A stretch of DNA of 62,508 nt, the filler included, from Collodictyon triciliatum (Eukaryota), in the NCBI GenBank assembly GCA_043381765.1. It is 6 parts of 6 records of this genome, joined end to end, with 100 filler letters (N's around TTAATTAATTAA, not from the genome) between each part and the next. Parts side by side here need not be neighbours in the genome. Positions count along the whole stretch, not along the records: positions 1 to 11,024 come from JBHJMP010002502.1; positions 11,125 to 22,137 come from JBHJMP010002503.1; positions 22,238 to 33,245 come from JBHJMP010002504.1; positions 33,346 to 44,349 come from JBHJMP010002505.1; positions 44,450 to 55,448 come from JBHJMP010002506.1; positions 55,549 to 62,508 come from JBHJMP010002565.1. One strand, 5' to 3'. Position numbers and translations under genes: made by a program. Of this stretch, positions 1 through 62,508 are shown piece by piece. Under the pieces are notes generated by a model that made no database searches, had not been told where the DNA came from, and saw only the letters and a list, made by a program, of their open reading frames with translations. Position 1 is the stretch's first letter, and each line of letters starts with the position of its first letter.

Positions 1-97
1 TAAAATAAAATAAAATAAAATAAAATAAAATAAAATAAAATAAAATAAAATAAAATAAAATAAAATAAAATAAAATAAAATAAAATAAAATAAAATA
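1..97. repeat. (TAAAA)n microsatellite at window start
   Basis: Perfect pentamer run. Confidence 0.95.
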
Positions 98-105
98 ATG
101 CAACA

Positions 106-3100
106 GTTTCGTCGGCTTCTTGTTGACCCAAGTGACCCGGACCCTAATGCCAAAAAATACCACGCATCAGCACAACTACCTATATCTCGATTGATTGTTC
201 CCGGAGTTAGTTCCGTCGCACGTAATGAAATTATTTTAATAGCATTCTACATGAAATAAGTAATCCATTCGATGTACTGAATTGTAATTTTCTTTAATTT
301 GTTTTGTTTTGTCATGTTATTTCCCCCAAAAAAACAAAAACACAAAAAGTTCGTTGCCCAGTTAGTGCATACACAGGAACAGAACCTGCTGATGTGCCAT
401 TTGATATCCGCACATCTTCCCCAAAGGTTTATACCTGTATTTTTACACTATTATTTATTTTATTCTAAATACCCATATGACAAAAGCTTGCAATTCTACG
501 AATAATGCCACGGGTCATTTGTCAGATCTCGTTTGTGAATATATATTATGCTTTCCGCCTGTTTTTCTATCGGAAGGCTAAATACGGAAACGCCACCATA
601 TCAATAACCTAATAGCTGATATGAAGCCCTACATACATACAATAGCGTGTTATTTAACTTGTGGCAGTTTAAGATGCATATATCATTGTAATGTTGCTTT
701 CATATGTAAATTACAGAGCCAAGAGAAAGGTGCAAAGCAGAATGCTGCAGGAAAAGGTGCGCCACCGAAGAAGGCAGCAAAGAAAAAGAGACCTGAGCTG
801 GACCCCGAAGAAGGTTTCCCTCATCTCATTCTCTCCTATACATCATTAACGTTTACTTCATCCTGCTTCATTTGTTTGATTTGTTTGATTTGTTTGATTT
901 TTTATACTGACAGCAGAATCATAGATGAAATATAAACTTAAATTCATGATAACAATCTTAAAATTTAACTGTACATGTTTTCTGTGTGGTTGCATTCAAG
1001 CCGATTTATTGTTCGTTAATGAATCTATTGTCAGAAAAATGAGGTATACATACTAAATTACACTCCATGAAACAGAAGAGTCAATAAATCCATTTGAAGC
1101 AGCAGGCACGTATCTCCTTTTTAACGTATCGACGATGCGTCCATTTGTGGAGAAAATTAAGAAGAAAAGAGTGAGTGTACCTTATATGTATTCATATAGG
1201 GTTAAGAGCAACCACCGCCTACTCTATTTGTTCTTCATTTATTCATGCTGACGTATCAATAAACAATATTGACCAATGGAGCACTTTATGTCATTATCTT
1301 TCACATTGAATCACAAGTGCCATTTAAACACATACAAACAAATTCATCTGAGTTCATCAAGTAAGCTAGTTCATTTATCGTTCACCCAGAACCTTCTGAA
1401 ACCTGCTGATTTGATTCCCCCAAGAACAGCATATGGTCCATTAGAGCCTGTCCGAAGTGCAACAGAAGAATTTCAGCGGGGTTATTTTCATTTTCATTAT
1501 CCTCTTCTAACCATTTATATTGTCTTCGAGATGACCATATGTATATGATTTTGTCGTTTAATATGTTTTGGAATAATTTTCCTTTTTTGTAAGATAAATA
1601 CGATTATTTTCCCCAAAAATCCACTGTAAATCCTAATTTTACATAAAATTTCTCTGTTGACCCAGTCGTTCGAGGTATAGCTGAGTCGCTTGCTGATGAT
1701 TTTCATACGCTTTTCTCATCTGAATTTCCGAGCTTGGCCAAAGACCCATCAGCGCGAGAGAAGGTTAGTTTTTACCTCATCAAAATATATGAACTAAGCT
1801 TTTTCCTTTATTCGATTCAAAGTTATGAACTAAGCTTTATAAGAAGAATATTTCAGGGTTTTATTTATAATTAAAATGCGATGAATCTACCGTCGATGCA
1901 AAATTCACTGGGGGTTTTTTTTTCTAATTAATAACCTTACAATCTTTTAGTTTATATTCGAACTGAACTCAAGCGGGAAGTATCTTGTTTTCAAAGAGAA
2001 AATCCGCCGTGCGGTTGCTTCGGTCGTGAAAGAGGTTATTCCTACAACCATACCATTTTTGCCTAAACTGTTGCAAACATTAGATATCTAACTCTGCACA
2101 AATTGAAACATGATAGAGTCCATACCCATACACCTTGATTTAACATGTTTATTTCTTACAGAGATTTAGCAGGAAACCACATTCAACACGGAAAGATTTT
2201 GAGCACTTTTACAATAAGCTTTATGTTTATTTGATGGAGCAGATGCACTCTTCTATTAACAAAGTATTCCCCCTCTCCCAATTTTCATTGATTTTTGATT
2301 CATGAAAGAGTTCTTTGATAATCGGGTGATTACGAAGCAATAAATCTTTATACAAATGAAGTTTCCATATAAAAATAACTCACTACAAACTTTTTAAAAA
2401 TTTTGCACTCATTCTCAGATGATGGATGACTATGGTGCCGAAGGGGATGAAAACAGAGACGGAGAAAATCTCACACCACCAAATTCGACTGACGGACTAC
2501 TTCGCCTTTCTGAAGAGGCCGAGTTGGATGACAATCTTGAGTTAGCCGGGAAGCTACATTTGGAAAGAATAGCATTGAACAAAGACACGCCCTTGCTTTG
2601 GTTAGAACCCATAGTTTTCATGTTGTTCAGGAGTGCTCGATCACAAAATTTGAGTGAAATTATTGCGACATTTTAATCTCACCCGAGCCGTTTCATTCTC
2701 TTTTAATTGCATAATGAAGGTTCCAATATGGAGAGTTTCTTCTACGAACTAACGACAAGATGAAAGCTGAAGATGTTTTGAGGTTTCTCATTTAATGCTC
2801 ACTTTTAATGCATGCATGAAAAATACATTCGACAAAATTAAAGAAAAATCTGTTTGTAGACCTTTTTTTTTAAAAAACAAACAAACAAACAAACAAACAA
2901 ACAAACAAACAAACAAACAAACAAACAAACAAACAAACAAACAAACAAACAAACAAACAAACAAACAACCAACCAAATTTATTAAGGGAATGCATCGCAC
3001 GAGACAATAAATACGCACCGGCCCTCGTCGCTTATGGTTCATCCTTGTTATCGAGAAATAATCTCGATCACGCAGAAATATATTTAAGGGGTGCTGTTGA

Positions 3101-5498
3101 AGTCGAGCCAGCCAATCCATCATATTGGCACATCCTTGTAAGGGATTGACTAAAAATCGTGCACTCATAAATATAATTAGACAATCCTTTACGAAAAGAT
3201 GGACTATGACGAAGAATTAAAGAATGCACAAAAGCAAATGCGTCTGCTTCTTGCGGATGAAGCGGGTATCTAATTATTGTCTTGAATTTTTGGAGTCTCT
3301 CTTTTTTGTATTGTGTAGAAAAAAGTACTTACTGTGTATTTACTATTTACTATTTTTCCTTTTTCCTTTTTCCTTTTTCCTTTTTCCTTTTTCCTTTTTC
3401 CTTTTTCCTTTTTCCTTTTTCCTTTTTCCTTTTTCCTTTTTCCTTTTTCCTTTTTCCTTTTCCTTTTTTCCACTAAATCACTTTCACATTTTCAACTCAT
3501 AAATAGGCTCAGAGTCGAAGAAGCCTAGTGTTTTCTCAAGAACAGCGCGTCTTTTACTATCAATCAACAACACAGCCCTGCTTGAACCGATATTGTTGCA
3601 CGATGCATCGACATCTGGAAGGAGGTATTGTTTCATTGCTTTTCACACAACACATGATTTATTGTTAGCCTCACTCGGAGTGACATGTTTGCACATATTA
3701 ACATGATACTATATCTAATTTTTTTTTCATACGCCCCATGTAATATCCACGACCATAATTATCTTGGTAAACTTGCCAGAAAATAAGTGATATACTTAAA
3801 TATCGGATATTTTTAACATCCCTTCTTTTTCTTTTCATTCTTGTCTTTGTGACCAGCGCCGATGTATGTATAATGCTCGGGAAAATGTATGCTCTGAAGG
3901 AAGATTTCCAAAAGGCAGAGGAGTGCTTTCAGGAGGCTTCATTAGCATCCCCGAAAAATTTGGATGCGAGAATTGAATTAGGTTTGTTTGTAATAGTTTA
4001 TCAATTGGGTGACTCAGAAAATTACAGCTTTTTTTTTTAAAAAAAAAATGTATTGGGATAATTATATATGAGCGCACTATGAATTCTGTAACATGAGAAA
4101 AGGATTAGTTTTATGGGTATGTTTTCATGTTCAGGACATGTCCAGTTCAAACAACACAAATTTGAAGAAGCAAAATCATCATACGAGGCCATACTTTCGA
4201 TGGAGCAAAGTAAAGCATTCTTAAGTTTTCTACTGAATTTATTTGAAAGACAAGAAAATTCCAGTAAGATCGACCATTTCCCCCTTTCATAAAACTAATT
4301 AATATATATATACAATTTCAGCATGTTGATTCATTTTTCTTTTACTACAGATTGCCAGAGATTAGATGTTTTGAGCCGCTTAGCAAAGATATACTCTCTT
4401 CAAGGAATGTTTGAGGATGCTAAGGTGCGGGCTGTTATATTTTTTTCTTTCAGCTGGATAAAATGTAATTTCGATAAAGCTACCGGTTTGAAATGCGAAC
4501 AACTTCTGTTGACTTTTTTTTTCTCCTTGGGTGCAGGATTTGTTCCTGAACTGTTGTCAAATATCACCTACATCACTCTCCTGGCTGGGTGCCGGTGCCG
4601 CTTTGTATAAAATGGAACTGTATGACGACGCTGAAGTGGCTCTATCGGTACATGAATAGTCTTTTTTTTTTCACAGCTTTTTTCCCACGTGATATTGATT
4701 GTATATGATAGAGACACCCTAAATATCATCTTAAAATTCTACTTTTTTTTTTCTCGCAAAAGCATTCATATATGTAAGGATGATGTCTATAGTTGAACAG
4801 TCTCTGTCTGAAAATGAACTCTGCTTTGAAGACTTTTTTTTTTGATTTTTGCTGCTATACAGGAAGCAAACATTCTGGATAACCGTAATCCGGACACATG
4901 GTGTCTACTCACGCTATTAAGTCTCAAAACTGGTCGTGATTCGGAGGCCGACCGATGCATGCGTCAGGCGCTGCGCTTCAACCCATCCAACGCAGCATAT
5001 CTTCGGTATAACTTCATCAAAAGTACACAAGGCGTTAACGGCCTCGGGTTTCATGAAGCCACTTCGGCTAGTCTTGAAACGGCTTTTTTCATCTACAGGG
5101 AACTAGGATTTCTTTACAGCGCAAGAGGGAAACTGGAGGTATCTGAAACATGCCTTCGACGGTCGTTGGAGGTCGAAGACACAGACGAGACAAGGATTTC
5201 TCTGGCAGACGCACTTCTAACTAAAAATGATGCCGAACTTGTCGAAGAGGCAGCCATGCACTATGACTGGGTTTGACAAACATCTCAGCTGACATATAGC
5301 AATGAAGTCTCGTGAATATTTCAATATTTATTATTGTCCAAATCTTCTCTCCCATCTTGATTACACAGTCCCATCAAGGTATTCATTCATCAACATTACG
5401 ACTTTTTACATATTCAGGTGATTCAAAACTCTGAGAAAGAGGAGTTCAGGCAGCGAGCGCAAACCGGCATCCAAAGCATCTCTGCTCGAGTTAGATAG
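106..5498 (+). CDS. CFAP70: Cilia- and flagella-associated protein 70 (TTC18), multi-exon, 5' part missing
   Basis: Spliced exons give FELNSSGKYLVFKEKIRRAVASVVKE, LYVYLMEQMHSSINK, LLRLSEEAE, then TPRs (SWLGAGAALYKMELYDDAEVALS/EANILDNRNPDTWCLLTLLSL), matching the CFAP70 pattern. Stop TAG at 5496-5498. Confidence 0.85.
1788..1838 (-). mobile_element. Tiny poly(A) retro-insert, copy A
   Basis: TATGAACTAAGCTTT at 1788-1802 and 1824-1838 flanks the reverse complement of ACTTTGAATCGAATAAAGGAA; lies in a CFAP70 intron. Confidence 0.8.
2876..2968. repeat. (AAAC)n microsatellite, intronic
   Basis: Tetramer run. Confidence 0.95.
3353..3470. repeat. (TTTTTCC)n simple repeat, intronic
   Basis: Heptamer run; source of the spurious FSFFLFP ORFs. 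Confidence 0.9.
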
Positions 5499-6058
5499 GC
5501 GCTCATTGACTTCACTTATGGAGATGTGTGTCTGGAGTATTAATCACGAGAAGAACAAAAGCACGAGCCTGATGAGCGATACAATTCTTGGCATTATAAA
5601 ATGGCAATTTAAACACATCCTCTTGGTAGAAATTATCGTCTGTGCTTCTGTTTGAGCCGCAGTTTTTATTTCACGTTCAAAAGTAGGCATACCTGTGCTG
5701 GCAGTTTTGAAATATTGCTTTTGCATGTGGGGATATGTCCATCTGAATGTTTCGAAAGAACACGGCTGTGTCAGTTTGTATGCAATGAAATTATAGGATT
5801 TTGTGGTGAGTAAACGGGTTACAAAGAGAGTTCGTTATCCCAAGCAGAGCAGGCCAAAAAGAAATGACAACTTAGCTTTTATGAATTTTAATCATTGAAA
5901 TGCTGGCACTTGACAAGGCGGTGTGATGGCAACCCAGACACATGAGAAATATTGGTCGATAATCCCATCAATCTTGCTGACACAAACTGTGCCTCCGAAT
6001 AATTTTGAAATGAACAGATATGTTTAAAGAGGCAAGGAATTCACTGGAACAACGGATT

Positions 6059-6111
6059 ATCGATGCAACTAATCCTTTTTTTTTCCTTTTTTCGAATCGA
6101 TGCAACTAATC
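6059..6111 (-). mobile_element. Tiny poly(A) retro-insert, copy B
   Basis: 16-bp direct repeat ATCGATGCAACTAATC (6059-6074, 6096-6111) flanks the reverse complement of TCGAAAAAAGG(A)9G. Confidence 0.75.
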
Positions 6112-6640
6112 TAAATTATACACATGTTTCCTTGAACTCGGTCGCTTATTACTTTTTTCTCTGCTTGAATTTCGTTTCTTTGACATGTTCTTTACCATCA
6201 CCAAAGCCACCGGTGCAGTTTTGATGAAATATTCACCATGAAACCCGTTGAAGATTTATACAGATACTCAGAGATGGTGACTTCATTCGTTGAGGTTGGA
6301 TGGTTGCTTCTGTTCAGAAACTTTGACGCCCGATGTCATTGCCTCAGATGATGTGGATGATTATGAAACATTAAAGAGACGGCGTTTCATATGGCCTTCA
6401 GGAGTAAAACAAAAACCTTGCGTAACCCACGATACGAATAGTAAACGCAAAGGCCTGTCGACATTTGTGATTGAATCCGATACTTTGTCGATTGCTGTGG
6501 AGATTGGTATGAAACAGGCCACGAATATTTGATCATAAGATTTTCGTAGCTTACACTTGTATTTTTTCACCTTCGTTCAATTCAAAGTCAGCATACTCCT
6601 GAGTTTAATATTCTCATAGAACGGAGAAGTTTTCTAGGAA

Positions 6641-8557
6641 ATGAGAGTCCATCTATCAGACTTTGAATGTGAAGAGTCGGATGGTGCAATGAAGAAGGAG
6701 GCGTGGATACATCATTCACAGCTCCAAAAAGATTCTGCAATAGAAGATCTGGATGATTCAGGAGGCGGTGCTGTTGATCAAGTTGCTACTTCTCATTCTG
6801 GGGGAGAAAAAAAACAGGATGATGGAATAGAAAAGGCTCCCTCCGAGCAAAAAAAATCTATGGATGCACTGTCTTCTCAATTCTTAAAAGAAGAGGAACT
6901 AAGAAAAAATAATCGAGCTAGACTCTCATTGAAAAGAAATACGAAAGAGATCGACAAAAGAATAACAGTCATATCGAGCATTCTTGGTAATCAAAAGGCC
7001 TACAGCTTTATTATATCCGTCTTCAAAATGCCAGCGACCAAATATACCACGTGGATTGTCTGGACTGTGTGCCATACTTTATCTTTGTCGGTTTGTTTTC
7101 AAGAAAAGCTATTGCCAGGAGATGTTTACCTAGCATTACAAATATTTTCGCTATTATTTTTTTCGACGCATCATTTTATCTTCATTAGAATAGGAATACT
7201 TCGAGAGCTTGCAAGGTCATTCAGCTTTTGGTTTACTATTCTGAACTCCCTATCTTTCCATTTATGCCTTCTGCTTCTTTGGGGGCCAGATGATATTGCC
7301 ACATCATGTGCGATATCTCATTCGCTTTCTACCATATTGCTTATGCTTATATTCTACGATGCTCATGCTGCGAAGAAAAGCAAGGCCATGAAATTTACTT
7401 TAGTCATTGGAGTTATCACTCTATTGATAATATTAGCCATCCTTACCTTTGAATTGGTGACGTTTCGCAACGAAAACATACACGCGAAAGACGGTCTTGA
7501 GTTACTCAATGTGCGGTTGACTGCCATAGACAATTTGACTACGTTGATGGTTTACTCACTAAGAATTATCTTCAATCACATAATACAAAAAAAGACGACG
7601 ACTATCGCATTCTTGTCGCGGTACTATGAACTCGAGATTAGAGATTGTTCGCAATGTTTACAAATCGAATCTGAACAAGATGCAAGTAAAAACCAAAAAA
7701 AATTAGCTGTTCCTCCAGGCGATGAAAAGTTGAAAGATGATTCTTATCCCATAGAAGGGGCTCCTAACATTGGAGATAGAGAAACGAAACCTGGAAATAA
7801 TCATTCATTATCAAATAACGAAAAAAGTCAGAAGACGAGCAATAAGCTCACCGTAGGAATCATAGAGGATAAGATTATTGAATATGATTTACACGAGACG
7901 TTATATCACTCAATCATCAAGCCAAAGTATCCAAAGTTGGCTGCTCTTCTAAGTTCTAGATGGTATAATAATTCTGGGATTGTTATCTGTGTGATATCAC
8001 TATTATCAGGATTTCATCTTGCTATCGGAATAGAATCCCCACATGAATATGAGTGGGTCAATTTACATTTCACTTTGATAAGTATTGTATTCATGGTTGC
8101 GCAAATAAGCTGTACGTGTAACATTTTTATATTGAAGAAAACATTCCGTTCATTTGACTTCTGGTATGTTATTTATCTTCTTTCAAAGTTCTTTTTCTCT
8201 GCTGGGCTGCTTTGTAATTGGGACGGAAGAGTAATATTCTGGGTCTTTATTATCATATCAGTAATTTGGTATATGCTAGTAGACTCGTTCAGCCCAAAGC
8301 ACAGAAGGCTATCTTACATTTCGATGATAGGTTGCATCGTTATGGTGGCATTTTTTACCCTGAGCAAATTGAATATTGGAGATACATTTGCAAGGGATAG
8401 GTATATATACTTCAAAGAGATTCCCATAATGTCTTCACGAGTGACGTTTTCGACCTCTGCTCTTTCAACGGGCGTGTTCTCTTTCCGCTTTTTTTGGAGC
8501 TACATTCAGAATCCGAATCGATATTTATTCATAAACAAGAACGAGCAAGTGGTATAG
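6641..8557 (+). CDS. Intronless 638-aa multi-pass membrane protein with two related halves
   Basis: Long ORF with two hydrophobic blocks carrying related motifs (ILRELARSFSFWF, ILKKTFRSFDFWY) separated by a hydrophilic linker. Confidence 0.8.
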   Translation: MRVHLSDFECEESDGAMKKEAWIHHSQLQKDSAIEDLDDSGGGAVDQVATSHSGGEKKQDDGIEKAPSEQKKSMDALSSQFLKEEELRKNNRARLSLKRNTKEIDKRITVISSILGNQKAYSFIISVFKMPATKYTTWIVWTVCHTLSLSVCFQEKLLPGDVYLALQIFSLLFFSTHHFIFIRIGILRELARSFSFWFTILNSLSFHLCLLLLWGPDDIATSCAISHSLSTILLMLIFYDAHAAKKSKAMKFTLVIGVITLLIILAILTFELVTFRNENIHAKDGLELLNVRLTAIDNLTTLMVYSLRIIFNHIIQKKTTTIAFLSRYYELEIRDCSQCLQIESEQDASKNQKKLAVPPGDEKLKDDSYPIEGAPNIGDRETKPGNNHSLSNNEKSQKTSNKLTVGIIEDKIIEYDLHETLYHSIIKPKYPKLAALLSSRWYNNSGIVICVISLLSGFHLAIGIESPHEYEWVNLHFTLISIVFMVAQISCTCNIFILKKTFRSFDFWYVIYLLSKFFFSAGLLCNWDGRVIFWVFIIISVIWYMLVDSFSPKHRRLSYISMIGCIVMVAFFTLSKLNIGDTFARDRYIYFKEIPIMSSRVTFSTSALSTGVFSFRFFWSYIQNPNRYLFINKNEQVV

Positions 8558-9991
8558 CATCGATGACGGAACAAGCTCCAAAAAAACAAAAAACAAAAAC
8601 AAAAACGTAATCTCATTTTTGTCAAAATACAATATAAACACATGTATTTCAATTTGAATCAAGAGCCGTGTGAAATTAAAAATTATCATCAATTTTTTTT
8701 CTGTAACAAATCCAGATTTCGACAGGAAGTAACCACAAAATTCGGGTTTCAAATATCTTTTTCCTCTTCCTGAAAAGCGTATCCCTTCACCTCCAAAAAA
8801 CTTTCTTCGCCTAACTGGCATCCCTACTCGCTCTTAAAAAAAACCAACCAACGCATTCTGACCAAAACTCATAATTCGAATGGCAAGCAAAATCATAAAA
8901 TGAAAAAGAAATTGTGTTGCTAAGATAGTATGACTCACTTTCCTTAGTCCACGGTCGTAGTGAGTTCTCTCCAAGGCTTTGGTTCTGAAAGATTATGACG
9001 TGTATTTAGATGGGTATTTTTGCTCTCGTTGAGGCCAGCCACAGGGCCATTCCGAAAGCCAATATTTGCCATGTGTTATTGTGATTTTTATTTAAAAAAA
9101 TGGAAATTGTATTCGCTTCTGTGAGGAACATATAGCCTTTTTTTTTTTTTTCCTTCGCTGCATGAAAGTATTACCTTTTGATCAATTTCGATTCAAGGAG
9201 CAGGGGTTTCTTCTTCCTAACCACCGTCATCTCTTTCTACGCGCTGATATGGTCGATGAAAGAGGTTTGGAAGGTGTTTTTAGATAATTTAAACCAGTGG
9301 CACCGTAAATACTCATTTACAAGTCAGTAATATATTGTTAAATAAGATCAAGACGTTGATTATGTTGCCTCAATAACAGACGTGCCTCACAAAGTACTAT
9401 AGTATGAGTTTCTCCAGTGTGGATAAAGAGAATTCGGATATCAAAGCCGTCAAACCTTCGGCTTGGGTTCAAGAAATATATCAGGCAGCCGTGTCGACAG
9501 TCTTCGCATTGAATGCTCGCTCGAGTGTTTTAATTACATGTTACTTGAATCAGGCTATAAATTCCCTCCTTTTTCTTTTTCTTTTTCTTTTTCTTTTTCT
9601 TTTTCTTTTTCTTTTTCTTTTTCTTTTTCTTTTTCGCTATCCGCGATTTACTGAATGTCGAAAATAAGGAAGGAGCTATGCTGTGGATCACTGGCCAGTG
9701 ATATCATGCATGACAAATCTTATGATAATCATGATTTTATGCTTGCCACTCTCTCCCAAACCAATTCCAATGCTGGCTTCCTGAAGTAAAGGACAACAGC
9801 GCTAGGCCTGTGCTATAATATCGGAAAATTGGTGATTACTCCAGCCATCTGGATAATTGAAAGCTAATTTTCTTCGTAGGCGAATTTCGAAATAATATGA
9901 CATCACTCAAGAATGAGAAGTGAGCGTAGGCTTGGAAATATCGCTTGCTGTAAGTCTTTTGGATGTTGCAATAGCACGAGATTTGCGGCTC

Positions 9992-10076
<85 letters not shown>

Positions 10077-10110
10077 GATTATGATTATGATTATGATTAT
10101 TATGATTATT
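9992..10110. repeat. (ATT)n microsatellite
   Basis: Trimer run ending in ATGATT variants. Confidence 0.95.
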
Positions 10111-11024
10111 CCTTTCAATACATGCGGGATGTGGTCGGCGGTTTATGTCGATCCTTTCTTTTTGCGTAGGAAGGACTGTATTGCAATTGAAGAGCGCTGG
10201 GTCTCTAGATGCTCCAAGCGCTTTATGTAAAAGGCGCGCTCTTGCAGTCCATTCTTTCATTTTTATTTTTATTTTTTGTATCGGTTACGAAGAAACCATG
10301 TAAAATCATTTATTCGACAACCAGCACAATATGCCATACGTAATCATGAGGCTTTCTTTTAATTGAAATGAAGAGAGCGGACGTTCATGCATTGTTTCAG
10401 AGTTATTCATGTATAATGGACTCTTCGTTGGACAGTAAATAAGTTGCAGGATTGGTTTTGTTCATCTTACACAATCGCATTAATCAAGTTGACTCGAATC
10501 TCTGCCCACAACTTGTCTTCCTTATGCTCACGCCACCATTGAACTTGGTGATGGTGCATTTAACACGCAGGTGAGTATCTATGGCTGCGTTTGCGTTTGA
10601 GCCCCATCAGATATATCAGACATCATCATTATTCCCTCACGCTTGCAAAGTAAAACGTTGCGCTTTCGGTGAAGCATTTCCCTGCAGCAAAGTTTGCCCG
10701 GCCGTTGCGGGATTTCGTGGGGTTGCGTTGGTTTGTGTAGCGAAGTCGGATGTTGTTTTCTTGCGTTTGTGGGACTGTTTGTGACGAGCTGACTCGGATC
10801 TTTTTTCTTTTCTTTTCTTCTTTTCTTCTTTTCATCTTTTCTTCTTTTCTTCTTTTCTCCTTTCCTTTCCTTTCCTTTCCTTTCCTTTCCTTTCCTTTCC
10901 TTTCCTTTCCTTTCCTTTCCTTTCCTTTCCTTTCTTTTCCTTTCTTTTCTTTTCTTTTCTTTTCTTTTCTTTTCTTTTCTTTTCTTTTCTTTTCTTTTCT
11001 TTTCTTTTCTTTTCTTTTCTTTTG

Positions 11025-11124
11025 NNNNNNNNNNNNNNNNNNNNNNNNNNNNNNNNNNNNNNNNNNNNTTAATTAATTAANNNNNNNNNNNNNNNNNNNN
11101 NNNNNNNNNNNNNNNNNNNNNNNN
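11025..11124. other. Artificial contig spacer
   Basis: 100 nt: N44-TTAATTAATTAA-N44 (stops in all frames). Confidence 0.98.
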
Positions 11125-11159
11125 AGGAAGGGAGAGAGGGAGAGAGAGGAAGAGAAAGA

Positions 11160-11227
<68 letters not shown>

Positions 11228-11271
11228 AAATCTATGAGCCAATGAACACAAAAGAAACCAAACAATACGCT

Positions 11272-18055
<6,784 letters not shown>

Positions 18056-19149
18056 TATTCTCTGTAGTTGTTGAAGATGACGCCACAGAATGTTTGAATA
18101 TCTCTGGAGGGAGTCTGCCTGAATCAAATCATGTTTTGGAAATCTATCACAATGACTAACTGCATTGCAGGAAGCTTATTTCTGGCCTCGTCTATTCATA
18201 CCTTGCAAGTGTGGATATGAATAATTCAATTCATAGAAACCTTTCACAAATCTCATCACGATTTTTTTCTGTCTTTTATCTGCAAAAATTGATTAAGGAC
18301 GTGTAGTCGAACGAAAAATGTAAATATATGCAAAAGCACCACCTCCAAACAAACATATGGGCTACTGTGAATTCATAGTATAGAGCTATTCATTCGTCGT
18401 GTATATTTCTTGTTACTTAATACATCTTTTTTTTTTGAGGCATCGTTTATGAACCAAAATTCCTTATCAGACATTCAAGAGATAAGCTTTCATGTTACCG
18501 CCTAAAACTTGCGACTTGGTGACTATAGCCAAATTTTCGAGCTTCTTGCTTCCTTTGGTCAAACGGCATCTCTTTGATTTAAAACAGTTTAATAATTATA
18601 TTCTTTCAATATTTTTTGGATGAAGACTACAAGGATGATAAAAAGTATAAAAGGTACAGTGGAAATAAAAATGGATGCAGTTGAGGAAAAATGAATAAAA
18701 GTGTTGATTTCCCATTTGCATCCTCTACATATGCATCAAGCGACCTGGATGTGAGGATATCCCTGGAAATTGCGCGATAGAAATAACTGATTACTCACCC
18801 TCCACGGCGAAGCTGGCTCAATAGGGCATTATTTTAATGCGGGTTGGAAGTGTCTCCAAATTTTTTGGGTGGCTGTTGGTTTGACCTCCCTGATTGCCCC
18901 GGCGTGATAATCTTGGCCAGATTTACAAGCAATCCGAAAAAATAAGTAATTATTGAACTCTTCTGGTCAGTATTGTAGCAAACTCTCCCTATTTTATTCA
19001 ATCTTATACATCAACATTTGAATGGTCCCAGCGCTAAGCCTCAACACCACCGATCTATTGATTGGGAGCGTTTGCATCCTCATGTTTAAATAGGACATGA
19101 TATTCATGCCGATTCGAAGATACAACACCTGTGCACAGCGAAAATTTCA

Positions 19150-20030
19150 ACACCTTTTATCTTGATTAAATTCTGAGTATACCCCACAACAATCACTGTC
19201 TACTTTTCGTTTATCAAGACTATTATGTGTCCCCTTTTCACATGGAAGACAGGAAGAGTTTCCTGCCCCTCGGATACTTGGATTGAAACTTCCAGCCCCA
19301 CATCCATTATAGATTATGGCTCCCTCATCGCTGTAAAATCCAGCTCTGCAATTTTATCATGCTACTTGACCTCTTATATTGCTAAATGTTACCGCCTCGC
19401 ATTTTTGCATGATGATTGGCCTAGAAAAATATTCTATGTTCCTTCTTCACAAGAATCGGTATTTCAGACCTGTTGAGCCTGTGGTTAGGTTGGAGCTTCC
19501 AGTTGGACGTGAAACAAATCGCGAAAGTTCATTTTCATTGTTGTAGGAGCCGACTGCATACATCTCGCAAGGGTTAGACTGCTGATAGAAAAGGTAGCCT
19601 CCTTGACACAGAATCCAGACCTTGACAAATTCATCTGTACTTGCTGATATGATTTTGGAGTCTGGAGATAGATAGATGCTATTCACAGAATCTGTATGAC
19701 CCAATAGTGTTCTTGATTCTCTATCATATAAGAAAACCCATATTTGACAGACTTGTCACTACTGCCAGAGAATGGCTTCACTTTATCCGGCTATATCGAT
19801 AAAGTATCAACGGAGGCTGTGCCCCCAGCAAAATTCCGAACTAAAGTGCCATCCGCGACATTCCAAAATTTGATTGTATAAACCTCACTTGTGACCTTGA
19901 TTTTCGAACCGCCTGTTGCCGCTGATAGTTCCCAAACAGCATTTGTATGCCCAGTCCCAGCTTTGTAAATTGAGGATACTTGACAATGGGCTGATACAAC
20001 TTGCCACACAACTGCGATTCCTACGTCAAA
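19150..20030 (-). pseudogene. Decayed WD40-repeat plus Cys-rich (GCC2/GCC3-like) repeat gene
   Basis: GHTNAVWEL..IKFWNVADG, in-frame TAG at 19791-19793, SGSSDKSVK, a frameshift, GHTDSVNSI..SASTDEFVKVW, then eroded GSYN / CRAGFYSDEGA / CGAGSFNP repeats with stops. Confidence 0.65.
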
Positions 20031-22137
20031 ATCACAATTTTACGACTGCAGCTTTGAAAAAATGTATGAATTTACGACTTACCTATTACATCCATAGGTA
20101 TCATTCTCATTTTCATCTTGGAAAATTCTTATTTCATTATTGATATCATCCCAAAAATAAGCACATCTATTCATTTTATCATAATTTGATGTTAATTGAC
20201 ACATAAAACGAAAAATGGTTGTGCTATTGATGAACTATAAACCTGAAGCGTATTATAATTTTATATATTTTTTTCAAAATCTCTGCAGGTAAACCTTCGA
20301 TAAAGCATGCATTTAATATCTTAGTATTGTGAAAAAATCAGTAAGTGATTGGCCATCATATTCTCCATATCAAATTTGTTTCTCGACAACTATTTATCAT
20401 AATTTTGTTGGATATATAGATGGTGCACTTTTTGATTCGAGTTTGTTTATATAAAATGGATACTTCAAATAACATATAAAATATTCAAGTTTGCAAATTT
20501 AGTCAATATTACATGAGTTTTGGTGTGTGCATTTACTTTTTCGAAGTATATTTAATTGTATTCAAAAATCTATCTTTAAGGGGTATCACCCTAAACAATG
20601 ATTTTTCATATCTATTTCATTCTCTACTGAATAGGTGTCGTTTCAAATAAGCGCATTGGTTTGATTGGAACGCTTTTTCATGTTGTGTGATGTTTTGGAG
20701 TCGTATATTTGTATATTGGATTATAAATAGTTTGTAATAATAGAATAGTCGGATTGTTTTGGCACATAAACAAGTCTCAGAACATCGGTAATCTGGTTGT
20801 GAGGAAATCGCGGTATTTGTTATATAAGCTATCAATTATAATCCTGCTGACGTTTACATCTAATCTAACATGCCACAAGTTGATCTATTTTTATATTTGT
20901 TTATCTTTTAGATTAAAAAAATCTTTGAAGGCTATAAACATATAATCATCATACACCACAGTAATAAGTTTTGATGCAGAAGGAAAAATAGGTTATAAAA
21001 ATATAAACTTTTTTATTGACAAATTTGACACAAAACTGTTTTAATCAGCGCTATGGTGCAATAAGAATTCAATGGCAGGATATATTTAAGAGATCCGAAA
21101 TCTTTCTCAATCAAGCAAAAAAATATTCAAATTAGTACATATAATAAATATTTTGACCAAAGGTTGTTACTTTTGGAAAAGTAAATACATTTTAAACAAA
21201 GGAATATAATATGAACTGATTGCATATAATATTAATCACCGCCTTGTATAATTTTCTCGGTTAAGAGCTCCAATAACCAATGATATCCACTGCAGCATAT
21301 AGGAAAGGTTTTTAAAAAACTTCAATTAGTATCTCAAATTTGGCATTAGCTAATATAATCAAAAAATTGCACATCACCAAGTTGTGTATCGTTTTGCTAT
21401 CCACTCCAGGAATATTTATTTCCAATACCCATCTCAATTATAAATAATGCCGCTTTCATAGATCAACTAAACTGCTTTCGATGTAGCTTGCTTGGATTTA
21501 TGTCAATAGCATGTGTTTCGCATTAATTTTTCTCAAAGTTAATCTTTATATTTGCATGACACTGTGGTTGTTAGACTATCAATATCCTTTCATGGCTTGC
21601 CTCATACCTTTTAGAAAAGATCGATGTCTATTCGTGCGTTAAGAAGTAATATGTTCTCAATCAACATATTACATCACACTTTATCATGCTTTTCAATTGC
21701 GCCTATCAAAAACTCTATACCGACACGAGCCTTTTACTGCACCCGAGGTGTCGAAGTAACAAAACTTTAAACGCTTGGTTCCCTATTTGAATTAGTTTTT
21801 TTCTCAAGCATACACGGAGTTGGTTGGTTGGTTCCTATTTCGATGATGTCTAAGTGACACGCGCCCTTCTCTTTGCCTGTTTCGACATGCATAATTGCGC
21901 GGTTTGTCAGTGAGAAATGCATTTTGTGCAGTTTAAGAAATATGTACCCTTTTTTTCCAAACCGTCGGCCGTTTGTACGAGACCCTCTCGACCGGACAGT
22001 CGATCGCTGGAAGTATACAGTTGTGTCCCCTAACCCGCAAACAATACCAACAAGCTTTTCTTCGTCGCGTAACTAAAAACCAAAAAACCCGCAAACAAAA
22101 AAAAAACAAAAAAACAAAAAAAACAAAAAAAACAAAA

Positions 22138-22237
22138 NNNNNNNNNNNNNNNNNNNNNNNNNNNNNNNNNNNNNNNNNNNNTTAATTAATTAANNNNNNN
22201 NNNNNNNNNNNNNNNNNNNNNNNNNNNNNNNNNNNNN
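22138..22237. other. Artificial contig spacer
   Basis: Same 100-nt spacer. Confidence 0.98.
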
Positions 22238-24007
22238 GAAGCGAATCACTCTTTTGTCGCTAGTTTTCTTTCCTATTTCTATTTCTATTTCTATTTCTAT
22301 TTCTATTTCTATTTCTATTTCTATTTCTATTTCTATTTCTATTTCTATTTCTATTTCTATTTCTATTTATTTTCTTTCAATTTGTGCGAGATGATGGAGG
22401 TATTATCTTTGGTTGTCTTGTATCTTGTTCATCTGCCACAGCTGCGTCGATCACCTAATTTTTTTGTTTGTATATAAGAAAGCGATTGTTATTTTTGATA
22501 TGGTTGAAAATACTTTTGGTCATGACAGGACAGGGCCGTCCCTTGATTAACATAACCCTTTGAATCATGAATAATTTACTTTATTTTCATTTTATTTTAA
22601 AAAAATCGGTCGTGGTTGGTTCCTAGTACTTACAATGTGAAATTGATGATATCATTTTAAAATATACGAACCAAAGCCAACATCCCCACCGCCCTGCACA
22701 AAATTGAAAGGAAGAATAAAAAAATCATTTTAAAATATAGATAATTCATATGCACCAAGCTCGTAATTTTTTCTTTTTTCCCCTTTCTATCAAAATTTAT
22801 GTTCAATTAACCAAGCAGCCGATGCAAATTTGGACAATATGAAACATGCAAGCTCATTTTGTCTTATCGAATATGAATTAATTTATATTTTCCTATAATT
22901 TCGGTAGGTTTATAATGGACTGTAGGAAAGTAGTGAGCATTAGCTGTCTTTTGAACTATTATATATTTCAATTCCTTTTCAAATTCACGCTGTTATTTTG
23001 TGGTCTTATGTATATCCCGGGGGTATTCCCTAAAAAATTAATATTTTTTGTCAACATTTCTTTTGATAGAAAGAGAACAATAGGTTTTGGACGCAACCGT
23101 TTGCTACGATGTAAGGATGATTTGAATCATTACTCTGCATAGGAGCCTCTTCTTTCTACCAAAACAAAACACTAATCATATGAAAGACTAATCCATATTA
23201 TTTATAGGAAAGGACTCGTTTTAGATAACCAAAAATATTTCCCGAATGGATCTATCCCCATGAGACCTTATAAATGTAATTTTATTTAGGAAAGAAAAGA
23301 AATAAAAAAAACCGAACAAAAATACAAACTAAACTAAACATCGAAACAAACAAACAAACAAACAAACAAACAAACAAACAAACAAACAAACAAACAAACA
23401 AACAAACAAAGAGGGAGAAGAGAATATTTTTCTTTTATAGAATGCTTAATACCCAAAAAAACACGTAAACATTACATCTACATATCATATGGACTCATGT
23501 TGGTTTGTTAAATTTTCGTAGCCCAGCACATTACACGTCAAACCCCTAATTTGAAAAGGATGGCACATGAAGTGTTTACAATCTATTGATATCCTTGTTA
23601 TTAAATTGTAATTATAATGAAACAGTATCGATTAAAACTATTGCATATAGAGACGCAATCTGGAAATGTTGCTCTTTATGAGATGCTATAGAGACCTATT
23701 GCTAACTGGTAGAGTTATCGAATGAATCTATAAATTTTTTGAATCAGACTTTAAGTTAAATGATTCTAAGATCAGATAATCAAATCATCATGTTCATGTC
23801 ATTCTAAAATATCTAGATTTCTGCCGTCATAGTAAAATAAAACATGGGCTTTTCTTCACCAAGTAACCTAAGCATATTAAAAACGGAAATTAGTCATAAA
23901 GTCCTTTTTTTTAATCAAAGTTTGTACATTTAATAAGTAATCTATTTGAAACTTAATTTACTCATCATTTTATATACACTAATATGTACATTCTCTGAAT
24001 AAGGTAC

Positions 24008-27000
24008 ATGAGGATTATAATAGCTGTGATTTTGGCGATACAATTTTTACTGTCACTTTCATATAGCAGGTAAGAGCTTGCACTTATTACTTTCATTTTA
24101 ATACCCCTAAATATAAATTTACCATAAAGTGCGTGCAAGTATTCCACGCAAGATCTTCTCGAGATGGATAGAAACAAGGCGTTTCATATTTTGCTTCATT
24201 ACTACAAAGATAGTTGTTATGGGCTGAATTTCAAGGCAGAAAAATATGAAGGCTTCGAGAGTAATATTTTCGAGGCGAAAACGCAAATTCCTATACTCGA
24301 TAGTGATTGCAACACAATTTTTTCAAAAAATGAGGACATGTATCAAATATTGGCACCCTATAACGTTTCATCTAAGACAGCCATTGATGAAGAGGAAACT
24401 CCAAATATATTTATTAAGGAAAAGGAAACCACAAATTACTTTATCTCTGATGAATTGCACCCAGAGAGGAGAGATAATATTGATACAAGTCCTACAAATC
24501 ATGCCGACTACAAAGTTATGATGGAGTTATATGACCTTTTGGATGGAAAAAATTGGTTTCAAAATTATGGTTGGGATAGTGAGGATACACCCGTTTGCGA
24601 GTGGTATGGAGTTTCATGCAAAAAATGCTCAAAGTATGATACGGATTTACAGGTACCTTTTTTTTTAAAAAAAAAAAAAAGAAAAAGAGCTCAATTGTAT
24701 GTTAAAATTATAGTTTTGGCTTAATCTCTTAAAAATTTAGTATGGAAATTTCTCGGTCAGGTGCTTGGAGCTATCTGGAAATAATCTCATCGGCAACATT
24801 TCTGAAGTGTCTCGTGCTATTAAGGGATTTACAAACTTGACTGTGGTTGACTTCAGTAATAACAAGATATATGGAAAGTTGCATGACTTTGACCTACCTA
24901 AGATGATACTTTTGAATTTGTATGTAAACGAGTTGACAGGAACTGTTCCTGATTTTCAAGGAATGCCAAAAATTAGGCATTTTGAAATCGATGGAAACCC
25001 CTTGGAAGGTACAGTCCCAGATTTTTCAGGCATGCAGAATTTAGAATACTTCTGGGTTGGTGCCACGACAAAGATTTACGGTGAAGCTCTGTCACACAAC
25101 AAAAAGAATCAAACAAAAAAAAATCAAACAAAAATATTCACACAAAAATAATCAAATAAATGAACAAAAAATATTGTTTTAATTTCCATCCGAACCTATT
25201 CAGGAACTCTCTACAACTTTTGCTGCTTACCAAACGTTACAGTGTTTGGGATTTATGGAACCAGCATTAGTGGTATATTCTCCTATTTATTCAATATGAT
25301 ATTTTTTTATCTATTCGATTCAATTTTTTGAATATGATATAATTGATTCGAAGAACAAAATTTTCTAGGTACAATTCCAAACTTTACCAAGTTAAAAAGA
25401 ATCACTCGAATAAGCTTCTACGGAAACAAACTTAATGGTAAACAAGCGCCTTTCCCTTTTCTGAAATTTTCTCCTTTTTGTATTCTTTCTTTCAATTTTG
25501 TGCAGGATGGTGGAGGTGTTGGCTTTTCTGAAATTTTCTTAAAAGTGATATTCTCATTTTGCGCAAAATGAACTCTATTTCTTTTGAAACCATAATTACA
25601 GGAACAATACCTGATTTTGAGCATATAAATACATTGAGGATATTCGACATCACAAATAATGACATTTCAGGTATAATTTCCTACATGAAAACACGATTTG
25701 TGATTATTTCGGTAATAATCAGTTGTAATCTACAGGTACCATTCCCAACTTCAAGAATCTCGGTAATCTGAATTCGATCAGTTTGTCAGGAAATAGATTG
25801 CAAGGTGCACATTTTCATTTGACCATACATTTTGGGAAAAAAATAGATAATATCTTCAACACTTTGTCTGTAAGGACCTAATCGAAGAAAAATGCAGGAG
25901 AAATCCCTCAATTTGACAACTTAAGAAACCTCAAAAAATTTGCATCAGTTAGAAACTCTCATGAAGGCAAAATTCCGAGTTTTGAAAAGTGCCCCCTTAT
26001 TGAAAACATCGTTATTTTCATGAATAATTTATCTGGTTCTTTGCCAAGATACTTACCCCAAAGTGTTCTGAAGCTTGACTTTAGTGAAAATAACATATCT
26101 GGCCCTATTCCAGACACTTGGAACATCTCGTCTATTCAATATATTGACCTTTCAAAGAACAAGCTGAACGGCACAATACCTCCAAGCTTTTCAAAATTTT
26201 ACAGTCTAAGAACTTTGATTTTATCTGGAAACAAGTTTACTGGTCAATTCCCAAAAACCTTTTGGAACCTCCCAAGCTTATCATACATAGACATAAGTTC
26301 CAACCGATTTTCTGGAAATCTGGGAGCCTTTATAGCCCCTCCGTTCTTGGAAAAGAATACAAATTATTCTTATGAAACTCTCATTCTTGATGACAACCAG
26401 ATAAGTGGCGCTCTGAATAGCTGGATTTTTACTTACGTCAGGAATGTCAAGTTTTTAAGCATCCGAAACAACAACATAAATCGACTCGGAGACATCTTTG
26501 TTTTATCAGAATGGAGGAGACTAGACTTATCTGGTAATCCGATATATGGAGCCATACCCGAATCATACAACCGATTCTCTAAATTGGAGTTCCTAGGGCT
26601 AAAAAATACCACCTTGAACCACGGAAACATGAAATTACTCCCATCATTTATGGAGGCTACAAATTCGTATACCTTACAAGACTCTACAAATTCTTTTTTG
26701 TGTCCGTTAGTAATATCGAGAGCCAACGCCGTGGAATTAAGTGTTTATTTAGATCCAGAATACTACAATCACACATTATGTCGATGTCTTCCAAACTACT
26801 TTGGCTTTGGGAATCAATGTCAACTCTGCTCCTCCATGTGTGACTGCAGTAATGGCAAAGTTTTACGAAAATGTTTCGCATCACCAAACCCGTATGGTAT
26901 GACGGCGATTGTCCCATGTCCAAGACCTGAATCTTGCATTACAATAATGCCTGAAATATCTTCAGACACTACGGAGCCGCCTAGGACAGTTTCAACATGC

Positions 27001-28643
27001 GAACGAGGCTATGAAGGGAGAGCGTGTTCAAAGTGTCAAAAAGGATATGGAAGACAAGGTCGTATGTGCGTCGAGTGCCAGGATGGTTCTTTATACTCTA
27101 CTCTTATTATTGGTCCAATAGGTTTCGTCATCTTAATAGTATACCTATTTTTGACTGAACTAAGTACATCAGGTATTATTACTCTATTTTCAGAATAATC
27201 GAATAATATTACGATCATATTTCTCTAAGAAACGTATTCTTATCGTTAGCCAAGCTTCGAATCGTCCTTTTCCACATGCAAACGTTGTCAATATTATCAT
27301 CTGGAATTACGGACTCTGAGGGTTCAAACAAATTCATCGAACTGTCTTTTTCTTTGGGTTCGATTCAGCTGCCAAATTCAGACTGCATTCAAGGGTCAAC
27401 CGAAATATTAAATTCGCTGTTGTTTAGTTTCTCGAGAATCCCTCTTTTCATAATCGTTGGCGCCATATGTTTTTTGTTAAGCCGCGGCAACACACCCAAT
27501 AAGGTTAAATATAGAAATAGTACAAATGTATGATATTGTAATATGCTGATAACCAGATTATTAAATTTTCACATCGATCGGTGTTTCATCATATTTTCTC
27601 TAAATTTTTCTTGGTGGCTAATGAAAGGTTGTATTCATCACCATCAATCTGCTATTTTACATCTACTACTCGATTGCAAAAGAAGTATTTGGCGTCTTTG
27701 GGTGTACAGTTTACGATGAAGGGGAAGGAACATGGTATCTTAACAGTGCCCCGTGGGTTGCATGTAGTCCTGCCTCAGAGGAATATAAAAGCTTGATAGG
27801 AGTAGCCATTGCAGTATTCATCTTTTTTTTGATAGGATATCCAATTTTCATCTGGTGGGCGATTAAAGATATGCACGAGTACTCGAGTTATGATAGCAAA
27901 ACACGCTATGGATTTCTGTACTTCCCTTACAAAGAAGTATGATATACTGGTTTTTTTTTTTATTCGTCCTTTCAATCAAAATTATGCTCTATTAGAATTA
28001 TTTGCTTAGAAAAAAAGTTTTTTTATGATTCCGGCTTCCAATTGATGCTTTGGACTACCGTTTCAACATCTTTATCGGACTTGTTTTTCTATTCATTTCC
28101 TTTAAGAGCTATAGGTACTGGGAATTCGCAATCATCCTCCGTCGTATCGCCTTTTCCTTCGTGATGGGCGTCGTTCCTTACACAGAACCTCCAGTTTTCT
28201 TCCTTTTGATTATCATTATAATTCAAGTAAAGGCATTTTTATGGAATAACTCCATGAGTCTGGTTCAAAAGAAAATCACACATAAATTAAGTATAAGTGG
28301 TTGTAATTGAATTGAATAAAGAAAATTCGCAATCGCTAAACTATAACATGTGGGCTAGGTTTCTCTTTGGAAACACAGCGATCACTACCCATACTTATCG
28401 AAGGTTGATAATCGATTGGAACTATCAAGCCTCTATGTGATTTTCATTTCGTTCTTCTTGGCCTTGCTCTCAAGCTTTATTGGCCACGAGCTCTGGATTA
28501 CAATAGTTTTAGTGGTCATTAATTTTATTTGGCTCTTATATGGTGCAATTAGTCCTTTTTTGGTGCCGTATTTACAAGGAGATAAGCGCATCAATTGGAA
28601 ACTTGTTGAAATGAAAATCTTGACCAGGAGACGAGTTCTCTAA
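24008..28643 (+). CDS. LRR ectodomain + Cys-rich region + multi-pass TM receptor-like protein
   Basis: Signal peptide MRIIIAVILAIQFLLSLSYS; LRR cap WFQNYGWDSEDTPVCEWYGVSC; LxLxxNxLxGxIP repeats; CERGYEGRACSKCQKGY; TM region with RYGFLYFPYKE and YWEFAIILRR. Confidence 0.85.
25293..25340 (-). mobile_element. Tiny retro-insert, degenerate copy C
   Basis: AATATGATAT at 25293-25302 and 25331-25340 flanks TTTTTTATCTATTCGATTCAA...; intronic. Confidence 0.55.
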
Positions 28644-28865
28644 GAATTGATTGAGAGGCGAATAATAAAATCTCAACAAATTTATGTGAGTGCTCAAGAG
28701 AATTTGTAATCGATTGTGCGCGATAAACCGTCTTCTATCTTAGTTTCGTTGGACACAGTAGCCAAACTAATTTTTTTTATCTTTGAAGTGTATAATACTC
28801 ATGAAGTATTTATTTTTATCCAGACGGATAATCATGCGCTGCATTTATTTAAATATTTATTATTT

Positions 28866-28948
<83 letters not shown>

Positions 28949-28966
28949 CTTATTTATTTATTTATT
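28866..28966. repeat. (TTTA)n microsatellite
   Basis: Tetramer run. Confidence 0.95.
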
Positions 28967-29419
28967 TGACTTTTGGGACGAGTATCACTGATGTTTATGA
29001 ACTCTTTTTGCAAGATCGTCCGGAACATGGCTCCCAATCTAAAATAGTGTGTGAGGCATGAATACAGCATAACAAAATATGGGTGGTATTGGTGCGCTAT
29101 TCATCTTACAAAGAAGGACGGCTCTCCCGATGTCTTTTGTTGCGTCGGCTTTGATTGCCTTGTTTTGTTGAGTTTTGTTCTTGTATTGACAATAGGAGGT
29201 TGATTACTAGGGTCATAAAATTGTTGTTAATCTAAATATATTTTAAAAAATGTTCAGCTCCCACGAAGGAAATCAAGCAAAAGCATCATGACGAAGTTGT
29301 AATTTTTTGGTCATTGAAAATACTAATAGTAATCATAAATTTGGAATCCTATAACTTAAATTGAGACAAATATAACCATATTTCTTCCTTTACTCGCTTC
29401 CAATAAACAAAAAAAAAAT

Positions 29420-30398
29420 CAACCTCATTACACCAGATGAAATCACATTATCCCTGCGCCGCTCAACTAGATGCTGTTGATCTGATGTAACCTCCTTCTT
29501 TGGTATCAGTGATATCGTGCTAGAATCCATAACGGGAACCACAACACTAACAGATTCGTGCAGCTTTATCTCATGAGTCTTCTCGTGTAAAACAGAGTTT
29601 ACAGACACCCCAGACTCAACAGTTGCGATGCTCTGATTTCCTAGTTTTTTGTTAGCTGGAAATGGCATTCAATTATCACGAGAATCTGCCTGGTCACTGA
29701 AGAAGGATTGAATATCCCCAACCATGTATAGGTTTATGAACGAATACATAATAAAGAAAGGATGATGTTTTTATACAACCAATTGGGTTATAGATATCAT
29801 ATTATCAAGGGTTCTTTAGCGGTTGGTATCTAAGAAAAATAAAATAAGATAACATAATGATGATAATGATATGGATGTATGTAATATTCAGAAAAGTGAC
29901 CATAGTGAACCTATTTCTTTGAGCTTCTGAATATCGATTGGAGCAACCTGGTTTTTGGATGACCTAGCATTTTCCTTCTTCATTACTGCATTCCTATACA
30001 ACTAGTGGGAAAGATAAAACAAGATAAAATAAGTCCTAATCCCCAATCTTATTCACATGAAAGAAAGCAAAACTTCAATAGCCCAAATAATGCTTCTGAT
30101 GGAGCTGATCTTGGAGACAAAAAAAAAAACAAGGAAATATAAGAGAGAGAACAGAATGTGTATAGGAAGAGTGAGTGGCTAGCATGACGGTGGCAGGGAA
30201 GAATAGGCGAGGAACAAAAAAAAAAAACAGTATGAAAGATCAACATCAAAAAGAAGAAGAAAAAGTAAAACACACCTCCTCTACGAGACGACGGGCTATT
30301 GCGAGCCTCACAAGTTCCTCCTGTATAAAGAATATTTCTCGGGCTGTTTTCTCCTCATCGAACGGCTCTTCTTTCGACCCGGTGGTTGGAAGCGCCAT
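29420..30398 (-). CDS. Uncharacterised spliced gene, divergent from RPL17; 3' end not resolved
   Basis: MALPTTGSKEEPFDEEKTAREIFFIQEELVRLAIARRLVEE followed by a GT donor; further exon-like blocks near 29910-29993 and 29425-29725. Confidence 0.45.
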
Positions 30399-30972
30399 GT
30401 CATGCACGACTCGGCTTCTTGGGATATTCCTGCCTTTCAGTCCGCCGGATAAAGAACCACGGAAGCGCGAGAGCCAAAGACCAGCAAGGCGCAGACCCCA
30501 ACGGTATCAGTTCTGGAATTTATAATAATTTCATCTTTTGACAGAAAAAATCAATAGTTCTGATATTATAAATCTAGCAAAACTCCCATAATATAATATA
30601 CATATCTTATTTATAGGTTTACACGATGATTTTCCCTTTCTAATGCTCACAACCAAGTTTTCTACACCGTGTTCTAATTAATCCTACGCAGTGCACTGAT
30701 TTGGACATGTGTGGAAATCATTTGATGCGGAACTAAGCAAAATTCAATATAATTATTCATACCATAAGAGTAATACAAATAAGGATATTAGGCGAGAAAA
30801 TTTGTGCATGGGAGAATTTCTCGACAGATTTTTTCGTTATGAGATTCTTGCGATCTATCGGCTACATCACAAAATCTCTTTATCTTCCTCATCCCGTTGG
30901 AACCCTGCGACTCGGTAGAATACCGCATATCCGCCGGAAGAAACAGCCCGAAGCTTCTCACTAGAGGAAAAA

Positions 30973-32349
30973 ATGGTCAAGAAGTACTCCAAGATCCCCA
31001 AAAACGTCGAGAAGAGTGAGTACCTAACTGCCCCCTTTTCATTTTATCTTGCTCACCCCTCTGCAAGCCCTGAACAACACAAGGTCTGGACATCATCGAT
31101 AAGGCACCAATTACAGAATGGCGCTGGAATGAATTAGGATTTTATCTATTTCGGTGAGGAGGTTTTGGGCATTTTTGAATCAAGTATCGTGCCTATCGTG
31201 CTCCGATGGATTATTCAAACGAGGATTTAAGAAATTGTTGCCTAATTTTGCCAACTGAATAGAAATCGATCACATTTGGCACAATAAGGCCATTCCTTGA
31301 TACTGATCATCCAGAACCCCACTGCCACTCCATTTCAAGGGAAACACTCACCTCTTTGTGTGCCCATGTTGTCGGTTACAGACTCTCAGAGTCCCAATGA
31401 TCGAATCTGTTGAGATCACACCAAACCACACGCGATCTAAGCTTTACTGGAAGGCACAGGTCATAGCACTAGTAGCTTCCCAGCAAGGAGCAAGTCAAAC
31501 AACAAACCCGTGGCCTGAGCAGATCCTTTCGTCTTCGACACTTTCACTGCGAAGCCTTAGACCCTCTGAAATCTCGCCTCTATCTGACCTCACTCTCCTT
31601 CTCACTAGGCTGCAAGGCTAGCGGCTCTGACCTCCGTGTTCACTTCAAGGTAATGAAACCTCTAACCCCCCAACTTAAATACACACCAGTTTCTCACAGA
31701 AGTTGCCAGAAGGCCTGCGCTGTGGAATAACACGTTATCTTGCCCTATAGAACACCCGCGAAACCGCCGGAGCCCTCAAGGGACTGAAGCTCAAGGAGGC
31801 CCAGAGCTTCCTCAAGGACGTCATTGCCAAGAAGCGCATCGTCCCCTTCCGTCGCTTCAAGGGAGGAGTTGGCCGCAAGGCTCAAGTCAAAGGTACCGGA
31901 GCCACTCAGGGACGCTGGCCCGAGAAGTCTGCCCGCTACCTTCTCTCCCTGCTGGAGAACGCCCAGAGCAATGCTGAGGTAGGACTGCATGAAACCCCCT
32001 TCTCTCCTCCACGCAAGTCCACGGGTCAGACGTTCCAGTCCACGACGAGTGAACGTGGACAAAGCACTGTGAAAAGGGCACTGGCTAATCAACCAACTTG
32101 TCTCTGTTCGACTAGGCCAAGTCCCTGAACCTGGACAACCTCTTCATCTCCCACATCCAAGTGAACCAGGCTCAACGCCAGCGCCGCCGCACATACCGCG
32201 CCCACGGTCGCATCGGGCCGTACGTGTGCAGCCCCTGCCACGTGGAGATGATCCTGACGGAGAAGGTCAAGAACATCAAGGTTGCCTCTGCCCCTTCAGC
32301 CCCCTCCAAGAAGGCCCCTGCCAAGACCATCGCTGAGACCACGGCCTAA
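30973..32349 (+). CDS. RPL17: 60S ribosomal protein L17 (uL22), 4 exons
   Basis: [41 protein letters not shown]/..[28 protein letters not shown]. Confidence 0.97.
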
Positions 32350-33010
32350 ACAACCCCCGTAAAACCCCCCAGTGCATTCAGAAGCAAGCTAGAAACACCG
32401 CCTCGGTTGAAGACTACCAACCCGTCTTTCTTTTTGCCCATTTTCAACGCCGTCCACCCCGAGAGGATACGATTTGTAGATACCACAGGTTGTTGCTAAC
32501 ATGGACATTATGTTTGTGTGTGTGCGCACGATTCCATCATAGATGTGTGACTCGAAGGGTTCCATGCATCGTGAAACAGAGTCTGGTTCAGCGACTCGGA
32601 CACGAGTGATGGCCGCAGGTTTATTCTATGACGGGGTTTTATCGAACTACGCCACGAAGCCGCGCCAGCCTTTATTGCCGTTCACAATCATGTCCGTCTT
32701 CAACTTTATTATCGTCGGACGGAGCGTGTGGGGTGGGAATAGCTTAGCGTTTAATCCGGGTGTTTGTATGTGGGGGAAGACGAAGAGGAGGAGGAGAGAG
32801 TCATTCGGGAGAGTGCCGCGGACCTGCAGAAGCCGGCAGGGCGAGAATAAGGTTAGCTTGTCTTTCGGTTGTTTTTTTCTTTTCTTTTTCGTGCGGACGA
32901 GGGCGAAGCAGAAGCAGCAGGCGGGTGTGCGGCGCCCTTTGCGGACGCGTTCTGCTTCGTTCTCGCTGTCTTTGGTGCGCGGCCGGCGGGCGGGAATCTG
33001 CTGCGGCGGA

Positions 33011-33093
33011 CTAATACAGAGTGCGGATGTCCTGTCGGTCGAAGGGTGTGCGGCAGTCGGGGCATCTTCGGCTCCGTGTGCTGATCGACCGCT
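33011..33093 (-). CDS. Terminal exon of a BRE1/RNF20-like RING E3 ligase (rest lost at contig end)
   Basis: After a CAACAG acceptor the exon reads RSISTRSRRCPDCRTPFDRQDIRTLY*, like the BRE1 C-terminus (R-x-R-K-C-P-x-C-x3-F-x3-D-x4-Y). Confidence 0.6.
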
Positions 33094-33245
33094 CTGTTGT
33101 GTGTCGTGTTTTGTGTGTGTGTGTTGGTGGTGGTGAGAAATAAAAAAGAGAATAAAAAAAGAGAGAATAAAAAAAGAGAGAATAAAAAAAGAGAGAATAA
33201 AAAAAGAGAGAATAAAAAAAGAGAGAATAAAAAAAGAGAGAATAA

Positions 33246-33345
33246 NNNNNNNNNNNNNNNNNNNNNNNNNNNNNNNNNNNNNNNNNNNNTTAATTAATTA
33301 ANNNNNNNNNNNNNNNNNNNNNNNNNNNNNNNNNNNNNNNNNNNN
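33246..33345. other. Artificial contig spacer
   Basis: Same 100-nt spacer. Confidence 0.98.
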
Positions 33346-33394
<49 letters not shown>

Positions 33395-33455
33395 AAAAAA
33401 GCCTCGCAAAGTACCTTGTTAATTTCATATAAAATGATGAGCCCTTACTTAACCA

Positions 33456-34794
33456 GTATGTTCAAATATGTCAGTTCCTGGTCTCCCTATGCTATTCATG
33501 GGACAAGAATTTCTTGAGAGGTTTTTTTGTATCTTTTAAGATTGGTTCATATGTCAGATGCTGCTACAATCTCTCAAATTATTTATTTTTCGGTAGTCAA
33601 AATTTCAAATTCGAAGACACTCCAAACTTAGACTGGTCAAAGGTATCTACATCATCTGTCGATATCATTCTCTCAATAATATAAACCCAGCTTTTATCTA
33701 TGGATATGCTATCGCTCTGTAAAGGACTGAGAAATATATCGAAGGTTGGGGATTTCCAAGCAAATGGCAGTGGCGCCGGCCAGTGGGAATCCTTTGGGAC
33801 ATTTCACGTTTTTTAGTTTATTACTTGGATTGAAAGACACTTCAGCCTTATTTTTTTTTATTTGCCTCACATCCCTTTGGTGGTATGTAATGAATCCCAA
33901 AGTTCACAAACAATGCCATGTAGGGTATCTTTCAGCTCACCAGAGACTTCATCAGGCTGCGTAGGAATCTGGACGGACTCAGCCAAGGGGTAATGAGGAC
34001 TAAAAAAACTCACAGTACTTGGTTCCTTTCTTGTTTTGTTTTTTTTTTAAATAACCCCATCATTTTGCTTTAGCTTTTATCAACAAACCTGAACTTCTTC
34101 CACACAAACAACAATGACAAAGTCATAGGTATATTCTTTTTCTTCTTTTATTTAACTTTCCTTTTAACTTGGAACCCATTTACCTCTACTTTCTTGCCAA
34201 CATAGCTCTGAAGCATTTTTTTGAACTATTCACAATTCGGATGTTCCCCAATAGAAATAACATATTTGAATTATTTATTTATCCAAAGGATTTCATCGTT
34301 GGTCAAAAGGTGGCCCTGGGGATGATGTCATCGTTGTTGCAAACTTTGCAAATAAGTCTTACAATAACGGCTACATTATTGGCTTTCCAAGAGGTATGGT
34401 TGTGTGTCCTCCCATTGCTTAATGACACCAAACTTCAAACGGGACTGGGTCGGCAAAATACTGACCAAAGATACTCCTTTCAAGCGGGAGAGTATACAGT
34501 TTGCCTCAATAGCGATTTGAAGAAATACTCGCAAGATTTTGGTGACTTTGGCGCCCAATACCCCATCATAAAGACATCACCGGGGGACCAAGACGGTTGG
34601 CCGCCCCCTTATTTTTTTTTAAAAAAACAAAAAAATACAGTACAGAAGCTAGAAACCCCAAACATTTTGAACTCAACGCGGAGGCGTCAGTGTTAAAATC
34701 CGGTTTTTCAATATTGCACGCTACAGGATTTGCCAACAAGGGAACTGTTTATCCGGGCCCGTACTCTGTCCTCGTTCTTTGTTTTAAACGCTAG
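33456..34794 (+). CDS. 3' exons of an uncharacterised gene
   Basis: Exon-like blocks (SSPETSSGCVGIWTDSAKG; YSFQAGEYTVCLNSDL; GFSILHATGFANKGTVYPGPYSVLVLCFKR*) separated by GT-AG introns. Confidence 0.5.
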
Positions 34795-35190
34795 TCACCG
34801 CACCATAAATATCAATATGCAAAATCTTCCCCTTCCCTTGTTCTTCATGACATAAAGCGGAAGTCTTGTGAGTGTGATAGAATAGACATGTTTGGCCTTG
34901 CACCGTTAGCGCAGCGACTAAGTTCAGATACAGGCAACCAATCAAGGGCAGTAACAACAGCTCCTATTATGATACTATGATTTTATATTTTATGTAAAAA
35001 TACACACATAAAGACTGTCTTAAATGATACATTTACAGAAAAATACGTTCAATTTATAAATTCCACAAATAAATATAATTGAATAAAAGACATAAATAGA
35101 AACGGATCAGAATCAAACTCAATAATTTCTATATTTAGAAATCATTAAAATTGTGCTTTCAATGTGTGTTTGTTGCAACCCACCAACCAG

Positions 35191-35737
<547 letters not shown>

Positions 35738-35967
35738 GCGTATGTCAGCAATGCGACGATACTGACGCAACCCGCTGTTCGCAGCCTGCCTTAGCTGAAT
35801 GAGCCCGGGCTGCCTTGTATTTCTGCTTATGAACCTCTTGATTTGTTGCATCGCCCATAATCACTCAGAACTCACCCTGCGTAGCCAGGATCAGCAAATA
35901 TCCTTTTAACGGGGTTCTACGTAATAAATGAAAGCTTATGCTCTAATATGTGTGTGAAGAGCGAGAT

Positions 35968-37052
35968 TTATTCGTGTGATTCGTCCGCCTTGTGCATGGA
36001 TTTTATCATTGACTGGACGCGGGCTAATACGACCGAATTGGTTTGTGACGAGCACGAGTCAGGCGTGAATGGAGGTCTGATATTTACGGTGTCCAGGACT
36101 CTGATGCAGTCTCCTGCCTCTGTATATGGGACGTGATGCTGGGATATTATAGCGAGAAACGTGTTTTTGTGTGAGTGTGTGGACGCAGTGTATGGTAGGG
36201 GATGTATCTGTCCGCATACCCTTCGAAGGAGGTTTGTGAGCCTCTGCCTCTGTGCTTCTGTGTCCTCTTCCTGCACGGGGGATGACTCGGCCTGGATTTG
36301 TTATTTTCTTTTAGTAGGAAGGGGGCGCTTGACTCATATGTTGGTATTCATTTGCTGCATTGTCGAAGAGGTAGAAAGGTGGCAGAAAAATATGTTATTA
36401 TCAGATCTGCAACCTTGTTATTGCATAAACGGCCTTGTATTAGCACTTGAAACTGAGAGACAAGCGCGTGATTGGTAATTTGGTGGGATACTAGGTAAAC
36501 ATGGGAAGTAATAAGTGTGGCATGGCCGACACAATCGAAGTTGGGGAGTAGAGAAGAATTAATGTAATCTAATCGAGAAGGATGTATTATGAACTCGTGA
36601 TTTGTTTCGAAAAGATGAGGAATAGCACTTGATAGACTTTTAATGCCGTGCCAGAAAGCAACGTGGAGTTTTGGTGTCTGCGAATCTTCCGTCTCCTGTC
36701 GCGGGATATAGTCAGATGCAGGGGTAGTAAGGTTTAAGGGAATATAAAAGTTGGCCAGCGATTTTGTATATTTGTTTGTGTGAAGGGTGGTATAATAAAC
36801 TTAATACATACTTCCAAAACGACTATACTCTGGTTCATCACGTCAATGGTGTAGCAAAACCCCTCAATATACTTTTTTATGGAGGGTCAATAGACCAGTT
36901 TTTTTTAAAATAGTCAGAACATCAAACAAGTATCACGTTTATGGCTAAGTTGATGTGGCGGAGTTTTGTGGTACCTCTCGATTCTCGCGGTCCTCCAGTA
37001 AAAGGATCTTTACTTTCTTGCCAACGTCGTCCAACGATAGACTCGAGTCCAT
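35968..37052 (-). CDS. GEMIN6: Gemin6-like (Sm-like fold plus C-terminal AD domain), multi-exon
   Basis: Exons: MDSSLSLDDVGKKVKILL.. / EGFCYTIDVMNQSIVVL / LHVAFWHGIKSL / QRQRLTNLLRR|HHVPYTEAGDCIRVLDTVNIRPPFTPDSCSSQTNSVVLARVQSMI; compare Gemin6 WLEKNHIP..TIDPPYGPENCSSSNEIILSRVQ. Confidence 0.75.
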
Positions 37053-37555
37053 TCAGGTGTATTGCCCAGGATGAGGAATAGATTGTTGCCTGTTGCACCA
37101 TTTACTCGTGATTTCGCGATCTTCCGGCCGCCTTTCCCTTGTCAGCCAAGGTGCTATCTTACTCAATGGTATGAGGCAGAAGAAAAGAAGAGAAAAGAAA
37201 AGAAAAGAAGAGAAGAGAAAAGAAAAGAAAAGAAAATCGAAAGTCGAAAGTCGAAAGTCAATCCTAATCGAATCCAGATTTAATTGGCCCAGTCTTCTTG
37301 ATTAAGGTATATCCATGTTGGGGATTTTCAGCTCAAATAGGACATACTCACAAAGGCAAGTTTCATTGTGGGGGAAATATCCACATATAGAAAAATATTT
37401 TATATCCTTTTCAGTCCAAGGATTATTGTCCATATAAAGCAAGTTACCCCCAAGTATGGCGTCACAATAAACGCCGGAGAGGTATATTTAATCGCGCCGA
37501 TTTTCTGCTTGCCTTTGGGTTTTCCAGTGTATTTCCTGCGACTTCTTGTTTGCAG

Positions 37556-37970
37556 CAACTCCAACACCACAAAGCAAAAAGAGAGGCCACCCATCGTTCC
37601 ACTGCAGGCTTCAGAAGACACTGTTGAAATGAACGCACCGAGAATGACCCCACTGCAGCCGCCCGAGTCTCTGCTGGCAGAACTCTCGAAGGACAAGGCG
37701 ACCACGCACAACTTCGGCGCGACAATCCGCAGCTTCGGACAAACCAGCGACAGCCATCAGACTAACTGGCAGGCTCCTCCAGCGGCCAGGAGCATTGGAA
37801 CCCAGAGAAATCCTTCCTTGGGCACGATTCTGCGTGGGTTGCTCCCAGTATCTCTGTTGGGGCCTTCTCTTGAGGATGCAGATGACAACGAGCAGGAAAA
37901 GCGGTTTGTGCAGAGCATCTCGGCCAACTGGGGTCGTGGGCGGACGCTATCCTTCGGTTCTTCTTGGTGA
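37556..37970 (+). CDS. Possible last exon of a small uncharacterised gene
   Basis: GC-richer open frame after a TTTGCAG acceptor; no recognisable domain. Confidence 0.35.
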
Positions 37971-38634
37971 CATCCTACTTGCAGTTGGCTGCTCGAACGG
38001 GCCTGTTGATCTCGTGTATGATTGCCTGTGTGCAGTTCTCCCGCTCTGTAACTTTCTGCTCTTGCCTCCTTTTCACTCGCCGCCGAGGCGGTTTGTATCC
38101 ATCTTGTGCCGATCTTTTCTTTTTTTTTTTACTTGCGGGTTGAAGAACTGAGCAAAGAAATAAATTGTATCCTTTTCTCAAAGCCGTTTCAAACATCACT
38201 GCATAGATTTTTCTAATACCTGGTTATGCCTTTTATTTCCATGGGGGTGAATTGGGTGAAGAAATGAATTCTGCGAAAGAAATTTTATTTTCCAGATATG
38301 ATTATTTATGTATGAATGTTCGAGACTGGCGGTTTTTCTTTTCAGCGCGGAGGGCTTTAGTACGCGTGGGTGCTGCTTTTGAGGAATCGCAATGCTGACA
38401 AAGACATCTGGCTTCGCTTGATCGGAAGGAAGTCTTTTGAATAGAAGAGCTACTTTATCCTTCTACGGTGCCGAAGCTCGAGTTAGACTATGTGTAAAAT
38501 AACATCAAAGAGGCAAAGGCGAGGTGGAAGGGTGCCCAACTAAAACATTTCTTTTTCCTGAATAATCCGTCCAACCGACGAGCAGGCTGACACTATTCAC
38601 ACCAGGGAATATATCGAAATAAGTTGGTGGTATT

Positions 38635-38719
38635 AAGTTGTGCGAGTAAGTCCTTTGTATGGCATAACCTCGCTGCACTTTGAATCGAATAAAGGAAAAA
38701 AAAAGTTGTGCGAGTAAGT
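38635..38719 (+). mobile_element. Tiny poly(A) retro-insert, copy D (longest clean copy, 51 nt)
   Basis: 17-bp direct repeat AAGTTGTGCGAGTAAGT (38635-38651, 38703-38719) flanks CCTTTGTATGGCATAACCTCGCTGCACTTTGAATCGAATAAAGG(A)n. Confidence 0.88.
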
Positions 38720-39165
38720 TCGAGTGAGAGAAAAAAAAGGTCGTGTGTATGCACCTTTGTGAGCAAGTTTATTCGGTCCTATCTGGCCTTGGACTCTACC
38801 TGTTCCACTTATCTTACGCACTGTTTTCTTTTGCTTTTTTTTTCTTTCTTTCTAGATAGTCTTTCATCCAGATTACGATTCCCATATATTGGCTTTACAA
38901 CTGGGTGGTTTTCTGTTAATTTTAGGATATTTTAATGGTCGCTGGAATGATAAGTTTTTTCTCTTAATCGTTTCTCGTCTGACCTGGTTTGCATAACATC
39001 AACTCTAGCTAACTTCACAGCCTCACTATCTGGGACAACGGGACTGTAAAAGATAAACGGAAAAAAAATATTGTAGCCAAACACGCAACACACAGGCAGA
39101 TTTTTTTCACTAAAATAAAGGTGTCCAAACAAGAGTAAGTTTCTTTTGAAAAGAAGAGCCTACAC

Positions 39166-42100
39166 ATGGATTTGTACAATATCAAAGACGAGGCGATCAC
39201 CTCACGGAATGCAACCAAGGTCGTCTCGAAAAAGTAAGATTTTGATTCTTATATCTTTTATTTTTGAAATGCTATTGTGAATTAAGAATAAAAAGCCAAA
39301 CTGAAGATATGAGGCGCTGTGTGTAAACAAGCAAAGAAACAATTCAATTGTATACTTTTTTAAAAAGGGGATTTAATCCATGGTTAAACCCTTGACTTTG
39401 TCTCTTATAAAACTCAGTATGTGGCAAGCCAGAATATTTCTTACCTTTTATCATGAAATACATTATTAGCAAGAATGAGATGAAGTTCATTCCAAGTCAC
39501 ATTCAAAAGACCATGCAACAATTCGAGGTGAAGAAATTTATGACAAGAGCTAATACACAAATGACATTTTTATTTGTCCTTGCCATATTGTTAAACGCGA
39601 TTGGAAACCTGTAAATGAAGAGAAAATCGCCAATGTGAGAGCGAGTCAACATAATAATGAGGTGATTTTTTTTATCAGAACAATGAATTGGACGATGGCA
39701 GTCAGGAACAACCAGAAACGATTATTCCTCCTTCGAATAGATTTCATGAGTTTCTAATATATTTTGTTGAGGTAATATCGCATATTTACTCTCCTTTTCC
39801 AGGAACTGCAGCATTGCGCGAGCCTATATCTTCACTTATCAACATTTTTTTGATATTTTTCTTTCGTTTTTATCAATCGCTTTACATTATGTACTTAGTA
39901 TGCTTACAAACTCATTGAATTCCAGACAAAAGGATTCTCCAATTTTATAATGGGCTGCATTTTGGTGAATTCGATTCTACTCGCCCTCGAGGTAGACCCC
40001 AGCACCACAGAAACTGCAGCACAAGTGTACTCTGTAAGAGATAAATACGAACAAACTACAAACAAACTACAAACATCATAATACAAACATCATAATACAA
40101 ACATCATAATACAAACATCATAATACAAACATCATAATACAAACATCATAATACAAACATCATAATACAAACATCATAATACAAACATCATAATACAAAC
40201 ATCATAATACAAACATCATAATACAAACATCATAATACAAACATCATAATACAAACACACATTTAAACATACATTTAAACATACGTATAAAGAAATTTAT
40301 TAAGAAAATGAAAGAAAATGCGACAAAACTTTACTAAAGCAAGTATATACGATTTTGCACACCACATTTGAAAAAGGATGTCATTCTAAAATCCTTTGTT
40401 TAAATTTATTCTTCAGTTAATGGACGTAGCTTTTCTCGTAATTTATACTATAGAATTGGTTTTGAAGAATTACGTCGATTTCAAGGCAATTATTTTACCA
40501 AATAATCATACTTTATCCAGATAAAAATGATATGTCAGTTATGATATTATGTTTCCTCGTATTCGATTCAATGGAAGGAAGGGGGGGTTTATATTTTTTT
40601 TTTATCACTGTTATGATACTATGTTTAATATTATCTTATGTATTCCAATTGTTGATAATGATTAAGGCACATATATTCAATGACTAATTTCCCACTTAGT
40701 ATCATATCAATCCAATCGGCCCTTTCGTCCTTTCTCAAAGAAAAAATAAAGCGATAAAAACAAAACAAAAATCTCGCAATCCTAATTTAGAACCGAATGG
40801 TATAGGGGTATTGGTCCAACAACTTCAACAGATTTGACGCGCTCGTTCTATTCTTTTCATATATCACACAAGTCAACGTGTTTAGTTCGCAAGGAAATTT
40901 CAGTGTTTTTCGTATTCTTAGAGGTAAACATCGAATGTTCATTCTTCTGTTAAAAGAGTATCGACTAATCATTTGTATATTCATATGGTAAACCCTGTTT
41001 TCCTTTCGTTGAATGAAATACAATTTTCTATTTACTAATTTTACGATATCTCTCACGTTCCTCCGCCGTTAATTAAAGCATTTCGAGCTTTCCGTGCGTT
41101 CAGAGGAGTTTCTTTCATTCGACCTCTTCAAGTAAGATGGCTATCAATTCCCTCTTCACTACGCACACACACGTATGAATAAGTGATTGCAGATGCGCGA
41201 TATGATGACACTTTCCATCGAATATGATTTCTCCATCTAAGAAGCATACCCAATTCTATGTATAGGTCATTGTCACAGCACTCATTAAAACTTTTGGCAG
41301 CATCATCAATCTAATTATGCTCATGTTGCTATTTATTTTTGTCTTTGCAATAATTGGCATCAACTTCTTCGGGAGCAATGAGCTGACATTTGATGATTGG
41401 GGAACTTTGGGGAATGCTATGTACACTCTTTTCATTTATGTCACGGTATGTAATCTCATACATAAAAGCACTCTTCTAGTTCAAAACTGTCACTTGCATT
41501 TTTCTTTAGCAAAGAAAGTAAAATAAAGCCCATACAAAAACCAGTCAAAGGGAACACGCGAACTCTTATATTAAATACCGATAATGCAGGCAGACAATTG
41601 GAGCGACATACAGTCAAGGATGGATGAAGCATATGGACTTGGAAGTCGTTTCTACAGTGTTCTCTTTATATTCATAGGAAACCTTATATTTACAAATCTT
41701 TTCATTGGAATCATTATTCAGGTTTGCAGGGCACAGTCACGAAGTAGTACTAGATTTTTTACAATTTAATTCCTCATTTTGATCATATTTTTATACACTT
41801 AGTAACTCTTTCTTTTTTGGGTCGTATGTCACATTTGTAGAATCTGGATGAAGCAACTGAAGAGGATAAGCGAATCCAAAAGCTGAAGAGGCAAAAAGTA
41901 GTCGCCAGAAAGAAAGCTTTCATTGAGGAGAGACAAAAGCGTGACTATGAGAAACTATTGGCCAGAAAAGTAATTCATCTTTTGGCTCACAATTCTTCTT
42001 GTTCTTGTTCTTGGTCTTGTTCTTGTTCTTGTTCTTATTCTTGTTCTTCTCTATACGTATTAGTGAACCTAATTCAGTCTGCGATGAAATAAAAAAAAAG

Positions 42101-42620
42101 AGAGAAAGAGGTCTTTCTATTCGACAAAGTGTGACATCAGGAACAACTACTGATGCATTCTTTTTATCTTAGAAAATTAACCCTGGCGCTGATATCCAAC
42201 AAATTCTTGGTGACATGGTTGGGCGCCTTCCACACAACGACATGGTTCCTATGAACCACATCGGCTGCAATCTGAAATGGATGGAGGCTTATCTTATCGG
42301 CTTAAATCACCAGGTATGTGTTTTCCTTCACACGCACACGCTCTCAAATGCTGCTGTTTTTCTTTCCTTTTCTTTATCCTTTCTTAGCACTCCACACGTC
42401 CCTGGTACCTCCGTTTATCACATGCCATTTCCTCCTTTGCGAGGACCGCAAGAAATCATTGCATACTTACAATCTCAAACCACAGGAAAATACCATGTAT
42501 CGGTGCCAACAAATTCACTTTGAGATTGCAACAACATTGGCAGAGTTTGTGGAACGTCAATACCAATTGCAGAGGAATCCGGATGCCAGAGAGACAGGCC
42601 CCTCCTATCGATACAACTGA
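39166..42620 (+). CDS. CATSPER3: CatSper-family (CatSper3-like) 6TM cation channel subunit, multi-exon
   Basis: S4 FRILRAFRAFRAFR; pore LFIYVT|ADNW (CatSper TxDxW); S6 FTNLFIGIIIQNL; tail MEAYLIGLNHQENTMYRCQQIHFEIATTL parallels CatSper3 IDIYFSTLDYQDTTVHKLQELYYEIVHVL. Confidence 0.85.
40071..40256. repeat. 14-bp minisatellite (AAACATCATAATAC) x13, intronic
   Basis: Head-to-tail identical units with no spacers. Confidence 0.95.
40538..40626 (-). mobile_element. Tiny retro-insert, degenerate copy H
   Basis: GTTATGATAYTATGTTT at 40538-40554 and 40610-40626 flanks CCTCGTATTCGATTCAA...; intronic. Confidence 0.55.
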
Positions 42621-42911
42621 AGAAGAAACAGACACACAGCAAAACAAAGCAGCCTCGTGCGCCACACAATCCACAGAGCTGCCCAATAGAAAACAACTCC
42701 GCCCCTCCCCACGCCTTGGCCCCCACCAACCCAAAGGTAGTGGAAAGAAGAGATTTGAAATAATGCCAACTGGCCGCACTTTCAGCCCCGCGTCGACACT
42801 TGAATTAAATGGCAAACCTCTCAATTTTAGTACCATGAATTTAGAAAAAGAAACTGTACTTGTCTACTGGCGAAGCGCGTAGCAAACGTGTCTGCAGCAA
42901 AAAAACTGAGA

Positions 42912-42984
42912 TGCTTCCTAGCGGAATCGAACCACTGATCTCTCCCTTACTAGGGGAGCGCCTTGCCGTCTGGGCCAAGGAAGC
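42912..42984 (-). tRNA. tRNA-Thr(AGT)
   Basis: Cloverleaf GCTTCCT..AGGAAGC-A; anticodon arm CTCCC-CTAGTAA-GGGAG; GGTTCGATTCC T-arm; oligo-T Pol III terminator just downstream. Confidence 0.95.
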
Positions 42985-43360
42985 TTCCTGACCATACAAG
43001 GATTTGTAAGTCTCTCTATATTACCAATACCGTTTTCTTTTGTGCTCTGTTGGGTTATCTTTGAGCTGGACTTCGGCGATGCGAAAAACAGCCGGCTGCG
43101 GTGTCTGACAACAAAATACTTATCTGGCATCAGTTGCCAAAGCAACAACCATGCAAAAAAGCTATGCGAGCTAATACTTAACATTCCGACTTTGACAAGA
43201 GGAAACTCATAGTCAATATATAGATAACAAGAAAGGTAAGTGTCCACACGGTCTCATATTCACATAGCTGAGGTATTTTTTTCCCACTAAATTAAGCTAA
43301 AATGGTGCAATGAAGATTTCATGTCTAACAGTTTGTATTTTGCGGGTTCGTTCTTTAATT

Positions 43361-43432
43361 TTCTTCTGGTTCTTGGCATAACCTCGCTACACTTTGAATC
43401 GAATAAAGGAAAAAAAAAATTCTTTTGGTTCT
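43361..43432 (+). mobile_element. Tiny poly(A) retro-insert, copy E
   Basis: TGGCATAACCTCGCTACACTTTGAATCGAATAAAGG(A)10 has one mismatch to copy D; flanked by TTCTTYTGGTTCT (43361-43373, 43420-43432). Confidence 0.82.
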
Positions 43433-43479
43433 GTGATGAAGCGGGAAATTTGAATATTTTCATGGTTTGTAAATCATAT

Positions 43480-43820
43480 CTAAGAGTGTGGTTGTGATTG
43501 TGTTGTGTGATGGCCGTGATGTGGGCACTCCGGGTGATGGTGATGGTGCCCTGCATCCCTTCCAGCAGGTGAACTGGGCCCACTATCACTATCTTCACTT
43601 CCGCTGCTTTCCGTATCGCTTTCTCCAAAAGCACGTTGCTTGTGAAATATGCAGCATCCTAAAAATATCGGCAGTATTTATACACTTGCTGCTGTTGAAT
43701 CGATTCATTTTTTAAAATATGTATATATTTCTATGTGAAGGTTATACTTTTGGACTTCTTTTTGTTCATGTGTTCATTATCGACAGTATCTTCAGTCCAC
43801 TGTATCCGGTTTGTTGAGAC
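43480..43820 (-). CDS. PPP1R11: PP1 inhibitor-3 (PPP1R11/Ypi1), last two exons; upstream exons unresolved
   Basis: Exons 43820-43748 and 43658-43480 read [39 protein letters not shown], the family signature with its RVxW motif. Confidence 0.9.
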
Positions 43821-44349
43821 CTATTCCAGTGTGTTTTATATACATAACTAATTTAAAAGAAGAGCACGAGTGATTGGGATGTTAGTGGAGCGTGGGGAGA
43901 AAAGAGAGAAGCCAAGAGTATGGGATGCACCACTACCTTAACAATAAATCCTTTATGAAAGATGTTGAAAGAAAGAAGTTCATATACCAAACCTTCTTTT
44001 TCTTTTCCTTTGGGTGGTGATGCTGCGTCTCAGGATCGATGGTTTGATGGAAGTTGGCTGGAGGGGGGAACAACAATGTCTGTTGCGCGGGTTGTGTGAT
44101 TTGATAGTAGACGCGTTGAAACAAAGGTCAGGGGTCATACAACCAAAAAGTGGATAAAAACCAGAAAAAAAAGAGAGAGAAAAAAGAGAGAGAAAAAAAA
44201 GAGAGAAAAAAGAGAGAAAAAAGAGAGAAAAAAAAGAGAGAAAAAAAAGAGAGAAAAAAAAGAGAGAAAAAAAAGAGAGAAAAAAAAGAGAGAAAAAAAA
44301 AAAGAGAAAAAAAAAGAGAGAAAAAAAAGAGAGAAAAAAAAGAGAAAAA

Positions 44350-44449
44350 NNNNNNNNNNNNNNNNNNNNNNNNNNNNNNNNNNNNNNNNNNNNTTAATTA
44401 ATTAANNNNNNNNNNNNNNNNNNNNNNNNNNNNNNNNNNNNNNNNNNNN
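44350..44449. other. Artificial contig spacer
   Basis: Same 100-nt spacer. Confidence 0.98.
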
Positions 44450-44542
44450 AAAAAAAAAAAATTACAACAATTTTTTTTTTTTTTTTTTTTTTTAATTTTC
44501 CCCCCCCCCCCCCCCCCCCTCCTTTCATTCGGATTAAAGCCT

Positions 44543-46037
44543 CCCCTGTATTAACCATCAGCTGTCTCTGTTTTTTATTTTATTTTATTTTTTCTTTTCC
44601 AGAGAAAATGGTTCAAAGTAGTGAAAGACGCCGCGTCTTTAATTCAGGTTTGAAAATAAGCAATGACGCATGTGGAGCTACTATGTATTTTATCATATTG
44701 ACAATATGTGATAATGTTTTCGATATCAACTATCGCTAACAGACTATGTGGAGAAGATATACTGCCAAGAAAAGGTATCTTGCAGTTAGAAAAGCGATTA
44801 TCAAGATGCAGGTGAATCTACCTTTACGAATGATATTTTTCATGAGCTGTAATTGGATGCATAATGTGCAAGCAACTTTTCAAAGTTAAAGGATGATTTA
44901 TGGACTATTTCCGTGTATTAGTCATTTACAAGAATGCTACGTTCTTTGAAAGTTGCTCGTTTACTCAGACAGAATAAAGCAGCAACACAGATTCAAGTAA
45001 TCATACTTTACTTTGCATGATTTTATTCGTTCATTTGATCCACCTTTGGTGTGCACATATCTAACCATCCGAACGCGAAACTATAAAATTTTTTTTAGTC
45101 AACTTATAAGATGTCTATCGTGAGAAAATGGTACTTGGGTATCATGAAGAAAGTTAAGCTCATACAACAAAACTATCGTTGGTTTAGAATCAGAACAAAA
45201 TATTTGGAACTGATTGAAGCTGTGAGTTTTTATATTGTCATACAATTTATTTACTTCCTTATATATTTAAAGAAAGAAGATCAGCTTTATCGCTGAGTGT
45301 AAACTCACAACAATAATGAAATCTTCAACAAAACTAATATGCGTATAGGACCGCATGCAGAAAAATCTAAAACAGAGGTTAGAAAATGCCTTGTTTGAAT
45401 TAGAAGAGGAAAGGCAAAAGGTAGATGGGTACTTTTCGTGGCATTTGGTTACTTTGAGCTTAATACCATTATTTATATCCTACTTTATTTTATTCAGTAT
45501 TCAGTCGTTTAAATTTTAAAACTAAATGGACCCTGTACTCTCAAACAAAATGACAGAGGGTTGCTGCGGAACTTAAAGCAAGTAGTCTTGAAGAGCAGCT
45601 GGTGATGTTGTCTATGCAAAACACAAGCAAGAATTCTACACCCAGTTCATACGCACTCGCAGAAGAAAGCGCTAGTTCGAATCATCCAGAGAACGAGCTT
45701 CGAATTATTGCCACCCGTTGTGATGAAATGGAAACAACCATTAACCAACACACTTCCGATATACAGCTTCAATTGGCCGAGCAGTATCGTTTTTCAACAC
45801 AAAAAATTGCAGAATTAGAGGCTCTTCTGAAAGAAAGTACTGACATTCGCCTCAAGGTAGGTTCCTCTTCGAAACATAGCCGCGCTCTTTTGTTGCGAAT
45901 ATGATCTTGAAGCAGAATTTGACTAATATGACTTTATAAATCACACCCGGCGTAGTTGGAGGCTGATATTGAAAACCTTCGCGTAAAAATATCATCCAGC
46001 CCATGGCCGACAGACATCATGCAACATATTACTGATG
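44543..46037 (+). CDS. IQ-repeat plus coiled-coil fragment (myosin neck/tail-like)
   Basis: Tandem IQ motifs across exons (AASLIQ|TMWRRY, AIIKMQ|SFTRM, AATQIQ|STYKM, VKLIQQNYRWF) followed by heptad-rich sequence. Confidence 0.7.
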
Positions 46038-47553
46038 TAAGTATATATTCCAAAGAGAAAAGGGTTATTCACATGTAGAAACATGAACTAAAAAAGGAAA
46101 AAAAGGAAAGAGGGGAAGAAGAGTTTGTACTCTATTCAAACAATATGAGACAGTTGTAATTGCTATATTATTANNNNNNNNNNNNNNNNNNNNNNNNNNN
46201 NNNNNNNNNNNNNNNNNNNNNNNNNNNNNNNNNNNNNNNNNNNNNNNNNNNNNNNNNNNNNNNNNNNNNNNNNNNNNNNNNNNNNNNNNNNNNNNNNNNN
46301 NNNNNNNNNNNNNNNNNNNNNNNNNNNNNNNNNNNNNNNNNNNNNNNNNNNNNNNNNNNNNNNNNNNNNNNNNNNNNNNNNNNNNNNNNNNNNNNNNNNN
46401 NNNNNNNNNNNNNNNNNNNNNNNNNNNNNNNNNNNNNNNNNNNNNNNNATCCCTATCCCTATCCCTATCCCTATCCCTATCACCACAACCACCCGCATCT
46501 CGTTCCACACCCTGAGACGCATCCTCCTTCTCTTGAACCCGCCCGATAGGCAGGACGCAGGCAGGACGCCGAGGGCACAGCGGACGGCAGCGAGGCAGAG
46601 TCGTCACCTAAGATCGGGAGGCTCGAGGGGCCGAAGGCAGAGGCCGCAACAAAGCGCGTCAGCACCGGCGAGTCCTGCATCGTGGCCTCTCCCGGTGCCC
46701 CCGCCTTGGTGCAGCGCCCCCGCCCTCCCAAGTACGTCGGGATTGTCCCTGCGCTTCTGCGCCTGCTGTGGGAGGTTGACCACGAAGTATCGACCAGGCC
46801 CTTCTGGTTCTGGACCGGGCTCCGAATCCCGCAAACCCTCTTCTTCCGCCCGGTCTTGACCCTGGCAACCTGCGCGATGGGCCAGAGACCCTCGGAGGAC
46901 GCCGACTGACGGACCGCCTCTCCTCTTCTGCCCAGGGTGCGCCAACAGGGCCGATAAAAGTCCCAGACACACCAGCGCCGCAGGGGTGAGAAGGGATGAG
47001 CAGGGACCTGGACGACCCGTGTGTGCCTTTTCTTTTCCTTATTATCCTCTCCCGCTCTTTACGAATGCCTGATTACTATGGCGTCGGGGGTTTTGCATGG
47101 GACTCATGTTCTTTCCTGGTTGGCCTCTCACGGCCGGTCTCTGTGGATGGATCCAGTCGCCTCATATTGCCACTTTTGCCTCGCCAATTTCCATTCACAA
47201 CCAACCATGCGTACACAAAGCCTGCGATAGGGCGAGCGAGGACTCAACACTTTCTTTTTTTTCTTTTTTGTGCTACTTTAGTACGTTACTTGTATTATCA
47301 TCGTTAAATTGTCCTCGACAAAATAGATTCGAAGCTAATCAGAGTTTAGCATGTGCTCTTATCAAATGTCACTACAGCCACCACAGCTATAGTTACCAGC
47401 CCCGTAGATAGTAAGCGGATGAAAAAAGGAATAAGAATAGCACAGAATCACATACATTTTGTCATCATCATCACTATTATTATTTTTGCTACATATAAAT
47501 ATATCAAGAAAGAAGGGGTAAGAGAGGGAGAGAAAAATGTACGAATATCCCAC

Positions 47554-48468
47554 TCATACAAATGGGGCACAGTTTCGGCCTTGAGCGCACTCCATTAGAA
47601 GGGCCCATTGGGAACGTAGTGTGGCGTTTTCAGCAACAAGGAGATCGACAGAGCGAAGGAGCGAGTTGTGCGTCTCCATCAGACCCACAACCTCCTCCTC
47701 CAACTGCGCAATCCTCACACGAGTCCGAACCCGTGACCGGAGCGAAGCCATCCGGTTGTGCGCCCGCCGATTCTTTCGCCGAATCATTGCAACCTCTTCT
47801 GGACTCTGTGCCTGCGATACATCCACCCGAGGCCGTCTTTGCCGACTTTCAGGCCGACCATCTTGGACAATAAAGTCAAATCCTTTTCTTCTCTTCTCGT
47901 CGGTCTTTGACGGCAAACTCGAGCCAGCTTCGTCCTTTTGCGTCGGCACTGCTGACGGTGTTGATATTCCTGCTGTTGAGGTTGGTGCTGCAGCTCTTAG
48001 TGATGGTGTCGATGTGACCACTGCCGCTGTTGATAAAGGCGTAGTGGAAGATGGCTTCGGTTTCGTTATGGATGATATTGGAGCTGCGATGGAAGAGATT
48101 GGTGCTATCAAAGTTGTTGGTGTTCCCATGAGTGGGGTTGGTGTGACCAGCGAAGACGTTGGTGCTGCATATGCAACATGGGAAAGAGAATAGTCTCTGT
48201 GAGATAGGAAAAAGTCGCCAGTTGGTTGGTGAAGCGCGGTGGGCTGTTCGGTGTCAGAATCGTCCGAATCAGACGCAAAATAATTTGAGGACAACTGCAG
48301 AGGCGGCAGAGTCGCCTGTGGCAGTGATGATGGGAAAAGTCGCGCAGTGTTTGTGGCGAAGGAATGCAGGGACAGTTGTGCCGTTTGCTGTTGCTGTTGC
48401 TGTTGTTGTTGCTGTTGTTGTTGCTGTTGTTGGCTCGTCGGGAAGTAGGACGGAAGCAGGCTCATCAT
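47554..48468 (-). CDS. Intronless bZIP transcription factor (poly-Q, S/T/P-rich, C-terminal bZIP)
   Basis: RRAHNRMASLRSRVR basic region (N-x7-R) followed by L/I heptads. Confidence 0.88.
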   Translation of the reverse strand: MMSLLPSYFPTSQQQQQQQQQQQQQQQQTAQLSLHSFATNTARLFPSSLPQATLPPLQLSSNYFASDSDDSDTEQPTALHQPTGDFFLSHRDYSLSHVAYAAPTSSLVTPTPLMGTPTTLIAPISSIAAPISSITKPKPSSTTPLSTAAVVTSTPSLRAAAPTSTAGISTPSAVPTQKDEAGSSLPSKTDEKRRKGFDFIVQDGRPESRQRRPRVDVSQAQSPEEVAMIRRKNRRAHNRMASLRSRVRTRVRIAQLEEEVVGLMETHNSLLRSVDLLVAENATLRSQWALLMECAQGRNCAPFV

Positions 48469-48887
48469 TCTTGCAGGAGACTTTTCGCCGTCGGCTGCCT
48501 CGGGAAAAGTCTGTGTGGTGCGTTGTGCAATCTATGAAGAGAAGTGCCGGGTGTGAGGAACAATCGCACCGGGCGATAAGTTGTTGGAGATTTATCTTTG
48601 GCGTCGGTATCTCGTGGATATCCAGACAACCACACGGTGCGGAAAAGGTGGCGAAGTGTGCGGATTAATCGCATGTTTCGGACTGATTGTTCGGTTGGGA
48701 GGAAAGGCTCAGGCGCAGGAATCGCACAGCAATTGGGCTTTGCTTCGCGGATGCTGCTGCCGTGGGCGATTAATCTCTGGAAAAGTACTCGAACAATGTG
48801 TGCAAGCCGCTGAGGGTTTGGCACCACCGGGCTTAAGCTCATGCGGCATCGTTGTAGCCCGACACATGATTCAAGCCGCGATTTGGG

Positions 48888-49250
48888 TTTATATAGCCGC
48901 GTTACTGAAAAGGGGTATGTGTGGTGATTATCCAATAATGGAAACAGGGTGTCTTTGTATGGAAACGCGCACAGCAGAAATCCGAGGGAATTCCAAATTG
49001 TTTCGACAGATATATCCTTAATAGGAAGCACGTTGCCTCGTCTTCTGCGGAAATTCGTCGAAAAAGTTCTGCTGCGTGGTCGTTGCGGCGCAGCAGAATT
49101 CGCCGGGAATTCTGGTAAGAGCGGGGTGTACACGTCATGCTTTGTCTGATTCGGGATAAGCATTGTCATGATGACGTCATTTTCGATGATTAGGGCGAAT
49201 CTCGTGATTCTCGGGAAATAAAGCCTGAATGGTATCAACTGTGACGTCAC
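48888..49250 (-). promoter_or_regulatory. bZIP gene promoter: TATA box and CRE sites
   Basis: TATATAAA on the minus strand at 48888-48895; TGACGTCA at 49172-49179 and 49242-49249; TGACGTGT (minus) at 49130-49137. Confidence 0.65.
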
Positions 49251-49497
49251 ACTTCCTAAATTCATACTAGATTTTATATATATAATTAAAAAATATTTTA
49301 ACAATTATTAATTAGTCCTGAATTAGATCATTAAATGAAATTAAATTAATTTTGTGATATATTCCAGATATGATTAGTATACACTTTTTATCTTCCTTTC
49401 TCTTCCCTTAAAGCTCCTGCAAGCACAACCCCCAGCGCGTCTCTCATTAGTTTTTCAATCATCTTTGATATTATTGTTCTCCTTTTATTGATATTCT

Positions 49498-52279
49498 TCA
49501 AGGCTGGAAGAACTGATTAACGAAGGTCATGATGAGGAGAACAACGCCCAAGACAACAATAAGCAGATGTGTGATTTTTGTCAACAGCGTGTCCTGCCCC
49601 AGCATGCGAATGGAGCTGAAGTGGACGTGAACAGGCAGATAAAAGACATATGCCAGGCCGCAGACAGCACCAAGACAACTGGATTGAAAAGTAGTGAGAT
49701 GAGGTTAAACATACATGGGCGGAAATGGGGTTTAGCTAGATAAGGCAGATGAATTCAAGGATTTACCTGAGGATAATTCCTATCTCGATGTTGCTGATCG
49801 AAATCACCACAGAAAGTGCCATCAGCATTATATTGAGAGGAACAAATTGCCTGCGGGTAACATCCTTGTGGCCCAAGATGTTGACTGAATACGGATGCAT
49901 AGCCAGATATCATGTTTGGAGTTGTTTTTTATAAATTTTTTTATTATTATTTCTAGACCTTTTATCAATTGGTCTTCCCTCTGTGTCAGAGTGAGATAAG
50001 CAAAATAAAACAAAAGATGACAAAAAATCAGAGGACGAACCAAATAGCTGTGTTCTCACAATATACAGCAGAAGGGGATAGATTGTAGTCAGCTATAATC
50101 AGAGAGATATTTAACAACGTAGAAAACATAGAAGCCAATCACCACGCCGCAAACGACGCATAGTGTCAAATAAAGCCACCTTTACATTTAACTTAATTTT
50201 TTTTGATAAAAAAAACCTGAAAGAGAGTTCCCGAGCGAGCCACAAATGCATATACATCTCCAATTTCAAACATATCAAAGAAATTGGACTCAATTTCGTC
50301 GGCGGTATAGGCAAGGTTCGGAAGAATACCCACAAGCTTTTGTAGACCGGCATTGTGGAAGAGGGTTGTAAATAAAAAAACAATTTCACAAGGATGGTAT
50401 GTCAGTTTAAAAAGATATCAATAAAGTTTCTGGCGGGTGTGTTTTTACTTTTCTTCTTTCGATATAATATTTCATACATTCTTTTTTAAAAAAAAAATCT
50501 AACCAGATAGGATAATCCGACACACAAGTAGCCAATACAAAGATCTCTGGTATTTTTCGTCTGGTCTTTGTTTGATTTCATAATGCTAATGATGATGTTG
50601 TGAATAAAGAAGCCAACCATCATGATACCACATAGACTGATGAAACCACCCGACGCAAGTACAACATTGCTACCAAATCGAACACCTTTTGGAGATGTGA
50701 AACTCTTTACCACGAAAAACACCAGCATGAAAATTACGTTTACAATCCCAAACTGGTTGAATTTCAATAGAGCAGTGATTTCTGTCATTAGCGTCAGAGG
50801 GAATACGGCAGCAACCATGACAATCGGTGCGATGGTTCTTGTCCAATATTTGGAGTCTGGTTCCTCGAAGCCAGAGGGCGAGCCCTCCGACCAAAAGAAA
50901 AACATACTCACAAAGTCGAACAAACTGGCGCTCATGATGATAATATAGACTACACTAACACCAGCCATCAGTGCCACAGAAGCAATGAGGCAAACAGTAC
51001 GACCTCTTGGACCAATATAGTGGCGGCATGCATCCGCAAAGTCATCAAATTTTCCAAGAGAATGCTGCAAGACTAGAGTACACGAGTAGAAGCAAACAGA
51101 ACCAATCAACGTGATGATACCGATGCCCACAAGAATGCTGGAATACATGATTTTGTGTAAGTAGCAAAAGAAGATGCGAACAAGTAAATAATCAAGAAAA
51201 CGAAGAAAACAAAGTTTAAGACCGACGAGGATGCAGTTGAGTCTTTACTATAATGGCTTAATCTTTTTTTTAATCAAAAAAGTATTCAAACCCGCTCTCG
51301 CTAAAGGCCCATGGAAGAGCAAGTAACCCGGAGCCCATCATTGTATTCCAAATGCTGAATATTGTTGTCAAGCTACCGACTTTCTGCCCAGTTGTACTAG
51401 AAAGAAAAGACGAATCATTCATGTGATTGTTGACTAATGATTTGTGATTTAGAATCAAAATGCTTCTTTTTTTTTTTAAAAAAAATAATAATAATTATAA
51501 TTCAATATTTATCCATAGAAGATGACAAGTATTTGGCGAAAAAAAAGAGACAGATTTAGGACAACCAAGTTGCACGACTCGTTTTTAACTTACACGTAGG
51601 GCACGTAAAGGTCGGCAGGAAGAAGATGGCGAGGTGGATGAAACAGGTCAGGCTGAGAAGGTGATAGCATCTGATAGTATCTCAGTTTGGAATGCAGCAG
51701 ACTGTCCCTCTCAGGGATGAATGGACGACGCAATCGGTTCTCTTCATTGGCAGAGTTGTCTGAGCGACCTGTTTAAGTGTATAGACTGGTGATTTTCCTC
51801 CTTCGGTTGATATTGTAACAATCGAATGTCTTCATAGCAATATAAAAAAAAAAGGCAGTGGAGAAAGACGTACAAATCAGAAAAGACGAAATGAGAAGAG
51901 AAATTGATAACAGAGAAAAAAAAGAAGGGGAAATGCTGTTTTTTTTCTATAATGAAAAATAAAGAAATATGCGTAGGCAACATAATTGATGCAAGAGAGA
52001 AATAAGCAAAACGAAGGGTCTCTACTGGTGCCAGATCTGAGAAACATGGATTTAGACTGATCGTGACTCACTGGACAACGTTCGAGGGCTGCCTGGACGG
52101 TAGCTTGGCGGGCGGTAGTTTGGGCTGGGAGGATTCGAGGTATTTGGGCCGGCAACACCGAAGCCTTCCACGCCATATGACTCGGGGCGGTGATCCTCAG
52201 AGGTCCGGGTCAGTTGCGGCGAGTTCCTTGCCGGGCGCAGAAGCGGCTCGCGCTCTTCATCGTCCACGTTGACGGACAT
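49498..52279 (-). CDS. SLC38A9: Lysosomal amino-acid transporter/sensor SLC38A9-like, multi-exon
   Basis: EREPLL dileucine signal; KLRYYQML..PPRHLLP; SLTTIFSIWNTMMGSGLLALPWAF; GFFIHNIIISIMKSNKDQTKNTRDL. Confidence 0.85.
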
Positions 52280-52302
52280 TTGAAAGCGGGGCTGTGTTGT
52301 TT

Positions 52303-52339
<37 letters not shown>

Positions 52340-53062
52340 ATCGGATGGCTCGCGGGCTCTGAGACCAAGCAGATGAATCAAAAGGAGTAGGAGCATGACT
52401 TGCACTAGTTACGAAGCAAAAGTCCTTTTTTTTTTTCCGTCACTCTTTGTTATTATTATTATCATTGTTGATTGTGGTTATAGCCGAACACAAGCCATAG
52501 CTCCTTTTGCCAGAGTATGAGAGAGGAGGAGGACAGCTCGCCATGTTTCCGGATCAGGCTGTTTTACGCTTGACCAAGAGAACCGACGAAAGACGTTTCG
52601 ACCCTGACACAGCACAACTCTGAGCATAGAAGGTTGCTGCTCGCGGCTGCTCTGAACATGAGGCTTTAGAAGAATAGAAAACATGTGTAATGAAGAAGAA
52701 ATAAACAAAGGAATTAGAATACCACGACGATTCACACAGACCAAAAGGAAGTCTTATCGGTCTCTTCGTCGATTTTGTCTCTTTCCAGCGCGCCAAAAAC
52801 AATTGGATGGTGCGGAAATGAAATGAAATTTGGCGGCGGTAATATGTTACGATGTTCGTTATATCGTCCAAAGAAATCAGCCTTTTGTGGAATGAGGCAC
52901 GTATAGATACGGTATAAGTTATGCGGTATACTATGAACCAAACAAGGCGGTCCGAATCTGGCCATTTAGGTGTCCGACCCACACGCTTTCTACATCGGCA
53001 AACTTTGAAGCAGATCAAACCTGGGAGCAACAAGCCAAGAGCAAGCACTGTCGAAGAAAGAA

Positions 53063-53222
53063 AGAAACAAGAAATAAGAAACAAGAAATAAGAAACAAGA
53101 AATAAGAAACAAGAAATAAGAAACAAGAAATAAGAAATAAGAAATAAGAAATAAGAAACAAGAAATAAGAAACAAGAAATAAGAAACAAGAAATAAGAAA
53201 TAAGAAACAAAAGAAACAAAAA
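53063..53222. repeat. (AAGAAAY)n simple repeat
   Basis: Heptamer run. Confidence 0.9.
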
Positions 53223-53406
53223 ACTGAATCGCACTAATGCCCTTCCTACTAATTATCCGCGTTCACTTGAGATTATTTCTTCAGCCCTCTTTGGGCTACC
53301 GTATTTCTCTCTTGAAAATCTTATTTGAATAAACAGAGAAATAAGTAGATGGGAAATATAGACTCTTGTAAAGCTTATGCCTCATGTTTAGTTGGAGAAA
53401 ACATTT

Positions 53407-53467
53407 GAGGGCCACCTTCTGCCATTTTTTCCCTTTCTTCGATTCAAAGAGGGCCACTTTCTGCTAT
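53407..53467 (-). mobile_element. Tiny poly(A) retro-insert, copy F
   Basis: 19-bp repeat GAGGGCCACYTTCTGCYAT (53407-53425, 53449-53467) flanks TTTTTCCCTTTCTTCGATTCAAA. Confidence 0.72.
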
Positions 53468-53880
53468 ATTCACGAAAAGTTTTGTCTTGTCTGACCCTAC
53501 TCTCCGGACAAAGTAAAATAAAGTCTAGAGTGAACATTATAATTGTAACATAAAGTGTCGCAATAGATCCCGCTGCGGTTACAGGAACAGGGTCAAAATG
53601 AGCTCCAAAATCACAGGTTTCTTTGAGAAATCAATAAAATGTGCAAAGCTTATTTACATGTCGTCATCAGTCTCGCCATTATATATTTACAGACATACAA
53701 TTCGAATCATATGTATTTGTAAATATTCTTACCGATGATTCATGATTCTATTTTCTTTTGCGGATGATGTTAATTGGTGACTTAAATGATCATTCTTTGG
53801 ATATTTTTTTTAAGAAGCCTATTTCTTTATCAATTGGTGTATTATTTTTTGAAGTCGAAGAAAAACTCACATGTGAATAC

Positions 53881-55347
53881 ATGATCGCAGAACAAGAAAA
53901 ATACGAGTTTCTCTTCAAATTCATTATTATCGGAGACACGGGCACCGGAAAATCATGCATCCTACACCAGTTTTTGGAGGGGAAATGTAGGCGATAGTTA
54001 TAAACGTGATACAATTACACAAAAAGTTATAATTTGTCTTTATTCCTGCGCACCTTTGATCCAATATCAAGCAGATTTTTTGACAGAATTTCGTTCACAA
54101 TTTTACGTGTGTAATCTACCCTTTTGTTTAAACCTTAAAAGGAGTAAGACATACCAGAAGTCAGTAAATCACGATGTTATAGATTGAATTTAGTTCCTGA
54201 ATTGTCTATCATTTTTTTCACATCATTTCTTTTTGATGTTTTTTTCCCTTTTCGCTTGTAGTTTCAAGATCTAACAAACATACAATTGGAGTCGAATTTG
54301 GAGCAAAGGTATGTCCGCTTGTAATATCTTAATTTTCTTTTGCATAATATTGGTAATTATATGTCAACTATCTCATTTGACTAATATCCATGATAGATTA
54401 TTGATTGTAGCGGGAAAAAAATTAAACTTCAGATATGGGATACCGCTGGGCAGGAAAGATTTCGGTTTTTCTTCGTCGTATAGCAGATTCATGATTGCAT
54501 ACTCGATTATACTTACTTGAGCCTATCATCTTAAACTATCTTGCTTAATATTTGCAAAAGGTCTGTTGCTCGAAGTTACTATCGTGGGGCAGCAGCAGCT
54601 CTTCTTGTGTACGATATCACCAAGTATATTTAATTAATGTCCATACACAAAACCCACATCGAATATGATTGAAGAATATTCAAAAAAAGTCAAGAAAAAT
54701 AATATAAATGTCCAGCTGTATTGGATATGCCCGAATGGATCCTAATATAATACAACAACGCGCAACAGTTTTGCTTTCAAGAATAATATTTCACCTTTGC
54801 AGCTGACCTCTACTTAACCTGTCAAATAACTATTTTTTAAACAACTTTCGTTTACACGTTTTTTTTTTTGGGTTTTCTTTTTATTTGTTCCTTATCAATG
54901 CTAAAATATTTAACCTTTGTAATCGATAACATCCAGCCGAGAAACATTCATGCATGTAACAAATTGGCTGACAGAAGCAAAAAGCATCGCAAGCGATAAC
55001 ATCGTCATCATCCTAATCGGGAACAAAAAGGACTTAAGTGACCAACGCGAAGTCACCCTAATGGAGGCAACGACATTCTCCAGTGACCACGGTAGGTGTA
55101 ACTTACGGCACTTAGAAATTTTAATTACCTTGTAGTATCCATCCTCTTTCACGAAAAAACTAGACGGAACGTTAAAAAAAAAAAGAAGAAAAAAGTGTGT
55201 CTTAAGTCAATATATGGCTAGTTGTGACATATCATAACATACACGTTTAGGTTTGCTCTTCTTTGAAACGAGTGCCATGTCAGGGGAGAATGTCGAAGAG
55301 GCGTTTTTGCGATGCTCCAAATCGATTCTTGGCCGAGTGGAATCTGG
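53881..55347 (+). CDS. RAB4: Rab4-like GTPase, multi-exon; C-terminus lost at contig end, start uncertain
   Basis: [52 protein letters not shown]. Confidence 0.85.
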
Positions 55348-55365
55348 TCTTCTTTTCTTTTCTTT

Positions 55366-55448
<83 letters not shown>

Positions 55449-55548
55449 NNNNNNNNNNNNNNNNNNNNNNNNNNNNNNNNNNNNNNNNNNNNTTAATTAA
55501 TTAANNNNNNNNNNNNNNNNNNNNNNNNNNNNNNNNNNNNNNNNNNNN
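55449..55548. other. Artificial contig spacer
   Basis: Same 100-nt spacer. Confidence 0.98.
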
Positions 55549-55683
55549 TTGATTTTGATTTTGATTTTGATTTTGATTTTGATTTTGATTTTGATTTTGA
55601 TTTTGATTTTGATTTTGATTTTGATTTTGATTTTGATTTTGATTATTTTTTTTTTGATCGCGAATGTCACATCCATTTCACAA

Positions 55684-57572
55684 GGAGAAAAAGAAAACGA
55701 AAAACACAATACAGAAGATCCTCTGCAACACAAGCGGGCTTTTGGAAGAAAGCCTGAGGACAGGACTGCCCGACACAAAACCGTTGTCACAGGCGATGGA
55801 ATACCGAGCCATTCGTTTGGCAAACGAGCTCTTTGAGCAGCATTGTGAACAGGCAAGTGGAATGTTCCTTTATTTATCAAAGGAAGTCTTTCATTTTTGC
55901 CCTTTGTAAGTGTTCAAGAAGCAATACAACTTATGAAAAGTGATATCTTTTTATACCAAGTAAATAGTATAAAAAGACATCAAAAAGAAAAAGCTAAAGA
56001 CTAAAAACTGAAAGAAGAAAAAGGAGAGGTTTATAATAGAAATGAAGGCAGATGGAATCCCATTAATATATCAGCGATAGATATATGTGATTTTCGAGCA
56101 ACTGGACAGATGTATTGAAGAAAATATCCAACCTTGGTTTCGTCTTTTGGACTCTCGTGAGGGCGACATAATCAACCTAGTATTTTTCTACCATTATAAA
56201 AAAAAATATATGTCCTAGAAGATAAAATCGTACAGCCTAGTTCATCAAAGTTTTATTTTTATAACCATCCAATATTGTGGAATATGATTGACATGAATGC
56301 GCACATTTGTTTGCTAACATCGAATAGTGAAGGAATAAAAAAAAAAAGAAGAACATGATACATTCTATAAACCAGCCATATTAACCCTAATTATCTTTTG
56401 ATATATTGAAGGCTTTGGATACTCGTTTGTGCCTCCAAAAGCCATTCGCTAGCGCAGAGATTCAGGTCGCACAAATTCTGATAAAAATGAACCAGGCTCT
56501 ACAAAAGAATGGGAGGATAGTTGCATCTCCAAAACTTAGTAGTGATGGCAAACCAAGGGTTCCTGTACCCATCGATACTGTTCGCAGCAGGATTTTCTGT
56601 TCGATGAAAGATGTCATTTCCATCAATCTCCCGACTACTGATTTTTTTAGCAAAATGCAGTGCAGTTTTCAAACTTCCTACATCAGCAAAACTTTGCAAG
56701 CAGGTGATATCTGCATTATATCCGGTGGGTTCCCCGAAATTGATTTTCCTGTACTCTCTATCCAGAAACATAAACAGTTCGTTGGGGAGCGAGGTGTCGA
56801 TGGTATACAATTTAACAACCCAGGAGGACTTTGCGTTCACCCAATCACTCAAAATCTTTACATAGTGGACAACATAAATAACCGTATAGTTATTATTTCG
56901 CCTTCATTTGAATTGATTGGATACATAGACTCGAAAAAAAACTCGAAGCTATGTTTGAGGGATCCGATTGATATTGACATATCTGTGGATGGCAAGTTGT
57001 TCGCTATAACAGACGGCTCGTCCAAACTTTTATGGCTTCTCGATGGAGACGGAGAAATATTAAAGGTTATTGAACACGATGAAAGTTTTCCCTCCGACAA
57101 GAGGTATTCACACAGTGTCTGTTTCGATTTACATAAAAACATATATGTCTCGCTCACAAAGATGGGGTTTATTCACAAGTTTTCGCCAAGTGGAGACCTT
57201 ATTATGAACCTTGGTGAAATTCGCCCCCAGGGAAACGAAATACGATATCAAGGAATCACAATCAACGAAGAACATCAACTACTGGCTTCAGCCCAAGATT
57301 GCGATGTTATACATGTTTTTAACTTGACGGGTTCTATAATCAAAAGTATTGATATCCAAAAGACTGGAAATAACTGGACATTTCTTGCTCGTGGAACCGC
57401 TGGTGGATTTGTGATTTCGGACTGTGATACATCTACAGTATCTTTTTACAACAGACATGGGAAAAAAGAGCACCAGATCTCTCTCTTATATCCAACGGGA
57501 ATATGCTTCATGAACAAAGGTGCAGGCTTCTTTGCAATATCCTGTGACCAGTGTTCTGTCTATCGCTATTAG
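55684..57572 (+). CDS. NHL-repeat (beta-propeller) protein, 5' part uncertain
   Basis: Large last exon with QFNNPGGLCV..LYIVDNINNRIVI, LRDPIDIDI and LLYPTGICF. Confidence 0.75.
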
Positions 57573-57999
57573 CAACAGCGGAATTAACGAGCACGCCAAA
57601 AAATCAAAGCATCAGTCTCCCCACGCACAGACACTCAGCCAAATATTTTGAGAGAATAAAACAGCAAGGAAATAAAATGTGTTGTACTGATAGGGAAATT
57701 ATTAAAGAAATGATAGTATTAATACAATGCAAAGCTGTTTATAAATATACAAACTATGATGATTCCTCTTTATACTCACTTTGCAACAAATGAAATGGGA
57801 TTATAATATAGCGTGGGTGCAATACTATCAAAGAAGAAAAATGAATCCATATTCATAAAGTATTTCGTCACAAGTTTGCATACATAAAGCGTTGGTGTGC
57901 TGACTTGAAATTTTACTCTTAGTCACTAGTTCTCAAATAATCATAGTGGTTGCATGAAGTATTACGCATATCTGTATTATGATTTATTTGGTAACATCA

Positions 58000-60900
58000 T
58001 CATACAGATTGAAATCGGATAGTAGATGTGGTTATGGTTTTTGCAAATCCCGCTGAAAGTTCTTGAACAGTGGGGAGCGAATCACCAGAGAAAACCCTGA
58101 AGGAAAGTGACATCAGAATAGGTGTATTTTTTTTTCCTTTATTCGATTCAAATCAGAATAGGTGTATATAATAGATGAGGCAATGGATTTATTCTTGTTA
58201 GTTATACAAATATGCATTCTTATTGAAATAGAACAGTCAACTAAGTGGGCATGCGTGTGAAAAATTACTACTTAGATTTTAGGCAGCATATTCGTTTTGA
58301 AAATTGTGATACAAAAAGGAGGAGGAAAAAAAGTTACCCGCTGTACTTTTCAAGAATTCGGGATGCGAGTTGTTGTCCGTCTTGGTCAAAAAGGGACGGA
58401 GTACCTTTAGGAGGATAGAAAATAAATATGCCATTAGTAGTATAGTTAAACTTGTAATAAAGGCATATATATATGTATATGTAATGAATGTGAGATAAAA
58501 ATGAAAATAAATCTTGGGAAAACATTTGTGTCACCTCTAGAGAAGAAAGCTAAATCAATCCAAAGCTGCATAATAGGGCCAGACCGAAAGAGTTTTGCCG
58601 GGTCAAATATGGTTGGGNNNNNNNNNNNNNNNNNNNNNNNNNNNNNNNNNNNNNNNNNNNNNNNNNNNNNNNNNNNNNNNNNNNNNNNNNNNNNNNNNNN
58701 NNNNNNNNNNNNNNNNNNNNNNNNNNNNNNNNNNNNNNNNNNNNNNNNNNNNNNNNNNNNNNNNNNNNNNNNNNNNNNNNNNNNNNNNNNNNNNNNNNNN
58801 NNNNNNNNNNNNNNNNNNNNNNNNNNNNNNNNNNNNNNNNNNNNNNNNNNNNNNNNNNNNNNNNNNNNNNNNNNNNNNNNNNNNNNNNNNNNNNNNNNNN
58901 NNNNNNNNNNNNNNNNNNNNNNNNNNNNNNNNNNNNNNNNNNNNNNNNNNNNNNNNNNNNNNNNNNNNNNNNNNNNNNNNNNNNNNNNNNNNNNNNNNNN
59001 NNNNNNNNNNNNNNNNNNNNNNNNNNNNNNNNNNNNNNNNNNNNNNNNNNNNNNNNNNNNNNNNNNNNNNNNNNNNNNNNNNNNNNNNNNCCTCCTCCTC
59101 CTCTTCTCCCCTCTCCTTCCTTGCCATCACATGAAAGAGAGAATACTATATGCATAAAAATCACCCGGGTGATGCAGTCGTCTCCAAACGTGGCTCGGAC
59201 AGACCCGGAAGCTTTCATTTCAACAAAGGATTGCGCGAATTTTCCTGCAAACATTTGAAACCAATTAAATGAATATATCTGAAAGGACTTCGTATAGGTT
59301 ATATTAAAATTACATCCTTCAAGCCAGGATGCTTACAGTAGATAGATACGCAAAGAAGGAAAATAATACCGAATAAAATTGGTTGTTTTTGAATGATTTT
59401 TTGGAATTCAAAGACTGGTCGTGCAAACATGTCCTGCATTATCAAACGCAGACATAAGTCAAAATATATCGATTAGCTTTAAATTGTGGTGCTTAGGTAT
59501 AAACCAAAATAGGTGCTACTATGGCAGACTTTTAATTTAAACCTTTAATTCATTCTCCACCCAGTTAGTGGCATCCCCAGTCAAATAAAATAAATTGGCA
59601 ATGAATCCAGATACCTTGAATTAAGAAATACAGGTTATATATGAAAATCGATGTACTAAATTTCAAGGTCCCTCATACCTTCTTCATCTTCTCAATTATT
59701 AAGAGTAAATATGATGTACTAAGCAAACTTGTGTATCATTCATTGCTTCCAGGGAGAACTCTTGTAATCTACATAAATACCAATCGACTATGGATGACAC
59801 ATTGCTTACGATAGATTGGTATATCTAAAAGAGAAAATATCTGTCATTTGCATATTAAACTTTCATAGCCTAATTCCAAGACTTTTAACATGAATAACAT
59901 ACTAATGTAAAAATAAAAATAAAAAGAAGCATGAACAGATCACAAACCAATAAGTTTGAAAGCGGTTTTATATCCTTGAGGAATGTAGCGATAGTGGTAA
60001 GAAGAAATCGGGTGCTTTCTGTCACTTTGACGATAGATTGTCTGGGGCTTGACTCCTCAATTTTTAAATGACACTCTTTAGCATGCCATATTTCATCTTC
60101 AACCTACATAATTTCAAGGGTTAAGGCAATCACGTTGTTGCAAGTACTGTTTGGATTAACTTAAATAGTATATGGTTATAAATTGCCATCTGGAGATTAT
60201 TAAGGGTAATTCATTTGAGGAATTAAATGGTAATCCGTTAATTTTTTCTCACTTGCTTCGACAATGTCGACTTTATTCCGTTCATATACTGTGATATAGC
60301 TATTTGTACGCAAAATTTTATAAATGCATGTGAAGTAAATAGGTCTTTAAAGTGAAAATTCAAATATTCATAAGAAAATATTAGTATTAAATTCTTTTCT
60401 TTAATTAATTCAAATTACTTTAGATTGAATAAAATATACTAATGCAAGTGGCAATATCTATTGTCCCATGATGTATTTTAAATAGCCCCACAACATACCT
60501 TCACACAAGCTTGGACTGAATATTGAGTCCAGATTGTATGTGATATCTAGGCCATACTGCTGGAGCTAATACCAAAGCGGGAGAAAAAATTTTTTAAAAA
60601 AAACTTTAAAAATATCATAATGCTGAAAACTTGTATGGTAATAAGACCTTTGCATATAAATAAAACCAGCGGATGTAGATGCATGATATTTGTGATAAGA
60701 ATCATAAAAAAAAAAAAAAAAGAAAGTAATAAACCTTTTCGCAATGTACTTTCGGAATAGACGTGCATCTGGCCATTAACTCAAAGTCGTCTGAATGGAA
60801 TACTTGACGGTTGAAAGAATATCCGAATTCTTGAACTTCACGAACAACCCATACAACAAAAGCTATACAGATATTTCTCAATATTAAATTGATATTTCTG

Positions 60901-62420
60901 ATATAGCAGCATTACATAATAGGAGATGATGATGAGAGCGTTGTTGCCATAAAATAAGATGTAGATACATGAGAACATTTGCTTATCAGTAAAGTAAGAC
61001 TGAAACTCTTGGCATGTAGAGGCGATTGCCGCGAAGGTAATCCTAGATAATTCGCTGGCATACGACAGTATATCACCGCTGAATTTGATGTGCCTATATT
61101 ATGCATGCATAAGGTAAACATCATATCTTGTAATTTTGTTACATTCTCCTTCGCCTGTCATTCCCCAACTTACCAAATTCTGCTATTTGCAAAACAAAAC
61201 AAAAAAAAAAGCAAGAGATATCATCAGCTGACAACCTCACTTCTCTCTTTATCCAACCACTTCGTGACCTCAAAAATATGTCTCTGGCCTGGAAAAAAAA
61301 TTATTCAGTGTGTGTCATTAATGTCAAGTGTCATTTTGTGATGAAAAAAACTAAAAGATAAAGAATCTGTTACGAATACCGCAATCAAATAAAATGGTAA
61401 ATTAAATAGATTTATGGCCGTCATATTTTGCTTTATGAGACCATTCGATTTAAAAACCTTTCTTTCTTGATTTAAATTTTGGAGTAACAAAATCATTTTC
61501 TGTGTTTCACTCTTTGTGATTGTCGGATTCTGCAAGTCTTTTGAGATGTGCTGATTGTACAAGATATAGATATTATAATAGAATATGCATTTGATGTATT
61601 AATAGTATATATCTGCATAAGGATAATCAGTAAATATCAATTTTAAATGTTCACTTTAATTAGGTCGCTCTCTTTCTGATTAAATTGCGTCGATTTCTCT
61701 GATATGGCCGCCGATAGAGAGCCTTGGTCCAACCTCTTCAAATCCTGTCGGCCTTATTTCCAATCAAAGATAAGGAAAACAAGACATCGAAACGGATAAA
61801 ATCATAGTTCGAGTACCATTCAAGCTTAGGAGCATTTACCAAGTTGGAGAACTGCCCAAAACATGAGATTTGCTTCGGGTAAAAAAAAGAAGAAGAAGAA
61901 ACAAATCACCTGACGCCAATAATTCCACAGCGCCGCCATACTTTCTAATCTTAATCAAAAGATCCAATTCATCGATGGTTTTTGAGATTTCTCGAATCGC
62001 TTGACTTGATGCAACAACTCCGGTGCTACCAGAGAATGTTGCCTGTTTATATAAATAAAAATAATCAAATGCAAAGTATATGATATGGAAGAAAAGAGTC
62101 CAGGGTTTATATTTCATTACAGATAAAGAGGATATAATAAATTCCAACTCTGTGGTGGTCTCGAGGCGTTGAGGGTGCGACTTCCTCGGCCTTTGTGGGC
62201 TCTTCTAATTATTTTATTTTTCGTACTGAAAAACTCCAGAACTTTTCATGTGATATTGAAGAAAGAATAGAGAAGACAAGAGTGAAATTTAAATGGAAAT
62301 GTAAGAGATAGGGAAAATACCGTGTTGTACTTGCTGAAGAAATTTAATTGTCCCTTGAAATTCCTGGAGACATCCCTGAATTTCAAGCATATCGGACTCC
62401 ATCTCTAAGTGACGTATAAA
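58000..62420 (-). CDS. EXOC8: Exocyst subunit Exo84/EXOC8, multi-exon, with an internal gap; probably continues beyond the window
   Basis: IDELDLLIKIRKYGGAVELL and AFVVWVVREVQEFGYSFNRQVF..ARCTSIPKVHCEK match the Exo84 C-terminal helical domain. Confidence 0.75.
58112..58167 (-). mobile_element. Tiny poly(A) retro-insert, copy G
   Basis: Perfect 16-bp repeat ATCAGAATAGGTGTAT (58112-58127, 58152-58167) flanks the reverse complement of TTGAATCGAATAAAGG(A)8; intronic. Confidence 0.85.
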
Positions 62421-62508
62421 CGCAAGATTTAAGAAGCATCGACGATTTAAAATAGCCAATTCTCAAATTTGACTTTAAAAGGTGTAGTGATATAGTAGAA
62501 ATTGGGGG

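What the first reader, a model, noticed from the sequence alone, without database searches (positions are those of the whole stretch)
1788..58167. Dense family of ultra-short poly(A) insertions, each with its own target-site duplication
Seen: eight sites (1788, 6059, 25293, 38635, 40538, 43361, 53407, 58112) across five unlinked contigs share the 3' end ...GGCATAACCTCGCTRCACTTTGAATCGAATAAAGG(A)n. They occur in both orientations, are variably 5'-truncated (about 20-55 nt), and each is flanked by a different 10-19 bp direct repeat. All lie outside recognised exons. TSDs range from perfect to 2 mismatches. Known: a fixed 3' end, AATAAA plus an A-tail, 5' truncation and variable-length TSDs are hallmarks of target-primed reverse transcription by non-LTR retrotransposons. 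Inference: an element active over a long period whose reverse transcriptase usually stops within about 50 nt, or a very small non-autonomous partner. About one copy per 8 kb here suggests a large family that repeat finders would miss. No parent element is in the window.
Basis: partly seen in the sequence, partly recalled or inferred. Interest (0 to 1): 0.8.

Follow-up and report, generated by a model that had tools for sequence, protein, structure and literature searches.

The report
Eighteen-base LINE-tail insertions
The tiny A-tailed insertions are real: they are the last few bases of an L1-like jumping gene, pasted thousands of times into this protist genome by a known mechanism, and the unusual part is that most copies of one family stop about 18 bases in, just beyond a 16-base tail that a small partner element also carries.

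Summary
All eight sites are real and repeat-flanked. Seven are 5'-truncated 3' tips of an L1-type LINE (endonuclease, RT, zinc finger) found elsewhere in the genome. The eighth (40538) is a truncated copy of a ~275-nt ORF-less, SINE-like element that shares only the LINE's last 16 nt. Exact genome counts: last 12 nt 3,153, last 16 nt 2,268, next 16 nt 499. Of 94 copies read, 63 stop 17-20 nt from the tail, 31 at 18. A sister LINE also leaves stubs (41 of 43 at most 51 nt) but lacks that peak (4 of 39). Duplications are mostly 15-18 bp, and half the joints are blunt. Best reading: ordinary target-primed reverse transcription, aborted at the edge of the 3' motif that ORF2p binds (inferred). An RNA pre-cut at -18 is the main rival. 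No empty site or intact parent was seen. The scan noted this family before on other DNA of the same genome. New variant of a known kind.

The parts
1788..1838 (-). Family A tip: 19 nt + A5 (insert 1803-1823) between perfect 15-bp repeats 1788-1802 and 1824-1838
6059..6111 (-). Family A (or C) tip: 11 nt with one change + A9 (insert 6075-6095) between perfect 16-bp repeats 6059-6074 and 6096-6111
25293..25340 (-). Decayed family A (or C) tip, about 16 nt + A7, between 10-bp repeats 25293-25302 and 25331-25340 (13 bp with one mismatch); weakest of the eight
38635..38719 (+). Family A tip: 44 nt (38652-38695) + A9 between perfect 17-bp repeats 38635-38651 and 38703-38719
40538..40626 (-). Truncated copy (about 54 nt) of the SINE-like element C, which shares only the last 16 nt with LINE A; 17-bp repeats 40538-40554 and 40610-40626, one mismatch; in an intron of an ion-channel gene; spanned by contigs of runs X1 and X4
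43361..43432 (+). Family A tip: 36 nt (43374-43409) + A10 between 13-bp repeats 43361-43373 and 43420-43432, one mismatch; antisense at the 3' end of a spliced Ypi1/inhibitor-3-like gene
53407..53467 (-). Family A tip: 17-18 nt with one change + G + A-tail (insert 53426-53448) between 19-bp repeats with two mismatches
58112..58167 (-). Family A tip: 16-17 nt + A9 (insert 58128-58151) between perfect 16-bp repeats 58112-58127 and 58152-58167
22651..22739 (+). Not in the finding: stub of sister LINE family B, 51 nt (22667-22717) + A-tail between perfect 16-bp repeats
   Evidence: the family B tip is linked to sequence homologous to ORF2 of L103/L104
25456..25538 (-). Not in the finding: stub of family B, about 40 nt + decayed tail between perfect 16-bp repeats 25456-25471 and 25523-25538

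Best explanation
The inserts are dead-on-arrival copies of the 3' tip of an L1-type LINE (family A, at least 5.9 kb: about 2 kb upstream region, ORF2 with APE endonuclease, RT and zinc finger, about 93-nt 3' UTR, A-tail).

Shown from sequence: parent, 5' truncation, 15-18-bp duplications, a T/A-type junction, and a stop peak at 18 nt.

From established L1 biology: ORF2p nicks one strand, primes on the A-tail, nicks the other strand about 16 bp away, and an early switch to second-strand synthesis or repair fixes a truncated copy.

Inferred: ORF2p of family A holds its RNA by the last 16-18 nt. Once it has copied through that motif it loses its grip, so about 4 in 10 reactions that reach base 18 end there. 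The same motif lets the ORF-less element C borrow the machinery. Identity as LINE tips: about 0.95. The gate mechanism: about 0.6.
For: Longer copies extend into an ORF whose end matches zf-RVT; one contig (C401) links tip and RT. The endonuclease is in family A, and endonuclease, RT and zinc finger lie on one contig (L109). Best solved relative is human L1 ORF2p (E 2e-32, against R2 3e-19). Counts fall from 2,268 to 499 between adjacent 16-mers. Stop rate is 0.38 at 18 nt against 0.028 per nt at 23-50 nt. Mismatch-bearing copies repeat the peak: 8 of 11 at 18-19. Sister family B (70% RT identity) has the same duplication size but only 4 of 39 stops at 17-20 against 63 of 94 (Fisher P 9e-10), so the gate follows the family, not a fixed cDNA length. 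Element C matches the LINE's 3' 1.6 kb only over the last 16 nt and is repeat-flanked and truncated like it. Early top-strand nicking as a source of truncation: PMC7617806, passages. Shared SINE/LINE tails mark 3'-end recognition: PMC3747384, passages.
Against: No binding or reverse-transcription data. No intact parent was seen among the fetched copies. The predicted hairpin over the last 18 nt is weak (z about 0; pairing probabilities mostly 0.1-0.6). R2 RT is reported to be highly processive through structured, protein-bound RNA (PMC13000458, passages). Human L1 is described as recognising poly(A) rather than sequence. Element C could have captured an existing stub, which would explain the shared 16 nt without saying where ORF2p binds. 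No empty site was seen. 27 of 94 copies had no repeat called (7 at contig ends or gaps). Long copies are under-counted in a fragmented assembly.
Confidence: 0.58

Rival explanations
1. The template is already short: LINE RNA is cut about 18 nt before the tail (host nuclease, small-RNA slicing, or exonuclease trimming up to bound ORF2p), and the RT runs off its end. Antisense stubs in host 3' UTRs could feed such cutting.
For: Sharp peak, with 10 of 21 blunt joints at exactly 18 and 1-3 extra bases at 11 joints, as run-off would give. The copy at 43361 lies antisense at the end of a spliced transcript, and the tip is abundant in RNA contigs.
Against: Lengths form a continuum from 4 nt to over 2 kb. 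Family B shows no comparable peak. The 11 extra-base joints show no G excess (2 single G, plus GT and TAG). Contigs cannot show RNA ends, so this is untested.
Confidence: 0.22
2. A helix in the 3' UTR whose base lies at about -20 to -21 blocks the RT, independent of where ORF2p binds.
For: Folding of real copies pairs bases -20 to -25 with probabilities mostly 0.4-0.9 in most runs, and the A/G variant at -21 keeps pairing possible.
Against: Folding energies equal those of shuffles (z 0.07 to 0.28). R2 RT is reported not to be slowed by secondary structure. Family B stops only loosely follow its predicted hairpins.
Confidence: 0.1
3. The peak comes from microhomology: the T-rich stretch at -15 to -18 pairs with AT-rich target overhangs and captures the cDNA early.
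For: Mean microhomology 1.19 nt against 0.72 by simulation (P 0.003); 7 joints with 3 nt or more against 2.4 expected (P 0.01).
Against: 21 of 42 joints are blunt (53% expected by chance), and 10 of those 21 still start at 18.
Confidence: 0.05
4. A stand-alone micro-retroposon of about 26 nt with its own master copy.
For: Near-fixed 5' start and thousands of copies.
Against: Copies of 19-700 nt continue base for base into the LINE 3' UTR and ORF2. There is no room for an internal promoter (inference). The real ORF-less partner is about 275 nt.
Confidence: 0.04
5. Assembly or library-adapter artefact.
For: Fragmented assembly; no empty allele seen.
Against: The motif is the end of an ORF-bearing element. 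Copies and repeats carry independent mutations. Contigs of run X1 and of a freshwater metagenome of another study (X4, depth 2) span both repeats at 40538. No adapter library was searched.
Confidence: 0.01

Closest known systems
5'-truncated L1 (LINE-1) copies made by TPRT (human L1; PMC2912911 passages, PMC7617806 passages)
   Same: APE endonuclease + RT + zinc finger ORF2, A-tail, fixed 3' end, duplications peaking near 14-17 bp, T/A-type nick, modest 5' microhomology, some extra bases.
   Different: Most copies are under 50 nt with a one-to-two-base peak at 18. Duplications stay full-size, whereas short ones are over-represented in truncated human L1. The target is looser than TT/AAAA (TT/AA in 14 of 54). 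Tails are 7-10 A in 44 of 52. The human survey began at 50 bp, so it could not see such copies.
Severely truncated (<50 bp) CR1 insertions in Anolis carolinensis (PMC5389967, passages and section 15)
   Same: Large numbers of LINE 3' tips under 50 bp that escape standard searches; early truncation also described for lizard L1.
   Different: Different clade. The passages read describe a gradual fall of truncation with distance and mention no fixed stop point.
SINE/LINE pairs with a shared 3' tail ('stringent' recognition; Chlamydomonas SINEX-3/L1-1 and others, PMC3747384 passages)
   Same: An ORF-less element (C) ends in the LINE's 3' sequence plus A-tail and is inserted with the same duplication size.
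   Different: The shared tail is 16 nt, against about 80 nt in the Chlamydomonas pair. No tRNA-derived head was detected, and no conserved stem-loop was shown.

Membership tests
L1-type (APE) non-LTR retrotransposon, parent family A | N-terminal APE-type endonuclease in ORF2 | tested here: met
   PF03372 E 6e-10 and PF14529 E 2e-8 on family A frame L133; same domains in family B
L1-type (APE) non-LTR retrotransposon, parent family A | RT closest to L1 ORF2p | tested here: met
   RVT_1; human L1 ORF2p E 2e-32 against R2 3e-19; a quick, unfinished tree groups A and B with plant L1-type proteins, support 99, without curated clade references
L1-type (APE) non-LTR retrotransposon, parent family A | C-terminal cysteine/histidine zinc finger | tested here: met
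   zf-RVT PF13966 E 1.6e-7, above cut-off, on L047
L1-type (APE) non-LTR retrotransposon, parent family A | ORF1 upstream of ORF2 | tested here: inconclusive
   About 2 kb of shared upstream sequence with broken frames; no Pfam hit on one 200-aa frame; 5' end not defined
L1-type (APE) non-LTR retrotransposon, parent family A | Intact, currently active copy | tested here: inconclusive
   All fetched long copies are broken, gapped or cut by contig ends; 3' UTR sequence occurs in RNA contigs
5'-truncated TPRT product | Fixed 3' end, A-tail, variable 5' end | tested here: met
   94 copies, matched length 17 to at least 700 nt; down to 11 nt and one of 4 nt
5'-truncated TPRT product | Target-site duplication of about 7-20 bp unique to each site | tested here: met
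   67 of 94 with a called repeat; among 54 clean ones of 114, 43 are 15-18 bp after removing microhomology
5'-truncated TPRT product | Endonuclease-type target consensus | tested here: met
   T at -1 in 65%, C in 22%; A at +1 in 93% (partly forced by overlap with the tail); AT-rich flank; looser than TT/AAAA
5'-truncated TPRT product | Empty site with one repeat copy in another allele or strain | tested here: inconclusive
   Two sites, four runs, contigs only: 40538 is filled in X1 and X4; 43361 is not bridged
SINE (the 18-nt insert itself) | Own 5' head with an internal promoter, distinct from the LINE | tested here: not met
   The insert is wholly LINE 3' UTR sequence, and longer copies continue into ORF2
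SINE (element C) | Short, ORF-less, defined 5' start, LINE-derived tail, duplications | tested here: met
   9 of 9 aligned copies are 272-288 nt from a common start; 2 have repeats at both ends (12 and 16 bp, 1-2 mismatches); truncated copies have 11-17-bp repeats; the tail match is 16 nt. 5 of the 9 sit in a larger repeat and are not independent
SINE (element C) | Head derived from tRNA, 5S or 7SL with Pol III boxes | tested here: inconclusive
   A- and B-box-like words by eye against recalled consensus; no hit with ARAGORN or Rfam on two copies

The most novel reading that the evidence does not exclude
This L1-type LINE recognises its RNA through a 16-18-nt terminal motif, several times shorter than the ~80-nt shared SINE/LINE tail in the review read. 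Most reactions abort at the motif's edge, so its commonest product is a ~26-nt copy of its own recognition signal. Thousands of these stubs put a ready-made mobilisation tag behind host transcripts; element C would be a SINE born that way. The genome would then record, at single-base resolution, the step from initiation to elongation in TPRT.
Probability: 0.3. Interest if true: 0.72.

Novelty: new variant of a known kind. Interest (0 to 1): 0.47.

Why it matters
Why LINE copies are 5'-truncated is an open question, and here one family stops at one position in about four of ten reactions that reach it while its sister does not, a natural comparison that can be tested by swapping 3' ends. The 16-nt tail shared with an ORF-less partner points to a minimal cis-element, of use for understanding SINE birth and for retrotransposon-based insertion tools. 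Practically, an estimated 6,000 A/C tips (extrapolated from 23 in 278 kb) plus over 1,100 B tips of 20-60 bp would fall below usual repeat and structural-variant size limits (inference), so LINE activity in such genomes is under-counted. The basic mechanism is known, and sub-50-bp LINE tips have a precedent in lizard CR1.

Tried and rejected
General repeat finder: swamped by microsatellites and did not list the family among the families shown. A 5' pattern taken from site 38635 included two target bases and found only 12 places. The 1,227-codon frame at C5561 is largely an N gap and belongs to family B. Mismatch counts were too low because of the search mode and were replaced; its hazard, Fisher and microhomology figures do not depend on that. 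A motif-free scan for duplications around pure A-tails found no convincing A-only insert. A fixed total cDNA length was not supported: insert and tail length correlate weakly (rho -0.21, P 0.13) and family B differs. A strong terminal hairpin was not supported. A tRNA origin of element C was not detected. Element C as the 3' UTR of a third LINE was rejected: the shared upstream DNA in 5 of 9 copies encodes an opposite-strand, Fanzor-like frame and gave no match to LINE proteins. The careful tree did not finish. More DNA around the repeat that carries element C could not be read, so its ends are unknown. Ten literature searches; those aimed at fixed-point or ultra-short truncation or at minimal shared tails listed 0-3 papers each. 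In the passages read of the three listed papers that were opened, only PMC5389967 mentioned sub-50-bp copies and none a fixed stop; the other listed papers were seen as listings only. The library lacks most subscription papers, and no supplements were read. bioRxiv 10.1101/2024.12.14.628481 (passages) added nothing.
Full report
Setting. The window is six pieces of about 7-11 kb joined by spacers. It comes from a fragmented 75.4-Mb eukaryotic assembly, G000, of 14,576 contigs. It has short introns, many microsatellites, and genes such as histone H3, an LRR protein, an ion channel and a Ypi1-like phosphatase inhibitor. Related sequence occurs in freshwater metagenomes. 'Protist' is my inference from these features.

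Observation. All 8 of 8 sites are present as described: an A-tailed insert between site-specific direct repeats of 10-19 bp with 0-2 mismatches. The last 17 nt plus three A have 1,313 exact matches in the genome and the reversed control none. Exact counts for the last 11 nt plus a purine are 3,153 (control 19), for the last 16 nt 2,268 (control 0), and for offsets 17-32 only 499 (control 1). A 20-mer about 100 nt upstream has 243 matches with up to one mismatch. I also took the first 10 kb or less of 35 contigs without regard to the motif (C2600-2619 and C2700-2715; C2707 was left out because it had a LINE endonuclease hit). These 277,864 bases held 23 tips with up to three mismatches and the control none. 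That is 1 per 12 kb, or about 6,000 by extrapolation, so the window is somewhat denser than average.

Parent. Longer copies extend through a 3' UTR of about 93 nt into a reading frame that matches zf-RVT. On contig C401 the tip and an RT frame lie 1.8-2.2 kb apart, in sequence shared with other copies. L109 carries endonuclease, RT, zinc finger and most of the 3' UTR on one contig, though its last 25 or so bases have diverged. About 2 kb more is shared upstream, so the element is at least 5.9 kb. The RT is closest to human L1 ORF2p among solved structures. A quick tree of 83 rows places it with plant L1-type proteins, without curated clade references. The closest database protein to the sister family's ORF2 is 34% identical. 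No intact copy was seen. A sister family B has 70% RT identity and a different 3' end, with 1,183 exact tips (control 36).

Lengths. I read 94 distinct exact hits, drawn from the first 100 listed. Of these, 63 match the parent over 17-20 nt, 31 over exactly 18, and 81 over 50 nt or less; 7 run into a contig end or gap. A repeat was called for 67, including a few in microsatellites. The search word itself demands 17 nt, so I read 20 of the 28 hits of the 12-nt search that lack the full 16-mer: 9 are 11-15 nt long, and 11 are 17-22 nt with a mismatch, 8 of them 18-19 nt. Copies under 11 nt are not counted; one of 4 nt was seen. The chance of stopping is 0.14, 0.38, 0.28 and 0.14 at 17-20 nt, and 0.028 per base at 23-50 nt. 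Family B is also short (41 of 43 at most 51 nt) but broad, with 4 of 39 at 17-20 (Fisher P 9e-10). Long copies break contigs and may be selected against, so their share is a lower bound. Neither effect explains a peak at 18 rather than 25 (inference).

Junctions. Among 54 clean repeats of 114 family A copies, 43 are 15-18 bp; in family B, 19 of 21 clean ones of 43. The junction is T or C followed by A, in AT-rich DNA. Tails are 7-10 A in 44 of 52. Tails shorten with age in human Alu (PMC12633430, passages), so the original length is unknown. Of 42 joints without extra bases, 21 are blunt, and microhomology is modestly above chance (1.19 against 0.72, P 0.003). Ten of the 21 blunt joints start at 18, so microhomology does not create the peak.

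A partner that shares the core. Site 40538 has a pyrimidine-rich sequence before the last 16 nt, also seen in other loci. It belongs to an element C of 272-288 nt with a common start in 9 of 9 aligned copies (27 matches to its head in the genome). Two full-length copies and several truncated ones (30-80 nt) are flanked by 11-17-bp repeats. Against the 3' 1.6 kb of LINE A its only significant match is the last 16 nt. No tRNA head was detected. Five of the nine copies lie in a larger repeat with a weakly Fanzor-like frame and are not independent insertions. Tips of 16 nt or less cannot be assigned to A or C, but the 18-nt peak carries A's bases.

Other data. Four runs were laid on 40300-44050, all as contigs. 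X1 and X2 are spliced and so RNA. They place 40538 in an intron and end a minus-strand Ypi1-like transcript at the edge of the 43361 copy. An X1 contig and a single low-depth contig of metagenome X4 span both repeats at 40538 with small differences. X1 and X2 may come from the source study, so only X4 is clearly independent. No empty site was seen.

Mechanism. TPRT by an L1-type ORF2p explains every shown feature. [quoted passage not shown] For the peak I favour loss of grip at the edge of a 16-18-nt recognition motif, for two reasons: the peak is family-specific, and that motif is exactly what the ORF-less partner shares. Shared tails are the usual sign of 3'-end recognition (PMC3747384, passages). 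This step is inferred. Against it, R2 RT is reported to strip bound RNA and stay processive (PMC13000458, passages), the hairpin is weak, and C may simply have captured a stub. A template pre-cut at -18 remains the main rival.

Comparison and novelty. Truncated L1 copies with 14-16-bp repeats and some microhomology are well known, though that survey began at 50 bp (PMC2912911, passages). Many CR1 insertions under 50 bp were inferred in a lizard (PMC5389967, passages and section 15). My searches turned up no account of a single-position stop in a library that lacks most subscription journals; most listed papers were seen as listings only. Earlier notes of this scan on other DNA of the same genome reached the same LINE-tip reading. 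I consulted them after my own length analysis, and they are not independent support. The few lines shown of each did not mention the contrast with family B or the 16-nt tail shared with element C. Verdict: real, a new variant of a known kind, interest 0.47.

Noticed in passing
window 22651-22739 (+) and 25456-25538 (-); genome-wide 1,183 exact tips: A second L1-type family (B) leaves short stubs with 14-18-bp duplications; 7 of 43 read carry a variant with a C-run head and are cut within or just before that run.
   Followed up: yes
L305:1502-1775, L311, L104:7875-8155 (-); window 40538: Element C, about 275 nt, ORF-less, with A/B-box-like words by eye, shares only the last 16 nt with LINE A; a candidate SINE with an unusually short LINE-derived tail.
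   Followed up: partly
L305-L308 and L310, 1.5 kb upstream of element C; also L063, L158, L192: A repeated element (82-87% identity among five copies) with a broken opposite-strand frame weakly like Fanzor1 proteins (PDB 9cf0 E 0.03, 9cer E 0.04); it carries a copy of element C as a passenger. Ends unknown.
   Followed up: partly
window 10105-10120 (-); L057, L162, L289, L291: LINE tips whose tail runs straight into a microsatellite; tails may seed some of the many A-rich microsatellites of this genome, or the endonuclease may favour them.
   Followed up: no
L040:590-650, L184:3155-3200, L067:1500-1800, L001:1400-1525: Stacked insertions: a second tip inserted at or beside the same target as the first, including an A tip next to a B tip with a shared repeat.
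   Followed up: no
L054, L059, L105-L109, L113: Many long family A copies have large internal deletions joining RT to the zinc-finger region or 3' UTR; real deletions or assembly mis-joins were not told apart.
   Followed up: no
first 100 hits; L038, L040, L046, L167: About a third of tips have extra G bases between the element end and the A-tail (up to five extra).
   Followed up: no
L171:9541-9609, L023:390-480, L070:90-150, L015: L171 is a family B stub; the other three are A-tailed, repeat-flanked short inserts with other 3' ends, possibly further LINE families or tiny retrocopies of host RNA.
   Followed up: no
L110:3423-4679 and 5388-5999: An integrase-core (rve) frame and a neighbouring unnamed frame on the other strand; a possible DNA mobile element.
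   Followed up: no
G000 C844:40892-41530, C1003:1157-1888, C4166, C4856: More distant LINE-like frames (29-38% identity to the queries), one in an open frame of 2,013 codons; further families not read.
   Followed up: no
window 6570-6585 (-), 29387-29402 (-), 28307-28321 (+), 27962-27977 (-): Weak, decayed tip-like matches with no flanking repeat tested.
   Followed up: no
window 40330-42830 (+) and 43420-44110 (-): A spliced ion-transport (Ion_trans) gene and a Ypi1/inhibitor-3-like gene, with introns defined by RNA contigs; the intron holding insert 40538 is the longest of those seen (320 nt against 89-203).
   Followed up: partly
window 6638-8557 (+): An uninterrupted 639-codon frame with many hydrophobic stretches and no Pfam hit.
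   Followed up: no

Follow-up and report, generated by a model that had tools for sequence, protein, structure and literature searches.

The locus studied here lies in a 62.5-kb stretch of DNA (the "window", by which the whole stretch analysed is meant), and raises the question of whether a pore subunit of CatSper, the Ca2+ channel of sperm on which male fertility depends, is encoded in the genome of an organism that is probably not an animal. CatSper outside animals has already been published, and the window gene is a further member of this group. According to one review, CatSper arose in an ancestor that apusozoans, animals and fungi have in common (PMC7935092). CatSper subunits (alpha, beta, delta and gamma) have been reported in the metamonad Carpediemonas in a later paper that also cites Cai et al. 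2014 for CatSper in three other protists (PMC8516963). Of the papers listed in literature searches on CatSper together with Rhodelphis, Picozoa and further supergroups, none mentions CatSper.

Results

Gene structure and transcription

The gene occupies positions 39166-42620 of the (+) strand and consists of 12 exons (Table 1), with an ATG at 39166, a stop codon at 42618-42620 and a product of 427 amino acids. All 11 introns of the model (119-383 nt in length) are bridged by spliced contigs of run X2, several of them also by contigs of X1 and of the metatranscriptome X5, and therefore both the gene model and its transcription are directly observed: the locus carries an intact gene whose transcript is spliced and polyadenylated. 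The donor of exon 5 is GC, the X2 contig being joined at 40483>40804 with three ambiguous letters, which is equivalent to 40485>40806, and the relative P0001 reads NYVDYQGYW across the corresponding exon 5/6 junction. A further candidate exon of 39 nt, placed between exon 2 and exon 3, was ruled out by stop codons and by the cDNA, in which those two exons are joined directly.

Table 1 Features of the CatSper3-like gene along the window.
Feature	Position	Strand	Evidence or remark
5' UTR	39007-39165	+	X2 cDNA contig begins at 39007, right after adaptor-like letters, and continues into exon 1
Exon 1 (start codon; N-terminal cytoplasmic part)	39166-39233	+	Junction 39233>39470 bridged in X2; P0001 aligned from residue 1
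Exon 2	39470-39527	+	Junctions bridged by X1 and X2
Exon 3 (pre-S1)	39679-39771	+	Gene model and cDNA contigs
Exon 4 (S1)	39926-40033	+	Ion_trans profile positions 3-27; junctions bridged
Exon 5 (S2, with Y-x-x-E and K)	40417-40485	+	Gene model; followed by GC-AG intron 40486-40805
Exon 6 (S3 with conserved Asp; S4 Arg 1-2)	40806-40923	+	Ion_trans 63-101; model and cDNA
Exon 7 (remaining S4, FRAFRAFRGVSFIR; start of S4-S5 linker)	41079-41131	+	Model, cDNA, alignment of relatives
Exon 8 (S5, pore helix; last codon is T of T-x-D-x-W)	41266-41445	+	Ion_trans 118-185, 30.9 bits; junctions bridged by X1, X2 and X5
Exon 9 (filter ADNW, turret, S6)	41590-41721	+	Ion_trans 188-230; best solved matches mouse and human CatSper3
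Exon 10 (post-S6 charged helix; CatSper3-type tail begins)	41841-41969	+	Tail profile
Exon 11 (tail motif RLPHNDMVPM...CNLKWMEAYL)	42173-42313	+	Alignment of relatives, tail profile; junctions bridged by X1, X2 and X5
Exon 12 (tail, ENTMYRCQQIHFEIATTLAEF; stop TGA 42618-42620)	42486-42620	+	Model, alignment, tail profile, cDNA
3' UTR	42621-42824	+	ATTAAA at 42804-42809; poly(A) added at about 42824, loose poly(A) ending there in X1 and X2

The cDNA and the window differ by a 3-letter GAA repeat unit directly behind the stop codon, which is itself unaffected. At its 5' end the X2 cDNA carries ten letters that are absent from the window, for which a leader, an upstream exon or a strain difference are all possible. 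Near-identical sequence is present in freshwater metagenome and metatranscriptome runs. The metagenome X3 returned 1005 contigs, nearly all of which fall on the TTCTTG microsatellite at 41996-42048 and are unrelated, the unique sequence fitting three short contigs only. The small shares found in runs X4 and X6-X14 are given no weight as evidence.

Channel architecture

Five of the eight exons tested match the Pfam family Ion_trans, collinear along its profile, with exons 8 and 9 each scoring above the curated cut-off alone, and the product has a single six-transmembrane (6TM) repeat. A TPC contains two 6TM repeats per chain, whereas the window protein contains one, as confirmed by cDNA that covers the mRNA from its 5' UTR through to its poly(A) end.

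The Asp-containing TADNW pore reported in the initial annotation is real and is divided by an intron, the T being encoded at 41443-41445 (end of exon 8) and ADNW at 41590-41601 (start of exon 9), with the junction bridged by X1 and X2 cDNA contigs. The motif is of the T-x-D-x-W type, forms part of the filter stretch T-A-D-N-W-S-D and aligns with the TADGW found in most relatives; TADNW itself occurs in only 4 of the 44 aligned CatSper3-like rows, namely P0075, the window protein and the two transcripts that group with it (see below). Blastoclad CatSper3-like rows read TSSGW, without the filter Asp, and the mouse CatSper3 filter is DGW (aligned from the Asp) as opposed to the window's TADNW. 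Natural bacterial NaV channels possess filters of the Glu or Leu-Glu-Ser type in the aligned rows, unlike that of the window protein.

The S4 with five regularly spaced Arg residues was likewise recovered, together with a sixth Arg: the segment RILRAFRAFRAFRGVSFIR reads R-IL-R-AF-R-AF-R-AF-R-GVSFI-R, the first five Arg standing at every third place, and straddles the exon 6/7 junction (40911-40923 and 41079-41122), which is bridged by an X2 cDNA contig. With this Arg series, Y-x-x-E in S2 and the Asp in S3, the voltage sensor is canonical. The S4 segments of murine CatSper2-4 are described as carrying progressively fewer charges than that of CatSper1 (PMC13674862), and by this description that of mouse CatSper3 would differ from the S4 of the window protein. 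At least six Arg or Lys residues are present in the S4 of 38 of 43 aligned CatSper3-like relatives, including a sponge. The earlier proposal of an ancestral, more voltage-sensitive flagellar CatSper complex is weakened by this, in that the charge-rich S4 is no peculiarity of the window organism. An Arg-rich S4 is the family norm, and the counts fit a charge-rich ancestral CatSper3 with a derived loss in mammals; that the window's channel responds to voltage is what we infer from its S4. A full S4 across non-vertebrate CatSper3 proteins bears on the question of which subunits sense voltage.

Similarity to CatSper3

When exons were compared individually with solved chains, exon 9, encompassing the filter and S6, matched mouse and human CatSper3 (7EEB chain C and 9UBW chain C) with E values of 6e-6 and 8e-6, surpassing every other solved chain about 1000-fold (next chain 0.01, CatSper2 1.4, CatSper4 2.4, CatSper1 unlisted). 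These two chains share with the window protein the single 6TM repeat, a T-x-D-x-W-x-D filter and, at mouse residues 280-385, a homologous C-terminal domain, while their N-terminus is unrelated to that of the window protein. Exon 8 alone scored better with NavAb-type chains (E 5e-7) than with CatSper3 (1.7e-4); NavAb, NaChBac and the engineered CavAb are single-repeat 6TM channels like the window protein, have a comparable S4, and come closer than other solved chains to this exon, which encodes S5 and the pore helix. Exons 10 and 11 alone gave no channel match among solved structures, and a word-indexed homologue search with exon 8 returned 36 candidates, none of which was significant. Pfam KIX scored 18.1 bits with exon 10, short of its cut-off of 27, and was set aside as a chance match to a charged helix.

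The closest relative, P0001, is 65% identical to the window protein over model residues 1-320 and aligns with solved CatSper3 in one stretch at 132.6 bits, as compared to 96 bits for the best bacterial NaV chain and 85.8 bits for the best single repeat of a T-type Ca channel (the only four-repeat chain with a readable alignment); CatSper1, 2 and 4 are absent from its best 60 solved matches. A profile built from 20 relatives scored the model at 481.9 bits (profile positions 15-389 of 393) and mouse CatSper3 at 295.8 bits (chain residues 27-383 of 395), versus 204 bits for NaChBac. CatSper3-like proteins are also numerous in environmental data, with 79 representatives at E<=0.001 for a 44-aa query, and the source labels of several relatives (Corticium, Xenia, Blastocladiella and a JGI record) read CatSper3 or CatSper3-like. 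By exon 9, by P0001 and by a quick tree without CatSper2, CatSper3 is closer to the window protein than are CatSper1, 2 and 4 or other channels.

A CatSper3-specific C-terminal tail

The presence of a CatSper3-type C-terminal tail, also put forward in the initial annotation, was assessed by means of a tail-only profile, which was built from the C-terminal tails of nine relatives and contains no membrane segment. The window tail comprises 115 residues (model residues 299-413, encoded by exons 10-12) and covers profile positions 1-115 at 143 bits (E 2e-46). Against 177,635 solved sequences, the same profile retrieved mouse CatSper3 (residues 280-385, E 8.1e-16) and no other channel, the next sequence (E 0.37) being unrelated. 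The tail is present in 48 of 231 stored proteins, which include no bacterial channel and neither the CatSper1 row nor the CatSper4 row. The window protein carries here a cytoplasmic domain that CatSper3 alone possesses among solved proteins. The P0001 and P0134 transcripts stop before the distal tail.

Phylogenetic position

The tree was a quick one, in which CatSper1 and CatSper4 were represented by a single, very long-branched row each, and CatSper2 and named EukCat sequences by none. In it, a branch (SH-aLRT 98) separates 44 CatSper3-like rows, the window protein among them, from CatSper4, CatSper1 and 12 bacterial-type rows, the latter constituting a group of their own (support 100) separate from the window protein. 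Bacterial NaV channels also lack the CatSper3 tail and are homotetramers. The CatSper1 and CatSper4 rows (NCBI-named, from Hypsibius and Phlyctochytrium) represent partner subunits that share with the window protein the fold and an Arg-rich S4, though they lack the tail and fall outside the 44-row group; the CatSper4 row is about 29% identical to the window protein (E 8e-34, versus E<=3e-44 for full-length rows of the family). The tree, the tail and the single repeat together uphold the assignment to a CatSper3-type subunit rather than to BacNav or TPC.

The window protein and two EukProt transcripts form a trio (support 100, 61-65% identity). In the free tree the window protein shares a group of 33 rows (support 96) with one labelled Rhodelphis, and sponge and cnidarian rows lie elsewhere; the identity of the window protein is 36-39% to animal rows and 43-50% to transcriptome and metagenome rows. 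CatSper3-like proteins of Corticium, Xenia, Clytia, Blastocladiella, Catenaria and the EukProt rows Rmarinus and Nk52 resemble it in architecture, S4 pattern and tail; these rows, from non-bilaterian animals, blastoclad fungi and protists, show 36-40% identity over about 350 residues and lie on the same side of the branch.

Host and surrounding DNA

The window is AT-rich and microsatellite-rich and contains approximately a dozen genes in 62 kb. A CFAP70-like exon, which the initial annotation had attributed to the same assembly, was found at 4830-5273, with CFAP70 as its best solved match (E 2.4e-7), and suggests that the organism possesses a motile axoneme. The histone H3 of the window is of plant/protist type, its best solved match being an H3.1 with the same 12-residue plant-type stretch, in which, to our knowledge, animal H3 differs. 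Plant-type LRR receptor ORFs are also present, one of them with an LRRNT_2 match at the cut-off, and the two closest relatives of the window protein are Trinity transcriptomes from EukProt, which is mostly a protist collection. A weak lead in another direction is provided by the neighbouring NHL gene, whose nearest Atlas clusters (scores 0.90-0.93) are mostly of Chordata and Mollusca; an Atlas search with a neighbouring 639-aa ORF gave no usable match. An Rfam search over the whole window returned one tRNA and no rRNA, and no gene for CatSper1, 2 or 4 or for an auxiliary subunit was seen among the long ORFs of the window.

Discussion

The gene is most probably a CatSper3 orthologue, i.e. one of the four CatSper pore subunits, of a small freshwater eukaryote with axonemal genes. 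If its product works as its sequence suggests, four 6TM repeats would surround one pore, the filter Asp of each repeat contributing to a ring that would select Ca2+; depolarisation would move S4 outward, and this movement, passed on through the S4-S5 linker, would open the gate at S6, the conserved cytoplasmic tail serving in assembly or regulation. By analogy with animals, the subunit would most likely join CatSper1, 2 and 4 to form a heterotetramer of the flagellar membrane, through which entering Ca2+ may steer the flagellar beat.

A CatSper3 orthologue need not imply the animal arrangement of four genes, which would be inapplicable in this lineage if the subunit worked alone as a homotetrameric voltage-gated Ca2+ channel in the manner of bacterial NaV or EukCat. 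With a complete voltage sensor and the filter Asp in place, the sequence has no feature that calls for partners; NavAb, itself a homotetramer, is the closest match to the S5/pore-helix exon, the 79 environmental representatives attest to a numerous family, and the 62.5-kb window holds no partner gene. Such absence from a single window of this size carries, however, no weight, non-animal CatSper lineages do carry several subunits, as with the alpha, beta, delta and gamma of Carpediemonas (PMC8516963), and the CatSper3-specific tail has been kept from the window organism to mouse, in keeping with a role that is conserved in a single complex; a subunit acting alone is accordingly considered improbable. 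Far less credible still is an EukCat, BacNav-like or two-pore channel whose CatSper3 likeness is convergent: while exon 8 has NavAb as its best match and Ion_trans is common to all these families, the protein has one repeat in 427 amino acids and not two, the bacterial-type rows separate with support of 100, and the membrane-free tail profile finds CatSper3 alone among the 177,635 solved sequences, the stored bacterial channels having no tail.

It may also be argued that the DNA comes from a micrometazoan or a similarly small freshwater animal, whose ordinary sperm CatSper3 this gene would be. An AU test does not reject a clade of the window trio and five animal rows (p 0.379), the NHL gene has mostly animal clusters nearest to it, and the ATTAAA signal and the AT-rich, microsatellite-rich DNA are compatible with such a host. 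Against this stand the plant-type stretch of the histone H3, the plant-type LRR receptor ORFs, the placement in the free tree with the Rhodelphis-labelled row and off the sponge and cnidarian rows, the lower identity to animal rows than to transcriptome and metagenome rows, the EukProt origin of the two closest relatives and the compactness of the locus, with its short introns and gene-dense surroundings, and an animal host is thus held to be unlikely. The earlier view of the host as a protist is therefore kept in qualified form: the H3, the LRR ORFs, the EukProt relatives and the freshwater runs point, all of them indirectly, away from animals, but the AU test and the NHL clusters leave the matter short of proof. 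Returning to the CatSper3 orthologue as the preferred reading, its host is likely, though unproven, not to be an animal, as distinct from that of mammalian CatSper3.

The window gene, which is expressed and whose CatSper3-type product has its voltage sensor complete, represents a data point for an older origin of CatSper, without overturning current views. In a wider and decidedly tentative scenario, which we regard as possible but rather doubtful, many free-living flagellates that belong far from animals, fungi and apusomonads would have a fully charged CatSper3 with its tail (as in the window organism and the red-algal-relative rows), CatSper would be about as old as LECA, the mammalian S4 would reflect a late loss, and in some lineages the subunit may act without the complete animal complex.

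Mammalian CatSper is hard to reconstitute, and for this reason a compact non-mammalian gene could matter: the coding sequence, of 1.3 kb and from a likely unicellular source, would suit heterologous expression. One relative bears the source label Nk52, which we take to be a non-flagellate amoeba; in that case the link between this family and flagella would not be a strict one.

Gene structure and transcription

The channel gene was modelled as 12 exons on the + strand, delimited by eye and assembled by script, with start and stop codons coinciding with the interval proposed in the initial annotation and a product of 427 aa. Its introns are of the GT-AG type in ten cases and GC-AG in one (40486-40805). 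Public runs were queried with the 3455-base gene stretch, and contigs of four runs were aligned on window positions 38900-43000; all runs were available as Logan contigs, which carry no information on expression level. All 11 introns are spanned at the modelled junctions by contigs of X2, one of the two cDNA runs, seven of the 11 by contigs of the other (X1) and two by those of a freshwater metatranscriptome (X5). The GC-AG junction was listed in an X2 spliced cDNA contig as 'AG..AT' at 40483>40804, where three letters fit both sides, making it equivalent to 40485>40806. This intron is also supported by the EukProt transcript P0001, the closest database relative of the model (65.4% identity over model residues 1-320), whose sequence continues straight over this junction and over the N-terminal ones. 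Contigs of X1 and X2 share a poly(A) end at 42824, with ATTAAA 15-20 bases upstream. From the bridging contigs and the poly(A) ends it follows that the gene is transcribed, that its splicing agrees with the model and that its mRNA is polyadenylated. Unspliced pieces in X1 (39270-39525 and 40417-40923) represent pre-mRNA or DNA.

The most distant 5' end among the cDNA contigs lies at 39007, and the start of several contigs is preceded by adaptor-like letters resembling a template-switch oligo. In the X2 cDNA whose 5' end is at 39007, ten letters absent from the 62.5-kb window separate the adaptor from the first matching base, where the genome reads ...ctctAG; a short leader, a difference between strains or an upstream exon lying in a gap could explain them. 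At 42619-42621, one GAA of the GAAGAAGAA run overlapping the stop codon is missing from both cDNA runs; since the stop is unaffected, this is regarded as a strain or allele difference. Intron 4 contains a perfect 14-base tandem repeat of 13.6 copies (40068-40257), and intron 10 a TTCTTG microsatellite (41996-42048) which draws more than 1000 unrelated metagenome contigs and inflates depth there.

Assignment to CatSper3

Pfam Ion_trans matches five of the eight exons tested, in collinear order. Against solved structures, exon 9 (filter/S6) retrieves mouse CatSper3 (E 6e-6) and human CatSper3 (8e-6), followed by the next chain at 0.01, CatSper2 at 1.4 and CatSper4 at 2.4, while exon 8 (S5/pore helix) is matched best by NavAb-type bacterial channels (5e-7, versus 1.7e-4 for CatSper3), and exons 10 and 11, searched singly, match no channel. 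Exon 9 (44 aa) also served as query in an exhaustive HMMER search of 1.84 billion representatives, which returned 79 proteins at E<=0.001; for many of these, alignment with the spliced model extends over ~350 residues and into the tail, at 35-50% identity.

A profile of 20 relatives (A1) recovered the CatSper3-like proteins of the sponge Corticium and the coral Xenia, CatSper3 of Blastocladiella, proteins of Catenaria and Clytia, and EukProt rows labelled Rmarinus and Nk52, with a gap in score between the last family member (288 bits) and the first bacterial channel (215 bits). Among solved structures, A1 matches mouse CatSper3 in a single stretch (295.8 bits, chain residues 27-383 of 395), NaChBac at 204 bits and, as best single repeat of the only four-repeat chain with a printed alignment, a T-type Ca channel at 161 bits. 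The model itself scores 481.9 bits, a value raised by the inclusion of its close relative P0001 in A1.

The last 115 residues of the model constitute a conserved domain. A second profile (A2), built from the post-S6 tails of nine relatives with neither membrane segment nor window sequence, was searched against all solved chains; its sole significant match was mouse CatSper3 residues 280-385 (E 8.1e-16), the next, unrelated, being at E 0.37, and CatSper1, 2 and 4 of the same PDB entry were unmatched. Residues 299-413 of the window protein score 143 bits on A2. The tail is carried by 48 of 231 collected proteins, among which no bacterial channel and neither the CatSper1 nor the CatSper4 row has it. 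No other single result argues as strongly for orthology with CatSper3, and it confirms the CatSper3-type C-terminal tail put forward initially. The CatSper3-like identity is supported by the exon 9, A1 and A2 matches and the grouping in the tree.

Phylogenetic position

A quick IQ-TREE analysis (LG+C20+F+G4 by PMSF, SH-aLRT only) was performed on 58 rows: the window model, 43 family rows (fragments below ~300 aa were excluded, as were P0016, P0057 and two near-duplicates, P0085 and P0093) and 14 others (CatSper4 of Phlyctochytrium, CatSper1 of Hypsibius and 12 bacterial-type channels). A branch with support 98 sets the 44 CatSper3-like rows apart from all others, and the bacterial-type rows group together with 100. 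This tree separates the protein from bacterial-type channels, in a sampling with one CatSper1 and one CatSper4 row, both on very long branches, and no CatSper2 or named EukCat row. The window protein, P0001 and P0134 (a further EukProt transcript) form a trio with support 100, inside a 33-row group (support 96) that includes the Rmarinus row; a sponge/cnidarian/Nk52 group and the blastoclads are separate.

Voltage sensor, filter and proposed function

The CatSper3-type subunit encoded by the gene is intact and expressed; its voltage sensor is complete, and it carries both the filter Asp and the family tail. Both the TADNW pore and the regularly spaced five-Arg S4 of the initial annotation were confirmed in the spliced model: the filter is split by an intron, T being the final codon of exon 8 and ADNW the start of exon 9, and S4 (RILRAFRAFRAFRGVSFIR) spans the exon 6/7 junction, with five Arg at every third position and a sixth beyond. 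S2 (YTIELVLK) and S3 (NRFDALV) hold the usual aromatic and acidic partners, which in voltage sensors are the charge-transfer residues.

Across the aligned S4 stretch, at least six Arg/Lys occur in 38 of 43 family rows, most rows reading LRVLRALRALRALRSISFIR or near it; the five rows with fewer include the three of the cnidarian group (4-5). An Arg-rich S4 is therefore the family norm, sponge included. According to a 2026 paper (PMC13674862), murine CatSper1 S4 has four R and two K, and CatSper2-4 progressively fewer; another paper (PMC7560727) names R151 and K154 of mouse CatSper3. The proposal of a charge-rich ancestral CatSper3 fits these sequence comparisons, as a property of the family and nothing special to this genome, and for the family an ancestral complex of greater voltage sensitivity is plausible.

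The filter reads TADGW in 26 of the 43 family rows, and TADNW only in the window protein, P0001, P0134 and P0075. Two blastoclad rows, P0089 (Blastocladiella) and P0090 (Catenaria), have TSSGW, without the Asp kept elsewhere in the family. The P0001 and P0134 transcripts stop shortly after the exon 10 equivalent, without the distal CatSper3 tail present in the window mRNA, and may be shorter isoforms or contain retained introns.

By analogy with voltage-gated tetrameric channels and animal CatSper, four repeats would form one pore in which a ring of Asp would select Ca2+, depolarisation would drive S4 outward and S6 would open, with the tail serving in assembly or regulation; the channel would lie in the flagellar membrane and steer the beat. 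Given orthology, a tetramer of CatSper1-4 as in animals is moderately favoured over the alternative, four copies of this subunit.

CatSper outside animals is already in print (PMC8516963, citing Cai et al. 2014), and Thecamonas, Allomyces and Aurantiochytrium appear among the genomes searched in an eLife paper (PMC5362262), so this gene adds a member to a known family. Among the papers listed for Rhodelphis, Picozoa and supergroup names none mentions CatSper, which is a weak statement on the literature; the wide occurrence of the family in environmental and protist sequences extends the published range modestly.

Source organism and neighbouring genes

The DNA of the window is eukaryotic and AT-rich (GC 0.27-0.46 in 2-kb steps), rich in microsatellites and interrupted by assembly gaps (1188 N). 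Pointing away from an animal source are its plant-type LRR receptor ORFs, the compact gene layout, the nearest relatives being EukProt Trinity transcriptomes, and the presence of almost the same sequence in contigs from freshwater metagenomes and metatranscriptomes. A further such pointer is the intronless histone H3, whose best solved match is an H3.1 (269.4 bits, versus ~266.6 for the next common types) sharing the same 12-residue stretch, which generally differs in animals. Neutral or towards animals are the Atlas clusters of the NHL neighbour, mostly from Chordata and Mollusca, and an AU test in which a clade of the trio and five animal rows was not rejected (log-likelihood difference 6.5, p 0.379), so that the inner topology cannot settle the kind of organism. 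Taken together, an animal source is rather unlikely, and the organism is likely a protist, as first proposed.

Features annotated in the window
Feature	Position	Strand	Evidence or remark
CFAP70-like TPR exon	4830-5273	+	CFAP70 E 2.4e-7 (residues 1075-1125 of 1141); Chlamydomonas FAP70 5e-4
639-aa open frame	6638-8554	+	two blocks of hydrophobic segments
Plant-type LRR receptor ORFs	24128-27195	+	LRR_1/LRR_8, LRRNT_2 at cut-off, Cys-rich stretch, hydrophobic segment
RPL17 (uL22) exon	31751-32125		
Histone H3	35330-35734	+	intronless
CatSper3-type channel gene	39166-42620	+	
tRNA-Thr (anticodon AGT)	42912-42984	-	~88 bases past poly(A) site of channel gene, opposite strand
bZIP with poly-Gln run	47557-48531	-	
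Amino-acid transporter exon	50489-51244	-	
NHL-repeat ORF	56391-57569		

The 639-aa frame matched no Pfam family and nothing in the Atlas, and with its low recognition score it may or may not correspond to a single real protein. The motile flagellum that had been read from CFAP70 is supported by the CFAP70-like TPR exon. Several TPR-looking ORF pieces lie upstream of this exon on the same strand, the gene probably having further exons from about 2400.
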